Part shown: piece by piece, positions 1 through 64,000 of the stretch
Layout of the letters: the number at the start of each line of letters is the position of its first letter
Position numbering within the stretch: the first letter of the stretch is position 1
NCBI RefSeq assembly: GCF_001750685.1
Contig: NZ_CP017269.1
Coordinates: 1,465,416-1,529,415 of the forward strand
Direction: 5' to 3'
From: Geosporobacter ferrireducens
GTDB taxonomy: Bacteria > Bacillota > Clostridia > Peptostreptococcales > Thermotaleaceae
Length of the DNA stretch: 64,000 nt
The notes under the pieces: model-generated
The model's input: the letters and a program-made list of their open reading frames with translations, nothing else
What the model was told of the DNA's origin: nothing
Databases searched by the model: none
Position numbers and translations under genes: made by a program

Positions 1-386
1 GCACCGTGGGCCAGGGCCGGCATAGTAAGGGTTAATGTGGTGATACCAGGAGTTATCCCCATAAGCATATAAGATGGAATCGCAGCAGGAATCATTTCTG
101 TATAAATGAAAAAGTAGGCAATTAAAAAGCAGAAATAGAAAACAAATATGCCGTAGGCAACATAGATTTGCAGTTCTTTTTTTTGTTTCCATCGCAAAAT
201 TCCATAAAGGGTAAACCCTAAGCAAACAATCCCCAGCAAGCTCCCAAATACAGTCCAATGAAAAACTTGTTTTTCTGTAAATTCTGTATGTAAGAACCAA
301 AATATCCTTGCAAATATCCCCATCATTAACAACTGTGGAAGGGTTACCGTAAATAGGATAAAAAACGGATTATACAGCTTTTTCAT
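1..386 (-). CDS. polytopic membrane protein, partial (N-terminal part; C-terminus lies beyond window start)
   Basis: Reverse-strand ATG at 384-386 (cat) opens a hydrophobic reading frame MKKLYNPFFILFTVTLPQLLMMGIFARIFWF... that runs off the left edge. It is not in the ORF track because it is truncated. It overlaps the stop of the next gene by about 17 nt. Confidence 0.4.
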   Translation of the reverse strand, partial: MKKLYNPFFILFTVTLPQLLMMGIFARIFWFLHTEFTEKQVFHWTVFGSLLGIVCLGFTLYGILRWKQKKELQIYVAYGIFVFYFCFLIAYFFIYTEMIPAAIPSYMLMGITPGITTLTLTMPALAHG

Positions 387-939
387 ATTTTCCCTCTTTT
401 CTAATCAACTTTTCAAAAAGAACATAAATAATACATAGATAGATCCAGTAAAATAGTACCCCTATAGATTGATGGAGGAATCTTTCTGAAGTGGTACTTT
501 CAACAATAGCCAAATTCAAAATTCCTATAGCTGTAATAATTCTGGATGCATTGGCAAAAATTGTGATCCCATAGGAAAATAAGACAAAACCGAAAGTCAT
601 CATATACTTTTTCCCAATACTTTTCACCCTGGATACAAAGGAAAAACCTAGCATACAATAAACAGCAATCCAAAATCTGATACCAGAACATGCTTGATTG
701 ATCACCACATTTCCTTGTTGGCTCACAAATCCAAGATCCTGATCATAATAAAATCTAATTCCCAAAGCTTTTTCCACCAAAAATGCAACAGGTTTGATAA
801 TAAACAGCAAATCTTCTACAGACCCGTACCGGTAAAGCAAGTATAATCTAAAAGCAGCCCCAATCATACACAGATATAATACGACTAATGCTAACAGCCT
901 AGCTTTCTGTCTCTCCATCCTGTTCATTATCCCCCTCAC
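370..939 (-). CDS. polytopic membrane protein, possibly exosortase/archaeosortase-family (conserved Cys in ...NQACSGIRFW...)
   Basis: 189-aa ORF with several predicted TM helices. The ACSG-type cysteine motif plus downstream Arg/Asn-rich loops resemble the exosortase family. Family assignment is from memory only. Confidence 0.4.
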   Translation of the reverse strand: MRGIMNRMERQKARLLALVVLYLCMIGAAFRLYLLYRYGSVEDLLFIIKPVAFLVEKALGIRFYYDQDLGFVSQQGNVVINQACSGIRFWIAVYCMLGFSFVSRVKSIGKKYMMTFGFVLFSYGITIFANASRIITAIGILNLAIVESTTSERFLHQSIGVLFYWIYLCIIYVLFEKLIRKEGKYEKAV

Positions 940-1141
940 TTTCTACATACTCTAAAATATCTCCAGGCTGGCAGCGCAACTCTTTGCATATTGCCTCTAA
1001 AGTAGAGAAGCGAATAGCCTTTGCTTTATTATTTTTTAAAATAGATAAATTTGCAGGGGTAATCCCAATTCTATTGGCCAATTCCATGGCACCTATTTTG
1101 CGTTTGGCCATCATCACATCTAGATTGATAATAATTGCCAT
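899..1141 (-). CDS. XRE-family (Cro/C1-type) helix-turn-helix transcriptional regulator
   Basis: 80-aa ORF MAKRKIGAMELANRIGITPANLSILKNNKAKAIRFSTLEAICKELRCQPGDILEY is a classic HTH_3 fold. It sits immediately downstream of a DUF2975-type membrane gene, a known conserved pair. Confidence 0.8.
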   Translation of the reverse strand: MAIIINLDVMMAKRKIGAMELANRIGITPANLSILKNNKAKAIRFSTLEAICKELRCQPGDILEYVESEGDNEQDGETES

Positions 1142-1154
1142 GATACCCCTCCTT

Positions 1155-1625
1155 CTATATGGTATAGTCGTTCTCTACTTTTACTTCTACGGCTTTCCGA
1201 AAAACCTCTGCTAAAATAATTGAAAAAAATCCGGCAATCACAAAGATCATCAAAATAATAATGGTGAAAAAAGAATTTAGGAAGAATATTTTGGTTCCAT
1301 AACAAAACGCAATGGCAAAGGAAAATATGCCCATGTGCTTCAAACTCTTTACATTCTCTATGATGAAGGGATCTTTTCCATTTAATGTGTTAAATATCCT
1401 TCGGATTTCTCTTACAATGCCCAGGGCTAATATACCTGTAATTGCTAATAATCCAAGTAGAAAATAGTACATCCTTTCGTCCCTGCTGCCATGGACATGA
1501 GCCAGATACCATCGTACAGAGACAGGCAGTGAGAGCAGTATTCCAATCCCGCTAAGAAAGATTAAATCCAGTAAAATCTTTACAGCCGATGCCAGTGATT
1601 TCTCACCGATTATTTTCATTTTCAT
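1155..1625 (-). CDS. DUF2975-family membrane protein
   Basis: 156 aa, 4 TM segments, motif NGKDPFIIENVKSLKHMG typical of DUF2975. Paired with the XRE regulator. Confidence 0.65.
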   Translation of the reverse strand: MKMKIIGEKSLASAVKILLDLIFLSGIGILLSLPVSVRWYLAHVHGSRDERMYYFLLGLLAITGILALGIVREIRRIFNTLNGKDPFIIENVKSLKHMGIFSFAIAFCYGTKIFFLNSFFTIIILMIFVIAGFFSIILAEVFRKAVEVKVENDYTI

Positions 1626-1687
1626 AACTCCTTTCTATGACCCTCCGAATATATATCTGAATCTATCTTATACGATTTAATCTAATT

Positions 1688-1729
1688 TTTCAATAATTTT
1701 TTATCGTTTTTCAATAATTTTTTATTTCT
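1688..1729. repeat. tandem direct repeat (2 x ~21 bp: tttttcaataattttttatcg / tttttcaataattttttattt)
   Basis: Seen directly in the sequence, between the IS110 transposase 3' end and the DUF2975 gene start. Confidence 0.6.
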
Positions 1730-1879
1730 TATCAATATCAATCCAGACCAGCTAACTGATGTCAAGAGTAAATTTTAAATAACGATTTACTGATAAGGGG
1801 CATAGGAATCAGCCCTTTTATTCTGCCGAACTTTTTAAAAGAGCTAAAGTAAAATATTCAGTTTAGCTAATACATTTCT

Positions 1880-3148
1880 CTAGGCTACTATCTTCACATT
1901 AGACCGATGCATTTTCACTTGCTCTTCAGGCGTGATTAAGACAAATGGATTCTCATTTTTAAGTACAGAAAATATGATCCTTACGAGTTTGTTCATCACT
2001 GCTCCTAAAGCTTGTTTTTTAGCTTTGATCTGTATCTTTTTGTGATAGTAGTCATAAATAACTTTGTTGACGTACTGCCCGTTAGGGTTTTGTCTAATGG
2101 CTACTGTGGCTGCAATATAGAGTGCCTTGCGAATAAATCTAGATCCTCCCTTTGTAAATTTATTCTTTGTCCCAATGAAGTTACCTGATTGTTTAACGGA
2201 TGGGTCAATGCCACAATAGGCTACAAGCTGCTTAGAACTTTGAAACCTTGCAATGCTTCCAATCTCTCCAGCTATGATAGGAGCTAGATTTTTACCTATA
2301 CCAGGAATACTACGAAGTAGCTGAATTGCAGGTATGTTGATTGCTAAAGCCTCTATCTTTTTATCTATCAAATCAAGTTGTTCATTAATATGCTTTAAAT
2401 GATTTGCATAGACAATGATGATTTGTTCATAGGCAGTTAATAGAATTCCAGTCTCCTTCCCTTCCTGTGCACTCTTCAGAATGAGTTCATATTTTTTCGT
2501 AGCATAGGCCATAGATGTTCTCGAGGTAGTTCTGACGATTTGAACAATATCATCTTTGGTTCCTTCTAGAAAAGATGTTGGAGACGGATAACGAACTAAT
2601 AATTCTAGGGATGTTTTACAGGAAATACTTTTAAAAACCTTTGTAAATCCGGGCATAACCTGTTCGATAGCAGCTTTTAACTGATTCATTACACTAACTC
2701 TTTGCTCTGAAAGATGATAATGGGTACGGGTTAATATCTTTAGGTTCTCAAGGTACTCATCCTGCATTTGATGTTCTTTTAAGTTCATAAAGAAGTACAT
2801 CTTTGCAAGTTCCTCAGCGTCTACCTTATCTGTTTTGACTTTCCTAACCGTGGAATTTTTGATAGAATGAGATAGGAGAGGGTTAATTAAATATACCTTC
2901 AAGTTATGGCGTGTGAAGAAGTGGACGAGGCGATTTGAATAGTGACCAGTGGATTCTAAGACGATTACTGGTTTCCTATTAAAGGCTTTCTCCACTTTTT
3001 CTATTTGGTTGATGACTGAAGCTAGTCCTTCTCCTGTGTTTAAAGCCTTAAATGGTTTGAGATAAGTTTCACCTGTTGGAGAAAGCGCAGCATAGTAGCA
3101 AAAGTCTTTTGCCACATCAGCCCCTATTACTGGAAATTCTCCTTTCAT
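1880..3148 (-). CDS. IS110-family transposase (DEDD_Tnp_IS110 N-domain + Transposase_20 C-domain)
   Basis: N-terminus MKGEFPVIGADVAKDFCYYAAL matches the VGIDVSK-type DEDD motif. C-terminus LLRSIPGIGKNLAPIIAGEIGSIARFQSSKQLVAYCGIDPSVKQSG matches the Transposase_20 signature. The track ORF extends to 3193; the likely true start is the MKGEF ATG at 3146-3148. Confidence 0.85.
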   Translation of the reverse strand: MKGEFPVIGADVAKDFCYYAALSPTGETYLKPFKALNTGEGLASVINQIEKVEKAFNRKPVIVLESTGHYSNRLVHFFTRHNLKVYLINPLLSHSIKNSTVRKVKTDKVDAEELAKMYFFMNLKEHQMQDEYLENLKILTRTHYHLSEQRVSVMNQLKAAIEQVMPGFTKVFKSISCKTSLELLVRYPSPTSFLEGTKDDIVQIVRTTSRTSMAYATKKYELILKSAQEGKETGILLTAYEQIIIVYANHLKHINEQLDLIDKKIEALAINIPAIQLLRSIPGIGKNLAPIIAGEIGSIARFQSSKQLVAYCGIDPSVKQSGNFIGTKNKFTKGGSRFIRKALYIAATVAIRQNPNGQYVNKVIYDYYHKKIQIKAKKQALGAVMNKLVRIIFSVLKNENPFVLITPEEQVKMHRSNVKIVA

Positions 3149-3760
3149 ATGAAATTCCTCCTTAGTATAGTTTTGGAGGATTATCCATTCCATTCCCTAG
3201 AGATTACAGCCTTGCGCGTTAAACGGGAATAAGTGATCCCAACCAGCCAAAACGTATATGCTTTTGAAATGGAATAATAGTCTGAATGTCGGGTATAGAA
3301 AATTCTTCCCTGGGACGGTTACATTTATATCCTTCAAAATGCATATACCCTTTTTGATGATTGTTCGGACTTTTAAAATCTTAAAATGAATAATCCTTCT
3401 AACTACATATTACAAGGGATGGTTCTTGAATTAAGGTCAATCTCCCTCAAAACTTGAGCCATAATTAATTATTATATTGAAAAAAACTACCCCTTCTATT
3501 TATAACAAAAGGAGTAGTAATCAGCTTTAATATTTTGGCCTTTTCCGTTTCTATATCAAGAACTCTAACACATAAGATTCCATAAAATAGACACTCTTCC
3601 TTTGTATGTTTTCGCTACTAACCAAAGGAAGAGCCTTTCCAAAACCCTATCCAAAAGTACCGCTACTTGTGGTAAGATTTACCGTATCAATTTTACAATT
3701 ACTAAGTTCCAAACTAAAAAATCTGATTTACTAAACGGATACTCAATGTTATTAATTCAT

Positions 3761-5050
3761 TCAAATTTCTTTAACTCCTAACTTTCTTAACATTCCTTGC
3801 AATTCCTGAATATCTACATTTTTTACGCTGCTATTGTTTTTAATCGCCAGAGATGCTGCTGCTCCTGCTGCTGTTGCAATATTCATAATCGAACCTAAAG
3901 CCCTAAATGCTCCAAAAGCTACATCATCTGCTGCTATACATTTACCATTGGCTATTACATTATCTAACGTTTTGGTTAGCATACTTCTATACGGTATTTT
4001 ATATATCCCATTACCGCCAATCTTTATAAATTCAACACTGGAGTTTTTGTTTGTCCTCACATGCAGATCTACAGGATAGACACCTACAGCAACCGAATCC
4101 TTAAAAGTTTTACAGGCTATGAGATCATCTCCTGTTAATTCATACATACCATCTATTCTTCTTCTGTCTCTAACTCCAATTGACGATGCTATACCACTTA
4201 AATAAGCGTTCTTACATCCTCTCACATTTTCTTTAATGAACGGAATAATCCTGTTGATTTGCTGACGCAATTCGATCAATGCCATTGAAATATCTTCTAT
4301 GGACTCATGGTCAATATTCTCACACCTCGTACAATTTATAACAATATCATTTGTACCCGGAACCCTTAGCATGCTCATAATATTACTAGGTAAAATAGAG
4401 CTTGTAGTACCTTTTAATATTATATCCTGTATTTCATCTGTTTTGAGTTTATTAAACTCAACGATATTAACTCCGCCCATCTTAAATATTTCAGTTACAG
4501 CTTGTTTCTTATCTTTACAGGTTGATACTGTTTTCTCTCTAAGCATATAAATACATTCTGAATTACCCGTGGAATCAATTAGTACTCGTCCATCTATAAT
4601 CAAATCTTCATATAAATTTGTCAGCGTAATTTGGATATTATTATTACTATTTTCAATTGTTTTTATATTACTACAGAAGAATAATTGAATATTTTCCTTA
4701 GCAACCATTTCATCTAATACAATTTTCAAGTATTCGCTGTTGTATCTAACTCTATCAACCTGTATTGCAGGGTTCGATGTCATTGGTATATTGTCCTCAA
4801 ATAATGCTGCTTCTCTTTTTGCAAGATTATTTATGATTTCTTCTCCAATAGAAGAAACCACTATCTCACCATTCAAATAGGCTCCATTTATTTCTCCGAG
4901 CATACTAGCAGTGGCAATGCCGCCTAAACAACTTCCTTTCTCAATCAAAATAACTTTATATCCATTTCTAGCTGCAATAATTGCGCTAATTACTCCTGCC
5001 AATCCTCCTCCGACAACAATTACATCTGCAGCATATTTCTTATTTGGCAT
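3761..5050 (-). CDS. FAD-dependent oxidoreductase (FAD_oxidored/GIDA-like family)
   Basis: N-terminal dinucleotide-binding motif DVIVVGGGLAGVISAIIAARNGYKVILIEKG, a strong GGAGG RBS, and a start codon overlapping the stop of the dctQ-like gene. Confidence 0.75.
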   Translation of the reverse strand: MPNKKYAADVIVVGGGLAGVISAIIAARNGYKVILIEKGSCLGGIATASMLGEINGAYLNGEIVVSSIGEEIINNLAKREAALFEDNIPMTSNPAIQVDRVRYNSEYLKIVLDEMVAKENIQLFFCSNIKTIENSNNNIQITLTNLYEDLIIDGRVLIDSTGNSECIYMLREKTVSTCKDKKQAVTEIFKMGGVNIVEFNKLKTDEIQDIILKGTTSSILPSNIMSMLRVPGTNDIVINCTRCENIDHESIEDISMALIELRQQINRIIPFIKENVRGCKNAYLSGIASSIGVRDRRRIDGMYELTGDDLIACKTFKDSVAVGVYPVDLHVRTNKNSSVEFIKIGGNGIYKIPYRSMLTKTLDNVIANGKCIAADDVAFGAFRALGSIMNIATAAGAAASLAIKNNSSVKNVDIQELQGMLRKLGVKEI

Positions 5051-5633
5051 TTATATGTCCTCCCAATAAGCCCCTCATAATATTCTCTATACAGCACATC
5101 AACATAAAAATGAAACTGATCATCAAAGCAATGGTGTGTGTTGATCTTGAGATTTTCAAAACCACCGTTTTGTAAAACATTTGATTTGGTATTGAAATAT
5201 AACAGCTATATATCAATACTGCAAAAATTAAGAGCATAAATACGTTATTGCCTATATCTATAATTTTTTTTATATTTTCCGATTTATTTCTGACAAACAT
5301 ATCAACAGCTATATGCTTTTTTTCTTTAAAAAGAATAGCTGATCCAAAAATAACAAGCCAAATAAATGATGCACTAGCTAATTCTTCGACTCCAGGAATT
5401 GGACTTTTTAAAAAATATCTGAATATGACTTGAATAGCTAAAATAACTGGTATTATAATTGAGGCTGTATAAACGATAATGTAGAACATTCTGATAATTA
5501 AACTTTGTATCTTTTTATATATTGAATACATTACATTACTCCTTCCACTTGGAACTATCTTGAACTTTGTGTAATTCCCTATCTTAATATAGTGATTAAC
5601 TTCAAAATAGACATTTGCTAAAATCCTGTTCAA
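5040..5633 (-). CDS. dctQ: TRAP transporter small permease (DctQ family)
   Basis: Small 4-TM hydrophobic protein located between the DctP and oxidoreductase genes in the TRAP operon. True start probably an internal Met (MYSIYKK...), giving about 165 aa. Confidence 0.6.
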   Translation of the reverse strand: MNRILANVYFEVNHYIKIGNYTKFKIVPSGRSNVMYSIYKKIQSLIIRMFYIIVYTASIIIPVILAIQVIFRYFLKSPIPGVEELASASFIWLVIFGSAILFKEKKHIAVDMFVRNKSENIKKIIDIGNNVFMLLIFAVLIYSCYISIPNQMFYKTVVLKISRSTHTIALMISFIFMLMCCIENIMRGLLGGHINAK

Positions 5634-5756
5634 TTTTTGTATTAGAAAACAAAATGATTAAAAACTTTACCCATACTCTACACTGATACAATCAAGGGGC
5701 AGACTAACCTAATAGCTTTCTACCCCTTAATAGTAACGAATAAGTATATATATAAA

Positions 5757-6809
5757 CTACTTCAAACTTTGTACGTAATCATATAATCCTTCTGGCCACA
5801 ATCGGTCCTTTTCACTTTTTTCTACTACACTTTCCATTTTAGCTTGAAAAGCAGCAATATCAGGTGTTTTATTGATGGTTACACCTTGGTTCATCATTTC
5901 TTGTACCTTTATATCAGCAGATTCCGAATCGTATTTTGAAAATAGTTTTCCTGTCTCGAAAGCGCTTTCCCTAATAATTGTCTTTTGTTCCTCGGTCAAC
6001 TTGTTATATGACTTTTCATTGATAACCATTACATATGGGCTGTAAATATGATTAGTCATTGTAATATATTTAGCTGCTTCATGGAATTTCATGCCATAGA
6101 TAGAACCTAGCGGCGACTCCAACGCATCAACTGTACCTTGCTGTAATACCATATATGCCTCTCCCCAAGGTACTGAAACAGCGTTAACACCTACACCAGT
6201 CCATGTTTTAAGATACATCTCAATTTCAGGAACCCGCATATTAATGCCCTTCATATCCTCAGGCGTGTTGATTGGTTTTTTAGATATGACGACTCTTGGA
6301 GCAGCTACGCCATTATCTGCTAATACTCTTAATCCCGCCTTATTTACTATATTTGCTTTGAATTCTTCATTTTTACTACTTGTCAAAAACATATTCAGGT
6401 GTTCTTGGTCTCTAAACAAAAATCCCATTGAAAGTATATTCCAGCCTGGCTCAAATTTTGAATACCAATCAATAGCTCTCCATGACATATCTACAGAACC
6501 CGTTTGCAGCAATTCTGTTAAATCATCTCCCGTACCTAATTGTCCTACTGGATAATAATCAATCATCACTTCACCATTCGTTTTTTCTTCTACCATTTTT
6601 TTGAAATCTTGTCCAGATACTTCTCCTGGTGTACCTACCGCACTTTCCACTGCTAGCTTTAGAACAATTGGTTCTTTTTTCCCCGTCTGCTGTGATTTTT
6701 GCTCACTTGGTGATGAGCCAGATGAACTAGCGTTTTGACTACATCCTGCTAACAACACCATGAACATGGCTACTACTAAAACTAAACCTACTACTTTCTT
6801 CATTTTCAT
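5757..6809 (-). CDS. dctP: TRAP transporter substrate-binding lipoprotein (DctP family)
   Basis: Lipoprotein signal ...LLAGCSQN followed by a Ser-rich linker and a DctP-type fold of about 330 aa. Adjacent to the DctM and DctQ genes. Confidence 0.8.
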   Translation of the reverse strand: MKMKKVVGLVLVVAMFMVLLAGCSQNASSSGSSPSEQKSQQTGKKEPIVLKLAVESAVGTPGEVSGQDFKKMVEEKTNGEVMIDYYPVGQLGTGDDLTELLQTGSVDMSWRAIDWYSKFEPGWNILSMGFLFRDQEHLNMFLTSSKNEEFKANIVNKAGLRVLADNGVAAPRVVISKKPINTPEDMKGINMRVPEIEMYLKTWTGVGVNAVSVPWGEAYMVLQQGTVDALESPLGSIYGMKFHEAAKYITMTNHIYSPYVMVINEKSYNKLTEEQKTIIRESAFETGKLFSKYDSESADIKVQEMMNQGVTINKTPDIAAFQAKMESVVEKSEKDRLWPEGLYDYVQSLK

Positions 6810-6818
6810 CTCTCCTTT

Positions 6819-8099
6819 TTACTTAATAATTAAATTGGGTAACCATAAAACCGTTTGATCAAAATAAGTAATAATCAATAGAGATATTAGTAATGGTATC
6901 AGCAATGGAATAACTGATTTAACCATTCTTTCGAATGAAATATTTGCAAGTCCACTGACAATATATAAATTCCAACCTACTGGTGGCGTAAGCAATCCTA
7001 TTGTTAAGTTTAAGGTCATTACAATACCTAAGTGTACTAAATCAATATTATACATGGATGCTAAAACAACAAGCGTAGGTGTAGCAATAAGTATTGAAGA
7101 TGTAATACTCAAGAAACATCCTAAGAAAAGTAAACATATATTTATCAATAGGAGTACAATCCATTTACTTGCACCTAGGGCAAATAAATAATTCCCTACT
7201 AAATCCGGCACTTTTGCAATTGTTATAACCCATCCAAATAATGCTGATGCTATTACTATAAAACAAATCTGAGCTGTTGTATTAAATGCAGCTTTCATGA
7301 TTTCTATAAATTTTGAAAGAGTAAATCGAGTATAGTAATAACAAAGAAAAAGTGAATAAATCACCGCTACTGCGCCTGCTTCTGTCGCAGTTGTTATTCC
7401 TGTGACAATACCTAAAATTATAATTACTGGTGTAATTAAAGGAAAAATTGCTTCTTTGAACGCAACAAATCTGTCTTCCCAACTGTTTTTGCTTCTAGTT
7501 GGAAAATTATATTGTTTTGATGCAATAAATGTGACGTACATCATCATAAGTGTGCACATAATAATACCTGGCATTAATCCACCCAAAAACAATCTAGCTA
7601 CTGATACTTCAGCCACTGTAGCATATACAATTAAAGTTGTACTAGGTGGTACAATAGGCCCAACAGTTGATGATGCAGCTGTTATTGCTGCACTGAATCC
7701 CGTATCATAACCTTCTTCTTCCATGGCTTGCATTTCTATTTTACCTAGACCAGCCGTATCTGCAATAGCAGACCCTGACATTCCTGCAAACAACATACTC
7801 GCTAATATATTGACATGAGCAAGGCCACCTTTAACATGTCCTATGAAGCTTAATGGAAGATTAAATAATCTTCTAGTTATTCCAGCAGAGTTCATAATTT
7901 CCCCTGCCATAACGTATAATGGTAACGCCAAAAGAGAATATGAGCTTACCCCACCTACCACTTTAGTGGCAATATTGGCTAAGCTTAGGGTTGGGTCCAT
8001 TATTATGTACACAATAGAGGCACCAAACATAGTCATAGCTACAGGAACTCCAAGAAGCATTAATGCTATGAAAGTAAATAATAAAGCAATAAGCTCCAT
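6819..8099 (-). CDS. dctM: TRAP transporter large permease (DctM family)
   Basis: 426 aa, about 12 TM helices, typical DctM composition. First gene of an operon in the order M-P-Q-oxidoreductase. Confidence 0.85.
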   Translation of the reverse strand: MELIALLFTFIALMLLGVPVAMTMFGASIVYIIMDPTLSLANIATKVVGGVSSYSLLALPLYVMAGEIMNSAGITRRLFNLPLSFIGHVKGGLAHVNILASMLFAGMSGSAIADTAGLGKIEMQAMEEEGYDTGFSAAITAASSTVGPIVPPSTTLIVYATVAEVSVARLFLGGLMPGIIMCTLMMMYVTFIASKQYNFPTRSKNSWEDRFVAFKEAIFPLITPVIIILGIVTGITTATEAGAVAVIYSLFLCYYYTRFTLSKFIEIMKAAFNTTAQICFIVIASALFGWVITIAKVPDLVGNYLFALGASKWIVLLLINICLLFLGCFLSITSSILIATPTLVVLASMYNIDLVHLGIVMTLNLTIGLLTPPVGWNLYIVSGLANISFERMVKSVIPLLIPLLISLLIITYFDQTVLWLPNLIIK

Positions 8100-8226
8100 T
8101 TTCTCCCTCCTATTTCTTAATAATTTTTTAGTTACTGAATGAAATCGTTCTCCTTTCGTATAATTACAGTCACTTAGTTCATTTTTATTATAAATTTAAT
8201 TTAGCTCATCTATCAATTCAGTTTTT

Positions 8227-8261
8227 CCTGTCATTTATTCACATTCAGAATAAATGACAGG
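8227..8261. promoter_or_regulatory. perfect 14-bp inverted repeat (cctgtcatttattc-N7-gaataaatgacagg) with central ATTC-N7-GAAT (T-N11-A) core; candidate LysR operator in the divergent dctM/lysR promoter region
   Basis: Seen directly. Located in the 550-bp intergenic region between the divergently transcribed TRAP operon and the LysR gene. T-N11-A is the established LysR-box architecture. Confidence 0.45.
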
Positions 8262-8711
8262 AAAATCTTTCTGTTTATATTGATTTTTTATAGAAATAAT
8301 TATATTCTTTAAAAAACAAGATAGTTTTAAGAAATTTTCGAAAACTATGCACAACAAAAAATCTCAGAAAAAAAGAGTATCATCGTATACGAAAAACTGT
8401 AAATTATTAAAATACATACAGTCATCATTTTATGACTCTCAAAATTTCTAAGATTAATGCTTAAAACTATAAGTTAAGAAGGTGCATTTGGAAAGTTTGA
8501 TTAGGATCTGCCATTTGGCAGATATGTTTCGCTCCTTATCTGGGACAGACAGGCGATTAGACAGCAATGGTTTTTTTATAGATGGTCATTTCTCATGTTT
8601 ATATAATTGGAGGTTTATCCGCAATAAGCTTCTTATATTTTAGACTCTGGATTGCTAATCTTTGGGAACGCTAGCGGTGTTAACAATCCCAAAATAAAAG
8701 AGGGTGGATAT

Positions 8712-9626
8712 GTGAATTTTTTACAACTTGAATATTTTATCAGTATTGCCAAAAACAAAAGTTTTACAGAAGCATCTAATGAGGTATTATTATCTCAGTC
8801 TTCATTATCTAAACATATTGCAAAATTGGAAAAAGAGTTAGGTGTTAAACTATTTAATAGAAATACTAGAAACATTTCCCTAACATTAGCAGGCGAAGAG
8901 TTACTACAACATGCTAAAATATTATTAGATGAATATTACAATACTCTACAGAAAGTACAATTGTATAGTAACAGTCACTCAATAAATATCGGTAGTATAG
9001 AACATATGAGTAAAGTAGGACTAACAACCCCAATTGCTTCTTTTTTAGATAAGTTTCCAAGTCTTGATATAAATATCAAACAAGGTGATACTATATGCTT
9101 AATGGATATGCTAATCAGTTGTAAGATTGATATGGCGTTTATCGCTCACATCATATACCCGTTCTTAAATAGTTCAAATATTTCAAATTACTCTTTAGAA
9201 AACTTAAATCTATTTACACTTTTAGAGGATGAATACTATTTAATCGTTAATAAGAATCATAAGCTTGCTTCGAAAACGAAAATAGATTGGGGTGAATTAG
9301 CTAACGAAAAACTTGTTATACTTGACAATGGATACAGCCTAAATACTGTGATAAAAACTACGCTTAAATATTTAAATATTCCCGCTAAAATTGCGTTTGA
9401 ATCGAATCAGGTAGATACAATATTGGGATTAATCAATGAGAATTATGGAGTATCACTGCTATCAAAAAAAGTAGCTACGGGAAACGATAATTTAGCAACG
9501 CTAAGGATAAATAATCCCATTAGAAGAAACACTGCTATTGTCACGCATAAGGATGTTCGTTCGAGTACTATTCAAAAATTTATTGAACATATTTTATCTT
9601 ATTATAATAATCTAGAAACGTTATAG
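8712..9626 (+). CDS. LysR-family transcriptional regulator
   Basis: N-terminal HTH FLQLEYFISIAKNKSFTEASNEVLLSQSSLSKHIAKLEKELGVKLFNR plus a LysR substrate-binding domain. Probable GTG start at 8712 with AAAGAGGGTGG RBS. Divergent from the TRAP operon. Confidence 0.8.
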   Translation: MNFLQLEYFISIAKNKSFTEASNEVLLSQSSLSKHIAKLEKELGVKLFNRNTRNISLTLAGEELLQHAKILLDEYYNTLQKVQLYSNSHSINIGSIEHMSKVGLTTPIASFLDKFPSLDINIKQGDTICLMDMLISCKIDMAFIAHIIYPFLNSSNISNYSLENLNLFTLLEDEYYLIVNKNHKLASKTKIDWGELANEKLVILDNGYSLNTVIKTTLKYLNIPAKIAFESNQVDTILGLINENYGVSLLSKKVATGNDNLATLRINNPIRRNTAIVTHKDVRSSTIQKFIEHILSYYNNLETL

Positions 9627-9803
9627 ATTACCGAAAAGTAGATTGGTAAAGTGGCTTCCCTGGTCGCTATTTGTAATCTCTGGTTTTCTTGTAGATAATG
9701 CTCTTTTTAAGCAATCCGTTACAAAGTTTTTTTCTAATGAACTGGATAACTCGTCATCTACAATGCATCTGCTGTACCAAGCAATTATGACAAATAAATA
9801 CAT
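9621..9803 (-). pseudogene. remnant of IS3-family transposase (OrfB integrase core fragment)
   Basis: 60-aa ORF ...IIAWYSRCIVDDELSSSLEKNFVTDCLKRALSTRKPEITNSDQGSHFTN matches the IS3 OrfB segment ending in the HSDQGSQYTS DDE motif. Only about 180 nt survives. Confidence 0.55.
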
Positions 9804-9884
9804 AAAACTCTTATATATACTTCTTCAACTACTCCGAGTAAACTTTAGACTATATAAAAACAATGCTGCTGCAAAGGCTGACAC

Positions 9885-10340
9885 CTAATAAAAAAGTATC
9901 GAGAAAGATTCAGATTGGGCAGTCGGCAAGCGGAATGTGACAACGAAAGACGGACTATCGGCGTAAAGCTGATAACCCGTCTTTTGTATTTTGAGGGGTA
10001 GGGCAAAGCCGCGACACTCAAAATAGGGTTTCCAAAGGGGCACCCTTTGGCACACAACTTTGCGAATCAAAGTGTAGTGTGTTATACGCTCTGCCAGCGT
10101 TGCCGCCGGGGAGGGCAAGGGCGTTTGAAACGGCAGGAAAGCCGCCAATGACAGTCCGATTTCAGCAGCGGACAGGGCGTATATGAAGCCCCGTCTATCG
10201 TCTGAACTTCGGGACAAATTGGCCCAAAGTCCCGCAAGGTATCCAGAGGCGTCCCCCCTAGAACTCCGTCCGTGGAGCATATGCCCTATTCCTGTTCTTT
10301 GGAGGAGGCGCGGGGCAGGGCCCACTGCATAAACCAACCA
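9885..10340. other. GC-rich (>55% GC versus ~33% background) non-coding block with many GC stems; foreign origin; candidate structured RNA or intron/mobile-element fragment
   Basis: Sharp composition jump. Track ORFs across it (9885..10337, 9845..10057) give Ala/Arg/Gly/Pro-rich nonsense. Stems visible such as AGACGG...CCGTCT and CCAAAGGGGCACCCTTTGG. Confidence 0.4.
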
Positions 10341-10476
10341 ATTGCCACAAACGTAGCGAAGCCGTTTAGATGCTTTTGCGGGATTACTCTTTCTTTTGCA
10401 TCAACCCTATTGATAAGATAGGATTTATAAGCTCATCATAATGCTTCATTCCCCTGCTAAGCTAAATTAGAAAATA

Positions 10477-11859
10477 CTAATTTAGCAACCTATCTGCCAT
10501 AGCTTCATCAAAAATTTCCGCCATATCAGACTGTTTACCATATTCGAAACCTATCCTTCCATCATATGTCATGGAATCACAGGAATCGGTAGCGATAAAT
10601 ACACGCAGAATTTCGCCGTCCTCGCGTGTGAACTTTATCGAAGCAATGTAAGGACAGCCGGAAAAACCGTATATCTCCTCGCTGTTTATCGCTCTATTCA
10701 TGAGCTTTGACAACGCATTGAGCTTTTCCGGAGTATTTACGGTCTGCGACCGCAAATCAGTGGTATAGGAGCCATCGGCTTGCTCTACACTTTCCGGAAA
10801 ATCAATACTGGCACTCTTGAGAGGAATTTTAAACCATTGTGCATCAAAGCTTCCGTAGTCTATTTCCATGACATTCTTTATTTTATCCATAACAAAGCTA
10901 TATACGGCTTCGTTGTATTCAAGGGCAATAAATCCCTGCTCATCCATAGTAGACATGATATAACCTGCTGAATTACTATTGCCCATAAACTCATATTGCT
11001 TCCCGTCTATATGCAGTCTGGCACCTGTTGAGCGTATGGAGCTGTCTTCTTCATGCAGATACTTCCATGCATCTTGTCGTGATTTTACATTATCTATACC
11101 CTCCGAAGATGAGAATAGGCTGCTAATTTCTTCGAGTTCATTGCCGCTTATGTTGATGAAACAGGAGTATGGCGATGAATAGAAATTTATGGTATCCTTG
11201 TCTTGATAATAAAATTCAATGCGGGGAGAATTTGCGCTATATAACGACAAACCTGCGTTTTTTCTAATAAAATCAAGCCGATCTCTTCCATTTTGCGTAA
11301 ATGCAAGAATGAATGTCTGATTTGCATATTCATCAGAGCTTTTGCTTTCACTGAAGCAAAAGCAGTCAAGGTTTTTATTCCCAAAAGGTAACTCAAGAAG
11401 ATCATAGCCTTCAAGCTCATATAGAATGTTTGAATCAATATCCTTATCGTAATAGCCGATTTGAAGAACTTCATTCTTTACACCGGCTTCTGAAAAATAT
11501 CCTATATCAATGCTGCTAAAATCATCATATACGGGAGCATCCTTACGTCGGACGGCCAAGTAATAATCCATGCCATCTCCTGCTGTTCGCCCTATGATAT
11601 CGTAATGTCCCATCAGCATATCAGATACTTGTTTTGTTCTGCTTTCGTCCATCTGCTGAAATGAAGCACCATCAATATAGCTTTCAACAAGAGCAATATA
11701 CTCTTCCAGCGGAGTAAGCGGCATTGGCTCCGGTGTTGCATTCATTGCCGTTGGAAATATGGAATCCGTATGCCTATCACTTTCAGAAGCTGGCCTCGTA
11801 CACGAAACTGTTAAAAGTGTAACAAATAGTAATATAGCAAATAAATACGTTTTTTTCAT
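10477..11859 (-). CDS. secreted lipoprotein of unknown function (cargo gene inside the GC-rich remnant)
   Basis: 460 aa. Signal peptide with lipobox LLTVSC. About 42% GC, intermediate between host and the flanking GC-rich blocks. No recognisable catalytic motif. Confidence 0.65.
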   Translation of the reverse strand: MKKTYLFAILLFVTLLTVSCTRPASESDRHTDSIFPTAMNATPEPMPLTPLEEYIALVESYIDGASFQQMDESRTKQVSDMLMGHYDIIGRTAGDGMDYYLAVRRKDAPVYDDFSSIDIGYFSEAGVKNEVLQIGYYDKDIDSNILYELEGYDLLELPFGNKNLDCFCFSESKSSDEYANQTFILAFTQNGRDRLDFIRKNAGLSLYSANSPRIEFYYQDKDTINFYSSPYSCFINISGNELEEISSLFSSSEGIDNVKSRQDAWKYLHEEDSSIRSTGARLHIDGKQYEFMGNSNSAGYIMSTMDEQGFIALEYNEAVYSFVMDKIKNVMEIDYGSFDAQWFKIPLKSASIDFPESVEQADGSYTTDLRSQTVNTPEKLNALSKLMNRAINSEEIYGFSGCPYIASIKFTREDGEILRVFIATDSCDSMTYDGRIGFEYGKQSDMAEIFDEAMADRLLN

Positions 11860-12064
11860 ATTTCAGGTACCTCCCAAATATAGATATGATTATTGAACTT
11901 TAACTGGCATGATGTGCTGCCAAGTATTTATTTTCCATACGATCTTACCAAATAAGTCCAAGCATTACAAGTTTATTTCCGCTTCTTCCTGCGTTTCCTC
12001 TTAGAAATATTCAAATGCTTGGATTTCGCCAATACCTTCATCAGCAATTGAAATTCCTCCGGTG

Positions 12065-12560
12065 TCAGCTTGGTATAATCAATCCCCAGTTGGCGGCTTC
12101 CAACAGCCGGATATGGGTATCCTCCCCGCCAGGCTGATACTTCTCCGTGATTTTCACCCTTGCCATATCCACCAGCGTATTCAGGTTTTGTATCTGCATA
12201 CGGGCAATGCCGTCCACATAAATCTCAATGTCAGCCAACAGCTTCACAAAGTCCTTATGCGCCGCCATCTCACAAAGCAGGCGGGTATTGATTTTCCTGC
12301 TTTTTAATAGCCCTAGCATTTCATCACTCAAATGTAGTTCCGCAAGGTCTGCATTTGGGTGATTTTTTGTTTCGGTCAGCTCTAACAGCTAATCAGCGGA
12401 CACGCCGTAGAATTTCGCCAGCGTCAAAATGCTGGTATGGCTGATGTCCTTGTAATCCTCTATTTCATAGTTTCCCAAAGCGGATTTTGAAATACCTGTC
12501 TGCTTCTCCAACTGCTCCAGCGTCAGGCTGTTTTCCAACCTTGTGGATATACGGAACGGG
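12065..12560 (-). pseudogene. XRE-family regulator of the Tn1549/CTn conjugative-transposon type, disrupted by an in-frame TAG (Tyr codon to stop)
   Basis: The reverse strand reads ...ENSLTLEQLEKQTGISKSALGNYEIEDYKDISHTSILTLAKFYGVSAD*LLELTETKNHPNADLAELHLSDEMLGLLKSRKINTRLLCEMAAHKDFVKLLADIEIYVDGIARMQIQNLNTLVDMARVKITEKYQPGGEDTHIRLL. The conserved FYGVSADYLL motif is interrupted by TAG. No ATG was found at the N-terminus. Confidence 0.6.
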
Positions 12561-12589
12561 CGGTCAAAAAAGTATACACTTGGATTAGT

Positions 12590-12850
12590 TCATCAGTGGA
12601 CAGCACAAGTGAATGACCGTTCGAAAGGGATCCCACCGCAGGAGAAGCACAGCCATGAACCGCACTTCGGGCCTCGTCGGCGCAAAGCCTCGTAGCTTTG
12701 TGGGGGCCCCAATACCCGAAGTGCGGGGACCGTGCTAATGTGGGGAAACGCCGCCATAAGGGGGCAGGAACGGCTTTCAGGGAAAACGGCAAAGGAACAG
12801 GAAAACGGCATAGCCAAAACTGACTATGCCGGGTGCTGTACAAATACTTC
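12590..12850. other. GC-rich palindromic/structured non-coding block (long hairpin CCGCACTTCGGG...CCCGAAGTGCGG and others)
   Basis: Seen directly. It is the highest-GC part of the window. Track ORFs 12523..12843 and 12593..12817 are composition artefacts. Confidence 0.35.
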
Positions 12851-13200
12851 TTTATTGGGGGCGTGCTAAAGGGATCACTGTTTTTATTTTAGTTTACTAA
12901 TCGTTTTTAACATACCTTAGACAGAAATTTCAATTATAGCTATTAGGGCCTCCTGCCGTAAAGTTTATCTGTTCTATGATAAGATTATTGTTACTGTATT
13001 TGTAATTTACAATGAAATATCCGATATAAGAACCATGAGTAAAGCGGAGGCTGATATTCACGCTTATTTTATTGTTTTCTACAAAATAACGTATTTCTTC
13101 ATTGTACGCTTGCCTTGTTTCATCAGCAGCGTCTCCTATCAACAGACATATAGCCAGTAAGCCGATTGCACTACCGGGCACAATTCTTTTTTCTCCCAAT

Positions 13201-13677
13201 TTACAACTCATTCCATCCTTTACAGCAATCAATCCATTGAAGAAACCTTGAATATTTCTCTAGCTCATCTATCGTCAATTCAATTGCGCTATTCCCGCTG
13301 CCACAAGCAGGAAAAACGGTTTCAAAGCGCTTTAAAGATACATCTAAATAAATCTCTACCTCTTTATTCACGGCAAATGGGCATACACCTCCGACAACAT
13401 GACCGATCAGCGCTTCAACTTCATTAAAATCAAGCATTTTTGCTTTTACTCCAAATTGCTCTTTATATTTTCGATTATCAATTTTGGCATCACCGGCTAC
13501 AACAATTAATATCACGCTATCCCCTAAATGAAAGGAAAGTGTTTTTGCTATTCGCTGAGGCTCACAGTGTAATGCTTGTGCGGCAAGTTCTACCGTTGCG
13601 CTGGATTCAGAAAACTCTAGGATCTTGTCTGCCATGCCGTATTGTTTAAAATATTCTTTAACCTTCTCTATTGCCAT
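13201..13677 (-). CDS. ybaK: YbaK/EbsC-family aminoacyl-tRNA deacylase domain protein
   Basis: 158 aa with YbaK-type motifs: GHVVGGVCPFA, the conserved Cys, and SGNSAIELT. Confidence 0.7.
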   Translation of the reverse strand: MAIEKVKEYFKQYGMADKILEFSESSATVELAAQALHCEPQRIAKTLSFHLGDSVILIVVAGDAKIDNRKYKEQFGVKAKMLDFNEVEALIGHVVGGVCPFAVNKEVEIYLDVSLKRFETVFPACGSGNSAIELTIDELEKYSRFLQWIDCCKGWNEL

Positions 13678-13710
13678 GTTTTTCTTCTCCTATCATGTAT
13701 AACAGCTCAT

Positions 13711-14745
13711 TTATTTTACTTCAACGATCCAGCCTTCGGGCGCTTTCACATCTCCGAATTGAATTCCACAAAGTATATCATAGAGCTTTTTAGTGACTGG
13801 TCCTACTTCCTTTTCGCTATGGAATACATGAAGTTTCCCATTATATTCTATCCCTCCGATAGGCGTAATGACTGCGGCGGTTCCGCAAGCTCCGGCCTCT
13901 GCAAATTCATCCAGCTTATCAATCAGGACATCTCTTTCTTCAACTTCCATACCCATATATTCTTTCGCCACATGCATCAAAGAATACTTCGTGATACTTG
14001 GAAGGATGGATTCGGATTTTGGTGTAACAAATTTATTATTCTTAGTAATTCCAAAGAAGTTGGCAGCACCAACCTCTTCGATTTTACGGTGAGTCAAAGG
14101 GTCCAGGTAAATACAGTCTGCAAAGCCTTTCTTTACAGCCACCTCATGGGGCATCAAGCTTGCGGCATAGTTGCCTCCTACCTTGGCAGCACCTGTTCCG
14201 TAGGGTGCTGCTCTGTCATACTCGGAAACAATAAAGTTGACAGGCGTCATGCCTCCTTTAAAATAGGGCCCTACAGGGATGCAGAATACGCCAAAAATAT
14301 ATTCCGGAGCAGGCTTCACACCGATATTGTCCCCAACTCCGATTACATAAGGCCGGAGATAGAGGGTAGCACCTGTGCCATACGGCGGTACATAGTGTGC
14401 ATTAGCCCTTACAACTTGTACACAAGCACCGATGAATTTTTCTTCTGGGATTTCAGGCATCAAGAGCCGTCTGCAGCTGCTTTTCATACGCTTTGCATTC
14501 TGATCCGGCCTGAAGAGTTGTATCTTCCCATCCTTTGTTCTGTATGCCTTCAAGCCTTCAAAGCACTGTTGTCCATAATGAAGAGCCGCTGAGCCTTCAC
14601 TTATGGTCAGGGTATTGTCTTCCGTTAACTTACCGTCGTCCCAGCTTCCAGACTTCCATACAGAGATATAGCGGTAATCTGTCTTTATGTAGTTAAAACC
14701 CAATTTGCTCCAATCAATATCTACCGCTTTCGTCATATCAATCAC
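13711..14745 (-). CDS. ilvE: branched-chain amino acid aminotransferase (PLP fold type IV)
   Basis: 344 aa. Motifs [24 protein letters not shown] and others are characteristic of IlvE. Confidence 0.9.
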
Positions 14746-14968
14746 CTCTCTAAATTTTTATAATATTTAATAAAAGCTTCTTATTCCATCGTAACAAAAA
14801 AAGGCATTGCACACAATGTTATCATTGTATACAATACCATTTTCTTTACTGTACAGCGGCAATTAATATTCTCAGTTATTTTTTAATATACGAATACTTC
14901 CTGACGAACTTTTAAGTACCACTTTATTGTTCTTCATAGCAATCTATTTTTTTCCACCTTTTTTATTT

Positions 14969-16036
14969 TTAGAGCAAGGATTTTACCCATTCCCGTTTAT
15001 TCCATAATGCACACCCGCCCTTCGGTTCATTCAGTCCGGTATGGTTTTGACGGATTTTTTTCATCAATTCGGACTGTAGCGCCTCTTTTAATGATACTTC
15101 TCTTATATTTACATCAGAATAGGGCGCAAATGGACAAGGTTCCACGTCGCCTTCAGCACTGACATGAATAAATCCCCGCCCTGCCGAAAGACATCCACCA
15201 TAATCCTTCTCGTCGCCCGGAAAACTTACAAACAGTCCCGGGAATTTAGCCCTGAAGGAATCCAAAATTTGGGCAAGCGCAATCCGCTGTTCTTCCAAAA
15301 TCACAAGATCCTCCGTCGCTTCCTTTACCGGAATATACTCCACAAAGAAAAACAATTGACAGCCCGATGCCAATAATTTATTGATAAAGGCTTCGTCAGT
15401 CAGTGTATCAAAATTCTTTCTTGTAACAGTAAATGAGTAACCGAAAAAGATACCGGAATGCTTCAGTTTCTTTATCGTTTTCTGAAGGTGTTCATAAACA
15501 CCGGAGCCTCTTCTTTCATTTGTATCTGTTTCATATCCTTCCATACTGATTATGGGGACTACATTTCTTTGATTTCTTAGTCGAGTAATGATCTCGTCAG
15601 TAATCAGTATTCCGTTTGTGAAAAGAGGAAAGATTATTTCCGGATTTTCATTTGTTATGTCAAGGATGTCAGGCCTCATAAGCGGTTCACCGCCCGCAAG
15701 AAAAATGAACGAGATACCCAGACCTTTTGCCTCCAGAATTACTGATTGTAATCTATCACAGCTCATCTCTTTTTCAACTGGTCTGTGCTGTGCCTTAGAA
15801 TAGCAGCCTTTGCACGCAAGATTGCATCGGTTCGTTATACTGATGATCATATATGGTGGAACCTTAAGTTCCTGCTTTTCATATTCCATCCTTGTTTGAG
15901 CAGCTTTCTTCTGAAAGTAAATGCTTTGAAGGACAAACTCCATCATTGCTGGTTTTTTTACGATAATCCTCAGGGCATCATGAAAGAAATCACTTATCGA
16001 ATTGTTCAGCTTAATACTATAATCATTATTTTTCAA
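14969..16036 (-). CDS. radical SAM protein (with C-terminal Cys-rich SPASM-like region)
   Basis: CNLACKGCYSK CxxxCxxC motif and glycine-rich GGEP. Additional C-terminal cysteines. Downstream of, and likely co-transcribed with, the TetR gene. Confidence 0.7.
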   Translation of the reverse strand: MKNNDYSIKLNNSISDFFHDALRIIVKKPAMMEFVLQSIYFQKKAAQTRMEYEKQELKVPPYMIISITNRCNLACKGCYSKAQHRPVEKEMSCDRLQSVILEAKGLGISFIFLAGGEPLMRPDILDITNENPEIIFPLFTNGILITDEIITRLRNQRNVVPIISMEGYETDTNERRGSGVYEHLQKTIKKLKHSGIFFGYSFTVTRKNFDTLTDEAFINKLLASGCQLFFFVEYIPVKEATEDLVILEEQRIALAQILDSFRAKFPGLFVSFPGDEKDYGGCLSAGRGFIHVSAEGDVEPCPFAPYSDVNIREVSLKEALQSELMKKIRQNHTGLNEPKGGCALWNKREWVKSLL

Positions 16037-16133
16037 GTTGATATCCTCCCTTTATATTGGATTTGAATTGCTTTAGCTGCGAATGAACATTTTTTAATTC
16101 ATTCACTTATTGACAAAAATAAATACACCGTAT

Positions 16134-16721
16134 TTATTTTTGCCGGCAATCAGTCAGACCTTTCATTATAAATTCCTCTAGGTATTCCAGAATTCGGGGG
16201 AAATATTGTATTCCCAGTTCTTCCTTATGAATGTCAATATAAGGTATGGAACTAAAAATGGCCAGTATCATATCGTCATCTATATCATCCCTTAACTTTC
16301 CTTGGGCTTTCCACGCTTTTATTATTTCCATCAAACTGCCGTTCATTAATTCGTTTATGCGCTTTATTCCGCCCAATTTATAAAATTCCTTCTCAAGCTT
16401 GCTGAAGAGATCCCTATTATACCATTCCTTCAGTATCGGATTCGATCTCATGCCGTCAAGGTTATTTGCAATTATTTCTTGTACAATTTTTATAGGATCT
16501 CCGTCCAATTTTACTGATTTCATAATACTCTTTTTCAGTTCTTCGTTTTCTTTCAGATAAATCTCCAAAAAAAGTTCATCTTTTGAGGCATAGTATTTAT
16601 AAAATGTTCCTGTCCCTATCCCAACTTTTTTCGTAATGTCTGAAATGTTGGTATCTTTATAGCCTTTGGTACTGAATAGTTCTTTCGCACAATTAAATAT
16701 ATCAGCTTTTGTATCTTCCAC
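16134..16721 (-). CDS. TetR/AcrR-family transcriptional regulator
   Basis: N-terminal HTH KADIFNCAKELFSTKGYKDTNISDITKKVGIGTGTFYKYYASKDELF. Confidence 0.8.
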   Translation of the reverse strand: MEDTKADIFNCAKELFSTKGYKDTNISDITKKVGIGTGTFYKYYASKDELFLEIYLKENEELKKSIMKSVKLDGDPIKIVQEIIANNLDGMRSNPILKEWYNRDLFSKLEKEFYKLGGIKRINELMNGSLMEIIKAWKAQGKLRDDIDDDMILAIFSSIPYIDIHKEELGIQYFPRILEYLEEFIMKGLTDCRQK

Positions 16722-16727
16722 TTTATA

Positions 16728-16755
16728 ACCTCCATGCTAGAATGAATTAAATTTA
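16728..16755. promoter_or_regulatory. perfect palindrome TAGAATGAATTAAAT/TTAATTCATTCTA immediately upstream of the TetR gene; candidate TetR operator
   Basis: Seen directly, 7 bp upstream of the TetR start codon. Confidence 0.5.
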
Positions 16756-17002
16756 ATTCATTCTAATTGTAGCATAGAAATTTCTTTTTGTCGATATCCT
16801 TTTCAAAATTCAACTAAATTCTTCTGATCCCTTTTAATTAAAAAACCTCGCTTTTCTATAAAAAAACAATTGCCCAGCTGATTCAATTCTAAATATAGCA
16901 TTAAATCAGCTAAGCAAGCTTTATGATTATCTCATTCAATTTTTAATAAGTGTGTTTTTGAAAAGTAAAGTTTTTCTATTAAAATTCTCAAATCCCTTTG
17001 TA

Positions 17003-18241
17003 CTAAACTAAAACTGACTTATTGATTGTTGCTGCAATCTCATTTTCTGTAAAGCCATCTGTAAAAACCTCACTGATTTTGCCATCTTTTATCATTACAA
17101 TACAGGGCACGTCCTTTACCCCTAGTCGATTAGCTATACCTGCAGATTTATAGATATCCACCTTTGTAAATCTAGCTTTTCCTTTATATTCCTCTTCCAT
17201 TTTTTCTATAGTCGTTAAATATTCTCTGGATTTAGGGTCGACGGCATTATATATATAAATAATACCAGTTATATCATCTTTCATAATTTGCTGATGGAAA
17301 AGTTCGCTTTCTGCTATATATTTTTCAGCACCAAAACCTGCTATGGCTCCATCTCCAACAGCCGTAGCAACTTGTTTAAGAAACTTATCTCTTACATCTC
17401 CGACTGCAAATACACCCTCTATATTTGTCTCCATTTTCTCATTGGTAATTAAGTAACCCCCTCGATTCATATCCAAAATATCTTTGAATATTTCCGTATT
17501 GGGAAGGTAGCCAATAAATAAGAAACAAGAATCTACTTCAACAGGAATACGTTCATTGGTTTTTAAATTTTTCAAGATCACGGTTTGCAAATGTCCTTCT
17601 CCTGCAAATTCCTCTACTACTGTATTCCAAATAAACTCCATTTTGGGATTAGATAAAGCTTGCTCCTTCGCAATTTCGTTACAATCCATTTTTCCAACAT
17701 CATGTAGTACGGAGACAATTACTTTTTTTGCGAATTTCGTGAGGAACATACCCTCTTCAATCGCTGCATCTCCACTACCAACGACAAGAACCGTTTTATC
17801 TGTGTTTGCAGCTGCGTCACAAGTAGCACAGAAGGATATCCCTTTGTCATACAAGTAATCTGCTTCTCCTTTTGCACCAGTCAATCTAGGCTTCCCGCCA
17901 GAGGCAACAATAACAACCTTTGCTTCATAATTAGTTCTAAAGGTTTCAACGATCTTGGTTTCACCTGCTAGCTGCACACCTTTTACATCTGTTAACTTAA
18001 AGCTCACGCCAAATTTTTTCGCTTGTTTGTGAAATAGATCCATTAAGCCCAGACCGGTTGTTCCTTCTGGAAAACCAGGATAATTTTCTATTTCATTGGT
18101 GTATGTTGCAAGTCCTCCTACCAAGGACTTTTCTATAATCAGGGTTTTTAACCGGGCACGACCACAGTAAATACCCGCGGTCAGACCAGCCGCTCCGCCA
18201 CCGATAATTACTACATCATACTTCTCTACTTTCTTCTGCAT
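17003..18241 (-). CDS. thioredoxin-reductase-like FAD/NAD(P) oxidoreductase fused to a C-terminal thioredoxin-fold domain
   Basis: YDVVIIGGGAAGLTAG FAD motif, redox-active CATC, and the second Rossmann motif VLVVGSGDAAIEEG. The extra C-terminal domain of about 100 aa (VPCIVMIKDGK) is Trx-like but has no CxxC. Confidence 0.8.
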   Translation of the reverse strand: MQKKVEKYDVVIIGGGAAGLTAGIYCGRARLKTLIIEKSLVGGLATYTNEIENYPGFPEGTTGLGLMDLFHKQAKKFGVSFKLTDVKGVQLAGETKIVETFRTNYEAKVVIVASGGKPRLTGAKGEADYLYDKGISFCATCDAAANTDKTVLVVGSGDAAIEEGMFLTKFAKKVIVSVLHDVGKMDCNEIAKEQALSNPKMEFIWNTVVEEFAGEGHLQTVILKNLKTNERIPVEVDSCFLFIGYLPNTEIFKDILDMNRGGYLITNEKMETNIEGVFAVGDVRDKFLKQVATAVGDGAIAGFGAEKYIAESELFHQQIMKDDITGIIYIYNAVDPKSREYLTTIEKMEEEYKGKARFTKVDIYKSAGIANRLGVKDVPCIVMIKDGKISEVFTDGFTENEIAATINKSVLV

Positions 18242-18256
18242 GAATACCCCTCCAAA

Positions 18257-18790
18257 CTACATAAAGAATTTTACCAGCAGCTTACTCCCTATTACAGCAC
18301 CAGCAAATAGGAAAATAGCAAACACCCATCCTGATAATGATAATGAAGCAATCCCACTAAATAATGCACCAATATTGCAGCCAAAGGCAATCCTTGCTCC
18401 GTATCCCATTAATAAACCACCCACGCACGCAGCCACAACTTGCTTGCCTGATTTAATCTTTTTAATTTTAAATTGTGAAGCAAGTAAGGTGGCCAATAAA
18501 GCTCCTACGATTGTACCTAGATTTCTAATTGAACCAGGATCCTTTAAAAATCCAGCTTCTAAAGTAGCCTGAGCACCTTCACTGCTAAAGTAATACCATT
18601 TATCTACATTACCGCCTACCGCTCTGTAGAGCCAAGCTCCCCAATTGGCAAAAGCTCCGCTAACACCCCAGGGATCACCGGTAGAGGCCAGTGTTGCAAT
18701 CTGGAAAATCGACAAAAGAATTGCGCCTGTCACATAGGTCCAAGCACCCTTCACCCATATTTTATAAAACTTGCTTTCATAAAGGTTCAA
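18257..18790 (-). CDS. YeeE/YedE-family sulfur/selenium (thiosulfate) transporter, C-terminal half
   Basis: GGLLMGYGARIAFGCNIGALFSG motif typical of the YeeE/YedE (TsuA) repeat. Confidence 0.75.
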   Translation of the reverse strand: MNLYESKFYKIWVKGAWTYVTGAILLSIFQIATLASTGDPWGVSGAFANWGAWLYRAVGGNVDKWYYFSSEGAQATLEAGFLKDPGSIRNLGTIVGALLATLLASQFKIKKIKSGKQVVAACVGGLLMGYGARIAFGCNIGALFSGIASLSLSGWVFAIFLFAGAVIGSKLLVKFFM

Positions 18791-18810
18791 AATTTCACCC
18801 CCAAATAAAA

Positions 18811-19038
18811 CTACTTGGTCTTTTCAATAATAATTTCCCATTCCCCATCATCTACTTCTTCAATTTCAACATTGTGCCCTTCTTTTCTTGCCCATTCAGG
18901 AACATTTTTCATTGCACAGCTATGGTCAATTTGAACGATTAAAAAGTCACCCACTGCTAATTCTTTTAGTTTGTTTTCTGTTTTAACCAATGGTACTGGA
19001 CAAGCTTCTCCTAAACAATCTAACATTACCTCTTTCAT
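18811..19038 (-). CDS. TusA-like sulfurtransferase (YedF/TsuB-type)
   Basis: 75 aa with the CPxP motif (DCLGEACPVP). Sits between the two YeeE halves. Confidence 0.75.
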   Translation of the reverse strand: MKEVMLDCLGEACPVPLVKTENKLKELAVGDFLIVQIDHSCAMKNVPEWARKEGHNVEIEEVDDGEWEIIIEKTK

Positions 19039-19068
19039 AAAATAATCCTCCTTAACAATTTATGAATA

Positions 19069-19758
19069 TTATTGCTCTTGATTTCTGTTCTCCCACTTAT
19101 CAGCAAGGATATATAATCCAGCAATCAGTAAAAGTTGAACAGCAACTGCTCCAAACCATCCAAAGAGATCGGGTAAAAATACCGTTGGTCCCTTCAGCAT
19201 AAAATTTAACTTCCACCATCCATAGTCATGAGCGCCCCAAAGGGAACCGATGACAAAGAAAATCAAAGATAAAATTTGCATCGTAAAGCCTTCGCCAACA
19301 CGCATGAGTGTCCCTGAAGCACAGCCACCAGCGATAACCATACCGATACCAAACAGCAAAGCGCCTACAGCTGTGGCTAAACTGATTGGCACTACATAGC
19401 CTTGGCCAGGAATCGGCAAACCCTTGCTATAATAGCCGTATTTGATAGCTGTAAAGCCGATGGTAGTTACTGCAAACGCTATCAGAACAGCTCTAGTAAC
19501 AGAAGTGCTTCCTGTAAGATATGGGTCTCTCATGGAAGCCGTAAAACAAAATCTAGACTTCTGAAGAATCACCCCAAAGCAGCAACCTAGTATCCAGAAA
19601 AGAGTAAGCTTAGCAGAGATCGTTGATAGATAGATGCCAAATGCAATTACGCCTACCAGTAGCGCAATCCCATAGGGCTGTTGCTTTTTCTTAGGCTTTC
19701 TACCGGCACCTTCTCTTCTTCTGGAGGAAGTACGGCTGCTAACATTTGATTCAGACAT
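19069..19758 (-). CDS. YeeE/YedE-family sulfur/selenium transporter, N-terminal half
   Basis: GGCASGTLMR and ILGCCFG motifs. Unusual N-terminal basic tail (SRRREGAGRKPKKKQQ). Confidence 0.75.
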   Translation of the reverse strand: MSESNVSSRTSSRRREGAGRKPKKKQQPYGIALLVGVIAFGIYLSTISAKLTLFWILGCCFGVILQKSRFCFTASMRDPYLTGSTSVTRAVLIAFAVTTIGFTAIKYGYYSKGLPIPGQGYVVPISLATAVGALLFGIGMVIAGGCASGTLMRVGEGFTMQILSLIFFVIGSLWGAHDYGWWKLNFMLKGPTVFLPDLFGWFGAVAVQLLLIAGLYILADKWENRNQEQ

Positions 19759-19991
19759 AGCATCACCCTCCTTAAAATCGATACTTTTTTAACAATGATG
19801 ACTAAATACATTATATCATAGATGAAAATTTATGATTATTTGATATGATTATATAATATAAAGATAAGTTATAATGCATCTTGGGGTATAAGATATAATT
19901 ATAGTAAAGTCTATGCTATAATAATGTTAAAAAGATAACACAAAAATCATGGGTAAGAAGTTAGGGTATCTGCTGAGCAGGAGGGATTCAA

Positions 19992-20888
19992 GTGAATATT
20001 GAATATTTAAAGTATTTTTATGAAGTGGCCACAGCGAAAAGTATTTCGAAGGTAGCAGTTAATTTTCACATTTCACAACCTGCATTAAGTCAACAAATCC
20101 AACGATTGGAAGAGATGTTGGGATATAAGCTTTTAAACAGAAGTAATAAAGGGGTGGAGCTTACGGAAGCAGGTCAGATTGTCGAAAAGTATGCTAGAAC
20201 CTTAGTCAAGGGCTATGGAAATATGCTTGAGGATTTAAAAGCCATCAGCAGCAATCATGCTACCATACGAATCAATTCTAATGTAACATTAGCGACCTAT
20301 GCACTGCCCTGTACATTATACACCGTTCAGCAAAATTTTCCTGAATTGCTATTTAATCTTGCATCAGCCTTTTCAAATCAGGTCGAGCAGAATGTTCTCA
20401 ATGATGTATGTGACGTGGGATTTATTTACGGGAAGCCCGAAGATAAAGATCTATCCTATGCAAAGGTTGGGGCCGAACAATTAATTGTTGTGGCATCAGA
20501 AGGCTTCAATATTCGACAGGATGTATGTCTAAAGGATTTAATCAGCTATCCACTCTTTATGTTAAACAACATCCATAGAGAACAAAAACAGATCAATCGA
20601 TATTTAATGGATTTAGGCTATAACTTGGATCATTTTAATATTTCCCTGTCTTTAGACTCCATTGAATCACTAAAATCAGCAGTAATCAAAGGATATGGAC
20701 TTGCAATTGTACCTTATATCTCCGCTAAAAAAGAAATCTATACAAAACAGCTCAAGCAGATTTACATTGGCGATTTTGACATGAAGCAGGATATCTATAT
20801 TCTCTATAAAAAAGAAAAACTGCATAATAGCAGTGTAAAAGCGTTTATTCAATACATAAAGAAAATCGGAGAACAAAGCTTTTGCTAA
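19992..20888 (+). CDS. LysR-family transcriptional regulator (divergent from the YeeE-TusA-TrxR operon)
   Basis: HTH ISKVAVNFHISQPALSQQIQRLEEMLGYKLLNR. GTG start with GGAGGG RBS. Confidence 0.8.
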   Translation: MNIEYLKYFYEVATAKSISKVAVNFHISQPALSQQIQRLEEMLGYKLLNRSNKGVELTEAGQIVEKYARTLVKGYGNMLEDLKAISSNHATIRINSNVTLATYALPCTLYTVQQNFPELLFNLASAFSNQVEQNVLNDVCDVGFIYGKPEDKDLSYAKVGAEQLIVVASEGFNIRQDVCLKDLISYPLFMLNNIHREQKQINRYLMDLGYNLDHFNISLSLDSIESLKSAVIKGYGLAIVPYISAKKEIYTKQLKQIYIGDFDMKQDIYILYKKEKLHNSSVKAFIQYIKKIGEQSFC

Positions 20889-21103
20889 AGCTTTGTGATA
20901 AATATCTCCCAGATACCATTCATTACTTCCTGAGATTCTACTTTCAAACTCTTTTTACTATAGTGGTCTAAGATAGATTGCAAAACGCAGCTGTGATCTG
21001 TAATAACCTTTATTGTATCATTAGCCGACATTGACTTTAGCGCTTCTTTAATTCTTAGAACAGGAATCGGACAAAATTCGCCTAAGCAATCTATCTCACG
21101 CAT
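20885..21103 (-). CDS. TusA-like sulfurtransferase (second copy)
   Basis: 72 aa with DCLGEFCPIP CPxP motif. Confidence 0.7.
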   Translation of the reverse strand: MREIDCLGEFCPIPVLRIKEALKSMSANDTIKVITDHSCVLQSILDHYSKKSLKVESQEVMNGIWEIFITKL

Positions 21104-21282
21104 GTTATCCCCTCTTTATTCATTATTTACTACTTTTATTATACCATTTACATATAAATTTTGTACGAGTATCCTTAAACTGTGGTTAGATATTTATGAT
21201 CAATCCTCTGAGAAACTACCCTTTCTATATCTAATAAATCTGTGATTGCAAATGTATCGCTCAATTTAAATGGGGGCTTGCT

Positions 21283-22434
21283 ATGAATATTTCTTTTTAT
21301 GAACCTTACTATATCGGTACAGAAATCAACCATATCAGAGAGGCTATGGAACAACATCAAATTAGTGGAGATGGCCACTATACAGAAAAAGTTGTATCCC
21401 TACTGAAAAATAAGTTTGAAATCCTAAATATGGTCATGACCACTTCTGCCACCCATGCCCTTGAAATGGCAGCATTATTGATAGACTTAAAGCCAGGGGA
21501 TGAAGTCATCATGCCCTCCTTTTCTTTTCCTTCTACTGCAAATGCAGTGATGCTTCATGGAGGAAAGCCTGTATTTGCAGAAATTGAAGAAGCAACCTTA
21601 AATATTGATGTAAAAGACGTAGAAAGGAAAATTAGCAAAAACACAAAAGCGATCATTCCTGTACATTATGGAGGAATTGCGTGTAAAATGGGTGAGATAA
21701 TGACATTGGCAGAGACCTATCATTTGTATGTTATTGAAGATGCTGCACAAGGAGTCAATGCAAAGTTTAAAGAAAAGCATCTGGGGACTTGGGGACATAT
21801 GGGATGTTATAGTTTTCATGGCACAAAAAACTATACCTGTGGAGAGGGAGGCGCGCTGCTGTTAAATACCAGTGATGAGCAACTTCTGTATCGAGCTGAA
21901 ATCATTAGGCAAAAAGGGACCAATCGCAGGCAATTCATGCTTGGGGAAATTGATAAATATTCATGGGTAGATATGGGATCAAGTTATACTCCCTCAGATC
22001 TTTTAATGGCTTTTTTATATGCGCAGCTCGAGTCAATGGATCATATCACTCAAAAAAGAAGAGCCATTCACAGCTATTATGAAAACTTTCTTAAAAGGTA
22101 TGTGGATAGAGGAATCATTAAAATGCTTCAAACACCCATTGACTGCACACCCAATTTTCATTTGTTTACCATTTTGTGTAGAAATGAGAGAGAGAGAAAT
22201 ACGCTAATGGGCAATTTGAAAAAGAAAGGAATCGCTACTGCTTTTCACTTTGTTCCATTGCATAGCTCCACAGCAGGACAAAAACTCGGCTATCATCAGA
22301 ATGATTTACCCCTCACTGAAAACCTTAGCAAGTGTTTGCTAAGATTGCCCATCTATCCAGGGATGACTGCAGAACAGCTTGCCTATATACAAAAACACCT
22401 TTCCAGCTGTCTCGACGCGTTTGGGGAATTATAA
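21283..22434 (+). CDS. wecE: DegT/DnrJ/EryC1/StrS-family PLP aminotransferase, WecE/RffA-like (dTDP-4-keto-6-deoxyhexose 4-transaminase)
   Basis: Very strong similarity, recalled from memory, to E. coli WecE across the whole length: GDGHYT, TSATHALEMAALLIDLKPGDEVIMPSFSF, VHYGG, EDAAQG, SFHGTKN (PLP Lys) and GEGGALL. Confidence 0.8.
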   Translation: MNISFYEPYYIGTEINHIREAMEQHQISGDGHYTEKVVSLLKNKFEILNMVMTTSATHALEMAALLIDLKPGDEVIMPSFSFPSTANAVMLHGGKPVFAEIEEATLNIDVKDVERKISKNTKAIIPVHYGGIACKMGEIMTLAETYHLYVIEDAAQGVNAKFKEKHLGTWGHMGCYSFHGTKNYTCGEGGALLLNTSDEQLLYRAEIIRQKGTNRRQFMLGEIDKYSWVDMGSSYTPSDLLMAFLYAQLESMDHITQKRRAIHSYYENFLKRYVDRGIIKMLQTPIDCTPNFHLFTILCRNERERNTLMGNLKKKGIATAFHFVPLHSSTAGQKLGYHQNDLPLTENLSKCLLRLPIYPGMTAEQLAYIQKHLSSCLDAFGEL

Positions 22435-23172
22435 ATGGTCATTCAGATTTCAGTTGTTATCCCTGTTTATAATAGTGAAAAAACACTTGCTGAGTTGATT
22501 CTGCGGCTTACGCATACGCTTCAAAAACTATGCACTATACAATATGAAATCATCCTTGTGGATGATCATAGCCAAGATGATAGTTATAGGGAACTGCAGC
22601 GATTAAAAAAACACCATCCACAGATTAAACTTATACAGTTAGAAAGAAACTTTAGTCAGCAAAATGCCTTAATGTGCGGTTTGCATTATGCAGAAGGTAC
22701 ATTTATTATTACCATGGATGATGACTTACAGCATCCTCCGGAGGAAATAGAAAAACTTCTGAAAAAGCTGGAGGAAGGCTATGATGTGGTTTTTGGTATT
22801 CCCATAAAAAAAAATCATCCCAAATATCGCAACGTTGGAACCAAGCTGATTCGATGGTTATTTAACAAAATATGTGCAAAACCTTCTGGTGTTCAAGTCA
22901 GCAGTTTTCGAATCATGCGAAGAAATATTGTAAAGCAGCTTATTTTGAACACAACATCTTTCGTCTATTTAGCGCCGATTATTTTTAAAGTCACATCCAA
23001 TGTAGCAGACATTCCAGTTATACATGACCAGAGGAAATGCGGAGAATCAAATTATAACCCCTATACATTAATCAAGCTATTTATAAAGGTCATTCTCTAC
23101 TATTCAAGTTTTTCCAAATACTTGCCGTTTCCGAAAAAACCGCAGTTTGTAATAAAAAATATTCAATGGTAA
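22435..23172 (+). CDS. GT2-family glycosyltransferase, polyprenol-phosphate sugar transferase-like (ArnC/DPM1/GtrB type)
   Basis: VIPVYNSEKTL ... ILVDDHSQDDS ... ITMDDDLQH motifs. Start codon overlaps the wecE-like stop (ATAAATGG). Confidence 0.75.
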   Translation: MVIQISVVIPVYNSEKTLAELILRLTHTLQKLCTIQYEIILVDDHSQDDSYRELQRLKKHHPQIKLIQLERNFSQQNALMCGLHYAEGTFIITMDDDLQHPPEEIEKLLKKLEEGYDVVFGIPIKKNHPKYRNVGTKLIRWLFNKICAKPSGVQVSSFRIMRRNIVKQLILNTTSFVYLAPIIFKVTSNVADIPVIHDQRKCGESNYNPYTLIKLFIKVILYYSSFSKYLPFPKKPQFVIKNIQW

Positions 23173-23184
23173 GGAGTATGTTCC

Positions 23185-24423
23185 ATGAAAATTCTAGTTT
23201 TAGGTGGAAGTAACATTCAGTTAAATGTAATCCAGCGAGCAAAGGAAAAAGGCCATACTGTAATTGTGTCTGATTTCTATCCTCATGCTCCTGGGAAAGC
23301 CTATGGAGATTATAGCGAAAACGTTAGTACCTTTGATATTGATGGAAATATCCAAGTTGCTAAAAAATATGGAATTGACGGGGTTCTTACCATCGGAACA
23401 GATCAGCCTGTGTATACTGCCGCAAAAGTTGCGGAAGCGCTTAACCTTCCTTCTCCCATTGATGCAAAAACTGCAAAGGCTGTAACGAATAAAAAAGTGA
23501 TGAAACAAATATTTGCTCAAAATAAAATTCCTACCGTTGCATTTGCACTATTAAAGAAAGACTTTGCAGACAGTGATTTATATAGCTTTCAATTTCCAGT
23601 CGTCATTAAACCACTGGACAGCCAAGGGCAAAGAGGCGTATATAAATTAGATTCCATGAATGATATCCGCAATCTATTTGATGATGTATTGAGTTTTTCG
23701 CGGAAAAAGGAGATTTTACTTGAAAGATTTTATCCCAGTGATGAGATTACCGTTAGCGGTTGGGTAATTAATGGAGAAACCTATGTTTTTTCCATTGTAG
23801 ATCGATTAACCTTTAACAATTATCCTCATATCGGTGTTTGTATCGGTCATCATTTCCCCTCTAAATATATGAAAAAATATTATGATGAAATTCTCTCCAT
23901 TACAAAAAATATTGTAGCCGCCTTTCAAATCAAAAATGGCCCTATCTATTTCCAAATGCTCATTGGCGAGGAAGGCATAAAAGTCAATGAAATTGCCTGC
24001 CGTATTGGAGGAGCCTATGAGGATGAATATGTTCCACAAATTATAGGCATTGATCTTTTGGATATGCTTATTGATAGTGCCCTTGGAAAAACTATCGATC
24101 CTACTGGACTCAAGCACTTTGACTTGTATTCAACGGATAAACATGTTTCCGTAGAAATGTTTTTTGCGAAGACTTGTATTATTAAAGCTTTAACAGATAT
24201 GGAGAAAATCAAAAAACTCCCTGGTGTATTGCAGGCAAAGCACAACTTTCAAATTGGAACAGAAATCAAAGAAATCGCCAATGCTACCCAAAGAGCAGGC
24301 TATATGATCATTCAAGGAAAAAGTGCTGTGGATTTGTCATCAAATATTAAACGTGCTTATGACCAGTTAGGCATATACGACGAAGCTGGTAACAATATGC
24401 TGATTCGGTTCAATGGCAAATAG
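23185..24423 (+). CDS. ATP-grasp family ligase
   Basis: MKILVLGGSNIQLNVIQRAKEKG pre-ATP-grasp domain followed by an ATP-grasp core. 12 bp downstream of the GT2 gene. Confidence 0.7.
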   Translation: MKILVLGGSNIQLNVIQRAKEKGHTVIVSDFYPHAPGKAYGDYSENVSTFDIDGNIQVAKKYGIDGVLTIGTDQPVYTAAKVAEALNLPSPIDAKTAKAVTNKKVMKQIFAQNKIPTVAFALLKKDFADSDLYSFQFPVVIKPLDSQGQRGVYKLDSMNDIRNLFDDVLSFSRKKEILLERFYPSDEITVSGWVINGETYVFSIVDRLTFNNYPHIGVCIGHHFPSKYMKKYYDEILSITKNIVAAFQIKNGPIYFQMLIGEEGIKVNEIACRIGGAYEDEYVPQIIGIDLLDMLIDSALGKTIDPTGLKHFDLYSTDKHVSVEMFFAKTCIIKALTDMEKIKKLPGVLQAKHNFQIGTEIKEIANATQRAGYMIIQGKSAVDLSSNIKRAYDQLGIYDEAGNNMLIRFNGK

Positions 24424-24465
24424 ATTGCAATATAATTAATAATGGAGCAGAAATCTGCTCCATTA

Positions 24466-26025
24466 TTAATTATCACGGACTTTATAAATCTTTATTTTCC
24501 AATCCTTTGTACTCATATATCTAACGATTCGAATGCCATAGACAGAGTCGGTGAATTCATAGACTTTATCACATTTTTGTGTTAAAAATGCTTTCATTTC
24601 TTCATAATAAACCAAATTTCCATAAAGCCCATACCAGACCGGACGGGTATCATAAATAAAATCCATCTCTTCCGGATAAATAATATATTGAATTTGATTT
24701 TTATAAATATACTCCTCAAAATCCATCTCATGATTTTTCAAAAATGCTAAATTTCGATAATCATAAAGTTTCCCATTTTCAAAATAATACTCTGTATTGA
24801 GGTTTGCAAGCACAACAGAATCAGAGGGTACAACCTTAGAAATTTCAGCAATATATTGATCGTAAGTAGGATTAGCAAAAGGAAGTATCTGCATCGTTGT
24901 TGCCATTAAAATCAAAAAAAAGATGATTCCAACAGACAGTCTTCGATAAAGCATAGGCAGATTTTTCACAGCATAAATAACTAAAATATAAAATAATGGA
25001 AATAAAAAAATAACACTGGTCTGATTATACCTGCCAATGATTATATTCCCACCATTTACTGCAAAAATCCCTAAAAGAATTGACAAAATATTCTCTTTCT
25101 CTCTCCCCTTCCTTCTAAAAAGTATTATCGTTGAAAAAAATAAGGCGCTTAAAAATAATATCGCTTGAAGTTTTATATTGGGCGTATAGTAAGTTCCACT
25201 CACTTGATAAAATAGTTTCAGATAGTAATACTTTACCTGGAGTATTTTTGAAGAAATCGGCTGCAAGACTTCAAATTCGCTTTGTCCATAAGCCATATAA
25301 TTTCTAATAAAATTGGGGTCAAAGGAAATACTCAAAAGCACAAAGCCTGCTGCAAAGCCTACTACAGTAAAAGCATACAGTAATAAATTCATTAGGTGCG
25401 TTCTTTTTGTAAGGCAGATGTGGTACAAATAAATAAGACCAAAGGGCAAAGCAATCACAAAACTGTTTGGATGCAGTCCAATGCTTAGTCCAACCAGTAC
25501 TCCAAGCAAAAGATCCTTTTTGTATCCTTTTTCATCCATTCGAGAAAACATAAAGTATAGTCCATATGATAATACACAAACAAGCAAAATCTCCTGCCGT
25601 GCAAAATGGGAGGCATAGATGAATTGTATATCCATACTCAGCAATAGCATGGCCAATACAGCCCACTTGGAAGAATTAAAAATATATGCACTTAGTTTAT
25701 ACATATACCCTAAAGAGAGCAACCCAAATAAAAGCGATATCATACGCATATTGAACAGGCTATAGCCAAAGCATTGAATAAATAAAACCTGAATCATATG
25801 AAAGAGTATTTTTATAGCATGGGGATTCCTGATTTTTAAATCATAGAAGGACTCTGTCACCGAAAAGCTTTTATTCTCCAGCATATTTCTAGATAAGCCG
25901 CTTAACCAAGATTCGTCAGAGTGTATAAAGGGAAATCTGGTCAAAAAAATGGTATTCAGTAAAAAATACCCGATAAAAAAAGCATATAATAAATATTTTT
26001 TATGCAACTGCTTCTGTTTTGTCAT
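24466..26025 (-). CDS. GT-C membrane glycosyltransferase (family 39 / PMT_2 / ArnT-like, polyprenol-phosphate-sugar dependent)
   Basis: About 12 TM helices in the N-terminal two thirds, a soluble C-terminal domain, and a conserved RFPF-I-HSDE loop after TM1. Likely start MTKQKQ at 26025 with AAAGGAG RBS; the track ORF runs longer to 26163. Confidence 0.6.
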   Translation of the reverse strand: MTKQKQLHKKYLLYAFFIGYFLLNTIFLTRFPFIHSDESWLSGLSRNMLENKSFSVTESFYDLKIRNPHAIKILFHMIQVLFIQCFGYSLFNMRMISLLFGLLSLGYMYKLSAYIFNSSKWAVLAMLLLSMDIQFIYASHFARQEILLVCVLSYGLYFMFSRMDEKGYKKDLLLGVLVGLSIGLHPNSFVIALPFGLIYLYHICLTKRTHLMNLLLYAFTVVGFAAGFVLLSISFDPNFIRNYMAYGQSEFEVLQPISSKILQVKYYYLKLFYQVSGTYYTPNIKLQAILFLSALFFSTIILFRRKGREKENILSILLGIFAVNGGNIIIGRYNQTSVIFLFPLFYILVIYAVKNLPMLYRRLSVGIIFFLILMATTMQILPFANPTYDQYIAEISKVVPSDSVVLANLNTEYYFENGKLYDYRNLAFLKNHEMDFEEYIYKNQIQYIIYPEEMDFIYDTRPVWYGLYGNLVYYEEMKAFLTQKCDKVYEFTDSVYGIRIVRYMSTKDWKIKIYKVRDN

Positions 26026-26228
26026 AGCATACTCCTTTGCATTGATACTAAAATCATTATAGCACACTCTTTTAATTGGGATATACGCCTTTGACCCTAT
26101 GGGTGTATCAAATAATTCGATATAATATTTGAAAAACTTATAACAATAGCAGAAAGGAATCAAGTATAATAAAAGGAGAATTGTGCATTATTTAACAATA
26201 TTGATTTCTATATGAAGGGGGCAAAAGT

Positions 26229-27143
26229 ATGAAAAGAATGGTAAGATCGATATTTATTATTTTAATAGCTACTTTAATGCTTTTGACAATAGGGTGTACT
26301 TCTACAAAAGTAGAGGGGAGCGGACAAAATATTATTGAAGCAGGCAACGTATCAGCTTTGTTAAATGAAAATCACGCGGTTTTAGTCGATATGCAGAGTG
26401 CAGAAGAATATGCAACAGCACATATTAAAGGCGCAGTAAATATTAAGCGAGAGGATATTACGATAAATGTACCCGTTTCAAATATGTTAGTCTCAAAAAC
26501 AAAAATTGAAGACCTATTAGGAAAAAGCGGAATCGGAAATGATACTACGGTGATCATCTATGACAATACCAACAATATGGATGCAGCTCGACTTTGGTGG
26601 ACGCTGAAGGTTTACGGTCATGAAAATGTAAAGGTGGTTAGCGGCGGATATAAAGCCCTTAAAAATGCTGGTCTTGAGGTTACTTCAGATGTACCTGGTA
26701 TTATGGAAACAACCTATGCAGCAAAAGACAAAAATACAGACATGATTGCTACCATAGAAGATGTAAAAGCACAAGTCAATGACCCTAGTAAGGATGTTGT
26801 TCTATTGGATACCCGTACAGAAGAAGAATTCAACGAGGGCACGATACCGGGTTCTATCCTCCTTGATTATATCCAAAACAACTATAAGGATGGTACATAC
26901 AAATCCATTGAGAATATCAAGATCCAATATATCGAAAAGGGAATTACCCCTGAAAAAACTACTATTCTTTACTGTAAGACTTCTATCAGAGGTGCACAAA
27001 CCTATCTAGCTCTTTATAATGCCGGTTATCGCAATCTTAAGCTCTATGACGGCGCCTGGGTAGAATGGTCTGCAAATCCTTCCTTGCCAGTTCAAAGACC
27101 TGAAGGCTTAAAAGTAGAGTCAAATCAACAGGACAATTCATAA
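26229..27143 (+). CDS. tandem rhodanese-domain lipoprotein (thiosulfate sulfurtransferase-like)
   Basis: Lipobox LLTIGC. Two rhodanese domains; the second has the active-site CKTSIRG. Confidence 0.8.
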   Translation: MKRMVRSIFIILIATLMLLTIGCTSTKVEGSGQNIIEAGNVSALLNENHAVLVDMQSAEEYATAHIKGAVNIKREDITINVPVSNMLVSKTKIEDLLGKSGIGNDTTVIIYDNTNNMDAARLWWTLKVYGHENVKVVSGGYKALKNAGLEVTSDVPGIMETTYAAKDKNTDMIATIEDVKAQVNDPSKDVVLLDTRTEEEFNEGTIPGSILLDYIQNNYKDGTYKSIENIKIQYIEKGITPEKTTILYCKTSIRGAQTYLALYNAGYRNLKLYDGAWVEWSANPSLPVQRPEGLKVESNQQDNS

Positions 27144-27153
27144 ACCCTCTTAA

Positions 27154-27180
27154 AAAGAACTAGAAAAACCTAGTTCTTTT
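27154..27180 (+). terminator. rho-independent terminator (9-bp stem AAGAACTAG/CTAGTTCTT, then T-tract)
   Basis: Seen directly after the first rhodanese gene. Confidence 0.5.
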
Positions 27181-27313
27181 ACATTTTATAAAAGGATTGA
27201 TTATAACAAATGCTTATGCTATATAAGGAAAACGATTACAAGATAAGTATGTCTTTCTGCTATAATTAATTATGACAAAAAAATAACAGAGTAATTGATT
27301 GTAAGGGGGAGAA

Positions 27314-28264
27314 ATGATGAAAAAAAATAGCTTTAAGTTTCTTGTAGCTCTACTTATTTTAAGCTTATCTTTCAGTTTAGCCGGCTGCGGAGCAAAACAA
27401 GAGCCACCGGCTCCTGCTCCTGCAGCTCCTGAGACAAGTGCTCCAAGTGCAGTAGAAACAGCCGCAAATGCCTACTTTGCAAACATGCCTCAAGATGTTT
27501 ATAAAATTAGTCAAAAGGATTTTATTGACAAAGTAAAAGCAGGAGAAGATATGTTCATCTTAGATATCAGACAGGCAGATGTATATGATAAAGGGCATGT
27601 AAAAGGGGCAGTCAATGCGCCTTGGGGAACAGCCATTAGCGATAACCTGAGCAAATTGCCTAAAGACAAAACCCTTATGGTATATTGCTACACAGGACAA
27701 ACGGCTGGTCAGGCAGTAGCATTATTAAATATGGCAGGTTTTGATGCAAAATCTGTAAATCTTGGATGGGATTTTGGTATATCTAAGGTTGAAGGCATTG
27801 CAGATGTCACAGAAACAGAATCCAATGATTTCCCACAGGGAACACCTGCCGATATCCCTGCAGATGTCAAAACTGCAGTAGAAGCCTATTTCAAAGGATT
27901 AGCCGACGTAAAAGGTACAACTTATGCTAATTACAAAATTAGTGAAGATGATGCAAAGGCTCTATTAGATGCAAAGGATGATAGTGTGATTTTCCTTTCC
28001 ATCAGAAGTGCAGAAGACTATGCTAAGGGTCATATTGAAAGCGCTATGAATATTCCATTCGGTAAGGGAATGGAACAAAAATTCAACACATTACCTAAGG
28101 ATAAGAAAATTATAGTCTACTGCTACACAGGCCAAACTGCCGGTCAAACCGTAGCAGGTTTAAAGATGCTTGGCTATGATGCAGTTTCATTAAATGGCGG
28201 CATGGGTATGGAATCCAATGCGCCACAAGGATGGATCAATAAAGGTTTTCCTGTTGTACAATAA
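27314..28264 (+). CDS. tandem rhodanese-domain lipoprotein
   Basis: Lipobox SLAGC and a Pro/Ala linker. CYTGQTAGQ active-site loop occurs twice. Confidence 0.8.
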   Translation: MMKKNSFKFLVALLILSLSFSLAGCGAKQEPPAPAPAAPETSAPSAVETAANAYFANMPQDVYKISQKDFIDKVKAGEDMFILDIRQADVYDKGHVKGAVNAPWGTAISDNLSKLPKDKTLMVYCYTGQTAGQAVALLNMAGFDAKSVNLGWDFGISKVEGIADVTETESNDFPQGTPADIPADVKTAVEAYFKGLADVKGTTYANYKISEDDAKALLDAKDDSVIFLSIRSAEDYAKGHIESAMNIPFGKGMEQKFNTLPKDKKIIVYCYTGQTAGQTVAGLKMLGYDAVSLNGGMGMESNAPQGWINKGFPVVQ

Positions 28265-28724
28265 TTTAGACCTATAAACAATAAAAGGGGTATATCAAAT
28301 TTTGAGCCAAATACTCGAAATTCGATATACCTTTTTGTTTTACTGATATTGAGATCTAGGAAACGATGTTTTATCAGTACCCCTGCATTTTAATTTCTAT
28401 ATTTAATGTATCAATATTTTATTACGCTTTAACTTCCTTTTGCTTGATAGTGCAATAGTTATATCACTTTTTCATATTCGTCCTTTGATCTTACAACTTC
28501 ATTTTCTTCAGATCTTTTACAATATCTTGTAGTATATGATTTCTCTTAATTTTCATCCACATAGATATAGTACAATTTTTACAAACTGTACCTTAACCTC
28601 ACATTATTTGTACGCATTTCACGCACTCATAACTTATCATTTTTTATAAATGCTCTGTTAAAGAATAGTGTTGAAATCATAACATTTTATTTGTGTACCT
28701 CTTATGGTAAAATTAAGTCGTAAT

Positions 28725-28960
28725 AGTTGGATAGTGCGACCCAAAGATCCTTCACTCCATTTAGGATGACAATTCATCCTACGGACGACCACAGGTCGCC
28801 CCTACAATTTATTCTTAACGGTCCAGCACCGTAGGGGATGAAATCCCCTGCCGCCTTCAGGAAGGTGCTCAGACAGCTTTGCTGTCGTCGAAGGAAACCT
28901 AGGGTTTCCTAGCGAAAGCGTCCTAGACACTCTTTTTATAGGGAAAGATTTCCCTCATAA
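28725..28960. other. GC-rich structured element beginning GATAGTGCGAC (solo copy of the end sequence of the 58.3-kb MITE-like element)
   Basis: Its left end GTTGGATAGTGCGAC matches the GTAGAATAGTGCGAC inverted-repeat terminus at 58275. Internal GC hairpins (GGGGATGAAATCCCC etc.). Lies in a 900-bp non-coding leader of the WYL gene pair. Confidence 0.35.
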
Positions 28961-29161
28961 TTTATTCCATACCAATGTATAAAATTCCTTCTCCTTTCAG
29001 CTTTGTTTCTATTATACACTGGAAAATCTGATAAATCTTTTAAAAAAGTTTGCGAAGGGATTTTATAGAAAGTAAAAGGTCTACATGTTATAATCTAGTT
29101 GATACCTCCTTAACGAACAAAGCTAGTGTTTATTATGACTTAATTATTTTGGAGATGGCTT

Positions 29162-30403
29162 ATGGCAGGATATACGGAACTTATTAAAAATTTTGAAAAA
29201 ATTCGTTCCTTTACCAGGGACTTCTTTATCTATGGCTTCAAAGGAAGAGGCGATTTCGATGGACTTTCACCACGCACTTATGACAATGAGCGCAGACGGA
29301 TAGAAAGTTATCTTAGTGAACTGATTGTTAAAACCCATGATAGTAAAGGAAAAAGCATTTCAATATCCTCAAATACCATTGCAAAAACATCCAATCCACT
29401 TTTTAAAGTATGGCAAACCAAGTCTTTTACAAAAAAAGATTGCTTTCTTCACTTTGTAATTCTCGACATTTTTTCAAAGCATACAAGCTTAAGTGTAAGA
29501 GAAGTTGCTGAAATCATTAGTGATGATTATACTACAGCCTTCAGCGCCAGTGAGCCTATGGATACCATGACGATTCGCAATAAGCTTAAAGAGTATACCC
29601 AGCTCGGTATACTGGAAGGGAAAAAATCCGGCAAAACCCTGCATTATTCTTTGCCACCTAACCCACTTCATCGTCTCTCCCCTAAAACAAGTGAAAGCCT
29701 CAACATGGCTTTATCCTATTATAAAAACATTTTGCCGGGAGGCTTCATGGGTCATTCCATAAACAATGAGCAGGACAGTCCTTTTATCTATAAACAAATT
29801 TATTTTTCACAGACATTGGACGATGAAATTGTATTAAAACTGCTTGAGGCCATAGAGATGAAACGGATGGTCACGCTGACAATGATCCCTGCTAAAGGTG
29901 ATAGAAATAGAAAAAATCCTTGTGTTCCCATTCAGATTTTAAGCAATACAAAATCTGGAAGGCGTTATGCAGCTATATACCATGAGAACAGCAGGAAATT
30001 CTCCACAGTACGAATTGATTATATAAAGGACGTGGATTTTGGTGAAATCTGTCCTGAATTTGACAACCTTTTTAGGGACTATCAACTTCGTATGAAACAT
30101 TCTTTTTCAATTACCCCTCAAACGAAAGAAAAACTCCATAACCTAACTGTGCGTCTTCAAATAGATGAAGCTACCGAACAATATGTACTTGAACGTATTC
30201 GAAGAGAAGGTCAACATGGTACGCTTACGAAAATAGAAGATAATATTTTTGAATACAGTATAGGCATACCGGATAGTCTTGAAATGGTTCCATGGCTTAG
30301 AACATTTATTGGTCGTATTCTTCAGATTGAGGGCAGCGAGGCCCATATCATTTCACAGTTTAAAAGAGATATTCATGCTATGCTGGCAATGTATGAAGAC
30401 TGA
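29162..30403 (+). CDS. WYL-domain transcriptional regulator (wHTH - WYL - WCX architecture), long form
   Basis: WYL-like core RMVTLTMIPAKGDRNRKNPCVPIQILSNTKSGRRYAAIYHENSRKFSTVRIDYIKDV and a C-terminal WCX-like segment EMVPWLRTFIGRILQIEG. Confidence 0.6.
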   Translation: MAGYTELIKNFEKIRSFTRDFFIYGFKGRGDFDGLSPRTYDNERRRIESYLSELIVKTHDSKGKSISISSNTIAKTSNPLFKVWQTKSFTKKDCFLHFVILDIFSKHTSLSVREVAEIISDDYTTAFSASEPMDTMTIRNKLKEYTQLGILEGKKSGKTLHYSLPPNPLHRLSPKTSESLNMALSYYKNILPGGFMGHSINNEQDSPFIYKQIYFSQTLDDEIVLKLLEAIEMKRMVTLTMIPAKGDRNRKNPCVPIQILSNTKSGRRYAAIYHENSRKFSTVRIDYIKDVDFGEICPEFDNLFRDYQLRMKHSFSITPQTKEKLHNLTVRLQIDEATEQYVLERIRREGQHGTLTKIEDNIFEYSIGIPDSLEMVPWLRTFIGRILQIEGSEAHIISQFKRDIHAMLAMYED

Positions 30404-30436
30404 TATATGCCAATCTATTTTTAGAAGGTGTGAACG

Positions 30437-31420
30437 ATGGATAGTATCTATAATGAAATATATGGCTTGTACTATTGGATGTTAGAAAAAATACTTAAAA
30501 AAGCAATGTCGTCTGAGCTTACCCTGAAAGATATCCATGATATTGTTGCACAATATGGTTTTTCTGAAAGCAATCTATATTTTACCCCTGAGGTTATCGC
30601 TCAGGGAAAACAGGGATATAATCTGCTTAAAGAATCCGGCGCCGGTTATGCTTCTATTCTTCAGTCCAGTCCTGCAAAGCCCTTGACAAATTTGCAGAAG
30701 TCCTTTATAAAAAGTGTCCTTTCTGATAAAAAGATCCATTTGTTTTTTGACGAAGACATGCTTAAAGAAATCCATGAAGCCCTATGGGATACGGCTCCCC
30801 TTTTTAATGTGGATAACATTGCCTTTAAAGAAACTGCCTTGGATAGAGATGATTATGCCGATGAGAAATATATTTCTAATTTTAAGTGTATTCTTGGGGC
30901 AATAAGGGATAACCGGGCACTAAAAATCTGCTTTAACACTTCAAAGGGTGAGCGTAAGACAATGAAACTTGCGCCTTATAAACTGGAGTATGGAATTCGT
31001 GATGATAAGTTTCGCATATGTGGTATTCGCATACAGGAAGAAAAGGAAAATCTCTATGTGAAAATCAATCTTGCCAGAATCGTATCGATAACTGTGCTCA
31101 AGCAATCCTTTCTGTTGGATTATGAATCTTTCATCGCTGCCAAACGCAAAACAGAGCCTATTGAGATAGAGGTCTATAATCTTCGCAAAGGCTTCGAACG
31201 CGTGTTTATTGGCCTGTCCAATTATGAAAGAATCTCCAGCTTTCATGAAGAATCTGGTAAATGCAGTATTAAAATCTATTATACCGATGATGATGAGCAG
31301 GAGCTTTTAATTCTACTCCTTTCCTACGGACCTGCTATAAAAGTATTAGGTCCTCCAGATTTTAGAACCAAATTTATTGAAAGGGTACAAAAACAGTTCC
31401 ATATGTTCAATAGGCCCTAG
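30437..31420 (+). CDS. WYL-domain transcriptional regulator (second, tandem)
   Basis: WYL core KLAPYKLEYGIRDDKFRICGIRIQEEKENLYVKINLARIVSITVL and a classic WCX C-terminus ELLILLLSYGPAIKVLGPPDFRTKFIERV. Confidence 0.75.
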   Translation: MDSIYNEIYGLYYWMLEKILKKAMSSELTLKDIHDIVAQYGFSESNLYFTPEVIAQGKQGYNLLKESGAGYASILQSSPAKPLTNLQKSFIKSVLSDKKIHLFFDEDMLKEIHEALWDTAPLFNVDNIAFKETALDRDDYADEKYISNFKCILGAIRDNRALKICFNTSKGERKTMKLAPYKLEYGIRDDKFRICGIRIQEEKENLYVKINLARIVSITVLKQSFLLDYESFIAAKRKTEPIEIEVYNLRKGFERVFIGLSNYERISSFHEESGKCSIKIYYTDDDEQELLILLLSYGPAIKVLGPPDFRTKFIERVQKQFHMFNRP

Positions 31421-31442
31421 GTTCACAGCCTAAGGCCTATTT

Positions 31443-32567
31443 TCATTTCTCTTGTGCTACCAGTTGACTTAACTGCTCCAATATTCCAGCGTTTGCTGAA
31501 AGTGAGATACTTCCAACCTTATCACAGATACGCTCCAAATACTCTAGCTCCTTTAACTTATACAAGGTCTTATTCTCTTCCATTAACCTTGCAGTATTTA
31601 ACAAGCTTCTTGTGGAGGCGGTTTCTTCCCTCCTGGTTATTACGTTTGCAAAGGCTTTTTTCTCCGCAATCAAGACTGTATTCAGTATCTCTTTTATATC
31701 TCCAGGCAAGATAATATCTTTAACACCTGCCTCTATTAACGCTATACCAAACTCATCCTGCTTATGTCTGACAGAATTAAGTATGATACTGCCTATTTCA
31801 TGCTTCTGTGCAAGAAGTTCATCCAGCTTTCTGGTAGCTACATATTCTCTTAATGCAAGCTGCATGGTTATATACAGCTGCTGCTCAAAATCATCAAATT
31901 CCATGGTTACTTTGACAGGATCTACTATTTTATACTGGCATATATAATTCATGCGAAGGGTTACTTTATCTTCAGACAGTAGTTCCTGTCCCGATATTTC
32001 AAGCAGTTGTTTCCTTCCATCTACTATTCTTACCTCTACAGTGTTTATCCCCCTTACGAAATAATGGCTTCCCGATGAAAGGATTTTTAAAAACGTACCA
32101 TTGACCGTAAGAATTCCAATTTTACCTGCAGGTACACTGTATGAATGAATATACTTAAAACCCTCTTTTCTGAAATATTCTCTACCGAATATATTCAGAT
32201 CAACACGATCTGGTAAAAAGGGAGAGTTTGTATCGATTACAACAAATGTATGCTTCTTTATGGTATTGAAATAGGCGTGAGAGCCATAGACAAGAATATC
32301 GCAGAAGTTCCCATCAACATAATGCAATGCAATTTCGTTATCCTTCAGATTGATAACATCCAATTTATTTGCCAAAAAATCATCATCTAAGAACAGGGAT
32401 AATTCGTGCCCCACTTCAAATTTACCTGCCATATCTACTGAAAGTATCCATTTTTTTGTAAAAGGCATCATATAATAGGTTTTTGAAGGTAATGCCTTGA
32501 TAAAACTGTTATTTTCAAACAACAGACCTACCTCATGGGTATTTACTATGTACTTCATACGTCTCAC
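31443..32567 (-). CDS. SPFH/band-7 (stomatin-prohibitin-like) domain protein
   Basis: C-terminal region IALIEAGVKDIILPGDIKEILNTVLIAEKKAFANVITRREETASTRSLLNTARLMEEN typical of SPFH proteins. N-terminal 120 aa of unknown type. Confidence 0.6.
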   Translation of the reverse strand: MRRMKYIVNTHEVGLLFENNSFIKALPSKTYYMMPFTKKWILSVDMAGKFEVGHELSLFLDDDFLANKLDVINLKDNEIALHYVDGNFCDILVYGSHAYFNTIKKHTFVVIDTNSPFLPDRVDLNIFGREYFRKEGFKYIHSYSVPAGKIGILTVNGTFLKILSSGSHYFVRGINTVEVRIVDGRKQLLEISGQELLSEDKVTLRMNYICQYKIVDPVKVTMEFDDFEQQLYITMQLALREYVATRKLDELLAQKHEIGSIILNSVRHKQDEFGIALIEAGVKDIILPGDIKEILNTVLIAEKKAFANVITRREETASTRSLLNTARLMEENKTLYKLKELEYLERICDKVGSISLSANAGILEQLSQLVAQEK

Positions 32568-32834
32568 CTCGTTTATATTTTAGACACATTCAGGTGTCCT
32601 ATTTGCGCAGGACTGTTTAAGGGACTTAAAACAAATTCTGACGGGCTCAAATTAAGTATGCCTTAAATCAACCGAAAGGCAGTAAGTCCTTTGAGTCAAT
32701 TTAAAAGTAGTACTCGCCTACCCTACATACGATATCCTTTTATGCACAAGGTCAGTTTCTGCCTGTCTTGCAGGATAATTTCCTGCCGGACTAAGCCCTC
32801 TTATCCAGCCACTTGATTTGAATTTACCTTAACA

Positions 32835-32918
32835 GGGTAACCTAGAGGGGAGTCGAACCCCACACCATAGGTGCAACCATAGCTGACCGCTCTACCAATT
32901 GAGCTACACAAACCCCTG
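32835..32918 (-). pseudogene. degenerate tRNA-like sequence (intact D-arm GTAGCTCAATTGGTAGAGC and T-arm GGGGTTCGACTCCCC, no foldable anticodon stem); a second T-arm-like hairpin GAAGGTTCAAATCCTTC at 32924-32940
   Basis: Seen directly. I could not fold a cloverleaf: the anticodon region carries a CTATGG direct duplication, and the acceptor strands do not pair. Confidence 0.3.
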
Positions 32919-33199
32919 AGGTTTGAGGAAGGATTTGAACCTTCTACACATCAGTTCTCTTAGGGCAAGCTCAGGCATACATAGGATCATGGATCAAATG
33001 CACCGCGCAGTCTCAAAACTGCCGCATTAAGCTTGCTTCCACAGCACTCGGCTGTAATTATATATTATAATGAATTGCTTTTGTTTTCATGAAAAAAAGT
33101 GTGCGAAGTTTTATTTGGGATAGTAGACGCCAATCTCTTTCCTACCACATATGATAGTAGAAAGGTGGTTTTGGAGGTGTTCCTAAAACATTTCCCTTT

Positions 33200-33661
33200 A
33201 TGGGAGTATTAAGATTAGAATCAAGGGGTCAAGTACTGCAAGCCGCTTATCCTGTTGCTATTGGTAAACCCAGTATAGCTAGTCCTACAGGTACTTTCAA
33301 AATCACGGAAAAAGCCCCCAATCCAGATGGTGTATTCGATACACGACGGATGCGCTTCTATAAGGATTATGGCATCCACGGCACCAACAATCCTGCTTCG
33401 ATTGGTAACACCGTATCTAATGGCTGCATCCGTATGTTCAATGAGGATGTGAATTTCATCTATGCAGTGGTCACCATCGGCACAGATGTTCGGATCATTC
33501 CTTCTGAAAGAAGTTTCCGTACCTATGCGGTACAGCCAGGAGGCACCTTGTATTCTATTGCTTTGAGATTTGGCGTATCCTTTTCGGATCTTCTTAGCGC
33601 AAATGTCGGCGTGGATAATGTAGATGTGATCTATATAGGACAGGAGTTGGTTATTCCTTAA
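33200..33661 (+). CDS. small L,D-transpeptidase (YkuD catalytic domain) with C-terminal LysM domain; the only intact member of a dispersed repeat family
   Basis: Catalytic HGT...SNGCIRM (His/Cys) motif, and the LysM segment TYAVQPGGTLYSIALRFGVSFSDLLSAN. Confidence 0.8.
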   Translation: MGVLRLESRGQVLQAAYPVAIGKPSIASPTGTFKITEKAPNPDGVFDTRRMRFYKDYGIHGTNNPASIGNTVSNGCIRMFNEDVNFIYAVVTIGTDVRIIPSERSFRTYAVQPGGTLYSIALRFGVSFSDLLSANVGVDNVDVIYIGQELVIP

Positions 33662-33854
33662 AGAAAACCTTTTTATTTTATAGTGTTATCAGCATATATT
33701 ATTGTATGGATATATAATCTTGGAAACAACCCAAGCGTCCCCAAGGCTTCTATTGAGCAGACAAAAATGATGCCACGAAAACCCAGTGGTTCCCTGACAA
33801 AAGGTTATCTTGGTAACCATTTGAAAACGCTTTCTGTGTCAAATGATTATCCTA

Positions 33855-34511
33855 TTACTTTTCCTGTAATTCCTTCAATTTTTCTATGTCAGAAATAATA
33901 TATTCTTTTCCCTTTTCTTTTTTTAATACTCCCAACTCACAGAATTGCTCAATGACGTATAGCACATGACGATAACTAACATTCATATATTCAGAAACAT
34001 CTGTATGAGGAATACTATATATACTATTTTGTTGATATTGAAGAATAAACGCCGCAAGTCTTCTATTCAAAGAATAATTTAAGTTCTCACTCATTCGATA
34101 ACTTCTGGCTAATAATTTGTTGGCAATATACGATGCAAAATAAAAAGAAACTTTTGCATTTTCTTTGCACAATTTTCGTAATTCATTCATATTAAATTCC
34201 AAGCATTCGACATCTTGAAGAACTCTATTTTCTTTTATGTCTGATTCATAGCAGAACAAGGAAAGCTCCCCTAACCAGTCATTTTTCCCTACAAAGTCAA
34301 GGATTGAACGTCGCCCGTTTTTATGATCGATATAAATTTTAGCAGTCCCAGACAGAATAAAATAGCAATATACTGGACTACTGTTCAATTTATAAATATT
34401 ATCTCTTTTTAAGAAAGTCCTTTTCTTTCCGATTTCAAATACTACCGTCGGCATCTCATTATCAAAAAACATATATATTTCTCTCCAAATATGATATTTC
34501 TCATATTTCAT
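33855..34511 (-). CDS. Crp/Fnr-family transcriptional regulator
   Basis: cNMP-binding-like beta-roll plus C-terminal HTH SVSEYMNVSYRHVLYVIEQFCELGVLKKEKG. Confidence 0.8.
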   Translation of the reverse strand: MKYEKYHIWREIYMFFDNEMPTVVFEIGKKRTFLKRDNIYKLNSSPVYCYFILSGTAKIYIDHKNGRRSILDFVGKNDWLGELSLFCYESDIKENRVLQDVECLEFNMNELRKLCKENAKVSFYFASYIANKLLARSYRMSENLNYSLNRRLAAFILQYQQNSIYSIPHTDVSEYMNVSYRHVLYVIEQFCELGVLKKEKGKEYIISDIEKLKELQEK

Positions 34512-34572
34512 TTCCCTTTTTTATTATAACATGTTTATAAAAATAAGAATATTGCATTATCTGAGGTGAAAT

Positions 34573-35199
34573 ATGATTCCACAACATACGAAAAAGTTAT
34601 TATATTCAGTATTGGCTTTCCTGACGCTGGGCTTAGGTATTTCTCTGCAAATCAAAGCTGGGATTGGGCAAAGTATGTTTAATGCCTTTTCTTTGATTTT
34701 GGCAGAGTTATCTAATTTAGAGATCGGAACTGTGCTTAACTTTTTAAATATGTCATTTCTTATAATTTATCTCATGGTCCGACGGTCTCAAATTAACCGC
34801 CGAGATATTGTTCAAATAGTTGCGACTATAGTAAATGGCTATATCGTTAACTTTTATATTTACATCATTTTGAACCATTTAATAATTCAAACATACTTGA
34901 TGAAAGTATTGTTATTTATGATTGGGCTTATATTAGCTTCCATTAGTCTCGGGGCAATTCTAGCTATGGAGATCATTCAGTTCCCTCTAGAAAGTTTATG
35001 CATTGCATTGGCTCAAAAGCTTGGATGTAAACTGACGACAATTCGAATGCTATTTGATATTTTCTTTGCGATTAGCACTCTGATACTTACTTCAATAACC
35101 AGTCGTGGCCTATATATAAGAGAAGGAACTATCATTAGCTTTTTCATGCTCTCAAGGTTAATGGGTTTCTCATACTATTTTCATAAAAAACATTTATAG
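34573..35199 (+). CDS. YczE/YitT-like polytopic membrane protein
   Basis: 208 aa, 5-6 TM helices, motif IKAGIGQSMFNAF. Family call is tentative. Confidence 0.5.
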   Translation: MIPQHTKKLLYSVLAFLTLGLGISLQIKAGIGQSMFNAFSLILAELSNLEIGTVLNFLNMSFLIIYLMVRRSQINRRDIVQIVATIVNGYIVNFYIYIILNHLIIQTYLMKVLLFMIGLILASISLGAILAMEIIQFPLESLCIALAQKLGCKLTTIRMLFDIFFAISTLILTSITSRGLYIREGTIISFFMLSRLMGFSYYFHKKHL

Positions 35200-35214
35200 A
35201 AGGAGTTGTAGATT

Positions 35215-35889
35215 ATGTATAATATCATTTTAATGGACTTAGACAATACTATTTTGGATTTTGATGCTGCGGAAAAAGAAAGTTTCAGAAAAATCATAGA
35301 ATTATCAGGACTAAACTATACAGATGCGTTATTGCAACAATATAAAAAAATAAACAAATCTTTATGGAATCGTCTCGAACAAGGACATCTTCCAAAAGAT
35401 GTCGTATTGAATACGCGTTTCAGTGAGTTTTTTGAGCTTTATGGCATTCAAGTTGATGGTAGCGATATAGAAAAAAAGTACAGATTTTACCTTGATAATT
35501 CTTCCTCGCTCATTTCCAATGCAGAATACACCTTAACAAAACTTAAGATGATGGGAAAAAGAATTTATTCAGCATCTAACGGTGTATATACAACACAAAT
35601 CAAGCGCTTGTCAAACGCTGGCATAATTGACTTGTTTGATGGACATTTTATCTCTGACAAAATAAAATATGAAAAGCCTTCCCCTTATTTCTTTGGATAC
35701 TGCCTCAAAAACATATATGGAGCTTTAAACAGTTCCATAATCATGGTAGGAGATAACCCTACTTCTGATGTGCAGGGAGCCGTTAATGTCGGAATTGATT
35801 CTTGTTTTTATCAACACAGCAAAAATGTTGAATGTACCTATGCCAACTATATCATACATGACATATCCGAACTTTTAGATATCGTATAG
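35215..35889 (+). CDS. HAD-superfamily hydrolase (subfamily IA, YjjG-like nucleotidase)
   Basis: DxD motif ILMDLDNTILDF, a cap domain, and C-terminal GDNPTSDVQGA. Confidence 0.8.
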   Translation: MYNIILMDLDNTILDFDAAEKESFRKIIELSGLNYTDALLQQYKKINKSLWNRLEQGHLPKDVVLNTRFSEFFELYGIQVDGSDIEKKYRFYLDNSSSLISNAEYTLTKLKMMGKRIYSASNGVYTTQIKRLSNAGIIDLFDGHFISDKIKYEKPSPYFFGYCLKNIYGALNSSIIMVGDNPTSDVQGAVNVGIDSCFYQHSKNVECTYANYIIHDISELLDIV

Positions 35890-36253
35890 TTTTTTTTATT
35901 AAAGATGATTATTCTCAATTTATCAGTAAGCAAAAGTCCTCGACGATCATCCCCACACTCAATGGGTTCTATCCATTCTCATTGTTTTCTTTTCTCAGTT
36001 TTCAAACTTCGCCAGGTGCTCCACATGTATTATTTTTGAAAATTAAAGCAAACGCAACATTGATCAGGTCTCCTCAACTCTATGCAAAATGTCCAATATC
36101 AAGTTTGTTCACTTAACCCTATCCATTTTTATACCATAGATATTCTTTTCCACATTCAAAAATAAAGATTTCCAAGCACCAGTTCTTTTCTATCAGATAC
36201 TCATTCGGAAAGTCCCATGCTCGGAAACCCTATATTTCGAGCCTACTATTTAA

Positions 36254-37258
36254 TTAGCATATCCTGGGGAGCATATCTCCCTCAAGAGGCCCAACAATTC
36301 TCCTGCCCCCAATAACTGTTTCCATCACTACCTTTGGAAATAGTCCAGTGGAAAGAAAGCTACCAATGATTGCTGCATCTTCACAGTCTTCACATTGCCA
36401 AATTTCCTCTAGTACCGCTCTAGCCTTCTGCTTGTCAACCACAATGATCAGCCTGCCCTCACAGGCATGATATAGTGGGTCTAGTCCTAAAAGCTCATTG
36501 ATAGATTTCACTTCCACAGCTATCGGAATAGCCTCTTCTAATAGCTGAATTCCGCGTCCTGATGCCTCTAGGATTTCATTTAAGGCAGTTGCCAAACCTC
36601 CTCTGGTAGGATCCTTCATTAACTTAATACTTCCCATATATGTCTGAAGCTTTTCAAGAATATGATTTAATGGTCTACAATCGCTTTTTATATTTTCTTC
36701 TACTTTTATTCCATACCGTTCCACCGCTATGGTAGTGCCATGCTGGGCAATTCCCCCAGTGATAATAATTTGATCTCCCGCTTGAATGGGTTTTGGTTGA
36801 TACTGAGCCTGAACCACGCCTATTCCAGAAGTATTGATGAATACCCCATCTACTGAGCCTTTCTCCACCACCTTTGTATCTCCTGTGATTATTTTCACTC
36901 CTGTTTTTCTACAGGTCTCTCCGATGGAGGCTGCAATTCTCTCAAGCAGCTCCATATCAAAGCCCTCTTCAATGATAAAGCCACAGCTTAAATATAATGA
37001 TCTGGCTCCTGCTGCAACGAGATCATTTATGGTACCACAGACAGCTAATTTGCCAATGTTTCCCCCTGGAAACACCAGAGGCTTTACAACAAAGGAGTCT
37101 GTTGTAAAGGCCAGTCTCCCATGAATCCCATCAAATACAGATGCATCTAGAGAATTTACTAACATATCGTTATGAAAATGCTTATAAAAGATATCCTTGA
37201 TCAGTATGCTTGTATGTTTTCCTCCGTCTCCATGGCGGAGCATCACTGTTTTTTCCAT
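36254..37258 (-). CDS. hypE: [NiFe]-hydrogenase maturation factor HypE (carbamoyl dehydratase)
   Basis: AIR-synthase-like fold: LRHGDGGKHTS N-terminus and C-terminal PRIC. Start MEKTV at 37258, one nt after the hypD stop. Confidence 0.9.
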   Translation of the reverse strand: MEKTVMLRHGDGGKHTSILIKDIFYKHFHNDMLVNSLDASVFDGIHGRLAFTTDSFVVKPLVFPGGNIGKLAVCGTINDLVAAGARSLYLSCGFIIEEGFDMELLERIAASIGETCRKTGVKIITGDTKVVEKGSVDGVFINTSGIGVVQAQYQPKPIQAGDQIIITGGIAQHGTTIAVERYGIKVEENIKSDCRPLNHILEKLQTYMGSIKLMKDPTRGGLATALNEILEASGRGIQLLEEAIPIAVEVKSINELLGLDPLYHACEGRLIIVVDKQKARAVLEEIWQCEDCEDAAIIGSFLSTGLFPKVVMETVIGGRRIVGPLEGDMLPRIC

Positions 37259-37259
37259 T

Positions 37260-38354
37260 CTACACTTCCTCCCCATACCGATAGTCAATGGAACAAGCCC
37301 CCTCTGTAGACACCATACAAGGCCCCTGAGGGCTCATTGGGTTACATCCTTTCTTAAAAAGCTTACATTCCCTCGGTGTCTTCTTTCCCAGTAAAATATC
37401 CTTACAATCACAGCCCATACTGACTTTTACCTGTTGATTTTCTAGCACAAATACCTTTCTTGCATCAAATCTAGCATATTTTTCTTTAATCTGTAGAGAA
37501 GAGTTTTCTATGTTACCAATTCCCCGCCACTCTCCATCTAAAATATTGAATACCTCATCTATCAACAGATTGGCAGTGGTATTCCCTTGAGGGCTTACAC
37601 ATCTTTTATATAGATTTTGAAAGGCGTCTTCTTTCCCTTGGGTGATCTGCTTCACCAGATAATATATCCCTGCTACAATGTCAACAGCTTCAAATCCACA
37701 TACGGCAGCTGGAACATGGTACTTCCTATTTATAAACTTAAAATAATCAGATCCCTTAATCGTAGCCACATGGCCTGGACAGATAAATCCATGGATCTGA
37801 TTGTTAGATTCCTTTAAAATATAATGCAGGATTGGTGCCATTAGCTTGAGGGAGGTAAGGAAATATAGGTTATCAATGCCCCTCTCCGCAGCCGTTTTAG
37901 TTGCTAAAGCTATAATAGGAGCTGTAGTTTCAAAACCTACCCCTAGAAAAACAATTTGTTTTCCTCTGTACTTTTCTGCTATATCAATGATGTCTAAAGG
38001 TGAATAAATTATCCTGACATCCTTCCCCTTCCCCTTTTCCTCCAGCAGGCTTCCCTTTCTTCCCCTCACTTTCATCAAGTCTCCAAAGGTAACCACTGTT
38101 ACATTATATCTATTTAAAATCTCTATAGCCCAGTCAATATACCTTTCTTCCGTTACACAGACAGGGCATCCTGGACCTGATAAAAGCTTTATTTTGGAGG
38201 ATAACAGCGTTCTTAGCCCCAGCTTAGCAATCATCTGAGTGTGGGTACCACAGACCTCCATAATCTTTATTTCTTCTGTGACCATGGAATTCACCTCATT
38301 GATTAGGTTGGTTAACAAATCCTTATCTATATCTATCTTCCTTCTCATTTCCAT
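37260..38354 (-). CDS. hypD: [NiFe]-hydrogenase maturation factor HypD
   Basis: Motifs MEVCGTHT, GPGCPVCV and FxCPGH. Start region overlaps the hypC end. Confidence 0.9.
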   Translation of the reverse strand: MEMRRKIDIDKDLLTNLINEVNSMVTEEIKIMEVCGTHTQMIAKLGLRTLLSSKIKLLSGPGCPVCVTEERYIDWAIEILNRYNVTVVTFGDLMKVRGRKGSLLEEKGKGKDVRIIYSPLDIIDIAEKYRGKQIVFLGVGFETTAPIIALATKTAAERGIDNLYFLTSLKLMAPILHYILKESNNQIHGFICPGHVATIKGSDYFKFINRKYHVPAAVCGFEAVDIVAGIYYLVKQITQGKEDAFQNLYKRCVSPQGNTTANLLIDEVFNILDGEWRGIGNIENSSLQIKEKYARFDARKVFVLENQQVKVSMGCDCKDILLGKKTPRECKLFKKGCNPMSPQGPCMVSTEGACSIDYRYGEEV

Positions 38355-38562
38355 CCACCATACTTTCAAGTATACCTAGTAAATCATCATAATAGCTTCT
38401 GTCAATCTTCTCAATAGCACACCCCACATGGATTAGCACATGCTCTCCAACCTTTAAATGTTCAATTAATTGTATATTGACAATCGTTTCTACACCCATG
38501 ATTTTTACCCTCGCCTCGGGAGAAAATAATTCAATAACTTCCCCAGGAACTGCAATACACAT
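38323..38562 (-). CDS. hypC: [NiFe]-hydrogenase maturation factor HypC/HupF
   Basis: N-terminal MCIAVPG (essential Cys2). 79 aa. Confidence 0.85.
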   Translation of the reverse strand: MCIAVPGEVIELFSPEARVKIMGVETIVNIQLIEHLKVGEHVLIHVGCAIEKIDRSYYDDLLGILESMVDGNEKEDRYR

Positions 38563-38563
38563 A

Positions 38564-40858
38564 TCAACCCTTCCCTTCTATTGCAGCTGCTATCCCTAAT
38601 TGTCCAACTGAAATCCCACTATCATTGGTGGGAATTTGTTGATGATAATAAACGTCGTAGTCTCTTTTCTTTAACCCCTTTACTACATAAGACAATAGAT
38701 AGATATTTTCAAAAACCCCTCCGCTGAATACGATATTGTTTATATGATATCTTTCCTTTATTCTAGTGATCATCTCTAGGGTCACATTGCCTATAGTATT
38801 ATGAAATTTAGCTGAAACAGCAGAAGGAGATAATTCATCCTCTATATCTTTTAAAACCCCCATTAGAATACTTTTATAATCAATTTGATAAACTCCATTT
38901 TCTTCTCCTATATGATAAGAATAGTATTCTTTAACTGAAGGGTCTAAAATATTTTCTAATTCAATGGCAGCCTGAGCATCGTAGGTAATTCGCTGTCGTA
39001 GATTCAGTAAGGCTGCCACACAGTCAAAAAGCCTTCCCATACTAGAACTTTCAAAGCAGTTTAAGTTTTGATCCAAAGCCTGTCTGACTGTATAAATACT
39101 TTTTTTGTCTACTTCTCTCAAAACCTTCTTATACTTATAATCGATTGCATGTATATAGCTGATGGCAATTCTCCAGGGTTCTTTGATTGCTTGATTCCCG
39201 CCTTGTATGGTGACATATTTTAAATGTCCTACTCGACTAAAACTCTCCCTTGTACCTACAAAAAACTCTCCGCCCCATATTTTGCCGTCTGTCCCTAGAC
39301 CCGTTCCATCAAAAACTACCCCTATCACAGGAGAAAATAGTCTGTGCTCCACCATACAACTAACCATATGGGCATGATGATGTTGTACTGCTATTTTTTT
39401 ACCTGCTATCGATTCTGCATATTGAGAGGATAAGTAGCTCCCATTGTAGTCATGAGCGATTACTTTAGGCTTCAATCCTAATAGGTTTACTAAATTTCCT
39501 ATTGCTTTTTCATAGATCCCATAAGTATCAAAATCCTTTAAGTCTCCTAAATACTGACTCATATACCCGTATTGATTTTGAGCAGCACAAAATGTACTTT
39601 TTTCCTCTGCCCCCAAGGCTAATGCTTCTTGTGTTATATTAATTGGAAAGGTGAAGGGGATATAGCCTCTTGCCCTTCTTACCAAAACCTCTTGGTCGTT
39701 TACTACCTTTATAACGGAATCCTCCACTGGGATATGTATATCTCGATTATGCATTAAGAAATAATCAGCAATCCTTCTTAGGTTCTCAATGGCTTCATGA
39801 TTTTCATATTGTACTGGAGCACTGCTTCTATTGCCACTGGTCATGACAAGCGCTGTGATTGTCCCCTCAAACAGTAAATAATGTAACGGTGTATAAGGGA
39901 GCATCACTCCCAATTTTTTCATATTCGGAGCAATTTCATCAGGTAGTGTCTTAGACGCCTTTTTTTCTAATAGAACAATAGGTCTTTTATTGCTTAACAG
40001 GATTTTTTCTTCTATTTCATTGATCATACATAATTCTCTTGCTACCTCTATATCCTTTACCATAAGAGCAAAGGGCTTATGGGGCCTGTTTTTTCTTTTC
40101 CTCAAAGCTTTTATAGTCTCTTGATTTCCAGCATCACAGGCTAAATGATATCCTCCTAGTCCTTTAATAGCCACTATTTTCCCTCTCTGCAAAAGGTCTA
40201 TGGTTTTTTGAATAGGATCAGTGCACAGCACTTTCCTTCCTTCATTCGTCAATACATATACAGAGGGTCCGCAATTTGGACAACAATTGGGTTGAGCATG
40301 AAATCTCCTATCCGCTGGATCATTGTATTCTCCCCTGCAGCTAGGACACATTTGAAAGTCATCCATGGTTGTATGAATTCGATCATAAGGCAATTTCCTA
40401 AGAATAGAATACCGAGAGCCACAAGCTGTACAATTTGTAAAGGGGTAATGATATCTCGGGTTATGTATATTAAATATTTCTTCTAGACACTGGGGACAAG
40501 TAGCCACATCTACACCGATAAATTTAAGCCCTTTTTCATCAGAGGAGCTGAATTTAATTTGAAAGTCTATATAGCCCTTATATTCCTTCGAAATTAATTG
40601 TATCTTTTCTATGATGGACAGATTAGGAGGATTCTTAATAATTTTTATTAAAAAATCTCTTATGGCTTTCCCTTCTCCCTCTATATCTAGGAGAACAGCA
40701 CTTCCCTGATTGCTAACCCAGCCTTTAATGTTAAAAAACTCAGCCTGGTTGTAAATATAAGGCCTGTATCCTACCCCTTGGACGATTCCATAAATTTCTA
40801 TTATGTACCTTCTCTTATCGATATCCTTAAGACGATTGTTATAGTTCAAAGGTCTCAC
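38564..40858 (-). CDS. hypF: [NiFe]-hydrogenase maturation carbamoyltransferase HypF
   Basis: 764 aa: acylphosphatase domain, two CxxC-x18-CxxC zinc fingers (CPQC...CTAC, CPSC...CPNC), YrdC and Kae1-like domains. Confidence 0.9.
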   Translation of the reverse strand: MRPLNYNNRLKDIDKRRYIIEIYGIVQGVGYRPYIYNQAEFFNIKGWVSNQGSAVLLDIEGEGKAIRDFLIKIIKNPPNLSIIEKIQLISKEYKGYIDFQIKFSSSDEKGLKFIGVDVATCPQCLEEIFNIHNPRYHYPFTNCTACGSRYSILRKLPYDRIHTTMDDFQMCPSCRGEYNDPADRRFHAQPNCCPNCGPSVYVLTNEGRKVLCTDPIQKTIDLLQRGKIVAIKGLGGYHLACDAGNQETIKALRKRKNRPHKPFALMVKDIEVARELCMINEIEEKILLSNKRPIVLLEKKASKTLPDEIAPNMKKLGVMLPYTPLHYLLFEGTITALVMTSGNRSSAPVQYENHEAIENLRRIADYFLMHNRDIHIPVEDSVIKVVNDQEVLVRRARGYIPFTFPINITQEALALGAEEKSTFCAAQNQYGYMSQYLGDLKDFDTYGIYEKAIGNLVNLLGLKPKVIAHDYNGSYLSSQYAESIAGKKIAVQHHHAHMVSCMVEHRLFSPVIGVVFDGTGLGTDGKIWGGEFFVGTRESFSRVGHLKYVTIQGGNQAIKEPWRIAISYIHAIDYKYKKVLREVDKKSIYTVRQALDQNLNCFESSSMGRLFDCVAALLNLRQRITYDAQAAIELENILDPSVKEYYSYHIGEENGVYQIDYKSILMGVLKDIEDELSPSAVSAKFHNTIGNVTLEMITRIKERYHINNIVFSGGVFENIYLLSYVVKGLKKRDYDVYYHQQIPTNDSGISVGQLGIAAAIEGKG

Positions 40859-41099
40859 CTTGGAGACTATGAATAATGGCTGTCTGCTCCTCTATATCTT
40901 CTCTTTGTAATTTAATCCGTAGGGCATCTCCTATGCATTCCTTACTATGAATCTCTAAGTGTTCCCGTAAGCTCTCTTCATTAACATGACTATGATGGTT
41001 CACCACCAATGTAAATGCTTCTATTTTCTTCAGTTTATATTCCTGACATAGTTCCTTTAGGGATTGTGCTATTTTATTTAATAAATAAGTATCATGCAT
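40839..41099 (-). CDS. HypA-like nickel metallochaperone N-domain protein lacking the C-terminal Zn-ribbon
   Basis: MHDTYLL N-terminus resembles the HypA MHE nickel-binding start, but no CxxC...CxxC is present. Position in the operon matches hypA. Confidence 0.45.
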   Translation of the reverse strand: MHDTYLLNKIAQSLKELCQEYKLKKIEAFTLVVNHHSHVNEESLREHLEIHSKECIGDALRIKLQREDIEEQTAIIHSLQGETFEL

Positions 41100-41111
41100 T
41101 TTAAACCCTCC

Positions 41112-41552
41112 TTATGATTTGATAATGAATTGATACACTTCCTCACATATATGAGAGAGCCTGGTTTCTAATACGTTGCTCAGTTTTAAACTAAAATCAA
41201 TCTCTTCCACTTCGATACCAACGATAAATCCGTCAACAGATTTTCCATAGATCTTTAGGAGGTGAACGAAACTTGGTTGGTGCTGTGAATAAGCTTGCGG
41301 ATGCGCTTTAATAGATTTATCAATCGGAGTAAAGGTTACAGTACCTGGTTTCACATTAAAGTAGGTTGCATCAAGAATAAATAAAAAATCTCCGTCCTCA
41401 ATTTTGCTTAAGGTAAAATCAATATCTGTCTCTCCTAGTATTACTTCGATGCCAATATGCTTCAACCGTGGTGAAAGTTCCTCTCCTACCCTGATTCCTA
41501 TGCTATCATCCCCCATGATCCGATTGCCAATCCCAATACATTTTACAGCCAT
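41112..41552 (-). CDS. hydrogenase maturation endopeptidase (HyaD/HybD/HycI family)
   Basis: IGIGNRIMGDDSIGIRV motif. Likely start MAVKC at 41552 next to the large-subunit stop. Confidence 0.85.
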   Translation of the reverse strand: MAVKCIGIGNRIMGDDSIGIRVGEELSPRLKHIGIEVILGETDIDFTLSKIEDGDFLFILDATYFNVKPGTVTFTPIDKSIKAHPQAYSQHQPSFVHLLKIYGKSVDGFIVGIEVEEIDFSLKLSNVLETRLSHICEEVYQFIIKS

Positions 41553-41553
41553 C

Positions 41554-42963
41554 TTATACAATCCTAATCTGCACCAAAGAATATCCACCACTTAATACAT
41601 GAGTGGCACAGGAAACACAGGGATCAAAGGACCTAACAATTCTTCCTATTTCCACAGGTTTTTTCAAATCTTCTATGGTTGTTCCTATCAATGCTTTTTC
41701 TACTACTCCCTTGAGTCCTCTAGAATCTTCTGGTGATAGATTCCATGCAGTGGGGGTAATAATCCCATAGTTTTGAATGCCTTCATCTTGAGTGGTAACC
41801 CAATGACCTAGGGCTCCTCTCGTAGTATCGATAAGCCCCTTTCCCTTGGCTTCACCTGGAAACGCATATCTTCCTTGTTGCGTTGGCTTAAACTCTACCC
41901 GTTCCAAAAGACCCTCCATAATTTCGATGATTTTTCCTACTTCTAACACCCTGGCAATGATTCTATCCATAGTTGAAATACCTCTGGTATAGTTACCACT
42001 TAACCACATCCTTGCAAGGGGGCCAACTTCCATGGGATTTCCTTCATACCGTGGTGCTTTAATCCAACTATAGCCCTCCTCCTTATACACATTTTCTTCT
42101 ACCGTTGGCTCCGTTGGTCTTTGTTCTGTCTGCCTTGCCTCATACCAAGCTCGATGAATGTTTTCAGTAATTTTTTCGGGGTTGAATCCTTGTAGCTCTC
42201 CATTGATAAATACCTGGGGACCCACATAAAATAGGTCTTTTTCCACGTAAGTATCAAATACCCCATAGGTCATTAGATTTTTATATCCTACTCCATTTTT
42301 AAAGTAATCAGGGTAATATTCTGCAGTGGTATATACATCAGGTATCATTCGTGTTACCACAAAATTCTTAATGGAGGCTAATATGGATTTGACCTTAATC
42401 CATTTCGCCGCATCTAGGTTCACTGTCACACCCCCTACAAATATGCCATGGGTATGGGGGGCTTTACCTCCAAGTACAGCTAACATTTCATGGGCTAGCC
42501 GGCTGTACTCAAGAGACTCCACATAGTTTCCAGATAACTCCCTATTCAACTCCTCAGGCAATCTATAATCATTATGAGTAACATTGTATAAAGGTTGAAT
42601 CTCCGGCCCCCTTACAAAGTCTGGCAAGGTATATTGGTAGAAATGCCTTAAATGGTTTTGAATAAATTCACATCCATGCATAAAATCTCTAATCATCTTG
42701 TCATTTTCATTAGGACAAATGTCTAATATATCTTCTAAGGCTAAAGTAGATCCCATGGAATGGGCAGTAGAACAAATACCACAAATTCTTTCTGTAAAAT
42801 AGATGGCATCCAAAGGCGGTCTTCCCCTTAACATTTTTTCAAAACCCCTAAAGAGCATACCACTACTTTTAGCATCGATAATTTGATTTTCTTCAACCTC
42901 TACTTGAATTTCTAAAAACCCACTGATTCGGGTAATTGGGTTGATGGTAATTTTACTTCCCAT
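41554..42963 (-). CDS. [NiFe]-hydrogenase large subunit
   Basis: N-terminal RICGICSTAHS (RxCGxC) and C-terminal DPCVSCATH (DPCxxCxxH), followed by a 14-aa extension removed by the protease. Confidence 0.9.
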   Translation of the reverse strand: MGSKITINPITRISGFLEIQVEVEENQIIDAKSSGMLFRGFEKMLRGRPPLDAIYFTERICGICSTAHSMGSTLALEDILDICPNENDKMIRDFMHGCEFIQNHLRHFYQYTLPDFVRGPEIQPLYNVTHNDYRLPEELNRELSGNYVESLEYSRLAHEMLAVLGGKAPHTHGIFVGGVTVNLDAAKWIKVKSILASIKNFVVTRMIPDVYTTAEYYPDYFKNGVGYKNLMTYGVFDTYVEKDLFYVGPQVFINGELQGFNPEKITENIHRAWYEARQTEQRPTEPTVEENVYKEEGYSWIKAPRYEGNPMEVGPLARMWLSGNYTRGISTMDRIIARVLEVGKIIEIMEGLLERVEFKPTQQGRYAFPGEAKGKGLIDTTRGALGHWVTTQDEGIQNYGIITPTAWNLSPEDSRGLKGVVEKALIGTTIEDLKKPVEIGRIVRSFDPCVSCATHVLSGGYSLVQIRIV

Positions 42964-42984
42964 AGTTTCCTCCCAAGTATTATT

Positions 42985-43863
42985 CTAATATCTTACAAAG
43001 GGCTCCATTCCGTCTGGAAACCTTTCTTGAGCACAGCCTATACAGGGTGTGTTATCTTCAATAGGCCAGTTTACATATCCATTCCACTGTCTTACAGGAC
43101 AATCGGTTCTAGTGACAGGCCCTCGGCAACCTAATTTAAACATACATTCTGGATTTCCTAGCTTTGTAGCAAAAATACCATTATCAAAATATGACCTTCG
43201 AGTACATCGATCGTGGATAGTAATACCATAAAATATTATGGGTCTGCTTTGGGCATCTAACTCTGGCATACCAAAGGCGATAAGGTTAGCGATTGTTCCG
43301 ATAGCCCAATCTGGATGGCTAGGACAACCTGGCACTCTGATCACTTCCTGATTTAAAAACTGTGGCACGCTGACACTTTGGGAAGGATTGGGTCGTGCAG
43401 CAGAAGGTCCTCCATAGGAAGCACAAGTTCCTACTGTCACCACGTACTTAGCCTTTTCCCCTGCCATTCTCACTGCCTCCATGGCCGTTACCAGCCCCCC
43501 TTGGTATCGGGCAATCACGGTGTATAGTCCATCATCCTTCGTAGCTACTGCCCCTTCGACCACCAGGATAAACTCCGTCTCTAAGGTATCCAAAAACTGC
43601 TGAAAGGCTGCCTCTCCTTCTGCAGCCATTAGACTATTGTTATATTTTAATGTCACCATCTGATCCAATAAATAAATTACATCTGGATTTTCTGCATTAA
43701 GTAAAGAAATAATATTTCCTGCACACCCCGTTGCCTCTAACCAGATTAAATTCATTTTATTCATACTAGCATTTTTGATTTTCTCTATTGCTAAACCCAT
43801 TATTCTTCTCGCTGTAATTGTTTTTGAATTGATCATTGGACAGTTACTTGATATCTCATTCAA
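42985..43863 (-). CDS. [NiFe]-hydrogenase small subunit (three Fe-S cluster type, no Tat signal evident)
   Basis: GTCASYGG, PGCP, and medial and distal cysteine motifs (CMFKLGCRG...DCP, CIGCAQ). The N-terminus lacks an RRxFxK twin-arginine motif. The first proximal-cluster Cys position appears as Ala (EATGCAGN). Confidence 0.85.
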   Translation of the reverse strand: MNEISSNCPMINSKTITARRIMGLAIEKIKNASMNKMNLIWLEATGCAGNIISLLNAENPDVIYLLDQMVTLKYNNSLMAAEGEAAFQQFLDTLETEFILVVEGAVATKDDGLYTVIARYQGGLVTAMEAVRMAGEKAKYVVTVGTCASYGGPSAARPNPSQSVSVPQFLNQEVIRVPGCPSHPDWAIGTIANLIAFGMPELDAQSRPIIFYGITIHDRCTRRSYFDNGIFATKLGNPECMFKLGCRGPVTRTDCPVRQWNGYVNWPIEDNTPCIGCAQERFPDGMEPFVRY

Positions 43864-43878
43864 ATGACTCCCTCCAAT

Positions 43879-44328
43879 CTATGGCTTTAACACCCCAACT
43901 TGAGGTAAGTTTCTTAAAATCTCAGGCCTCCCGCTATGGCAGCCCATAAAAGCGCCAGTTAAATCTCTACCAGCATACAAGCTAAAATGGGTACCTCCTC
44001 CCCAGGTTGCTTCTAAGCTTACATCGTAAACAATTCCATTTACTGCGACATAGGCAGACCTCCCATCTGAGCCATCATATTGGGCCAGCTCTTCCAGAGT
44101 GAACTCCCTTTGATTGGGTAGTGCATTTTCATCGACTTGATTACTTGGTTGGCTAGGCGGTTGGGCATACAATTGCAAATATTTCAAACGTCTTACCTCG
44201 TTATTGAATAGACCTTCGTAAATCATTCTTTGATAGGGATCTGAGCTTAATATAATCATCTGCTGATAATATTGTATATTGTGATAAATGAGAGACTTTT
44301 CTTTATCATACCAACGATTCGCCTTCAC
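43879..44328 (-). CDS. cytochrome b5-like heme/steroid-binding domain protein (possible hydrogenase redox partner)
   Basis: C-terminal FTLEELAQYDGSDGRSAYVAVNGIVYDVS...GRDLT resembles cyt-b5/MAPR. First gene of the hydrogenase operon. Confidence 0.55.
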   Translation of the reverse strand: MKANRWYDKEKSLIYHNIQYYQQMIILSSDPYQRMIYEGLFNNEVRRLKYLQLYAQPPSQPSNQVDENALPNQREFTLEELAQYDGSDGRSAYVAVNGIVYDVSLEATWGGGTHFSLYAGRDLTGAFMGCHSGRPEILRNLPQVGVLKP

Positions 44329-44644
44329 TCCATCTCCTCCAACATTCTTGATTTTATAAATTTTATGTTACGAAATCAGGAATTATTAGCCTTAACGGTT
44401 AGACCTCTACAAATTTGGTCCCTAGAGATTCTAAGAAGTTATATATCCATAACTATGATTTATAGAATTCTAACCAGTTCCTTACTTTTATAAAATCTCT
44501 TTGTTTTGCGAAATTTTTCCCCCTATAAAGCAAAGACCCCTAAACTTATCGTCTAGAGGAACATCCATCATTTTTTATTTTCATCTAAGACTTGCTAAGC
44601 TACTGATTTTAACCTACTTCTTCTCTATCAAAACCACACATTCT

Positions 44645-44880
44645 ACATCTCAAACGGCTGCGTCCGTATATTTAAAGAAGATGTTAATTTTATATAAGCG
44701 CTGGACACCATCGGTACAGCGGTTCGAATCATTCCTTCTGAGAGAGGTTTCCGTACCTATGCGGTGCAGATGAGATGTACCTTGTATTCCATTACCTTAA
44801 GCTTCGGAGTATCCTCTGAGAATCTTGTTGGTGTAAATGTGAGTGTGGATGCGATTACTGCTATTTTTTTGGGTAAAGCG
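44645..44880 (+). pseudogene. 3' fragment (catalytic Cys to LysM end) of a YkuD-LysM L,D-transpeptidase paralog
   Basis: Aligns at the nucleotide level with 33415-33660 of the intact copy (NGCVRIFKEDVNFI*...IIPSERGFRTYAVQ...) with frameshifts and stops. Homology starts abruptly at CAAACGG. Confidence 0.6.
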
Positions 44881-44966
44881 TTATTTACTGGTTAACAGCC
44901 TATTTCAGCGGGAAAAAGAGCGCAATGGTCATTATATTCCGGATGTAAAAAAGGATTGTTAGCTGA

Positions 44967-46070
44967 TTAGTGATCGGATTTAAGACCTGCTCCACACATA
45001 GGGATCAAGCAATCGGATAGCTTTTCATTTAATTCACAATACTTTAGGTAGGCTGCAAAAGTGGCTGCTGTTGTATGCTCACAATAAATACCTTTTGCAG
45101 CAAGAACTGTCCTGGCTTCCATAATTCGATTTTCAGGAGCTGTAATGATTTTAATATTGTGCTTATAGGTATATTCTAAAATTTCCTCGCCACGTATGGG
45201 TATGCCAATAGCAATTCCCTCAGCCATTGTTGGCTCAGGCTTCACCTTAACTGGATACTTTTCTTTTGTAACAAATGCTTTTGCAAAAGGATCACAGTAT
45301 TCGCTTTGAACGGCTATGATATTGGGCATTTTCTCAATGACAGCGCTCTCAAGAAGTTCTTCCAATGCCTTCACAATACCAATAAATAGCGTACCGTTAC
45401 CCAGGGGAACAAAAATATTTTCAGGAATTCTGTGCATTTGCTCATAGACTTCATAAATATATGTTTTTGTGCCTTCATAGAAGAACGGATTATACACATG
45501 GCTTGCGTAATATTTTCCCTCAGTATCCACTTTTGCTCTGCAGGCATCCGCACAGTCATCCCTTGTACCATGAACCACATTTACCCGTGTATTATGGGAT
45601 TGAATCATATTGATTTTTTTTGGTGATGTTCCTTCAGGAACAAAAATCTCACAATCTATACCCGCTTTTGCACTGTAAGCTGCCACACTATTTCCGGCAT
45701 TGCCACTGCTGTCCTGCACAACAGAATCTACCCCAATAGCTTTGCAGTGGGCAATCAATACGGCGGCACCTCTATCTTTAAAAGACAAGGTCGGCATGAA
45801 ATAATCCATTTTAAGTAGGACATCTTCATCAAACTGAATCACAGGGGTCATACCTTCTCCTAAACTGATTTTACGCCAGTGTTCTCCTTCCAATGGCATG
45901 AAAGCTCGATAACGGAAAATGCTCCAAGTATCACGATCCACTAAGGATAGATCAAACTTTGGAGGCTTATAATCCAATTTCCAAAGACTCCCACAGTCGC
46001 ACTTTGCCCTTTTCGTTGTTACCTCCGTCCCTATACCACACTTTGAACAGGTATATTTCATTTTTGACAC
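44967..46070 (-). CDS. thrC: threonine synthase-like PLP enzyme (Trp-synthase beta fold with N-terminal Zn-ribbon)
   Basis: CSKCG...CDCG zinc ribbon, SFKDRG PLP-lysine motif and GNAGNS glycine loop. Confidence 0.65.
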   Translation of the reverse strand: MSKMKYTCSKCGIGTEVTTKRAKCDCGSLWKLDYKPPKFDLSLVDRDTWSIFRYRAFMPLEGEHWRKISLGEGMTPVIQFDEDVLLKMDYFMPTLSFKDRGAAVLIAHCKAIGVDSVVQDSSGNAGNSVAAYSAKAGIDCEIFVPEGTSPKKINMIQSHNTRVNVVHGTRDDCADACRAKVDTEGKYYASHVYNPFFYEGTKTYIYEVYEQMHRIPENIFVPLGNGTLFIGIVKALEELLESAVIEKMPNIIAVQSEYCDPFAKAFVTKEKYPVKVKPEPTMAEGIAIGIPIRGEEILEYTYKHNIKIITAPENRIMEARTVLAAKGIYCEHTTAATFAAYLKYCELNEKLSDCLIPMCGAGLKSDH

Positions 46071-46079
46071 ACCTCCGCA

Positions 46080-46441
46080 ATCGCTTCAATTTCTATAAGA
46101 CATCCAAAGTGGAGTTTACCAACAGGCACAACTGTCCTTACTGGTTTGTGTTCGCCAAAGAATTCAGTATACACTTGGTTAACGATGTCTCACTGGTCGA
46201 TATCTGATACATACACTCTACACTGGACAACATCATTACGATTAAGCCCAGCTTCTTCTAGCACTCGGTCAACATTTTCCAGAGCAAGTTTCGCGTGTGC
46301 TTCGATTCCCCCATCTGGCACATTCCGGGTATCTGGATCTATAGATAGTTGTCCAGATATATACAACATTCCATTTGAAATAATTCCAGGTGTATAATGG
46401 CCTTTGTTTTCACCACGGTATTTTGGTTCTATCTTATACAT
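46080..46441 (-). pseudogene. ridA: RidA/YjgF-family deaminase interrupted by an in-frame TGA
   Basis: The frame reads ...RVYVSDIDQ*DIVNQVYTEFFGEHKPVRTVVPVGKLHFGCLIEIEAIAEV. The stop aligns with the conserved aromatic residue before the VNEVY motif. Confidence 0.6.
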
Positions 46442-46574
46442 ATTTTTTCCCCTCTCACTTCGTCTTGGTAACTTATGAATATATCATTCGTTTTTTCAAT
46501 TGTCAATATTAGATTCTTACACCCATTTACAAGTTTAATTAAGCTTCCTAAGCCTTATCAAGGAAGGCCTATAC

Positions 46575-46955
46575 TGCTTCTATTTCATTACATTACTTGT
46601 AAACGGGTGATATAACTTCAAGAACACGAATATACAGCAGGATTTAAAGGAGTTCATGCTTTTATGTAGAAGTTCGTTATGATACAAAAGATTTACACAG
46701 GAGGTACTGATATGAAAAAGGCGGTACTGATTTTAAGGTAGGTGGCTTAAATCATTTAACAAAACAAGGATGGCTTAGTACGATTATCACCATAGTTATA
46801 TTTATCGGAATATGGTTTTTTCTTTCTCAATGAGAATAATAGATGGTAGAATGAATCGAAAAATCCAGCGACGGGTGTACCCACCACGGGCTGGATTCGT
46901 TTCTTTGAAGACTATGGCACCCATGGAATCAACAATCCTGCTTGGATTGGCAACG
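46575..46955 (+). pseudogene. leader plus 5' fragment of the YkuD-LysM paralog (repeat family copy)
   Basis: Shares CATTACATTACTTGTAAAC...ACTTCAAGAA-ACGAATATA-AGCAGGATTTAAAGGAGTTCATGCTTTTATG and GGTAGAATGAATCGAAAAATCCAGCGACGGGTGTACCCACCACGGGCTGGATTCG with the 57.6-kb and 59.6-kb copies. Homology to the gene stops at GGCAACGG. Confidence 0.55.
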
Positions 46956-47077
46956 GGGAGACAAACGAAACGTCCCCAAGCCCTTATTGATCCCAAACCT
47001 GCTTCCGCTCTATCTGTGCTACAGGATTGTATGTAAAACCTATCCTATAATGAATGAAAGTTGGGTCATATATAATT

Positions 47078-48931
47078 TTATCGAACACACGCATAAAGCT
47101 TGTGATAGTCAAAGCTACAAAGCTCTTCCACCGTTTCAAATCTTGGAACATTACAGAAATGGTTATTATCAATCGTTTCGTAACTCAATAGAAAAATATA
47201 ATTGCTAACAACAAAGCTTTCTGTTCCCTCATGGGGAATATACTGTACTTCTTCGAAAGGATTTTTATTCAATATTCTAAAATATACATAGAATTCAAGA
47301 TCGAATTCCTGTCTTTCCGTAATTTTCTTTTCCACTGCTTGAAAGAATTCCTTCACAGGGTCTTTTTGGTATTCCTGCTTTATTTGTTGATTGATACGCA
47401 TCTGAGTGACTATGGGGGAAATATTTTTAACAATCGTATCAATTAATAATACCTCTTCTTCTTTTAAGCTGTCCCTTGTTTCGATTACCACTAAAAATCC
47501 CATAGGAGAAGATTTTTCGTAAGCACAGCTGCTCCCTGACCCCATAGGAGAAATTACCAAGCAATTAGAACTTCCTATTACATCTACCAGTGATTCCTCA
47601 AAAAAATCTTTTATTGCACCTTGGTGGAAATCTTGGATTGTCTCTCGTTGCTGTGCTTTCTGCCAAGCATCATTTATTGTAAAGCTTATCTTTTTATCTT
47701 CTAAACCTATACTATGCGTTATGGCATATTTTTCTTGATCTTGGTATGCAAAGAAAGCTTTTTTTATACCAAAATTTATTGTCAAAACCTTTAAGACTAG
47801 ATCTGACAATTCTTCAATACTATTACTTAAGTTAACGGTACGTATAACCCTATTCAGGGTATCTAGTATACTAAATTTCCTCTCCACTCTCTCTTTTTGT
47901 GTGAGCATTTCTTTGAATAATAGGGCATTGGAAATCGCAATATGGGTAAAGGAAGCCAAAGTTTCAACCAGTTCAAAGGTAGCGTCATCATAGAGCCGAT
48001 CATTGACAGCCTCGCTCAAGGTAATCACACCTAAAATTTCATCCTTTACAAGCAAAATTACATATTTAGCCTGTAGGGCATAGAATTCTTCCCAGTTTGT
48101 AAAAATAGTTTGAATGCTCTCTAAATCCTTCTCAATATCTAAAACAATCTTATATGCGTGATAGCTGCGATTTGAAATATGTAACTCCGTAAGGAATTTT
48201 GTATAATTATGTACATTTCGATAGCCTAATACCTTGATACTTTTTGAAATTGAATCATATACCCCAAAAGAAGTAACTTTACTGCAGGTAATTTCACTGA
48301 ATATATCGGTAGCTAGAGAATACAGCTTATCTAAATTAACCTCTGATAGTAAAGATTTTGCACTTTGATTGATCGCAAATAAATTAAATATTTTTTGATC
48401 CAGTTCTTTTGTTTTGAGATAAAGTTCATGGATTTGTTTACTGTTTTCTAGAGAATTTCGGAATAATTTCGTTAATGAGCTGGCGATAACCCGATCATCT
48501 TCTTCTAAATTCCCCAAAATCTTTCCATTTGAAATAATAAACCCGTAAAGATAATCATGAATCACCAGTGGAATCACAAGTTGAATATTAAAATCTTTAA
48601 TCACCTCTTCACTAAAAAATGTATCAAATCTATTTGTTATGATATCCCCATGAAGTACCGGTAGATCCTCAAAGAAGCGATTATGTGCAATGCTGTACTG
48701 TTTAATCTCGTATAACCTAGCGTTTTTAAGAACATAGTTATCTCCTTCACGAATAAACAACGCAGAAGAATTTAAAGTTAATATTTCATTTGTGAAATCA
48801 AAGGCATATGCTCCCAACTGGTCTAAATTAAACCTTTGGGTAAAAAAATCAATGGCCTGTAGCAATACTTCATAACGATATACTTTATGTGTGGTTCTCA
48901 CATCCTCCAATCTGCTTCCTCCTTTAGTCAA
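47078..48931 (-). CDS. three-GAF-domain protein with no recognisable output domain
   Basis: 617 aa with three GAF-like segments (LYGFIISNGKILG, ILGVITLSEAV..., PMGFLVVIETRD). Overlaps the upstream DUF342 gene by 8 nt. Confidence 0.5.
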   Translation of the reverse strand: MTKGGSRLEDVRTTHKVYRYEVLLQAIDFFTQRFNLDQLGAYAFDFTNEILTLNSSALFIREGDNYVLKNARLYEIKQYSIAHNRFFEDLPVLHGDIITNRFDTFFSEEVIKDFNIQLVIPLVIHDYLYGFIISNGKILGNLEEDDRVIASSLTKLFRNSLENSKQIHELYLKTKELDQKIFNLFAINQSAKSLLSEVNLDKLYSLATDIFSEITCSKVTSFGVYDSISKSIKVLGYRNVHNYTKFLTELHISNRSYHAYKIVLDIEKDLESIQTIFTNWEEFYALQAKYVILLVKDEILGVITLSEAVNDRLYDDATFELVETLASFTHIAISNALLFKEMLTQKERVERKFSILDTLNRVIRTVNLSNSIEELSDLVLKVLTINFGIKKAFFAYQDQEKYAITHSIGLEDKKISFTINDAWQKAQQRETIQDFHQGAIKDFFEESLVDVIGSSNCLVISPMGSGSSCAYEKSSPMGFLVVIETRDSLKEEEVLLIDTIVKNISPIVTQMRINQQIKQEYQKDPVKEFFQAVEKKITERQEFDLEFYVYFRILNKNPFEEVQYIPHEGTESFVVSNYIFLLSYETIDNNHFCNVPRFETVEELCSFDYHKLYACVR

Positions 48932-50531
48932 AGATAAGTTGATTGTCTACTGCGTAGAAAGTTCCAGTGGTAACTTCCTTGATACGTTTTTGAATATTTT
49001 TAATCTCCAAAAAAGTTTGAGGATATGCTTTTTCAAATATAGATATTTCTCCATCCCCTTTAGATGTCAGCATTCTCATTAGACTCTTTCTTTCTTCTTC
49101 TAGTAGAAATATTTTATGTAACAATTCTTCATGGTTTTTATAAAAGCGAATATACTCCTCTGTATTCCTAATTTCATCAGTACTCGATAATGCTGTCTCA
49201 TATATCTTTAGTTCTCTTTCATTTTTTTCTGCTTGTTCAAGTAGTTTTTTATAGTTCATCAATAGTTTGTCTAATTCTTGCTTCATTGCTTTTCTATCAA
49301 AGCCATATACTTTTACATAGGTTTTTTTATCATAAATATTGCCAACGGTACGTAAAGCAACTTTTGTTTTTGCTTCAATACTTCCCCCAATCGTTCTTCC
49401 GTTTTTTGCCTCGATCACTATATTGTCTGCCTCTAATTGACTATCTACTGTATAATAACCGATGCTAATGGTATCTCCCGCTTTGATTGTACAGTTATTC
49501 GCATATTTTGTGAAAACATTTTGCCTAGCCTCAATATAGGTCTTTCCTTTGCCGGATATACCTCCTTTAATATATATGCTGCCTTCATTTGAAACAATCT
49601 TTTCAACAGCACCAATTCCTATATCTCCTAAAATTGATATATCCTTACCTGCCTGAACAGAGAATCCGTCTTCTACGATTCCTTCGATCGTTACATAGCC
49701 CTTAAAATTGATATTCCCTGTTTCATATCCTATATTTCCATGAATAATTAAATGATCTACAACGCCGATTTTCCCTTCCTTAACCTGTAAAGCCCCAGTG
49801 ATCTTTGCAAGCAGCAGTACGCGACCTTCAACCTCAAGAACCTCTACACTTTCTTTATCAAATCGTAGGGTTCTATCATTTCCGGCTTTTGCAGGTAAAA
49901 TATCTCCTTTTATATTCATTCCTGGCTCTCCTGCACGAGGCAGTACTTTTTCTCCCAATCGTTCTCCCTTTTCTACATGTCTGAAAAGGTTCATTTCGTA
50001 GTAGTCTACGCTTCCATCATCTGTAATCTTTGGTCTTTTTTCCGGTAGATCTAGATAATTAATACTTGCATCCGCTCCGCTCTTTGGTAGTACGCCTCTG
50101 GCAATAACAATATCCGTCTTTACGCTCAGGTCTTTGTTGATCACATCGTATAGTATGCCATACACAATTTTATTTTTTTCTAATAGCTCCAATAACTCTT
50201 TGACAACTTGTTCTTTGTGCTCTTCAAATTCTTCAGCTGTCAAATTGATATGAATTTTTGCTTCCAAATTATCTGGAGAAATCGTTATATCTATTTGTGG
50301 CTTTAACTTACCAAACTCCACAGCATTTTTGCCAGGTTCCTCTAAAGCTTTCTTTAATGCAAGAAAATTGGTTACATGGATACGAGGATAAGCTTCAATG
50401 ATTCGCTGGAAATCACGGATAGGGAACCCCGTCCCAAAAGGAGTAATATATAACTTGCCATCTCGCTCACTAATAGAAAAAAATTCATTTTGCATTAGCA
50501 TACAATACACTCCTATCCCTTCTAAATTCAT
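48924..50531 (-). CDS. DUF342 / FapA-family (flagellar-assembly-protein-A-like) beta-helix protein
   Basis: 535 aa. Central right-handed beta-helix repeats (GNIGYETGNINFKGYVTIEG...GKDISILGDIGIG) and a C-terminal coiled coil, as in DUF342. Confidence 0.65.
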   Translation of the reverse strand: MNLEGIGVYCMLMQNEFFSISERDGKLYITPFGTGFPIRDFQRIIEAYPRIHVTNFLALKKALEEPGKNAVEFGKLKPQIDITISPDNLEAKIHINLTAEEFEEHKEQVVKELLELLEKNKIVYGILYDVINKDLSVKTDIVIARGVLPKSGADASINYLDLPEKRPKITDDGSVDYYEMNLFRHVEKGERLGEKVLPRAGEPGMNIKGDILPAKAGNDRTLRFDKESVEVLEVEGRVLLLAKITGALQVKEGKIGVVDHLIIHGNIGYETGNINFKGYVTIEGIVEDGFSVQAGKDISILGDIGIGAVEKIVSNEGSIYIKGGISGKGKTYIEARQNVFTKYANNCTIKAGDTISIGYYTVDSQLEADNIVIEAKNGRTIGGSIEAKTKVALRTVGNIYDKKTYVKVYGFDRKAMKQELDKLLMNYKKLLEQAEKNERELKIYETALSSTDEIRNTEEYIRFYKNHEELLHKIFLLEEERKSLMRMLTSKGDGEISIFEKAYPQTFLEIKNIQKRIKEVTTGTFYAVDNQLIFD

Positions 50532-50895
50532 TATTCATAAATAATGGAAATCTAGAAAATAAATTCTAATATTACTAATTTCGGCATATTTCGTCAATTA
50601 CTTAATAAAATTAGTGAACAGGATCGCATACGAGTGACAGGGGGACAGGGTTATCGTCACACTACACTCTTTGAATAATGCCTCTACTAACTCTTGTCAA
50701 TCTTTCAATTTGTCTAATGGATATTAAAACTTTGTATTTTATGGATAAAAAACGAATGAATAACTAACCTCATCTCTAAAGAATAGTTGTTTCATCCGTT
50801 TTTATCATGATCTCCTGAATTTATTACACCACCGTCTGCGATCCCCATTTGCCCAATCATAATCGAATAGCATTAGGTTTCTTTCGAATAAATCC

Positions 50896-51681
50896 TTAAG
50901 TTGCTGTAATCCAAGTAATACATTTATCATTCAAATCATCTTGCCACTCTTTAGGAGGTTCTTTGTCACAGATAACTGCATGTACAGCATCAATATCAAC
51001 AATCCTATAAAAATTTCTCACCCCTAATTTAGAGTGATCTGCCATTACAATCACTTCCTTTGCATGCATAATAAGCTTTCTAGACAAGGTTCCTTCTTGA
51101 ACATCATAGCTTGTTATCCCATGTTTGACGGATAAACCTCCCACTGCAATAAACGCCTTATCTAAATAAAATGCCTCCAATGTTTTTTCTGCTATAGAAC
51201 CAAAGGTGGTCATCTGTTCAGCATTAATTTCTCCTCCTAAAAAAATAATTCTACCTGAAAATAACCCTCTCTGTTTGTATTCTAAAAGAAGAGTAAGAGC
51301 TGGTATAGAGTTTATTAATACTGTTAAGTTGTTTTTATGAAGCAGATGATGAATGATTTGCAGTGTTGTAGTTCCAACATCAATTACAATCATATCATTA
51401 TCCTGAACGATATCGGCAGCTTTTTTTCCGATAATCCTTTTCTCATGAATATGAAGAGTTTCTCTGTGGTTGTAGGGGGGTTCCGAGCCATCAAAGGATA
51501 TTTTGATAGCACCACCATAAACTTTTTTTAACCGCTTTTCATTTTCTAAAATTTCCAAATCACGACGAATAGTTTCTGTACTTACCTGAAACTCCTTTGA
51601 AAGTTCTTTTACTGTAACCTTGCCATCAATATCTAACTTGTTTAAAATAATCATTTTTCTTTCTTCTCCTAATAATGACAA
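50896..51681 (-). CDS. DeoR/GlpR-family transcriptional regulator
   Basis: HTH MIILNKLDIDGKVTVKELSKEFQVSTETIRRDLEIL and a sugar-phosphate-binding C-terminal domain. Confidence 0.8.
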   Translation of the reverse strand: MSLLGEERKMIILNKLDIDGKVTVKELSKEFQVSTETIRRDLEILENEKRLKKVYGGAIKISFDGSEPPYNHRETLHIHEKRIIGKKAADIVQDNDMIVIDVGTTTLQIIHHLLHKNNLTVLINSIPALTLLLEYKQRGLFSGRIIFLGGEINAEQMTTFGSIAEKTLEAFYLDKAFIAVGGLSVKHGITSYDVQEGTLSRKLIMHAKEVIVMADHSKLGVRNFYRIVDIDAVHAVICDKEPPKEWQDDLNDKCITWITAT

Positions 51682-51693
51682 TACAAATCCTCC

Positions 51694-52719
51694 TTAGGCT
51701 AGGCTTTTAATTTCATCCCATGGTATCAACAATTCTGTCATATTTCCTTCTTTAAAATCAATTAACTTTCCGTTATTTAAAACATCTGTAATCACAGTAT
51801 GGTTATCACAGGTAATATGATAGCGGATCACATTTCCTAATATAATGATATCTACAATCTTACCTTCAAAAAGTATTCCTTCCCGCTTACTGGCCAATAT
51901 TTCGTCTTTACTCATACATATTGCTTCTGGCCGAATCGCAAATATATTGCCATGCATGTTAAATGCTGATTTAATGATTTTTTCTAGTTCATCTTTATTA
52001 AATACATTATAATTACCCATAAATCTTGCTGCAAATTCATTCTTAGGAGATGTATATATCTCTTCTGGTGTTCCTATTTGAGAAAACTGTCCATTGTTCA
52101 TCAAAAAAATTCTGTCTGAAAGAATTAATGCCTCTTCCTGATCGTGGGTAACAAATATAGTAGTGATATTCAGTTCTTTTTGTATTTTTCTTATTTGGTA
52201 TCTTAAATTTTTTCGAATTTTTGCATCTAAAGCACTCAACGGTTCATCCAGTAAAAGCACCTTTGGTTCTGTGACCAATGCCCGCGCCAAAGCTACACGT
52301 TGTTGCTGTCCGCCAGAAAGCTGCCGCGGATAATGATTTTCCTTTTCTTCCAACTCAATTAATGCAAGAATATCTTTAATTTTTCTATTTATTTCAGCCT
52401 TAGTCTTCTTCGTGATTTTTAATGCGAAAGCAATATTCTCAGCTACAGTCATATTGGGAAATAAAGCATAGGATTGAAATACCATGCCTATATTTCTATC
52501 TTTTGGACTTAAATTTGTTATTTCTTGATTCCCTATATATAAGCATCCACTATCGACCTCGGTTAATCCTGCAATACACCGAAGCAATGTACTTTTTCCG
52601 CATCCCGATGGTCCCAGTAAAGTAATCAGTTCTCCTTTTTCAATTTCAAAGCCTAGATCTTCAAAAACTTTTAGATTGTCAAAGTTTTTTGATAATTTCT
52701 CTCCGTAAAAGTAACTCAT
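51694..52719 (-). CDS. ABC transporter ATP-binding protein (PotA/PhnT-like importer ATPase)
   Basis: Walker A GPSGCGKST, signature LSGGQQQRV, and a C-terminal TOBE-like domain. Confidence 0.85.
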   Translation of the reverse strand: MSYFYGEKLSKNFDNLKVFEDLGFEIEKGELITLLGPSGCGKSTLLRCIAGLTEVDSGCLYIGNQEITNLSPKDRNIGMVFQSYALFPNMTVAENIAFALKITKKTKAEINRKIKDILALIELEEKENHYPRQLSGGQQQRVALARALVTEPKVLLLDEPLSALDAKIRKNLRYQIRKIQKELNITTIFVTHDQEEALILSDRIFLMNNGQFSQIGTPEEIYTSPKNEFAARFMGNYNVFNKDELEKIIKSAFNMHGNIFAIRPEAICMSKDEILASKREGILFEGKIVDIIILGNVIRYHITCDNHTVITDVLNNGKLIDFKEGNMTELLIPWDEIKSLA

Positions 52720-52734
52720 TGTTCTCCCTCCATT

Positions 52735-53532
52735 TTATGACTCAACGGCCCTATTCATTATTTGATTGACCTTTACCACAACAGCCGAAATAATTAAGAT
52801 AAAAACAAAATATGTAATTACAATAGCACTGGTAAGATGTCCCCTTTCAGCATTCTTATTGTATAAATAAATTTGAACGGTTTCAAAGTTACCGCCTACC
52901 AAGATATTTGCCAATACAAATTCTCCAAACAACATCGAAAAAGCAAGTAATAAAGAGACAATCACACCCTTCATCATATTAGGCAGTATGATATAAAAAA
53001 AAGCCTGTAATTTACTTGCTCCTAGCAGTTCAGCTGCATCCATCAACACATTCACTTGTATGGTCTTTAGATTGTTTTTCATACCCTGATATAGAAAAGG
53101 AAGACATACAATAAAATAGGCACCTACTAAAATCCAGATGGTTCCAGCAATTGCAAAGGGCCCTTTAGAATAAATACGAATCAACCCTACTGCCAAAACA
53201 ATTCCTGGTACTGCAAAGGGCAGCACAACAATCATATTCAAATATTTTTCCAGCTTAGGGAGATAGGCGATTGTGATAAAGATTGCAGGAATTGTCACTA
53301 CCATACTTATAGATAAAGACAGTGTGGCAACGAGTAATGATCTTCCTAAAGCAGCTAAGAACCTTGTGTCGGAAAATAACATAATATACCATTTTAATGT
53401 CAATCCCTCTGGTAATAAAGTTGTTTGCCATTTTGTTGCAATAGAATACAAGAACGTCGCAATCACCGGAATAAACAAATAAATCATAATTCCCAGTGAA
53501 ATGAAATTAGTTTTTTTAACTTTTTTACTCAT
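52735..53532 (-). CDS. ABC transporter permease (PotC-like)
   Basis: 6-TM BPD_transp_1 permease. Confidence 0.8.
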   Translation of the reverse strand: MSKKVKKTNFISLGIMIYLFIPVIATFLYSIATKWQTTLLPEGLTLKWYIMLFSDTRFLAALGRSLLVATLSLSISMVVTIPAIFITIAYLPKLEKYLNMIVVLPFAVPGIVLAVGLIRIYSKGPFAIAGTIWILVGAYFIVCLPFLYQGMKNNLKTIQVNVLMDAAELLGASKLQAFFYIILPNMMKGVIVSLLLAFSMLFGEFVLANILVGGNFETVQIYLYNKNAERGHLTSAIVITYFVFILIISAVVVKVNQIMNRAVES

Positions 53533-54376
53533 GGGACTCTCCTCCCTTATATTTTAGAAGCCTTTCATTTAATAGGGTGGCCCCGATTAATATACTTCCA
53601 AGAATAACCGCTAGCGCACTTGCCATGTTGGGATTTAAAAACATATCTCCTGAGACCAAAGCACCTATTCTGATAGGTAAAACATTATAGCTTCCTGTGG
53701 TCAAAGCATAAACCGTTGCATAGGCCCCCATAGCGTTTGCAAATAGAATGCTAAAGGTTCCTAGAATACTAGGATACAATAATGGAATTCCAATCTTAGT
53801 CCAGAATTGTATTTTGGAAGCTCCAAGCAGAGTAGCGGCATGTATACAATCCTCAGTTATCGTATCAAAGGCTGGATACATCAATAATATCCCTAAGGGT
53901 ATCTGGAAGTAGATATAGACCAGTATCAGCCCAGTCCCTGAATATAGGGTAAACACCTTACTTAAATCAAAACCAATTTTATGTAGTAAAATTGGAAGAA
54001 CTCCACTGCTTCCTAATAGGATCATAAATGCAAATGCTAAAGGTACACCAGCAAAATTAGAAGTCATATTGGATAGCATTAAAAACCTGCTCCGAAGCTT
54101 TGGTGATAGTCTTGAGATCGAATACCCTCCAAGGCACGCAATGAGAATACCAAAAAAACTGCTCATCAAAGAAATCCATATGCTGTTCTGGATACTTTGA
54201 AAATAAAAAGGATTTGTAAAAGCTGTTTTATAATTCTCAATACTCATTCCTTTCCCTTCAACCAAAAAACTATTTATGAAAATGAATATTAGAGGAAGTA
54301 TTAGAAAGTTTATGATAAAAAAAACAAAGGGAATAAATCCTAATAGCATAATAAATTTTTCTTTTTTAAAAATCAT
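53525..54376 (-). CDS. ABC transporter permease (PotB-like)
   Basis: 6-TM BPD_transp_1 permease. Overlaps the next permease start. Confidence 0.8.
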   Translation of the reverse strand: MIFKKEKFIMLLGFIPFVFFIINFLILPLIFIFINSFLVEGKGMSIENYKTAFTNPFYFQSIQNSIWISLMSSFFGILIACLGGYSISRLSPKLRSRFLMLSNMTSNFAGVPLAFAFMILLGSSGVLPILLHKIGFDLSKVFTLYSGTGLILVYIYFQIPLGILLMYPAFDTITEDCIHAATLLGASKIQFWTKIGIPLLYPSILGTFSILFANAMGAYATVYALTTGSYNVLPIRIGALVSGDMFLNPNMASALAVILGSILIGATLLNERLLKYKGGESHE

Positions 54377-54438
54377 TTACTCAACTCCTGTTCTAACATG
54401 GAATTTTTATAGAATAAAACAACTATGACATTCTGCTA

Positions 54439-55263
54439 TCAGCAGAATGTCATACCAGAAGAACTTATATCGACCATTTTTTTCGATTTAGGTATATTCA
54501 ATAACTGACAAAGTAATGGTGCTATACATAGCTGAGAAATCTCTTGAGGAAATTGTCTATTTTCTAAAACAGATCCAATACCCCATAAGGGTACTATTCG
54601 TTCGTCCTCTCCCGTTCCACCATGCTGGCCAAAGGCATTCATACCATGATCTCCTGTAATTAAAACCTGATAATCTAATTCCATCCAGAGGGGTAAAAAT
54701 CTTGATAAAATACTATCCATTTGAATAATTTTCTCTGCATATTCCTTTGACTCGCAGCCATATCTATGTCCTACATAATCCAGGCCCATTGGGTGAATTA
54801 ATAAGAAATGTGGGTCATACTTTCTTCGAAGCACTTCGCCATCTAAAATCAGATGACTATCGGGATAATCATCCTCAAAATAGAATTTGCCCCATCGTAT
54901 AAACCCATTGTCATCTTCATATTCTCTATCCTGTAAGTGGTCAAAGGGTGCACGATTATATAGCTCACTAAACCAATAGTATGCAGCGGCGGCTGTTACC
55001 AAATCTTTTTCTTTTGCTATTTGAAAAACGCTTTTTTCTCTGGATCTCCGTACGATATAATTGCTTGTGATCCCATTGTCAAAAGCAGGAGTACCTGTTA
55101 AAACCACCTCATAAGCTGGCCTTGATAAGGTTGGCAATTCAGTCTTAATTTTTCTGCACCAAGCCTTCTTAGACTCCACTAGATGTTCTAAAAAGCCCAT
55201 CATTGCTCTTCCCTTATGATAGTGTAAACCGTCTATTAGTAAAAGAATGACTTTTTGTTGCAT
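54439..55263 (-). CDS. alkaline-phosphatase-superfamily enzyme (nucleotide pyrophosphatase/phosphodiesterase or phosphonoacetate-hydrolase-like)
   Basis: LLIDGL...TLSRPAY...ITGDHGM metal-site motifs of the AP/NPP/PhnA fold. Embedded in the ABC importer operon. Confidence 0.55.
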   Translation of the reverse strand: MQQKVILLLIDGLHYHKGRAMMGFLEHLVESKKAWCRKIKTELPTLSRPAYEVVLTGTPAFDNGITSNYIVRRSREKSVFQIAKEKDLVTAAAAYYWFSELYNRAPFDHLQDREYEDDNGFIRWGKFYFEDDYPDSHLILDGEVLRRKYDPHFLLIHPMGLDYVGHRYGCESKEYAEKIIQMDSILSRFLPLWMELDYQVLITGDHGMNAFGQHGGTGEDERIVPLWGIGSVLENRQFPQEISQLCIAPLLCQLLNIPKSKKMVDISSSGMTFC

Positions 55264-55276
55264 TAAAAAACAGCTC

Positions 55277-56398
55277 CTATTTTACATGTATAAGTACTTT
55301 CTCTTGCCATTTTTGAGGTATTTCCTTAGCTGTATTTTCCCATACGGTAAAATCTTTAATCGGTTTAACATTTTTATACTGATCCAATGGAAGCATTTTT
55401 TCTTTTACATCCTCCGGTAAATTAACATTGTCTCTAATAGGGCGGGCATAGCCTTTTGCTAGATTAATCTGTCCTGCATCACTGAGTATGTACTCTCTGG
55501 CTAACATGGCTGCATGAGGATGGGGTGCATATTTATTGATAATCGTTGCGTAGCCACTGACAATAGAACCATCGGCCGGAATAGTGACTTCATAGTCTTC
55601 TCTATTAAGCAGATCTCTATAGGACAGTGCATTGAAATCCCATAAAATTGCCATCTCCACTTCTCCATTTTCGAAGTTTGCAGGGGTTGGATTTACCAGC
55701 GATAGTCTTCTTTGCTTGGCTATCTCGCTAAAAAATTCATATGCTGCATCAATATTGGATTCGTCTCCACCCTTTGCCATGGCTACAGCGAGCAGTGCAT
55801 TTTGCGCTTGAGCAGCCTTGGCTACATCACCAACAGCTACTTTGTAGTCTCCATTCAGTAATTCATCCCAAGTTTTTGGTGGATTCTGAATGAGCTTTTT
55901 ATTCGTTATAAATGCAATGGTTCCTTGATAACCCAACATCCAGTGTCCTTCTTTATCCTTTGCCCAATCAGGAATCTCATTCCAATAAGAAGTTTTATAG
56001 GGCTGGGTTACACCTTTTTGTACAGCTACTGGAGCAAATGCCATCCCTACATCTCCAATATCTGCAGTGGGCTTCTCCTTCTCTGCTTCAAATTTTGCAA
56101 TCTCCTCAGCGGAGGACATGTCCGTATCGGAGTGCTCCAATCCATAAATGGTTTTTAAATCCGCCCAAGTATCCTTCCAGTTCGCCCAATCATCAGGCAT
56201 CCCTACGCTAATCACCTTGCCTTCTTCCTTTGCCAATTTTTCAATTTCTTCAAGGGATAACTCTTTTGGCAATGAATCTGCAGCAGCTGTAGATTCTGCT
56301 TTTTTTTCTGCACTACATCCTATTAAGCTTAAACACATTGAAATTGTCATCAAAAATGCAGCAACTTGTTTAAACCATTTTTTACTTTTCATATACAA
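55277..56398 (-). CDS. ABC transporter substrate-binding lipoprotein (PotD/PhnS-like)
   Basis: Lipobox LIGCSAEKK. About 350-aa type-II periplasmic binding fold. Confidence 0.75.
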   Translation of the reverse strand: MYMKSKKWFKQVAAFLMTISMCLSLIGCSAEKKAESTAAADSLPKELSLEEIEKLAKEEGKVISVGMPDDWANWKDTWADLKTIYGLEHSDTDMSSAEEIAKFEAEKEKPTADIGDVGMAFAPVAVQKGVTQPYKTSYWNEIPDWAKDKEGHWMLGYQGTIAFITNKKLIQNPPKTWDELLNGDYKVAVGDVAKAAQAQNALLAVAMAKGGDESNIDAAYEFFSEIAKQRRLSLVNPTPANFENGEVEMAILWDFNALSYRDLLNREDYEVTIPADGSIVSGYATIINKYAPHPHAAMLAREYILSDAGQINLAKGYARPIRDNVNLPEDVKEKMLPLDQYKNVKPIKDFTVWENTAKEIPQKWQEKVLIHVK

Positions 56399-57016
56399 CC
56401 CTCCATATCTTTTTATTTCTTGTCCTCTTAATCATACCGATTCCAATTAAAAAGATAATTAAAAGCTTGTAATTATTTTGTAAATTTTGTGGTTTTTATT
56501 TGTGTTTCTTTGCTTTTTGTTGTTTTATTCCCAGCTTGCCTTAGCATTATAATAGAAAAGGTAAGCATATTTTCGTTTAACGAATCGATCTGCTTACCTT
56601 TATGATTTATTGGCTTATTTGGAGACATGCTTCGTCTCTATGCTCATTAATAAAAGAAAAACGAATTTTATGCGGTTTTCATATAGCCTTCCTTATGATT
56701 AATCTTATATTCTTCACTACAAATATAACACAAACTTAACGTGCCTATAAACATCCTGAACCTTAGCACAGTTATAACGTAATTGGTTCATCTTCTATGG
56801 ATGATCTCTTTTGCTTCATGTCTTTTCGTTAAATTTTTTATGAAAGTCTGTGAATTACTTTATGCGAGGATGGATTATCTACAGAAAAAACGAGTCAGAA
56901 CTAAAGCCAGAATCTTATGAGATTAATCGTTTTTTAGACACGGCTCCATCGGAGAACATTCAGCTACAGGTTTTTAAGCCTAAATAAGAAGGCTATCTAT
57001 ATAAGATAGATAACCT

Positions 57017-57520
57017 CTATACGCAACCTACTCGACTACCCTTTTTTGACAGCTTATCTGCAATCCCTGTGGATGCATAGGATTCTGGTTTAATACAGCA
57101 TTTAAACCCTAATGCCCCCACCCAACCTGCAATTTCCTTTACTAAATACTTCGTATCTCCACCCTCACCAATATCTACGTGCACCTCTAAGGCAGCACGG
57201 ATTTCCTTCTTTTGAATATACTCCATAACCTTTGCAGCTAATTCAAGACTATATTGGGTTTCCACAAATATCTTATGCCGGAGATCATTAATTATTTTCA
57301 ATCTTTTTATATCATAAAAAAAGATGCCTCCCTTGGACTTGCGAACCAGGGTGATTACAGAAACCATTTTTGTAAGACCACTGAAGTTTTGAGAGTCTGT
57401 TCCAATAGAAATCACATAGGTACATTGTAAATCCATGTCAATGTAATCTTTTATTTTTTCACATACTTCTTGAAAACTTAGTTCCCCATAAGTGATACTT
57501 TTCATCCTATACACCTCCAA
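57017..57520 (-). CDS. YkuK/DUF458-family RNase-H-fold protein
   Basis: ISIGTDSQ motif characteristic of DUF458. 167 aa. Confidence 0.5.
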   Translation of the reverse strand: MEVYRMKSITYGELSFQEVCEKIKDYIDMDLQCTYVISIGTDSQNFSGLTKMVSVITLVRKSKGGIFFYDIKRLKIINDLRHKIFVETQYSLELAAKVMEYIQKKEIRAALEVHVDIGEGGDTKYLVKEIAGWVGALGFKCCIKPESYASTGIADKLSKKGSRVGCV

Positions 57521-57629
57521 GAACTTTTCTAAACTGTCATATTTATATCATACGCCTTCAGTATTTTCTTACGAGGTTTTAATATTAAGATTTTCTAAAT
57601 TTCATGTTAATCATACACCAGTTTTCAAA

Positions 57630-57897
57630 CTATTTCATTACATTACTTGTAAACTGTTGTTAAAGTTAAAGTTAAGCATTAAATATAACTTCAAGAAAAC
57701 GAATATAAAGCAGGCTGCCACAGCCTGTTTTTATCATACTGATAGGTTCCCTAAATTTTTAAACATAAGGATTAGCGAGATACAGCAGGATTTAAAGGAG
57801 TTCATGCTTTTATGCAGAATATGGTTTTTTCTTTTCAGATGAGCGCAGTGGATGGTAGAATGAATCGGAAAATCCAGTCTTTTCAGTAAAATACCTT
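57630..57897 (+). pseudogene. leader plus extreme 5' fragment of the YkuD-LysM paralog (repeat family copy), truncated at AAAATCCAG
   Basis: Same leader as 46575-46870, with an internal 70-bp insertion/duplication. Ends ...GGTAGAATGAATCGGAAAATCCAG, then unrelated sequence. Confidence 0.55.
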
Positions 57898-58274
57898 ATT
57901 GATATCACAAAGCAAAGGAAGTGCAAAATAACACTTCCTTTGACAGCGCCTAATTACATATAAAAGAATCCACATTTACCATACGTGTTCCGATAAACAA
58001 GAAAGCGCGTGATGAAATGAAAAGAGTAATTTTGCTCAAATTTTTTTGTTAGCGATACTGCTATTATAGTCTCCTCAATGGAACGAGCTCTCATAACTGC
58101 TGAGAGCTCTATATTATAAAGAGGGGGATAACCTCATAAATACAGTTTAAAACAAGATTATGAATAAACTATGAACAAACTATGAAGAATTTATCATTTT
58201 TTGTAAAATAAAAAATCAAGGGTATGTTTAAGAAAGTGGTTGAAAATGATATATCCTTATAAAGTTATTTTGCA

Positions 58275-58540
58275 ATTGTAGAATAGTGCGACATACAGGG
58301 GAACACCACAGGGAGTGTTCCATGCATCACATACCGACAGGCTGTTATTTCCTGTAGGGGAGAACATTGTTCTCCCGATGCATATCATTAGCGGGCGCAC
58401 ACTGTGCGCCCCTACATTGTCTCCCACATAAGGATAGCGGTAGGGGCAGACCTGTGTGTCTGCCCAAAGAGACGGCAAAATTAACGGGTGGACACATAGG
58501 TCCACACTCCACCAATATGTCGCACTAATCTACCTATGCG
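58275..58540. mobile_element. MITE-like non-autonomous element with 18-bp terminal inverted repeats (GTAGAATAGTGCGACATA ... TATGTCGCACTAATCTAC) and an internal array of GC hairpins
   Basis: Seen directly. GC-rich. Internal hairpins GGGAGAACATTGTTCTCCC, GGGCGCACACTGTGCGCCC, GGCAGACCTGTGTGTCTGCC and GTGGACACATAGGTCCAC. The ORF 58257..58505 across it is Cys/Pro/Gly-rich nonsense. Confidence 0.5.
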
Positions 58541-58785
58541 CTATATGATTAATCTCTGATATCATAGAAAAAAAAGTAATAGGATAGAATGAAAGAGACT
58601 GGCAAGGAAAATATATCATCACAAGTAAGTATATCTAGAAGACAAACGAATCGTCCCCACAAGTCCTACATTGTATATTTAAATAGGAAATAAATTACAT
58701 TTTCTCTATTGACTGTACTTGCATCAATGGATAAACTAGATACAAAGAATTATAATCGACTATCCTATCTATTAAAACGGAGGTA

Positions 58786-59562
58786 ATGGTCATGTCAAAT
58801 TATGTTTTGTCATTAGATAACGCTAGAATAGCTTATGACGTTACTGGGCACGGACCAGCGATCTTGCTAGTTCATGGCATGGGATCAAAGGTGAATAAAA
58901 ACCTATGGAAGGACACTGGCTGGGTAGAAAAACTCACTCCTCATTTCACTGTGATTACAATGGATTTGAGGGGGTTTGGCGAGAGTGATAAATCCCACGA
59001 TCCAGAATTTTACTCAATCAATAATATTATTAATGATATTCATGCAGTTATAAATGCCTGTGGGTTTAAAGAATACCACTATTTTGGACATTCTTATGGG
59101 GCAACAATTGGACTACAGACATGTATTTTAAGTAAACATGTACAAAAGGTCATTTGTGCCGGTACTACATTTGGAGATAGTTTCTTCAAGGAGTCAGTAC
59201 CAAAATGGATTGATGAATATGAAATCTTAAATACTTGCAAGCAAACTAAAACTTATAGTAATCAAGATTTGGCAGAAGAAGATATCGAATGGGTAGAAAA
59301 TACGGATATAGAAATAATAATCGCTCAACTAATGGCTATGAAGTCTTGGAAAGGCATTGATGTTTGTGATATTACTAAAAAATTAGCAGTATATACAGGC
59401 TTCAATGATAATCCTTTGGTTCTGGAAAACTTTGAGCAAAACGAGAATCAACTAAAGCGCAACGAAATCGCTCATAAAATATTTGATAACCTTAACCACA
59501 GCGATCTAGTTAGTAAAGTTGATACTGTCTTACCTTGGGTATTGGAATTTCTCCTTCAATAA
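58786..59562 (+). CDS. alpha/beta-fold hydrolase
   Basis: LLVHGMGS oxyanion motif and nucleophile elbow GHSYG. 258 aa. Confidence 0.8.
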   Translation: MVMSNYVLSLDNARIAYDVTGHGPAILLVHGMGSKVNKNLWKDTGWVEKLTPHFTVITMDLRGFGESDKSHDPEFYSINNIINDIHAVINACGFKEYHYFGHSYGATIGLQTCILSKHVQKVICAGTTFGDSFFKESVPKWIDEYEILNTCKQTKTYSNQDLAEEDIEWVENTDIEIIIAQLMAMKSWKGIDVCDITKKLAVYTGFNDNPLVLENFEQNENQLKRNEIAHKIFDNLNHSDLVSKVDTVLPWVLEFLLQ

Positions 59563-59624
59563 TAACTTGCTGCACTTTTAGCTTAATGAAATATAGCAAG
59601 CATAGCCCCTATAGAAGAATTTAA

Positions 59625-59884
59625 AAATCCAGCGACTGATGTACCCACCACAGGCTGGATTCGTTTCTTTGAAGACTATGGTATCCCATGGCACCAATCA
59701 TCTTGCTTCGATTGGCAAAGCTGTTTCCAATGGCTGTGTCCGTATGTTCAATGAGGATGTGAACTTCATCTATGCTGTGGTAACCATCGGTACTCAGGTT
59801 CGAAGCATTCCTTCTGAGAGAAGCTTCCATACTTATACGGTACAGCCTGGAGATACTATGTATGCCGTAGTCTACAAAATATAA
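59625..59884 (+). pseudogene. 3' two-thirds of the YkuD-LysM paralog (from AAAAATCCAG to the stop), frameshifted relative to the intact copy
   Basis: ...YPPQAGFVSLKTMVSHGTNHLASIGKAVSNGCVRMFNEDVNFIYAVVTIGTQVRSIPSERSFHTYTVQPGDTMYAVVYKI*. Aligns to 33300-33560 with indels. Confidence 0.6.
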
Positions 59885-59886
59885 AA

Positions 59887-59927
59887 AGTAGGCTTTATAC
59901 TTGTGTCAAATATAAAGCCTACTTTTT
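59887..59927 (+). terminator. rho-independent terminator (12-bp stem GTAGGCTTTATA/TATAAAGCCTAC, then TTTTTTA)
   Basis: Seen directly, right after the paralog fragment stop. Confidence 0.6.
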
Positions 59928-60051
59928 TACGCTATACCATTGTTTTGCGATGCCATTAGTAAATTATTCCTGCTCCGATAGTAGGATGGTTTTACATTTT
60001 CTATTGCCAGCAGAACCTTCCCTTGTAACACATAAGCTAAGAACTTCTGTT

Positions 60052-60819
60052 TCACCAAGCGATTTCAAATATAGAATCAATTAGTCTTTTTGTATATTCA
60101 TTTTGCGGATTCTGGATAATTTCGTCTGTGGATCCATCTTCAATCACCTGGCCATTATACATAACCAGTACACGGTCACATACTTCCTGTACCAGTGCTA
60201 TATCATGACTGATGAACAAATAAGCCATCTTCATTTCCTCTTTTAATTCTTTCATAAGTTTTACAATTTGTGCCTGTACGGTAACATCCAATGCACTTGT
60301 TACCTCATCGCAAATTAGCAGCCTTGGCTCTACGGCAATCGCCCGGGCAATGGAGGCTCGCTGACACTCTCCTCCGCTTACCTGATGGGGGTATCGACCA
60401 GCAAATTCCTTTGGTAGCCCACATATCTTTAAATATTCCCCTGCTTTTACCTTTGCTTCGCCTCTTGAAACCCCATGATTGATCATACCTTCCATAATTG
60501 ATTCGCCGAACTTAAGTCTTGGATTAAAAGATTCCACCGGATTTTGAAACACCATCTGGATGGATTTGTATACCTCTCTCAATGTTTTTCCAGACGCATC
60601 AGCAATGTCTTTGCCATTTAAAAAAATCTCACCGGAATCTACGCTTTCCAAGCGGGAAATCATCTTAGCAATGGTACTCTTTCCACAACCACTTTCTCCA
60701 ACCAACCCCACACATTCACCTTCATAAATCTCAAAACTTACATTCTTAACCGCATGAACCTTTCTGTTTCTACCCATATAAGATTTGTTTATCTTCTTTA
60801 CTTCCAAGACTGATTCCAT
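60052..60819 (-). CDS. oligopeptide/nickel ABC transporter ATP-binding protein (OppF/DppF/NikE-like)
   Basis: Walker A GESGCGKST and signature VSGGECQRA. Confidence 0.85.
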   Translation of the reverse strand: MESVLEVKKINKSYMGRNRKVHAVKNVSFEIYEGECVGLVGESGCGKSTIAKMISRLESVDSGEIFLNGKDIADASGKTLREVYKSIQMVFQNPVESFNPRLKFGESIMEGMINHGVSRGEAKVKAGEYLKICGLPKEFAGRYPHQVSGGECQRASIARAIAVEPRLLICDEVTSALDVTVQAQIVKLMKELKEEMKMAYLFISHDIALVQEVCDRVLVMYNGQVIEDGSTDEIIQNPQNEYTKRLIDSIFEIAW

Positions 60820-60822
60820 AAC

Positions 60823-61629
60823 TCATCCCCTTCTGATTTTAGGTACCGCCTGAATCAATCTCTGTGTGTAGGCCTCTTGCGGATTGCTTATGATTTCCTT
60901 TGTGGCTCCGTATTCCAACAGGCGCCCCTGATACATCACAGCCGCTTTATCTGCCATATAGGAAACAAGGCCGATATTATGCGTCACAATTACGATGGCA
61001 GTACCGAATTCATCTCTAAGCTTCATCAATTCCTTCACCACTTGTGCCTGCACGATTACATCCAGGGCAGAGGTAGGTTCATCGGCAAATAACAAGGCAG
61101 GTTTAAGCATCATGGCCATAACAATACCTACCCTCTGATTCATCCCTCCTGATAATTCAAAGGGATAGCTTTCTAATATATTTCTTCCATCAGACAAATT
61201 CATTTTTTCAAAAAGATCAAGTGCCCTATCTATAACTTTTTCCCGGTTTCTTTGATTATGTTGTTCCATCAATTCAAATAACTGATCGCCAATCCTTCGT
61301 ATAGGACACAGGGAGCTGGCACAGTTTTGAAAAACCATGGCGATTTCCGGTCCTCGCATTTTTCGCAGCGCTTCAGGTTTCATATGCAGAAGGCTGTTAC
61401 CCTTGTAAAGAATATCTCCCCCGGTTATTCTCCCCTGATTTCCCAACAAACCCATGGCAGCTTTAATCAAGGTGCTTTTTCCACTTCCCGATTCCCCAAC
61501 GACTCCAAGAATCTCTCCGGGTTTCAGCACTAAATTCACATCATGTACAACTGGTTCACCACCATAGCTAATCTCAACATGGCGCATTTCCAACAGTGAT
61601 TGCTGCATATTCTCATCCTTTTCCTTCAT
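60823..61629 (-). CDS. oligopeptide/nickel ABC transporter ATP-binding protein (OppD/DppD/NikD-like)
   Basis: Walker A GESGSGKST and signature LSGGMNQRV. Confidence 0.85.
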   Translation of the reverse strand: MKEKDENMQQSLLEMRHVEISYGGEPVVHDVNLVLKPGEILGVVGESGSGKSTLIKAAMGLLGNQGRITGGDILYKGNSLLHMKPEALRKMRGPEIAMVFQNCASSLCPIRRIGDQLFELMEQHNQRNREKVIDRALDLFEKMNLSDGRNILESYPFELSGGMNQRVGIVMAMMLKPALLFADEPTSALDVIVQAQVVKELMKLRDEFGTAIVIVTHNIGLVSYMADKAAVMYQGRLLEYGATKEIISNPQEAYTQRLIQAVPKIRRG

Positions 61630-61639
61630 GGCAATCCCG

Positions 61640-63187
61640 TTAATTCTTGTCTAAATCCGCTGTTATTTCATAATAATCCGATGGATGTGCCGTAAAACCT
61701 GTTATTCCCTTCTTCATGACAAATGACATTTTTAAATGAGAAGCATAGATATATGCGTTATCATCCAGTACTTGCTGTACGATTTTTACAGCCAGATTAC
61801 TTCGTTTATTCAAATCAAACTCATTACGAAGCTCCTCCACCCATTTTTCAACCTTATCATTATGGTAATATCCCCTATTGTAGTCAGACCCATCTACCAA
61901 ATGGGTTGTAAAATAATATTGAGGATCCCCCGTAGGGGCAGCAACAAAGGCATTGGCAAACACATCATACTTTCCAGCCTTGAGGAAATCCTTATAACTA
62001 TCTGTTGCATTCACCTTCACCTCGATACCAGCTTTTTTATAGGATGCCTGAACGGATTCAGCCAGCAATGGTAATTCCTGTCGGGATGTATAGGTCAGCC
62101 AGTCAATTGAAAGCTTCTGTCCATTCTTTTCTCTGATCCCATCCCCGTCGGTGTCCACCCATCCTGCAGATTCAAGGACTTCTTTTGCCCCTTCAATATC
62201 ATAGGGGACTTCTTTGACAGCATTCCCTCCGAATTTAAAGTTATCCGGAAAAGGCCCAACAGCAGGAGATCCATTGCCCTGAAGCAATACAGCGGTAAAG
62301 CCCTCCTTATCTGTGCACATAGCCATGGCCTTTCGTACTGCACTGTCTTGAATCATCTTTGAATGATAATTTAGTGCAGCCTGATAGACCCTTGAGGTTT
62401 CTGTAGAACTTATGGTATATCGATCATCATTTTGGAACAATTTAAGACTTGCATAGGGAAGACCCTGGGCTGCATCTATTTCTCCGCTTTGCAGAGCCAT
62501 GGTTAGAGTATCTCCGTCTGAAATACTTTTAATGTTCACCTTATCCACCTTCGGTACGCCATTCCAATATTTGTTGTTGGCTTCCAGATGAATCTCTGTA
62601 TCAGAAACTTTTACTGCTACATAGGGTCCAGTCCCCACCACGTTTTTATCTTCACTTACGCCTGCTTCCATATCAATGATTGCTCCATAAGGGTCAGCCA
62701 AGTAGTTCACAAGCCCAGGAACTTTGTTTTCAGAAACAATCGTTACGCTTTGCCCCTCTGCAGCTATGGATTTTATCTGCAGATCCTTAGGAGCACGGTC
62801 GTGAACAGTTACAAGGTTTTCTAGGCACACTTTCACCGCTTCTCCGGTCATTTTATTCCCATTGGAAAAAAACACATCATCCCTTAAGTTTATTTTAACA
62901 GTATACTCATTTACCTGCTGATAATCCTTTGCAAGCCAAGGTTCCAACTCCATAGAGGCATTGAATTTGAAGAGGGTTTCTCCCACGCCGTAACGAACCG
63001 TCGACCATCCGCTATATCCTTCATGTGGATTTAAACCGGCATTCCCCATGGCAACCCCATAAGCCATGGTTCCATAATTAAATACCTTTTCTGTTGTATC
63101 TGCTTTTGTATTTGTACATCCTGTCATGCTACTAACCACCAATGCCACGGCCAGCAGCATTCCTCCTATTTTTCTATATTGTTTCAT
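61640..63187 (-). CDS. ABC transporter substrate-binding lipoprotein, family 5 (OppA/DppA/NikA-like)
   Basis: Lipobox SSMTGCTNTK. About 500-aa SBP_bac_5 architecture. Confidence 0.85.
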   Translation of the reverse strand: MKQYRKIGGMLLAVALVVSSMTGCTNTKADTTEKVFNYGTMAYGVAMGNAGLNPHEGYSGWSTVRYGVGETLFKFNASMELEPWLAKDYQQVNEYTVKINLRDDVFFSNGNKMTGEAVKVCLENLVTVHDRAPKDLQIKSIAAEGQSVTIVSENKVPGLVNYLADPYGAIIDMEAGVSEDKNVVGTGPYVAVKVSDTEIHLEANNKYWNGVPKVDKVNIKSISDGDTLTMALQSGEIDAAQGLPYASLKLFQNDDRYTISSTETSRVYQAALNYHSKMIQDSAVRKAMAMCTDKEGFTAVLLQGNGSPAVGPFPDNFKFGGNAVKEVPYDIEGAKEVLESAGWVDTDGDGIREKNGQKLSIDWLTYTSRQELPLLAESVQASYKKAGIEVKVNATDSYKDFLKAGKYDVFANAFVAAPTGDPQYYFTTHLVDGSDYNRGYYHNDKVEKWVEELRNEFDLNKRSNLAVKIVQQVLDDNAYIYASHLKMSFVMKKGITGFTAHPSDYYEITADLDKN

Positions 63188-64000
63188 TTCCCTTCCCCCT
63201 TCTTTGAATGATTCTAGGATCTAACAGATCCCGTACAGTGTCCCCAAATAGGTTAAACAGCATCACCGATATAAAAATTGCACAACCGGGAGCTAAAATT
63301 ACCCAGGGTGACGTTTGAAGCATACTCCTGCCATTACTCATCATGGAACCCCATTCAGCAGTGGGAGGCATTGCTCCTAAACCTAAAAAGGAAAGTCCTG
63401 CCAATTCCATGATCATTGTCCCAATATCAAGGGTGGCAGTTACCAGAATGGTTCCTATAATATTCGGTATAATATGTTTGAAAATAACCTTTAATGTTCC
63501 CGAGCCGCTCATTTTAGCGGCTGCAATATATGGCATGGTTTTAACAGATAATACCTGTCCTCTTGCCAGCCTTGCGTATTTTGGCCAAGATATGCAGGCC
63601 AAAGCTATCACCGCGTTCATGATTCCTCCGCCAAGGACCCCGGCAACTGCTATGGCGAAAACCATTCCTGGAAAGGCCAGGAAAACATCGGAAACTCTCA
63701 TAATGAAGGTATCGATTTTCCCCCCTATATATCCGCAAACCACACCGATCCATGTCCCTATGATCGAAATGATGCCTACCAGCAATAGGGAAGTAAAAAT
63801 TGTGGACTGCGCCCCCATCATGACACGGGACAGCATATCTCTTCCATAACGGTCTGTCCCCAGCCAATGAGCACTGCTTGGAGGCTGTAGTGCCTTTGAT
63901 AAATCCTGAGCATATGGATCAAAGGGTACTAACCGATGGGCAAAAGCTGCTATCAGCAATAATCCTCCTACCAATGTCAAAAGAACATAAAATTTTATAA
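63174..64000 (-). CDS. ABC transporter permease (OppC/DppC/NikC-like), N-terminus runs past the window end
   Basis: Motifs LGTDRYGRDMLSR and the EAA-loop region. The reading frame stays open upstream of the track start (a TTG at 63980) to the right edge. Confidence 0.75.
   Translation of the reverse strand, partial: IKFYVLLTLVGGLLLIAAFAHRLVPFDPYAQDLSKALQPPSSAHWLGTDRYGRDMLSRVMMGAQSTIFTSLLLVGIISIIGTWIGVVCGYIGGKIDTFIMRVSDVFLAFPGMVFAIAVAGVLGGGIMNAVIALACISWPKYARLARGQVLSVKTMPYIAAAKMSGSGTLKVIFKHIIPNIIGTILVTATLDIGTMIMELAGLSFLGLGAMPPTAEWGSMMSNGRSMLQTSPWVILAPGCAIFISVMLFNLFGDTVRDLLDPRIIQRRGKGNETI

Follow-up and report, generated by a model that had tools for sequence, protein, structure and literature searches.

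The four genes considered here, which encode a WecE-type sugar transaminase, a GT2 glycosyltransferase, an ATP-grasp ligase and a GT-C fold transferase, form one arm of a larger and so far uncharacterised locus that is conserved in several bacterial phyla. They very likely make an amino sugar that is modified by an amide, carried on a lipid and attached outside the membrane. We consider it somewhat better than an even chance that they form the glycan arm of this locus, in which an Arn/Gtr-style lipid-linked sugar pathway is coupled to extracytoplasmic sulfur (or selenium) transfer. The locus comprises ~11-14 genes and is conserved in ~50 related species; our literature search found no paper describing it. 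The preliminary description had treated the four genes as a stand-alone quartet and did not include the surrounding genes for sulfur/selenium trafficking.

All four of the open reading frames described earlier exist in the window (the whole 64-kb stretch of Geosporobacter ferrireducens DNA that was analysed), and their domain assignments are above curated cut-offs (Table 1). The transaminase, GT2 and ATP-grasp genes form a single operon. The first two, previously said to share a ATAAATGG overlap, in fact abut: the TAA stop codon of the transaminase gene (22432-22434) is followed immediately by the ATG of the GT2 gene at 22435, so that the two genes neither overlap nor leave a gap. The 12-nt gap reported between the GT2 and ATP-grasp genes is correct, and contains a GGAG ribosome-binding site 5′ of the ATP-grasp gene. 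The GT-C gene, which is convergent (tail to tail) with this operon and divergent from the rhodanese gene that starts at 26229, is real but shorter than first described. The TTG start at 26163 lies too far out, and we place the start at the ATG at 26028 because homologues are 517-525 aa long and an AAGGAG site precedes that ATG. The hairpin between the two convergent transcription units (-25.3 kcal/mol, z = -7.6, with 0 of 200 shuffles as good) is likely to be a bidirectional terminator. It occupies the spot where relatives have ABC-transporter genes. Gene order is the same in the G. ferrireducens contig VENK01000014, where the ATP-grasp is 99% and the GT-C 96% identical.

Table 1. Features of the four-gene cluster and the adjoining sulfur-transfer genes (positions in the window).
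Feature	Positions	Strand	Evidence and remarks
Thioredoxin-reductase/thioredoxin (TrxR-Trx) fusion, 412 aa	17003-18241	-	TIGR01292 316 bits; TrxA-like C-terminus
YedE/YeeE-family membrane protein, split half	18257-18790	-	NF033796 98.8 bits, profile positions 5-159 of 387, below the cut-off of 350, which applies to the whole protein; Pfam Sulf_transp
TusA/YeeD/YedF-like small sulfur-carrier protein, 75 aa	18811-19038	-	CPxP motif; between the YedE halves; Pfam TusA in G. ferrireducens copy
YedE/YeeE-family membrane protein, other split half	19069-19758	-	Sulf_transp 108 bits; NF033796 108 bits, positions 178-384 of 387
LysR-family regulator	19992-20888	+	Closest family NF040786 (selenium-metabolism-associated LysR), 195 bits, below cut-off 250
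Second TusA/YedF-like small protein, 72 aa	20885-21103	-	Divergent from transaminase operon; kept in loci L081 and L082
WecE-type PLP sugar aminotransferase, 383 aa	21283-22434	+	DegT family 292 bits
Short GT2, polyprenyl-phosphate glycosyltransferase class (ArnC/GtrB/DPMS-like), 245 aa	22435-23172	+	Glycos_transf_2 118 bits
ATP-grasp carboxylate-amine ligase, L-amino-acid-ligase type, 412 aa	23185-24423	+	ATP-grasp_4 and LAL_C2 (Pfam)
Hairpin, perfect 19-bp stem, 4-nt loop	24432-24473		Between, and common to, the convergent ATP-grasp and GT-C genes
GT-C fold polyprenyl-phosphate-sugar-dependent glycosyltransferase, GT39/PMT_2 type, 520 aa	24466-26028	-	PMT_2 37.9 bits, cut-off 26.1; C-terminal soluble domain
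Exported tandem-rhodanese lipoprotein	26229-27143	+	Lipobox LTIGC; Rhodanese 133 bits over two domains; divergent from GT-C gene
Second exported tandem-rhodanese lipoprotein	27314-28264	+	Lipobox SLAGC; Pro/Ala/Ser/Thr-rich linker; both active-site loops CYTGQTA

The conservation of the locus was assessed by counting genes in the 35 loci that had full flanks. Of these, 28 have YedE genes, 26 the LysR regulator and 20 a TrxR orthologue; TusA-like genes were found at 29 orthologue loci. The rhodaneses bear lipoboxes or signal peptides. Eubacteriaceae loci also encode a CoA-disulfide-reductase/rhodanese fusion, and one Peptococcaceae locus has an added Psr/Phs-type molybdopterin reductase. The rhodaneses of Halanaerobium, a known thiosulfate reducer, go up with thiosulfate (PMC5497025). 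The closest NCBIfam families of the sulfur-locus genes are often annotated for selenium, but all score below cut-off and do not distinguish sulfur from selenium; a search for Cys-to-Sec positions found none.

These data bear on whether the four genes act alone. In a self-contained envelope system, an aminoacylated 4-amino-6-deoxyhexose would be placed on a wall polymer or teichoic acid and would give L-Ara4N-like charge and resistance to cationic peptides, with the sulfur genes as bystanders. The pathway logic would be identical to that of the explanation we prefer, and positive charge would be expected from an aminoacyl group whose alpha-amine is free. We nevertheless regard this as unlikely. 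Rhodanese genes are present in all 35 full-flank loci, and 38 of 43 loci have one ≤700 bp from the GT-C gene (29 of them as divergent pairs). The glycan-sulfur linkage persists through at least eight distinct gene orders, across Clostridia, Halanaerobiales, Peptococcaceae, Eubacteriaceae, Anaerolineales and Spirochaetota. Both monoderms and diderms carry the locus, which makes an acceptor confined to one lineage, lipid A or teichoic acid for instance, unlikely, and its only regulator is the sulfur/selenium-type LysR, with no two-component or peptide-sensing regulator. Nothing points to the charge-altering or antimicrobial-peptide resistance role suggested in the preliminary description.

The ATP-grasp and GT2 genes are the most tightly linked pair. 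GT2 is directly upstream of the ATP-grasp gene in every orthologous locus, with gaps mostly of -4 to +26 nt, and the two are fused as a single ORF in six spirochaete loci. As the ATP-grasp gene is also accompanied by the GT-C gene in 34 of the 35 loci, the earlier proposal of a functional unit of four genes stands. Orthologues of the ATP-grasp in ~50 species are 38-68% identical, and the top Foldseek matches to its AlphaFold2 model (pLDDT 92) were 4dim, the L-amino-acid ligase 3vot (TM 0.81), RizA and BacD. A DegT gene is present in 12 of 26 loci of distant ATP-grasp homologues.

The Clostridium difficile type B flagellin locus (L055; CDR20291_0244-0247) likewise combines an ATP-grasp (PF13535; 32% identity to the enzyme here) with an adjacent DegT-family aminotransferase, which acts there on a dTDP-6-deoxyhexose. 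Its product is a taurinyl-Ala-Gly-Fuc3N cap, in which the amine carries an amino-acyl chain and the sulfur is present as sulfonate, and the terminal aminoacylated Fuc3N is lost in the ATP-grasp mutant (PMC5207245, PMC5207246). Because this homologue is genetically required for a peptidylamido-Fuc3N, it is plausible by analogy that the ATP-grasp here N-acylates an amino sugar, as was suggested previously for the 4-amino group. The precedent is partial. The C. difficile sugar is Fuc3N, made via FdtA and FdtB, rather than a 4-amino sugar, and is transferred to flagellin by cytoplasmic glycosyltransferases, without a lipid carrier or a GT-C. That locus also contains FemAB-like and ornithine-cyclodeaminase-like enzymes that are absent here, and neither rhodanese nor YedE genes accompany it. 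The earlier claim that it would be new to find an acylated amino-deoxyhexose on the surface of a Gram-positive is weakened by the anthrose of B. anthracis BclA. The flagellin glycan of C. difficile weakens it as well (PMC5207245).

Could the ATP-grasp instead leave the sugar alone? It might ligate a sulfur compound brought in by an SsuABC-like importer, for example joining a sulfonate or thiol in an amide conjugate, with the glycosyl genes simply co-regulated. In 30-31 of the 35 loci, genes for such an importer do lie 3′ of the ATP-grasp gene and in one operon with it. In addition, the transaminase gene is the least conserved of the four (25 of 35 loci) and no transaminase gene lies within 10 kb in the other 10, so that the ATP-grasp is not strictly dependent on an adjacent supply of 4-amino sugar. 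However, its fusion to GT2 in the six spirochaete loci, and translational coupling to it in most others, argue against such a role. The importer is wholly lost in Geosporobacter and partly lost in its nearest relative, while the ATP-grasp is intact in both, and Halanaerobium loci have extra importer and rhodanese copies without an ATP-grasp, which suggests that the importer tracks the rhodaneses. We therefore consider this role improbable.

The best solved relatives of the GT2 are ArnC (9hwj, 129 bits), GtrB and DPMS, and PgfS is its second-best NCBIfam match (114 bits). It carries the motif MDDDLQHPPEE. The fourth protein was confirmed to have a GT-C fold; its first loop bears an invariant acidic motif, and ArnT is among its top fold matches. 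Searches seeded with GT-C homologues recovered the same locus. Both the GT2 and the GT-C fall far short of the equivalog cut-offs for ArnC and ArnT. No transmembrane segment was found in the GT2, which lacks the C-terminal transmembrane helices of ArnC. This would fit a soluble enzyme that makes a sugar-amino-acid metabolite, such as a bacillithiol- or mycothiol-like low-molecular-weight thiol, with a functionally separate GT-C. The sulfur/redox context, including the TrxR-Trx and CoA-disulfide-reductase/rhodanese fusions, would fit too, and the synthesis of bacillithiol and mycothiol follows a similar logic, in which a glycosyltransferase is paired with an amino-acid ligase. We judge a soluble product highly improbable, given that the closest solved relatives of the GT2 are exclusively polyprenyl-phosphate transferases, that the GT-C gene is almost always retained, and that ArnE/ArnF-like flippase pairs, as in the spirochaete versions, immediately precede GT2 in 10 loci.

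The transaminase scored 508 bits against NF008687, the NCBIfam family for dTDP-4-amino-4,6-dideoxygalactose transaminase (cut-off 375), 450.7 bits against TIGR02379 (cut-off 434.85) and ~350 bits against E. coli WecE in the PDB (4piw and 6blg). Its PLP-lysine motif is SFHGTK. On these matches, it is probably a dTDP-4-amino-4,6-dideoxygalactose (Fuc4N) transaminase. RmlB (TIGR01181 437 bits, cut-off 365) is encoded in 12 of the 35 loci and RmlA in a few, beside the transaminase, while the 64-kb window contained no flippase gene and, by tblastn with RmlA/RmlB from the locus, no RmlA or RmlB gene. Although WecE-family enzymes normally serve O-antigen, ECA, S-layer or capsule pathways, as their NCBIfam names indicate, an origin of the transaminase and GT2 in such a pathway, with incidental adjacency of the four genes, is hardly credible, as Pfam on the large ORFs of the window and the tblastn search revealed no Wzx, Wzy, further glycosyltransferases or rml genes and the synteny of a compact gene set that recurs in ~50 species already contradicts it.

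The earlier comparison with the Arn pathway (ArnB, ArnA, ArnC, ArnD, ArnE/F and ArnT, which place L-Ara4N on lipid A) is borne out by the WecE-matching transaminase, the ArnC/GtrB/DPMS-like GT2, the GT-C fold, and the flippase pairs and RmlA/RmlB of relatives. The overall logic would be common to both: 4-amination of a nucleotide keto-sugar by a PLP enzyme, N-acylation of the amine ahead of its transfer, loading of the sugar on undecaprenyl phosphate by a GT2, passage across the membrane by a small SMR-like flippase pair (here in the spirochaete versions) and transfer outside the membrane by a GT-C. In contrast to Arn, the transaminase is WecE-type (dTDP-hexose) rather than ArnB, and there is neither an ArnA decarboxylase/formyltransferase nor an ArnD deformylase, the ATP-grasp ligase presumably filling the N-acylation slot. 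Every Arn equivalog cut-off is missed by a wide margin, and the host is a monoderm of the Clostridium class without lipid A, in which the context is sulfur/selenium transfer and not PmrAB or cationic-peptide resistance.

A GtrB/PgfS-class GT2 and a GT-C that together decorate an extracytoplasmic acceptor are also found in the three-component Und-P-sugar systems of Gram-positives and phages (GtrA/GtrB/GtrC, CsbB/YfhO and S. mutans PgfS/PgfM), of which the Pgf system glycosylates surface proteins. Unlike the locus here, these use plain UDP-hexoses or UDP-HexNAc, have no aminotransferase or ligase, and have GT2 enzymes with transmembrane helices; we know of none that is linked to sulfur-transfer genes. 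The neighbouring genes belong to the same families as YeeE/YeeD (TsuA/TsuB) thiosulfate uptake, YedE/YedF selenium systems and rhodanese-based thiosulfate/polysulfide reduction in fermenters. Here, however, YedE is encoded as two separate halves on either side of a TusA gene, none of the scores reaches its family cut-off, and a glycosylation module is present that none of the described systems has. A STRING table in PMC5322559 simply lists a glycosyltransferase beside YedE in Slackia.

How might a sugar pathway serve sulfur transfer? In the explanation that we prefer, the transaminase would convert dTDP-4-keto-6-deoxyglucose to a dTDP-4-amino-4,6-dideoxyhexose, probably Fuc4N. The keto-sugar would come from RmlA/RmlB, encoded within the locus in some relatives and presumably elsewhere in the G. 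ferrireducens genome. The ATP-grasp, working physically with the GT2, would then amidate the 4-amino group with a carboxylate, most likely an amino acid. This step would take the part of N-formylation by ArnA, pulling transamination forward and creating the substrate recognised by the GT2, which would load the sugar on undecaprenyl phosphate. The lipid-linked sugar would be flipped, by an ArnE/F-like pair in the spirochaete versions, and moved by the GT-C to an acceptor outside the membrane. As the GT-C gene almost always adjoins exported rhodanese genes, and the unit travels with YedE/TusA, TrxR-Trx and LysR, we suspect that the acceptor is either these lipoproteins or a structure acting together with them. 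Counting against this explanation are the loci that lack the transaminase, the lack of rml and flippase genes in the window, the missing transmembrane helices of the GT2, and the low scores of GT2 and GT-C against the Arn families. The conserved linkage could also stem from common regulation instead of one biochemical pathway.

The genes are more likely to act in the handling of sulfur or selenium outside the cytoplasm, perhaps by glycosylating the rhodanese lipoproteins, than in charge or antimicrobial-peptide resistance. If the rhodaneses or a partner are indeed the acceptor, the modification would help the cell to take up or reduce thiosulfate, persulfide or selenium, and would not serve the general charge of the envelope.

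The source of the sequence is Geosporobacter ferrireducens, or else a strain very close to it, in the order Peptostreptococcales (class Clostridia). All four open reading frames (ORFs) named in the preliminary description were present as described, apart from the start of the GT-C gene. The first encodes a DegT-family aminotransferase of the WecE type. It passed the WecE equivalog model (NF008687, dTDP-4-amino-4,6-dideoxygalactose transaminase) with 508 bits against a cut-off of 375, and scored 450.7 bits against TIGR02379 (cut-off 434.85). The E. coli WecE structures 4piw and 6blg matched it at ~350 bits, and it carries a PLP-lysine motif (SFHGTK). The overlap proposed earlier between this gene and the GT2 gene proved to be an abutment of stop and start with zero gap, while the 12-nt spacer before the ATP-grasp gene stood, and contains a GGAG.

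The GT2 protein belongs to the GT-A polyprenyl-phosphate class. The top seven distinct PDB sequences that it matched were of ArnC, GtrB and dolichol-phosphate-mannose synthase (DPMS), all polyprenyl-phosphate glycosyltransferases, and it has the motif MDDDLQHPPEE at residues 94-104. Its alignment to ArnC ended at residue 225 of 322, and no hydrophobic segment or transmembrane helix was found in it. The third protein matched PF13535 (42.1 bits, cut-off 27) and PF18603 (LAL_C2; 44.6 bits, cut-off 29.4), and the combination of ATP-grasp core, LAL_C2 and fold is that of the L-amino-acid-ligase type. In a Foldseek search with its AlphaFold2 model (pLDDT 92), the closest structures were 4dim, a structural-genomics protein, and the L-amino-acid ligases BL00235 (3vot, TM 0.81), RizA and BacD. 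The operon ends in a perfect 19-bp hairpin (-25.3 kcal/mol, z = -7.6) that reaches into the stop codon of the GT-C gene, which runs convergently.

The GT-C gene had been given a TTG start at 26163. Its homologues are 517-525 aa long, and the real start is a later ATG with AAGGAG before it. The product shows the marks of the GT39/PMT_2 type: a PMT_2 domain, a GT-C fold with many membrane passes, and acidic residues forming a motif in its first outer loop. Structure searches do not separate protein-acceptor GT-C enzymes from lipid- or glycan-acceptor ones. The product does not fit a protein O-mannosyltransferase proper (with a MIR domain and a Dol-P-Man donor), as Pfam found no MIR domain and the PMT model scored 19.3 bits, under its cut-off of 22.7.

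Features of the window and the basis on which the four enzymes and the rhodaneses were assigned
Feature	Coordinates	Strand	Basis
IS110-family transposase	1880-3193		
Class IV aminotransferase and radical-SAM/SPASM protein	13711-16036		
TrxR-Trx (thioredoxin-reductase/thioredoxin) fusion	17003-18241		
YedE half, N-terminal (downstream gene)	18257-18790		
TusA-like, between YedE halves	18811-19038		
YedE half, C-terminal (upstream gene)	19069-19758		
LysR	19992-20888		
Second TusA-like	20885-21103		
DegT-family aminotransferase, WecE type	21283-22434	+	Equivalog model NF008687, WecE structures, SFHGTK
GT2, 245 aa, ArnC/GtrB/DPMS class	22435-23172	+	Closest solved structures, motif
ATP-grasp ligase, LAL type	23185-24423	+	PF13535 and PF18603, fold
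Hairpin	24432-24473		
GT-C glycosyltransferase, PMT_2	Start ATG 26028	-	PMT_2, homologue lengths, AAGGAG
Tandem-rhodanese lipoprotein, first	26229-27143		LTIGC lipobox
Tandem-rhodanese lipoprotein, second	27314-28264		SLAGC lipobox
413-aa protein	29162-30403		
327-aa protein	30437-31420		
NiFe hydrogenase and maturation genes	36254-43863		

We surveyed 80 genomic loci encoding relatives of the ATP-grasp protein, one genome per species, and mapped onto them, by tblastn and all-against-all ORF clustering, the relatives of the proteins encoded in the window. An ATP-grasp orthologue (38-68% identity) was present in ~53 of the 80; below 33% identity the context was wholly different. GT2 lay directly upstream of the ATP-grasp gene in every orthologous locus, mostly with gaps of -4 to +26 nt. 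In six spirochaete loci the two formed a single uninterrupted ORF of 685-842 aa, one of which Pfam resolved into GT2 (6-138), ATP-grasp_4 (417-555) and LAL_C2 (605-676). Among the 35 full-flank loci, defined by flanks of at least 6 kb upstream and at least 7 kb downstream, GT-C was found in 34 and the transaminase in 25. The transaminase is the least constant of the four genes, and in the ten loci without it could sit elsewhere in the genome. The same gene set was recovered starting from two Peptococcaceae GT-C homologues. Conservation of the ATP-grasp gene with the other genes, the co-occurrence on which the preliminary description had staked its proposal, was thus borne out. A few carriers bear phylum labels far from Bacillota (locus L003 of a Calditrichales MAG, and proteins P0073 and P0180 of Pseudomonadota and Patescibacteria MAGs). 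Their proteins are 52-59% identical to those of the window, which suggests mis-binned contigs or recent transfer.

The tblastn survey of the 80 loci also overturned the idea that the flanking LysR, YedE and rhodanese genes are unrelated bystanders. The quartet had been presented as a self-contained unit, a view that missed its conserved sulfur/selenium neighbours. Rhodanese genes were found in all 35 full-flank loci, a SsuA/SsuC/SsuB-like ABC importer in 30-31, split YedE/YeeE genes in 28, the LysR regulator in 26 and the thioredoxin-reductase/thioredoxin fusion in 20. TusA-like genes were present in 29 of the ~53 orthologous loci. This linkage was kept through at least eight gene orders, in Clostridia, Halanaerobiales, Peptococcaceae, Eubacteriaceae, Anaerolineales and Spirochaetota, which argues for selection on the linkage rather than inherited synteny. 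The window carries the complete sulfur/selenium set (TrxR-Trx, both YedE halves, two TusA-like genes, LysR and two tandem-rhodanese genes). A rhodanese gene lay no more than 700 bp from the GT-C gene in 38 of 43 loci, 29 of these being divergent pairs. Nearly all rhodanese orthologues have a lipobox or signal peptide, and the second rhodanese of the window has a Pro/Ala/Ser/Thr-rich linker.

The YedE/YeeE gene is split around a TusA-like gene, with the C-terminal half of the profile matched by the upstream gene and its N-terminal half by the downstream gene. The YedE halves therefore stand in permuted order, and the same layout was seen in most related loci. The halves scored 108 and 99 bits against YedE/FdhT (cut-off 350) and 71 and 59 bits against TsuA (cut-off 400), and the TusA-like proteins scored 50.6 bits against TsuB (cut-off 147.5) and 42.6 against YedF (cut-off 110). 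Halves and TusA-like proteins are members of the superfamily, all scoring under the subfamily cut-offs.

Some loci carry additional redox genes. A 565-aa cytoplasmic fusion of CoA-disulfide reductase and rhodanese, which resembles NADH-dependent persulfide reductases, lies beside a YedE-like gene in loci mainly of Eubacteriaceae (L024, at 17858-19555, and L029, L030, L023, L008 and L038). A Peptococcaceae locus (L084, 1657-5970) has, between RmlB and LysR, an inserted Psr/Phs-type molybdopterin oxidoreductase set made up of a catalytic subunit, a chaperone, a 4Fe-4S subunit and an NrfD membrane subunit. In the window itself, the class IV aminotransferase and radical-SAM/SPASM genes stand immediately to the left of the genes for a TetR regulator and TrxR, and do not accompany the locus in other species. 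The adjacent genes for the 413-aa protein (no Pfam or NCBIfam match) and the 327-aa protein (only a weak match to WCX, a WYL-associated domain) are also present in G. ferrireducens and lie outside the conserved locus. The window further contains an IS110-family transposase gene, and the large and small subunits of a NiFe hydrogenase with the maturation genes HypE-like, HypD and HypF.

In most relatives, the three importer genes separate the ATP-grasp gene from the GT-C gene and share an operon with the former. Geosporobacter has lost them: its ATP-grasp and GT-C genes are 42 nt apart, with the hairpin in the spacer, and a search of the rest of the window for SsuABC-like genes found none of the family, matching only an unrelated ABC ATPase at ~52 kb. 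The 19-bp inverted repeat (window 24424-24482), standing where relatives have the importer genes, may be a deletion junction as well as a two-way terminator. The nearest other relative, Clostridiaceae bacterium 35-E11, has kept the binding protein and permease but not the ATPase. These losses show that the importer is dispensable for the glycan arm. Halanaerobium loci (L013, L016, L019 and L021) have a second, inverted importer copy and a further rhodanese gene downstream of the second rhodanese, without an ATP-grasp gene. The importer therefore tracks the rhodaneses, and seems to be part of the sulfur arm.

Does this arm handle sulfur or selenium? Many carriers of the locus are thiosulfate- or sulfur-reducing fermenters. 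Thiosulfate raises the rhodaneses of Halanaerobium (PMC5497025). Selenium is no less plausible. Among the best NCBIfam matches, several were to selenium-annotated families, all below cut-off, and no Cys-to-Sec (TGA) positions were found in any of the locus proteins across the loci. The best NCBIfam matches for the importer bear "Sao" names, which go back to Haft's selenoprotein ABC system (bioRxiv 10.1101/2022.07.06.499078; PMC13188914), with scores below the cut-offs of these families. A search for a regulator motif common to the three intergenic regions between divergent genes (19759-19991, 21104-21282 and 26029-26228) gave nothing beyond ordinary promoter elements of the TGnTATAAT type and some weak, AT-rich matches, and a promoter and terminator scan gave no excess over shuffled expectation.

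The family assignments, operon structure, gene fusion, co-occurrence and export signals are observed; which substrate each enzyme uses, whether ligation or transfer comes first, which acyl group is added and what acceptor receives the sugar are inferred. A bona fide dTDP-glucose 4,6-dehydratase (RmlB; TIGR01181, 437 bits, cut-off 365) adjoins the transaminase in 12 of the 35 loci, which fits dTDP-4-keto-6-deoxyglucose as the transaminase substrate; an RmlA/glucose-1-phosphate thymidylyltransferase-like gene is present in a few loci. Neither RmlA nor RmlB is encoded in the 64-kb window, and a protein search with the locus-type RmlB gave no Geosporobacter protein among the best 120 matches listed. 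The locus-encoded RmlB proteins (P0241-P0248 in our protein searches) form a short group (327-335 aa, 74-86% identity), set apart from the commoner 350-aa RmlB of other Clostridia. Its named members are from Sporosalibacterium and Caldisalinibacter, genera that also carry the locus.

ArnC of the Arn pathway loads the amino sugar on undecaprenyl phosphate (Und-P) only once it has been N-formylated. The ATP-grasp ligase, physically coupled to the GT2 transferase, would occupy this N-formylation slot and N-acylate the sugar amine; the context argues for the sugar amine, rather than a second free L-amino acid, as the likely nucleophile. No deacylase is encoded, so the acyl group is probably retained on the sugar. 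We propose that a lipid-linked, N-acylated (probably aminoacylated) 4-amino-4,6-dideoxyhexose is made in the cytoplasm, that GT-C carries the N-acylated sugar to an acceptor outside, and that the pathway is functionally tied to the exported rhodaneses.

How would the lipid-linked sugar cross the membrane? Most of the conserved small ORFs in the loci screened for a flippase were antisense artefacts inside real genes. The only real candidate was a pair of small four-helix membrane proteins (112-125 aa) directly upstream of GT2 in ten spirochaete-type loci. Their best NCBIfam matches were ArnE and ArnF, the subunits of the Und-P-Ara4N flippase, at ~30 bits, far short of the cut-offs of 92-99. In the window, tblastn found neither such a pair nor another flippase candidate. 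The ArnE/F-like pairs and the conserved GT-C partner indirectly back the predicted transfer of the sugar to Und-P by GT2.

The locus departs from an Arn system proper. The transaminase is not ArnB (NF008658, 192 bits, cut-off 631), passing the WecE model instead. GT2 is of the same enzyme class as ArnC but is not its orthologue (NF007986, 144.8 bits against 529, over profile positions 6-223 of 316), and has no transmembrane helices, whereas ArnC has two at its C-terminus. No domains of ArnA (decarboxylase/formyltransferase) or ArnD (deformylase) were found in the locus ORFs or the remaining large ORFs of the window. Compared with an Arn/Gtr-type three-stage system, the locus has an ATP-grasp ligase in place of the formyltransferase, and sulfur/selenium transfer genes attached. 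The observation of the gene cluster is confirmed and its first interpretation is partly supported: the Arn-like, three-stage route stands, the view of a stand-alone quartet left out the sulfur context, and we found no support for the suggested role in charge or antimicrobial-peptide resistance.

An acylated 4-amino-4,6-dideoxyhexose is known from B. anthracis, as anthrose on BclA. A closer comparison is locus L055, the C. difficile type B flagellin modification locus, with FemAB-like, ATP-grasp, ornithine-cyclodeaminase (OCD)-like, FdtA and DegT aminotransferase genes by Pfam. What it has in common with the window is limited to its ATP-grasp (32% identity) and to an enzyme of the DegT family; the other components (FemAB-like, OCD-like, FdtA, FdtB, cytoplasmic glycosyltransferases, fliC context) were not found in the window. 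Among the distant-homologue loci, 12 of 26 had a DegT gene within 10 kb. The type B flagellin glycan ends in Fuc3N, its amine carrying taurinyl-Ala-Gly (PMC5207245), and the terminal peptidylamido-sugar is missing in a mutant of the ATP-grasp gene CDR20291_0245 (PMC5207246). One example of an aminoacylated amino-deoxyhexose on a surface protein of a Gram-positive bacterium is thus already on record, which weakens the claim that the modification is new to the envelope.

A glycosyltransferase beside YedE appears, without comment, in the STRING table of a comparative study (PMC5322559). The literature that we searched on this gene combination gave no description of the locus. Lipid-linked sugar pathways that end in a GT-C enzyme are well known. 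To our knowledge, no described pathway of this type makes use of an ATP-grasp ligase, which in some of the present loci is fused to the Und-P transferase, and none has a genetic link to exported rhodaneses and to a YedE/TusA/thioredoxin-reductase line.

The unexpected, testable part of these data is a glycosylation module invariably linked to extracytoplasmic rhodaneses. By adjacency alone, we favour the rhodanese lipoproteins as acceptor, since no other extracytoplasmic proteins are encoded by all versions of the locus, and their genes adjoin the GT-C gene. A bolder reading, which we consider improbable, is that the ATP-grasp enzyme puts a sulfur-bearing amino acid (for example cysteine or cysteate) on the amino sugar and GT-C displays it, creating a glycan-borne sulfur relay outside the cell. 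The sugar, located on the outside of the membrane and on or beside the rhodanese lipoproteins, would then act as a thiol or sulfonate cofactor tethered outside the cytoplasm. It would accept sulfane sulfur (or selenium) from thiosulfate, polysulfide or S8, or activate it, and hand it to the YedE/TusA/TrxR import-and-reduction line. If true, such a relay would occur in fermentative anaerobes of several phyla.

The proposed pathway would add an ATP-dependent route to the known ways to N-acylate amino sugars. Among the carriers are many anaerobes relevant to sulfide production and selenium use, including Halanaerobium, Desulfitobacterium, relatives of Acetobacterium and spirochaetes. How extracytoplasmic rhodaneses work, and to which recipients they pass sulfur, is poorly understood, and a conserved glycosylation partner offers a concrete handle on both.

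What the first reader, a model, noticed from the sequence alone, without database searches (positions are those of the whole stretch)
33100..59930. Dispersed repeat family built from the leader and coding fragments of a small L,D-transpeptidase gene (five loci)
One intact YkuD-LysM gene sits at 33200-33661. Four partial copies sit at 44.6, 46.6, 57.6 and 59.6 kb and share 85-95% identity with each other. The copies at 46.6 and 57.6 kb carry an about 200-bp leader that is modular, with a 70-bp and a 130-bp indel. The leader is absent from the intact gene, which has a different upstream region and a different first 35 codons. The copies all sit at junctions between functional gene blocks: hydrogenase | thrC-ridA | GAF-FapA, and ABC importer | hydrolase | Opp. 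They may mark recombination seams of accessory modules or the ends of a larger composite element.
Basis: seen in the sequence. Interest (0 to 1): 0.6.

Follow-up and report, generated by a model that had tools for sequence, protein, structure and literature searches.

The report
Decayed transpeptidase gene copies at seams
These are genomic fossils, not an active repeat: leftovers of an old cell-wall enzyme (L,D-transpeptidase) gene family and of a mobile-element cargo segment, lying between gene blocks of the Geosporobacter ferrireducens chromosome.

Summary
The repeats are real, and three other assemblies reproduce them. They are not one family with a "leader".

The window is Geosporobacter ferrireducens chromosome. 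Four loci (A 33.2, B 44.6, C 46.9, E 59.6 kb) derive from a 235-aa PG_binding_1-YkuD-LysM gene. Its full-length copy and a sixth fragment lie about 19 and 29 kb beyond the window. All are on the + strand.

The "intact" gene A has lost 82 residues by an in-frame deletion. B, C and E are pseudogene pieces.

The copies are old: dS is about 0.9-1.4 between lineages and 0.4-0.5 for A/F and C/E.

The "leader" (C, D) is unrelated to the transpeptidase. It is a deletion-riddled copy of a lipoprotein-DUF6366 segment. The intact version of that segment lies elsewhere in the genome, next to a large serine recombinase in an element that interrupts cotJC. D holds no transpeptidase sequence.

In C and E the segment is fused to transpeptidase nt 352 at an AATCCAG microhomology.

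Relatives confirm that the neighbouring blocks (hydrogenase, ridA-thrC, FapA-GAF, Opp) have separate histories, with breaks within about 150-220 bp of relics B and E.

No recombinase, terminal repeats, common core or Rfam match was found.

Verdict: ordinary gene-decay relics in a plastic region. Low interest.

The parts
33125..33199 (+). Native promoter/5' region of the transpeptidase unit upstream of copy A
   Evidence: Homologous to the region upstream of the full-length genes: L001 2361-2471 and L026 9938-10044, the latter 80%.
33200..33661 (+). Copy A: 153-aa YkuD-LysM ORF. It is an in-frame internal deletion (P0122 nt ~39-272, 82 aa) of a 235-aa PG_binding_1-YkuD-LysM gene.
   Evidence: Pfam YkuD match covers profile positions 19-146 of 146, plus LysM. 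Alignments. dN/dS 0.11 against the full-length copy. AF2 pLDDT 80 with best PDB match 1Y7M YkuD.
33662..33756 (+). Native downstream region of the transpeptidase unit. The terminator hairpin present in F and G. subterraneus is missing here.
   Evidence: 33667-33703 matches F downstream at 92%. 33703-33734 matches the G. subterraneus downstream. 33722-33756 resembles 46957-46990.
44647..44895 (+). Fragment B: 3' part of a transpeptidase copy (P0122 nt ~460-708), with an in-frame stop at codon 170 and a degenerate LysM
44967..46061 (-). thrC-like PLP enzyme gene (364 aa), cargo lying between B and C
   Evidence: Pfam PALP. At least 90% aa identity but 79-80% nt identity to Sporomusa, Paenibacillus and Clostridia homologues.
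46058..46441 (-). ridA with an in-frame stop at codon 84 (pseudogene). It forms a conserved pair with thrC; a strong promoter-like site lies at 46506-46478.
46580..46868 (+). 'Leader' of C: relic of the lipoprotein-DUF6366 segment
   Evidence: Pieces match L025 9042-9106, 9207-9251 and 10100-10234 at 88-90%. The first ~60 bp are shared only with D.
46862..46967 (+). Fragment C: transpeptidase nt ~352-457/470, joined to the segment at the AATCCAG microhomology (46862-46868)
   Evidence: Shares a 3-nt insertion (CGA) and the fusion junction with E.
46957..46990 (+). Piece resembling the transpeptidase downstream region. Its core, AGACAAACGAAACGTCCCCA, recurs at 58640-58659.
   Evidence: 28/35 matches to 33722-33756, z=8; 2 matches in the window, 0 in 100 shuffles.
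57630..58218 (+). Relic D: copy of the segment with its native downstream and three large deletions. It contains no transpeptidase sequence.
   Evidence: 57781-57819, 57819-57993 and 58077-58213 match L025 9042-9081, 10175-10349 and 12461-12586 at 88-93%.
58286..58519 (.). GC-rich multi-hairpin element with 11-bp terminal inverted repeats. It differs between strains and is not part of either source family.
58563..58632 (+). Continuation of relic D, ending in the last codons of a large serine recombinase gene read on the minus strand (3'-end relic)
   Evidence: Aligns to L025 12576-12640; the same 42-nt end is duplicated at L025 8902-8943.
58640..58659 (+). Second copy of the 20-nt motif AGACAAACGAATCGTCCCCA
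58786..59562 (+). alpha/beta-hydrolase gene, cargo lying between D and E
   Evidence: Pfam Abhydrolase_1. 98% identical in L042, together with E.
59612..59885 (+). Fragment E: 21 nt of DUF6366-downstream sequence (matching a 22-nt stretch of C with a 1-nt deletion), then the same fusion junction as C, then transpeptidase nt ~352-610. It has a +1 frameshift at 59686 and a premature stop. An 81-aa residual ORF spans 59639-59884.
59883..59927 (.). 45-nt palindromic, bidirectional terminator-like hairpin between E and the Opp operon
   Evidence: The synteny and divergence break lies just beyond it.

Best explanation
The five loci are non-functional or semi-functional leftovers of two unrelated ancestral sequences. 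They sit in a chromosomal stretch of Geosporobacter ferrireducens that has been rebuilt many times.

(1) A gene-sized unit (promoter, 235-aa PG_binding_1-YkuD-LysM L,D-transpeptidase gene, terminator) was duplicated repeatedly in direct orientation. This happened long ago: dS is about 1 between lineages. A/F and C/E reflect later copying or gene conversion (dS about 0.4-0.5). One copy stays full length, 18.6 kb past the window. Copy A lost its PG-binding domain by an in-frame deletion but kept the catalytic core under purifying selection. B, C, E and the out-of-window F were cut down by deletions, a nonsense mutation and a frameshift.

(2) A 3.6-kb cargo segment (lipoprotein, DUF6366 and others, up to the 3' end of a large serine recombinase gene) has an intact copy lying beside a recombinase-bearing element that interrupts cotJC elsewhere in the genome. 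It was copied into this region at least twice (C, D). It then shrank through deletions between short direct repeats.

In one copy the segment became joined to transpeptidase nt 352 by illegitimate recombination at AATCCAG. That chimera is the common ancestor of C and E.

Unrelated operons (hydrogenase, ridA-thrC, FapA-GAF, ABC importer, hydrolase, Opp) now lie between the relics. Redundant copies and their intergenic surroundings are neutral places where insertions and replacements are tolerated.

Shown directly: the homologies, breakpoints, disabling mutations, age, strain conservation and block boundaries. Inferred: the order of events and the neutral-landing-place argument.
For: - Source organism and full-length paralogue.
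- Domain content and deletion in A.
- A's fold is YkuD-like.
- Stops and frameshifts in B, C, D, E.
- dS 0.85-1.4 between lineages; dN/dS 0.11 for A and 0.2-0.4 for B and E.
- Leader equals a relic of the L025 segment.
- Recombinase 3'-end relic in D.
- L025 recombinase is a phage-type large serine integrase.
- C and E share a fusion junction and a 3-nt insertion.
- No Rfam family.
- No inverted repeats.
- No mobile-element gene in 33-64 kb.
- Relics are identical or near-identical in a second strain and present in a 94.6% relative.
- Blocks have separate histories.
- Many truncated transpeptidase ORFs occur in sister genera, so the family decays often.
Against: - All six transpeptidase-derived loci are on one strand (chance about 3%). 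All fragments lack the 5' third of the gene, and the fuller copies lie upstream of the fragments. That ordered pattern is not predicted by random decay alone.
- C's transpeptidase part ends at nt 457-470 and B's starts at nt 460. Taken alone this coincidence has about a 3% chance. With several breakpoints compared it is unremarkable.
- The complete genome could not be searched, so copies elsewhere and the true copy number are unknown.
- Synteny with G. subterraneus could not be obtained.
Confidence: 0.7

Rival explanations
1. Accretion at a landing pad. The transpeptidase unit, or its 3' flank, is a recurrent integration or recombination target. Each incoming block displaced or duplicated the 3' part of the target. 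This left a direct-orientation series of 3' fragments downstream of a fuller gene, as with tandem islands at tRNA genes. Serine-recombinase elements would be the vehicles.
For: - All copies are in the same orientation.
- All fragments lack nt 1-305, and fuller copies (A, P0122) lie upstream of fragments (B, C, E; F).
- Relics lie within 150-220 bp of block boundaries seen in relatives.
- A recombinase 3'-end relic at 58563-58632 abuts a transpeptidase-downstream-like motif.
Against: - Fragment 5' ends differ (nt 306, 352, 460) and share no core.
- The nt-352 end is explained by a microhomology fusion to the segment.
- There is no intact recombinase in 33-64 kb.
- The intact element targets cotJC, not the transpeptidase.
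- D copies an L025-like tandem structure, including its internal junction, which points to segmental duplication rather than independent integration.
- The blocks are ordinary operons.
- Divergence is ancient.
Confidence: 0.13
2. B and C are the two halves of a single fused copy, circularly permuted around ridA-thrC. A 2.3-kb circle (44.65-46.95 kb) would have been excised and re-inserted, or integrated through a site inside the gene.
For: C's transpeptidase part ends at nt 457-470 and B starts at nt 460, both on the + strand and in the order 3' half, cargo, 5' half.
Against: - C is followed by sequence resembling the gene's own downstream region, as expected for an internal deletion rather than a cut.
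- B's downstream shows no such homology.
- B-E identity (78%) is lower than C-E identity (87%), though not significantly (p=0.12).
- With several breakpoints compared, one coincidence within 10 nt is not unlikely.
Confidence: 0.08
3. The leader is a functional cis-regulatory RNA, promoter module or small mobile repeat (MITE-like) that spreads on its own.
For: - Two copies share blocks of 84-100% identity.
- D carries a hairpin plus T-run.
- Promoter-like hexamers occur.
Against: - Only two copies exist in the window, and only one intact source elsewhere.
- The content is recognisable coding remnant of two genes.
- Neither copy precedes an intact ORF.
- There is no Rfam match at gathering or E<=1.
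- There are no terminal inverted repeats or target duplications.
Confidence: 0.04
4. The fragments are assembly artefacts (collapsed or chimeric repeats).
For: None found.
Against: The same arrangement appears in an independent MAG assembly at 99.2-99.85% identity, in Logan contigs and in a 94.6%-identical metagenome contig.
Confidence: 0.01

Closest known systems
Paralogue decay relics (pseudogene fragments left by duplication and deletion in bacterial chromosomes)
   Same: Stops, frameshifts and internal deletions between short direct repeats. dN/dS is relaxed relative to the intact copy. The relics are fixed in the species and no mobility machinery is present.
   Different: There is an unusually dense, same-strand series: at least six transpeptidase-derived loci in about 60 kb, interleaved with unrelated operons. 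The relics are old (dS about 1) yet still recognisable.
Direct-repeat 3' gene fragments flanking tandemly accreted genomic islands (integrases targeting the 3' end of tRNA/tmRNA or protein genes; own knowledge)
   Same: Partial 3' copies in direct orientation at block junctions, with a fuller gene at the upstream end.
   Different: There is no adjacent integrase and no shared core. The fragment boundaries differ, the fragments are strongly diverged, and the blocks are ordinary operons.
Sporulation-gene intervening elements excised by large serine recombinases (skin in sigK, SPbeta in spsM; own knowledge; a sigK element is described in PMC3442830)
   Same: The intact source of the 'leader' lies beside a phage-type large serine recombinase in an element that splits cotJC after codon 33 (L025).
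   Different: That element is at another locus. In the window only decayed cargo and about 7 codons of a recombinase survive. No sporulation gene is split here.
B. subtilis YkuD (PDB 1Y7M), a LysM + L,D-transpeptidase spore protein
   Same: Copy A has the YkuD catalytic core (His60, Cys76 in SNGCIRM) and one LysM domain. Its model matches 1Y7M at E=4e-10 with 39% identity.
   Different: The domain order is reversed (LysM is C-terminal). Copy A lacks the first beta-hairpin of the domain and the PG_binding_1 domain of its own family.
Orphan 3' modules of Rhs/CDI polymorphic toxin loci (own knowledge)
   Same: Displaced 3' gene fragments in direct orientation downstream of a full gene.
   Different: There is no variable toxin tip or immunity gene. 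The fragments here are plainly degenerate.

Membership tests
YkuD L,D-transpeptidase + LysM (copy A) | YkuD and LysM profile matches above the curated thresholds | tested here: met
   PF03734 scores 67.5 bits (cut-off 23.4) and PF01476 scores 51.1 bits.
YkuD L,D-transpeptidase + LysM (copy A) | Catalytic His and Cys in the HGT...SxGC[IV]R motif | tested here: met
   H60 and C76 are invariant in the 29-sequence alignment. The motif is also present in E and B.
YkuD L,D-transpeptidase + LysM (copy A) | Complete catalytic domain, including the N-terminal beta-hairpin | tested here: not met
   Profile positions 1-18 are absent. The in-frame deletion removes 'RILVNLAQRRLYLYLDE' and PG_binding_1.
YkuD L,D-transpeptidase + LysM (copy A) | YkuD fold | tested here: met
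   AF2 pLDDT is 80 overall and 86-91 for most of the core. The top PDB hits are all L,D-transpeptidases, with 1Y7M at E=4e-10.
YkuD L,D-transpeptidase + LysM (copy A) | Transpeptidase activity | not testable with these tools
   dN/dS of 0.11 against the full-length copy suggests past constraint only.
Transposable element / MITE-type dispersed repeat | Terminal inverted repeats and target-site duplications at the copy ends | tested here: not met
   No inverted pairs of at least 40 nt in the window. The copy ends differ and lack duplications.
Transposable element / MITE-type dispersed repeat | Several near-identical copies | tested here: not met
   Transpeptidase parts are 70-87% identical, with dS 0.5-1.4. 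There are two leader copies with large indels. Only the window and about 60 kb of other loci could be searched.
Transposable element / MITE-type dispersed repeat | Cognate transposase nearby | tested here: not met
   The only one is an IS110-family gene at 1880-3193, which is 30 kb away and unrelated.
Integrase-mediated island accretion at a target gene | Recombinase gene at an island end | tested here: not met
   Only a relic of the last few codons survives, within 58563-58632. The intact gene is at another locus.
Integrase-mediated island accretion at a target gene | The same core sequence repeated at every junction | tested here: not met
   Fragment boundaries lie at transpeptidase nt 306, 352 and 460. 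The one extra shared motif occurs at two places only.
Integrase-mediated island accretion at a target gene | Partial target copies in direct orientation, delimiting blocks that are absent or differently placed in relatives | tested here: inconclusive
   Orientation is met. Block boundaries in relatives lie 150-220 bp from relics. No empty site or relative with an uninterrupted gene was recovered.
Cis-regulatory leader RNA / riboswitch | Match to a described RNA family, or a conserved structure upstream of intact genes | tested here: not met
   No Rfam hit at gathering or at E<=1 in 57500-60100. Both leaders precede pseudogene remnants. Covariation is untestable with two copies.
Lipoprotein-DUF6366 segment (source of the leader) | Collinear nucleotide and protein homology to the intact locus | tested here: met
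   88-93% nt identity in five blocks. tblastn of the DUF6366 protein against 46735-46830 gives 84% identity.

The most novel reading that the evidence does not exclude
The transpeptidase unit acts as a reusable landing pad. Gene blocks carried by serine-recombinase or similar elements repeatedly entered at or beside a transpeptidase copy, each time leaving a displaced 3' fragment. The 60-kb stretch would then be an interleaved 'gene fragment / cargo block' accretion array anchored on a protein-coding cell-wall gene. The many truncated YkuD-LysM ORFs in Geosporobacter and Anaerosolibacter relatives would be footprints of the same process.
Probability: 0.12. Interest if true: 0.55.

Novelty: new member of a known kind. 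Interest (0 to 1): 0.2.

Why it matters
Mostly as a caution. What looks in raw sequence like a modular dispersed repeat with a leader is a mosaic of two unrelated decayed sequences. The 'intact' gene is itself a deletion derivative.

It has modest value as a map of a plastic chromosomal region. The relics date and locate old joins between accessory operons (hydrogenase, ridA-thrC, hydrolase, Opp). They also show that cargo next to a sporulation-gene-interrupting serine-recombinase element has been copied to other chromosomal sites.

If the landing-pad reading were true, it would be an unusual case of island accretion on a protein-coding gene.

Tried and rejected
Readings considered and dropped:
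1. D and E as one copy split by a 1.74-kb insertion with a 16-bp target duplication. Rejected because D runs on into the native DUF6366 downstream (57878-57993 matches L025 10235-10349), whereas E carries the fusion junction seen in C.
2. The leader as the 5' UTR plus signal-anchor of the ancestral transpeptidase. Rejected because full-length family members start with PG_binding_1 and have a different upstream region. The 'anchor' is the C-terminus of DUF6366.
3. thrC-ridA as a recently mobile cassette, since its 90%-identity protein cluster spans Sporomusa, Paenibacillus and Clostridia. Rejected because nt identity is only 79-80%, so this is strong purifying selection rather than recent transfer.
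4. Selection on fragment E, which has a 191-bp run without differences against L042. Not supported, because the whole hydrolase-E block is 98% identical and the few changes in the residual ORF are all non-synonymous.
5. The 41-bp, 95% match between F and P0122 as an att-like core. Weak, because that stretch (GKPSTPTPTG) is about 90% conserved across species anyway.

Searches that led nowhere:
- The genome-contig scan did not contain G. ferrireducens and returned only a 3.5-kb G. subterraneus contig.
- A chimeric four-protein query, meant to fetch G. subterraneus orthologues of flanking genes, returned only GAF hits.
- Exact look-ups of P0002 and of the 258-aa hydrolase failed.
- An Rfam E-value scan gave only chance-level hits.

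Full report
**Source and observation**

The protein of ORF 33200-33661 is 100% identical to an annotated 'L,D-transpeptidase family protein' of Geosporobacter ferrireducens, seen on a 5.79-Mb contig. The window is therefore chromosome of that clostridial species.

- A, 33348-33553, matches E, 59657-59863, at 81%.
- A, 33416-33616, matches B, 44650-44850, at 78%.
- C, 46847-46953, matches E, 59612-59718, at 87%.
- B matches E at 78%.
- Four collinear leader blocks link C (46580-46868) and D (57630-57877) at 86-100% (84-100% with the more sensitive settings).

The repeats are real. The stated 85-95% identity holds only for C-E and the leader.

Translations show that B, C, D and E are riddled with stops or frameshifts. 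Rfam at gathering thresholds finds nothing in the region. No tRNA genes were found.

**The transpeptidase family**

The closest relatives of A are 235-aa proteins with PG_binding_1, YkuD and LysM domains. One of them (P0002/P0122) is in the same species.

A second G. ferrireducens assembly (a MAG, GCA_009711625.1) places copy A at 29934-30395 of a 210-kb contig. The full-length gene sits at 79303-80010 on the same strand. That is about 18.6 kb beyond the window's end.

A further fragment, F, lies 10 kb beyond the full-length gene.

A nucleotide alignment of all copies gives the following anatomy:
- **A** keeps the native upstream region and the first ~12 codons. It then has an in-frame deletion of P0122 nt ~39-272, which removes the PG-binding domain and the first beta-hairpin of YkuD.
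- **B** is nt ~460-708, with a stop at codon 170.
- **C** is nt ~352-457/470.
- **E** is nt ~352-610, with a +1 frameshift.
- **F** is nt 306-336 joined to nt 566-708.

C and E share a 3-nt insertion.

Synonymous divergence between lineages is 0.85-1.4. It is 0.44 for A-F and 0.5 for C-E. dN/dS is 0.11 for A and 0.2-0.4 for B and E. These are old paralogues that decayed late, not recent repeat copies.

Copy A retains His60 and Cys76 and models as a YkuD fold (pLDDT 80; best PDB match B. subtilis YkuD 1Y7M). It may still be active.

Many truncated YkuD-LysM ORFs of 91-149 aa exist in Anaerosolibacter and relatives. Decay of this family is therefore common.

**The 'leader'**

The open frame inside C's 130-bp extra stretch, once repaired, hits a single protein. 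That protein is a 65-aa DUF6366 protein of G. ferrireducens encoded at a different locus, L025.

BLAST shows the leader is a collinear, deletion-riddled copy of that locus:
- C 46633-46696 matches L025 9042-9106.
- C 46690-46734 matches L025 9207-9251, the RBS and first codons of a 232-aa lipoprotein gene.
- C 46735-46869 matches L025 10100-10234, the DUF6366 3' end plus 36 nt.
- D 57819-57993 matches L025 10175-10349.
- D 58077-58213 matches L025 12461-12586.
- After a strain-variable insert, D 58563-58632 matches L025 12576-12640. This stretch includes the last codons of a large serine recombinase gene.

D therefore continues into native sequence and contains no transpeptidase DNA.

C leaves the segment at AATCCAG (46862-46868) and enters the transpeptidase at nt 352. 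E begins with 21 nt of the segment (matching a 22-nt stretch of C with a 1-nt deletion) and then has the same junction. C and E therefore descend from one illegitimate fusion.

The indels between C and D are bounded by short direct repeats (ATA[A/C]AGCAGG; GAA), as replication-slippage deletions are.

In L025 the segment is bracketed by a 42-nt direct repeat of the recombinase gene's 3' end. It lies immediately after cotJC, which is truncated at codon 33. The recombinase is a phage-type integrase (phrog_95, E=3e-104). The leader is thus fossil cargo from beside a sporulation-gene-interrupting element.

**Are the relics at seams?**
- A Logan contig at 85.7% identity shares only window 36254-44432, the hydrogenase block. 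Fragment B starts 215 bp further on.
- A Thermotaleaceae MAG at 92.6% identity shares the Opp operon only down to 60032 and then carries an APH gene. Fragment E ends at 59885.
- A metagenome contig was found using the fusion-junction pattern. It carries hydrolase, E, terminator and Opp at 94.6% overall. The hydrolase-E part is 98.1% identical and the rest 93.4% (p=1e-8). A recombination boundary therefore lies at about 59.9-60.0 kb.
- FapA-GAF and ridA-thrC occur as pairs in other organisms with different neighbours.

The blocks do have separate histories and the relics lie near their edges. Two caveats apply. Relics can only persist between operons. And other block edges, such as 36254, have no relic.

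**What it is not**
- Not an assembly artefact. The MAG is collinear over 23230-64000 at 99.2-99.85%, with A, B and C identical. Logan contigs end inside the leader repeats.
- Not a mobile repeat. There are no terminal inverted repeats or target duplications. There is no transposase or recombinase in 33-64 kb; an IS110 gene sits at 1880-3193. tblastn finds no further relics in the window.
- Not a known RNA element.

**Unresolved pattern**

All six transpeptidase-derived loci are on one strand (about 3% by chance). All fragments lack the 5' third of the gene. The fuller copies lie upstream of the fragments. B starts where C ends, within about 10 nt.

A 20-nt motif follows both C's transpeptidase piece (46959-46978) and D's recombinase relic (58640-58659). 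It resembles A's downstream region.

These features leave room for an ordered process: an old tandem array later invaded by blocks, or accretion at a landing pad. The absence of a common core, the microhomology fusion and the great age argue for plain duplication and decay.

I put 0.70 on decay relics, 0.13 on landing-pad accretion, 0.08 on B/C permutation and the remainder on other readings.

**Limits**

The complete genome and G. subterraneus synteny could not be searched. The genome-contig collection lacked the species and a chimeric protein query failed. Genome-wide copy number is therefore unknown.

Noticed in passing
window 58286-58519 (and 28723-28837): A 234-bp GC-rich element made of several strong hairpins (MFE -108 kcal/mol for the 246-nt stretch folded) is bounded by 11-bp inverted repeats, AGTGCGACATA...TATGTCGCACT. 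In the other G. ferrireducens assembly the same site holds a different ~136-bp hairpin element. That one is 88% identical, in inverted orientation, to window 28723-28837, which abuts the Rfam Clostridiales-2 sRNA hit (28817-28898). There is no Rfam match for the element itself. It looks like a small strain-variable structured repeat.
   Followed up: partly
L025 8794-14069 (other locus of the same species): cotJC is cut after codon 33. The cut is followed by a 42-nt copy of the 3' end of a large serine recombinase gene. Next comes a 3.7-kb cargo segment: lipoprotein, DUF6366, three small ORFs, and a glyoxalase-fold protein that a source names FosX. Then come the intact recombinase and phage-like genes. 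This looks like a sporulation-gene intervening element, possibly two in tandem. The 3' part of cotJC was not within the 20 kb held.
   Followed up: partly
window 46058-46441 (-): ridA carries an in-frame stop at codon 84 (DIDQ*DIV), while the overlapping thrC-like gene is intact. No ridA gene is called in the second assembly either.
   Followed up: partly
window 44967-46061 (-): The 364-aa ThrC-like PLP enzyme belongs to a 90%-identity cluster of 151 proteins spanning Sporomusa, Paenibacillus and Clostridia. Nucleotide identity is only 79-80%, so constraint is unusually strong. It pairs with RidA in some genomes and with a D-serine-dehydratase-like gene in others.
   Followed up: partly
L026 20256-20474 (about 29 kb beyond the window end): Fragment F is annotated as a 72-aa LysM protein. 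It is a chimera: 41 nt are 95% identical to the full-length copy and the LysM part is 90% identical to copy A. dN/dS of 0.19 against A suggests the LysM-only ORF may still be constrained.
   Followed up: partly
window 23000-29000 and 62000-63000: Differences between the two G. ferrireducens assemblies cluster at 10-26 per kb at 23-29 kb and 17 per kb at 62-63 kb. Most of 29-62 kb has 0-6 per kb (9 at 58-59 kb). This suggests imported recombination tracts.
   Followed up: no
window 1880-3193 (-): An IS110-family transposase gene (DEDD_Tnp_IS110 + Transposase_20) is the only mobile-element gene found among the window ORFs that were scanned (23-31 kb rests on the MAG's annotation).
   Followed up: no
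window 10000-13300: GC content rises to 0.46 against about 0.35 nearby. The ORFs here (10477-11859, 12523-12843, 12930-13232) have no Pfam match.
   Followed up: no
window 27652-27748 / 28087-28183: A 97-nt direct repeat at 73% identity. It lies mostly inside the second of two adjacent rhodanese-domain genes and just downstream of it.
   Followed up: no
L001 (G. subterraneus) and L026: The transpeptidase unit is homologous between the two species only from about 65 bp upstream to about 40 bp downstream of the gene. The neighbours differ entirely: LrgAB in one, Kdp and MCP in the other. The G. subterraneus copy sits alone on a 3.5-kb contig.
   Followed up: partly

What the first reader, a model, noticed from the sequence alone, without database searches (positions are those of the whole stretch)
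36254..44328. Complete [NiFe]-hydrogenase/hyp locus with atypical features: no hypB, HypA-like protein without Zn-ribbon, small subunit without Tat motif and with an altered first cysteine motif, cytochrome b5-like first gene
The order on the minus strand is cyt-b5-like, small subunit, large subunit, protease, HypA-like, hypF, hypC, hypD, hypE. The nickel-inserting GTPase HypB is absent from the window. The hypA-position gene encodes only the Ni-binding N-domain (MHD...) and no CxxC-x-CxxC. The small subunit shows EATGCAGN where uptake hydrogenases normally have ECTGCSES, and it lacks an RRxFxK signal. This predicts a cytoplasmic, group-2/3-like enzyme. A soluble cytochrome-b5-fold protein in place of a membrane cytochrome b is unusual.
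Basis: partly seen in the sequence, partly recalled or inferred. Interest (0 to 1): 0.5.

Follow-up and report, generated by a model that had tools for sequence, protein, structure and literature searches.

The report
Cytoplasmic clostridial [NiFe]-hydrogenase operon
This is an intact operon for a non-exported nickel-iron hydrogenase of a type common in clostridia, with a small haem-type partner protein and a stripped-down nickel chaperone; its odd-looking features are family traits, and the "missing" hypB gene lies in a second hydrogenase operon elsewhere on the same chromosome.

Summary
The nine genes are real, intact and in the stated order on the minus strand (36254-44328). The window comes from the Geosporobacter ferrireducens chromosome. 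The enzyme belongs to a clostridial [NiFe]-hydrogenase family found in at least 403 species genomes. Its best-known member is HupSL/MbhSL (CA_P0141-0146) on C. acetobutylicum pSOL1, which the literature reports as HydDB group 1a.

All the "atypical" features are family-wide traits:
- No Tat signal.
- An invariant C-x-G-N proximal-cluster motif.
- An adjacent cytb5M-type (MAPR-like cytochrome b5) gene with both haem-ligating histidines.
- An 86-aa HypA that has the HypA nickel-domain fold but no zinc ribbon.

Missing Tat signals and undetected HypA/HypB in relatives were already published in 2022. Cys-to-Asn/Asp at the proximal cluster is known in groups 1f, 2a and 1h.

Two things are new here. 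Across 82 loci (80 species-genome loci, pSOL1 and the window), the Zn-free HypA never has hypB beside it (46 loci) and full-length HypA always does (9 loci), with at least two independent double deletions. Also, G. ferrireducens carries hypB in a second, canonical, Tat-dependent hydrogenase operon.

Verdict: an ordinary member of a known but biochemically uncharacterised family, with open questions about nickel insertion and the redox partner.

The parts
44467..44494 (-). Promoter-like site (TTTATA-16-TAGAAT) between an upstream terminator-like hairpin (44537-44559) and the first gene
   Evidence: Consensus scan only; the number of such sites in the region is no higher than in shuffles, so this is weak. 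No Rfam family matches in the 640-bp leader.
43879..44328 (-). cytb5M-type (MAPR-like cytochrome b5) protein, 149 aa: a variable helical N-domain (about 1-70) plus a b5 domain (about 74-148)
   Evidence: PF00173 E 1.5e-11. PDB 6NZX E 1.2e-13 and 6VZ6 E 1e-10. H114 and H131 align at or within two residues of the bis-His haem ligands H42/H61 of those structures and are 97% conserved in 76 homologues. GGAGGAG ribosome-binding site before the GTG start.
42985..43863 (-). [NiFe]-hydrogenase small subunit, 292 aa: no Tat signal, conserved 35-aa N-terminal extension with invariant Cys8, proximal motif G-C47-A-G-N50
   Evidence: PF01058 plus PF14720; TIGR00391 at 219 bits, above its cut-off. PDB alignments. 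Inferred ligand set C47/N50/C147/C180 (proximal), C255/C274/C277 with P267 (medial 3Fe type), H217/C220/C240/C246 (distal), all invariant in A4.
41554..42963 (-). [NiFe]-hydrogenase large subunit, 469 aa, with RICGICSTAH and DPCVSCATH motifs and a 14-residue C-terminal extension for proteolytic maturation
   Evidence: PF00374 E 1e-104. Best PDB matches are group 1a [NiFeSe] large subunits, E 8e-102. Exact match to AOT69426.1 of G. ferrireducens.
41112..41591 (-). Hydrogenase maturation endopeptidase (HyaD/HybD/HycI superfamily). The true start is probably the ATG at 41552, giving MAVKCIGIGN...
   Evidence: TIGR00072 at 84.9 bits, above its cut-off; PF01750.
40839..41099 (-). Minimal HypA: nickel-binding domain only (MHD N-terminus), with the zinc ribbon excised
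   Evidence: Pfam HypA positions 1-67 of 112, E 8e-6. Alignment with full-length HypAs from the same operon position shows a clean gap of about 31 residues. hhalign E 4e-5. AF2 pLDDT 84. The 13 best Foldseek PDB hits are all HypA, TM up to 0.74.
38564..40858 (-). HypF carbamoyltransferase, full length
   Evidence: TIGR00143 at 795 bits; five Pfam domains.
38323..38562 (-). HypC chaperone
   Evidence: TIGR00074 and PF01455.
37260..38369 (-). HypD
   Evidence: TIGR00075 at 411 bits.
36254..37288 (-). HypE (the true start is probably 10-15 codons inside the ORF)
   Evidence: TIGR02124 at 408 bits, with the alignment starting at residue 15.
36219..36242 (.). Palindromic GC-rich hairpin just after the hypE stop, between convergent genes; probable end of the operon
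   Evidence: Terminator-like scan. The next gene (35215-35889, HAD hydrolase) is on the opposite strand.

Best explanation
This is a self-contained operon of Geosporobacter ferrireducens. It encodes a cytoplasmic heterodimeric [NiFe]-hydrogenase of the clostridial lineage that the literature reports as HydDB group 1a (the CA_P0141/0142 type).

Shown here:
- The large subunit has the four active-site cysteines and a cleavable C-terminal tail.
- The small subunit has no export signal. It carries ligand sets for three clusters: proximal with 3 Cys plus Asn50, medial of 3Fe type, distal His plus 3 Cys.
- A cytb5M-type protein with both axial histidines is encoded beside the structural genes in 72 of 79 loci.
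- The N-domain of that protein occurs fused to the small subunit in some homologues.
- A dedicated endopeptidase, a zinc-free HypA and a full HypFCDE set follow.

Inferred:
- The enzyme oxidises H2 inside the cell and passes electrons along the three clusters to the haem of the b5M protein. That protein acts as a soluble third subunit or acceptor in place of the membrane cytochrome b of exported group 1 enzymes.
- HypCDEF build and insert Fe(CN)2CO.
- The minimal HypA docks on the immature large subunit and donates nickel through its Met1-His2-Asp3 site.
- The GTPase HypB is either borrowed from the second hydrogenase operon on the same chromosome or is not needed.
- The endopeptidase then removes the 14-residue tail.
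For: Gene identities.

Source genome: the large subunit and the HypA-like protein match G. ferrireducens proteins exactly, on a 5.79-Mb contig.

Family and conservation:
- 403 species genomes carry a relative with the GC[SA]GNIIS motif.
- In 82 loci (80 from species genomes, pSOL1 and the window) the module b5, small subunit, large subunit, protease (plus or minus short HypA) and HypFCDE recurs.
- pSOL1 has the same set.

No Tat signal:
- The ORF cannot be extended and has a ribosome-binding site.
- RR is present in only 8 of about 142 homologues that could be parsed; most have RK or KK. The longest uncharged run is about 7 residues.
- The extension is conserved in sequence, with C8 and K14 invariant.
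- The same absence of a Tat signal is reported for acetogen relatives (PMC9431212).

Group 1 affinity.

b5M haem ligands and partnership. The N-terminal extension of small subunit P0083 is 49% identical (E 1e-10) to residues 14-50 of the window's b5 protein.

Minimal HypA.

HypA type versus hypB in cis: 46 loci have short HypA and no hypB, 9 have full-length HypA plus hypB, and none are discordant. L022 is an independent excision nested inside the full-length clade.

hypB in trans.

Uptake role in relatives: hup knock-down and expression data are cited in PMC3044671.
Against: - There are no biochemical data for any member of this family. In C. acetobutylicum chemostat cultures HupSL was neither transcribed nor detected (PMC4669385).
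- The direction of catalysis and the physiological acceptor are inferred only.
- Clostridial relatives that keep the b5 gene are reported to have incomplete haem biosynthesis (PMC9431212), so haem loading is uncertain.
- In Clostridium sensu stricto the b5 gene sits between the protease and hypA, among maturation genes. That position would also fit an assembly role.
- The AF2 model of the small subunit was poor (pLDDT 66, below 50 around the cluster ligands and the N-terminus). The geometry of the Asn-containing cluster site and the place of Cys8 could not be examined.
- Seven loci have hypFCDE but no HypA of any kind nearby, so the short HypA may not be essential.
Confidence: 0.72

Rival explanations
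1. Nickel insertion into this hydrogenase does not depend on HypB at all. The zinc-free HypA (perhaps using invariant Cys18 and Ser37-His38 as extra ligands) has a constitutively competent nickel site and needs no GTPase-driven conformational switch.
For: Short HypA never has hypB in cis (46 loci) and full-length HypA always does (9 loci). There are two independent lineages of zinc-ribbon loss. In L022 the ribbon and hypB were removed by two separate deletions, which left the last beta-strand of HypA intact. Whole-genome surveys found no HypB in C. autoethanogenum, C. ljungdahlii, C. coskatii, C. sp. AWRP or C. ragsdalei (PMC9431212). Yet C. ragsdalei has the short HypA beside its hydrogenase (L034). 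The current model has NTP-bound HypB remodelling HypA to create the nickel site (review PMC12134894), so losing both together is coherent.
Against: G. ferrireducens and Clostridiaceae bacterium 35-E11 (L027) both carry hypB elsewhere on the chromosome, so supply in trans is possible here. From my own knowledge of the field, one HypB serves two HypA paralogues (HypA and HybF) in E. coli. The loci are phylogenetically related, so 46 to 0 reflects only about two independent events. The activity of the enzyme in the HypB-less acetogens is not established.
Confidence: 0.35
2. The cytb5M protein is not an electron-transfer subunit. It is an assembly or stabilising factor, or a ligand or redox sensor, for the hydrogenase.
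For: In 17 loci, including pSOL1, the gene lies after the protease and before hypA/hypF, among maturation genes. It is kept in species said to lack full haem synthesis. Its N-domain is variable, sometimes replaced by a Cys-rich segment, and sometimes occurs without the b5 domain fused to the small subunit.
Against: Both axial haem histidines and the surrounding b5M core are 97-100% conserved. Solved homologues bind haem. In 55 loci it is the first gene of the structural block. This enzyme has no other candidate acceptor encoded nearby.
Confidence: 0.25
3. The enzyme is exported after all, through an unusual signal or by hitch-hiking, and works as a classical extracytoplasmic group 1a uptake hydrogenase.
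For: HydDB describes group 1a as periplasmic, and the 2022 survey raised the possibility of unusual signal peptides. The window's small subunit happens to have an RR pair. The genome encodes TatA and TatC.
Against: RR is not conserved. No hydrophobic h-region or AxA site follows it. The extension is conserved in sequence and predicted helical. TatAC are encoded inside the other hydrogenase operon, whose small subunit has a textbook SRRDFIK signal. The partner b5M protein has no signal peptide either.
Confidence: 0.05
4. The locus is a redundant, decaying paralogue of the canonical hydrogenase operon and no longer makes an active enzyme.
For: There is a second complete system in the same genome. 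HupSL was not expressed in C. acetobutylicum chemostats.
Against: All nine ORFs are intact and of family-typical length. The small subunit is 66-93% identical across 120 clusters, with all cluster ligands invariant. Synteny is conserved in dozens of genera. Many family members have no second hydrogenase operon nearby.
Confidence: 0.04

Closest known systems
Clostridium acetobutylicum pSOL1 [NiFe]-hydrogenase HupSL/MbhSL, CA_P0141-CA_P0146 (the HydDB group 1a reference WP_010890826.1)
   Same: Same gene set: small subunit without Tat signal and with the GCSGN motif, large subunit (54.5% identical), protease, cytochrome b5 domain protein and an 86-aa 'hypothetical' protein that is the short HypA.
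   Different: On pSOL1 the b5 gene follows the protease instead of leading the operon. HypF is a truncated Sua5-domain protein, and hypCDE are not adjacent. The window has the full HypFCDE set in cis.
Periplasmic group 1a [NiFeSe]/[NiFe] hydrogenases of Desulfovibrio and Desulfomicrobium (PDB 1CC1, 2WPN, 4KL8, 5JSH)
   Same: Closest solved structures for both subunits: large subunit E 8e-102, small subunit E 1.6e-58. Same domain architecture, three-cluster small subunit and DPCxxCxxH tail.
   Different: Those enzymes are Tat-exported, have an all-Cys GCTGC proximal motif, an extra Cys that makes the medial cluster 4Fe-4S (the window has Pro267), and Sec in the active site of the NiFeSe forms (the window has Cys). 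From my own knowledge, they use periplasmic cytochrome c3 as acceptor.
Groups 2a, 1f and 1h [NiFe]-hydrogenases with a non-Cys proximal-cluster ligand
   Same: One proximal-cluster cysteine is replaced by Asn or Asp (PMC5364354). The same position carries N, D, E or H in 23 of about 125 diverse representatives that cover the motif. Groups 1h and 2a are also cytoplasmic and lack a Tat signal.
   Different: They are much more distant in sequence (Huc 170 bits, against 345 for group 1a). They have different partners and no cytb5M gene.
HypA nickel metallochaperone (T. kodakarensis 3A43, 5YXY, 5AUP; H. pylori 6G81, 2KDX), and the idea of hydrogenase-specific HypA paralogues such as E. coli HybF
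   Same: N-terminal Met-His-acidic nickel motif, alpha/beta nickel-domain fold (TM 0.74), and the operon position between the protease and hypF.
   Different: The zinc-ribbon domain (CxxC...CxxC, about 31 residues) is absent. No hypB is adjacent. It scores below the Pfam and NCBIfam cut-offs, and PGAP calls it 'hypothetical protein'.
Prokaryotic cytb5M proteins (Hadesarchaea 6NZX, Methanococcoides burtonii 6VZ6)
   Same: Same b5M domain, with both axial histidines conserved.
   Different: The solved proteins are stand-alone 78-aa domains with no reported link to hydrogenases; the word 'hydrogenase' does not occur in the defining preprint. Here the domain carries a 70-aa helical N-domain and is encoded in the hydrogenase operon.
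Second [NiFe]-hydrogenase operon of G. ferrireducens itself (L084/L086)
   Same: Small subunit, large subunit (38% identical), protease, HypA and HypFCDE in the same order.
   Different: It has a canonical Tat signal MKISRRDFIKW, a canonical GCSGC motif, a full-length zinc-ribbon HypA, HypB, and TatA/TatC inside the operon. It has no b5 gene.

Membership tests
[NiFe]-hydrogenase, group 1 (uptake-type heterodimer) | Large subunit with N-terminal RxCGxCxxxH and C-terminal DPCxxCxxH nickel-iron ligands, and a C-terminal extension removed by a specific endopeptidase | tested here: met
   ERICGICSTAH and FDPCVSCATH followed by 14 residues. PF00374 E 1e-104. Co-linear alignment to 5JSU. Dedicated protease gene.
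[NiFe]-hydrogenase, group 1 (uptake-type heterodimer) | Small subunit with N-terminal flavodoxin-like domain plus C-terminal domain carrying three Fe-S clusters | tested here: met
   PF01058 plus PF14720. TIGR00391 above its cut-off. The ligand positions for all three clusters are invariant in the family, except Asn50 in place of one Cys.
[NiFe]-hydrogenase, group 1 (uptake-type heterodimer) | Closer in sequence to group 1 references than to groups 2, 3 or 4 | tested here: met
   PDB bit scores: group 1a 345, group 1b about 260, group 1d about 228, Huc (2a) 170, group 3 about 95-105. No formal phylogeny or HydDB run was possible.
HydDB group 1a (periplasmic, ancestral-type uptake hydrogenase) | Twin-arginine signal on the small subunit and extracytoplasmic location | tested here: not met
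   No RRxFxK motif with an h-region; RR is not conserved in the family. The same result is reported for acetogen relatives that HydDB classes as 1a.
HydDB group 1a (periplasmic, ancestral-type uptake hydrogenase) | Classifier or nearest-neighbour assignment to group 1a | not testable with these tools
   HydDB was not available. Indirect evidence: the pSOL1 homologue WP_010890826.1 is the group 1a best hit used in PMC9431212, and the window's large subunit is 54.5% identical to it.
HydDB group 1a (periplasmic, ancestral-type uptake hydrogenase) | All-cysteine proximal 4Fe-4S cluster (CxxC...C...C) | tested here: not met
   C47-A-G-N50. Asn is invariant in 81 of 81 locus small subunits and in 119 of 120 database clusters.
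HypA nickel metallochaperone (PF01155 / TIGR00100) | N-terminal Met-His-Glu nickel-binding motif | tested here: met
   MHD, with Met1 and His2 invariant and Asp3 in at least 90% of 45 homologues.
HypA nickel metallochaperone (PF01155 / TIGR00100) | Nickel-binding alpha/beta domain fold | tested here: met
   AF2 pLDDT 84. Foldseek ranks 1-13 are all HypA structures, TM up to 0.74 and probability 1.00 for the top ten, 0.97-0.99 for ranks 11-13.
HypA nickel metallochaperone (PF01155 / TIGR00100) | Zinc-ribbon domain with two CxxC pairs | tested here: not met
   The protein contains no CxxC pair. The alignment shows a gap of about 31 residues exactly where full-length HypAs carry the ribbon.
HypA nickel metallochaperone (PF01155 / TIGR00100) | Score above the curated family cut-offs | tested here: not met
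   Pfam 26.3 bits against a cut-off of 28.9; NCBIfam 22.9 against 88.1. This is expected for a protein lacking a third of the profile.
cytb5M (MAPR-like prokaryotic cytochrome b5) | b5 fold closest to the 6NZX/6VZ6 class, with two axial histidines (H42, H61) | tested here: met
   E 1.2e-13 to 6NZX. H114 aligns to H42, and H131 lies within two residues of H61. Both are 97% conserved.
cytb5M (MAPR-like prokaryotic cytochrome b5) | Binds haem b | not testable with these tools
   This needs the purified protein (UV-visible Soret band, pyridine haemochrome assay).
Complete HypABCDEF maturation set in one operon | HypB GTPase encoded with the other hyp genes | tested here: not met
   No HypB in the window. 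HypB of the same chromosome (AOT71636.1) lies in another operon.

The most novel reading that the evidence does not exclude
A zinc-free, 86-residue HypA defines a nickel-insertion route that does not need the HypB GTPase. This would explain how clostridia reported to have neither HypA nor HypB can mature their [NiFe]-hydrogenase. In the same reading, the enzyme it serves is a distinct cytoplasmic subclass of group 1 hydrogenases, whose dedicated redox partner is a soluble cytb5M haem protein docked to the small subunit through its helical N-domain.
Probability: 0.3. Interest if true: 0.6.

Novelty: new member of a known kind. Interest (0 to 1): 0.4.

Why it matters
This family is the only [NiFe]-hydrogenase in many solvent-producing and acetogenic clostridia used in industry, and it has never been purified. 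HydDB's class description for group 1a calls it "periplasmic", which the sequences contradict.

Recognising the 86-aa "hypothetical protein" as a zinc-free HypA fills half of the "missing HypA/HypB" gap reported for C. autoethanogenum, C. ljungdahlii and their relatives. It also gives a concrete candidate for testing HypB-independent nickel insertion.

G. ferrireducens is a convenient natural comparison. It carries a canonical system (Tat-exported, all-Cys proximal motif, full HypA plus HypB) and a minimal one side by side on the same chromosome.

None of this overturns current understanding. It refines the annotation and points to feasible experiments.

Tried and rejected
1. Invariant Cys8 as the missing fourth proximal-cluster ligand. 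Not testable: the AF2 model of the small subunit had mean pLDDT 66, and below 50 at residues 1-14 and around the ligands, and no coordinates were available. The idea is also weakened because other lineages have the C-x-G-N motif without such a Cys (P0122), and Asn/Asp ligation is accepted in groups 2a, 1f and 1h.

2. The N-terminal extension as a fossil Tat signal. The closest Tat-bearing relatives (P0123, P0125, P0127) have RR about 38 residues before the WLE motif. The window has it 21 residues before. The two are not co-linear, so I dropped the idea.

3. A riboswitch or other known RNA in the 640-bp leader: none at E up to 1.

4. A nickel transporter, SlyD-like gene or HypB in the flanks: none among 20 neighbouring ORFs or by motif search.

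5. A direct sequence match of the short HypA to PDB entries: none. The fold search was needed instead.

6. Literature searches for this enzyme in C. aceticum and G. ferrireducens gave nothing specific. The first search on pSOL1 returned no papers.

8. Treating 46 versus 9 as independent observations (Fisher p = 6.5e-9 on the first count of 46 versus 7, before two more full-length cases were added). Rejected as a statistic, because the tree shows only about two independent transitions.

Full report
WHAT IS THERE

On the minus strand between 44328 and 36254 lie nine tightly packed ORFs. Pfam and NCBIfam identify them as follows:
- a cytochrome-b5-domain protein (149 aa)
- a [NiFe]-hydrogenase small subunit (292 aa)
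- a large subunit (469 aa)
- a maturation endopeptidase
- an 86-aa protein matching only the first 67 of 112 positions of the HypA profile
- HypF, HypC, HypD and HypE

Operon boundaries:
- Strong ribosome-binding sites precede the first two genes.
- A terminator-like hairpin and a promoter-like site lie in the 640-bp leader, and a GC-rich palindrome follows hypE.
- The next upstream gene, beyond the leader, is an unrelated same-strand gene; the next downstream gene is convergent and also unrelated.
- The operon is therefore self-contained and lies well inside the window.

No HypB signature occurs anywhere in the 64 kb.

The window comes from the Geosporobacter ferrireducens chromosome. The large subunit and the HypA-like protein are exact matches to AOT69426.1 and AOT69425.1, on a 5,792,634-bp contig.

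CHECK OF EACH "ATYPICAL" FEATURE

(a) Tat signal.
- The small-subunit ORF cannot be extended upstream.
- The window happens to have an RR pair, but only six uncharged residues follow it.
- In homologues the pair is mostly RK or KK.
- The 35-residue N-terminal extension is conserved in sequence (Cys8 and Lys14 invariant, Thr17 nearly so) and is predicted helical. It is part of the mature protein, not a signal.
- There is also no C-terminal anchor.

(b) Cysteine motif.
- HMMER alignments to solved small subunits put Cys47 opposite the first proximal-cluster cysteine and Asn50 opposite the second.
- The G-C-[SA]-G-N motif is present in 119 of 120 database clusters and in 81 of 81 locus sequences.
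- The other ligands are standard. Pro267 marks a 3Fe-type medial cluster, and His217 is the distal-cluster histidine.
- Asn, Asp, Glu or His at this position also occurs in other lineages, some of them with Tat signals. The literature records Asn/Asp there in groups 1f, 2a and 1h (PMC5364354). The substitution is unusual for group 1a but has precedent.

(c) HypA-like protein.
- It aligns with full-length HypAs found at the same operon position in related loci, with a clean gap of about 31 residues where they carry the CxxC...CxxC ribbon.
- Profile-profile comparison gives E 4e-5.
- An AF2 model (pLDDT 84) has HypA structures as its 13 best PDB matches, TM up to 0.74.
- Met1 and His2 are invariant. 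So are Cys18 and Ser37-His38.
- NCBI annotates all of these proteins as hypothetical.

(d) b5-like protein.
- Its C-terminal domain matches the cytb5M class: 6NZX at E 1.2e-13, and 6VZ6.
- The two axial haem histidines described for those structures correspond to His114 and His131, which are 97% conserved in 76 homologues.
- The roughly 70-residue N-domain is variable. It reappears fused to the N-terminus of the small subunit in at least two metagenomic homologues: 49% identity, E 1e-10, with that fused gene heading the operon. This fusion argues that the b5 protein binds the small subunit.

THE FAMILY

A scan of one genome per species found 403 genomes encoding a small subunit with this motif. 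All 80 loci retrieved come from Clostridia. Across 82 loci (those 80, plus pSOL1 and the window):
- 72 of the 79 that have both subunits also have the b5 gene beside them. It is first in 55 and after the protease in 17, the latter including pSOL1 of C. acetobutylicum.
- The pSOL1 cluster CA_P0141-0146 is the same module; its large subunit is 54.5% identical.

A 2022 survey of clostridial acetogens (PMC9431212) reports that:
- HydDB classes these enzymes as group 1a, with the pSOL1 protein as best hit.
- None has a Tat signal.
- A cytochrome b5 gene is nearby in some.
- HypA and HypB could not be found in five genomes.

Sequence scores agree with group 1 and not with groups 2 or 3.

WHAT IS NEW

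First, C. ragsdalei, one of the genomes reported to lack HypA, has the short HypA next to its hydrogenase (L034). The survey missed it because the protein has no zinc motif.

Second, HypA type and hypB presence in cis agree perfectly:
- 46 loci have the short HypA and no hypB within 10 kb.
- 9 loci have a full-length zinc-ribbon HypA with hypB immediately downstream.
- None are discordant.

The short form arose at least twice. One origin is the widespread MHD type (44 loci). The other is L022, whose MHEV-type sequence nests inside the full-length clade. L022 lost the ribbon and hypB by two separate deletions. These loci are related, so the count reflects only a few evolutionary events. The repeated pairing does fit the current model, in which NTP-bound HypB remodels HypA to form the nickel site (PMC12134894).

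THE MISSING hypB

A search with a related HypB returned a HypB from G. ferrireducens. Its cluster member AOT71636.1 lies on the same 5.79-Mb chromosome. In that species the gene sits in a second hydrogenase operon:
- a small subunit with the textbook signal MKISRRDFIKW and a canonical GCSGC motif
- a large subunit 38% identical to the window's
- a protease
- a full-length HypA
- HypB
- TatA and TatC
- HypF, HypC, HypD and HypE

The organism therefore has a canonical exported system and the minimal cytoplasmic one, each with its own hypFCDE. HypB could act in trans on the window's enzyme. Another genome with the short HypA (L027) also has hypB elsewhere. In the HypB-less acetogens this is not possible, so the family as a whole suggests HypB is dispensable. 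For this organism the question stays open.

MOST LIKELY MECHANISM

This is a cytoplasmic H2-oxidising [NiFe]-hydrogenase. Electrons run through a proximal cluster ligated by three Cys plus Asn, a medial 3Fe cluster and a distal cluster with a His ligand, then on to a bis-His haem in a bound cytb5M protein and to an unknown soluble acceptor. HypCDEF and the minimal HypA mature the enzyme, with or without HypB, and the dedicated endopeptidase finishes the process.
- The gene identities, ligand sets, lack of an export signal and conserved linkage are shown.
- The direction of catalysis, haem loading, the partner role and the nickel route are inferred.
- An uptake role is suggested by work on solventogenic clostridia cited in PMC3044671. 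However, HupSL was silent in C. acetobutylicum chemostats (PMC4669385).

VERDICT

It is typical of its family, and hypB exists elsewhere in the genome. The locus is a new member of a known, catalogued but uncharacterised family. The zinc-free HypA and the cytb5M partner are the parts worth following up.

Noticed in passing
Not in the window; G. ferrireducens chromosome, seen as L084:6655-16203 and L086:1299-10847: A second, canonical [NiFe]-hydrogenase operon in the same species: Tat-signal small subunit, large subunit, protease, full-length HypA, HypB, TatA, TatC and HypFCDE. A 1499-aa RCC1/WD40-repeat protein is encoded just upstream. The genome therefore has two complete hypFCDE sets.
   Followed up: partly
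window 42985-43863 (small-subunit residues 1-35): A conserved N-terminal extension with an invariant Cys8 (usually Cys-Pro) plus Lys14 and Thr17. Its function is unknown. It is not a Tat signal and is not required for the C-x-G-N motif in other lineages.
   Followed up: partly
L037:9685-9972, L040:9679-9972, L042:4711-5052, L048:9295-9642: In these loci the helical N-domain of the b5 protein is replaced by a short Cys-rich segment (CCRCPY..YCS), possibly a metal site.
   Followed up: no
L013:6182-6895 and L017:3825-4586: The protease and the short HypA lie in one continuous ORF (237 and 253 aa). These are either genuine fusions or overlapping genes read through by the mechanical ORF caller.
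   Followed up: no
L075:8244-9877: Two tandem b5-domain paralogues sit upstream of the small subunit. Both have extra C-terminal domains, and one has a long Gly/Thr-rich low-complexity tail and lacks the conserved histidines.
   Followed up: no
L061:9226-9489: A second, degenerate copy of the short HypA (MNDK..., His2 lost) lies upstream of the small subunit in Hathewaya massiliensis, in addition to the normal copy.
   Followed up: no
L001:8543-9961 (pSOL1 CA_P0146): The C. acetobutylicum cluster ends with a truncated HypF annotated as a Sua5/YciO/YrdC family protein; no other HypF domain is named in its annotation.
   Followed up: no
window 43879-44328 and 38564-40858: Public annotations disagree on starts. 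The b5 protein is listed as 126 aa (AOT73033.1) and as 149 aa (WP_236932708.1). The 764-aa HypF ORF read here is not in the protein collection as an exact sequence, so its annotated start differs.
   Followed up: partly
window 28817-28898 (+): A Clostridiales-2 sRNA (RF02937), 69 bits against a gathering score of 58.6. It is the only Rfam match in the window.
   Followed up: no
window 44329-44966: An unusually long (640 bp) non-coding leader upstream of the operon, with a terminator-like hairpin at 44537-44559 and no known RNA family. It could be a regulatory region or the remnant of a lost gene.
   Followed up: partly
window 47078-50531 (-): A 617-aa protein whose only Pfam match is a weak GAF-domain hit (28 bits, no single stretch significant) is translationally coupled to a FapA-family protein, upstream of the hydrogenase region. 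There is no evident link to the operon.
   Followed up: no
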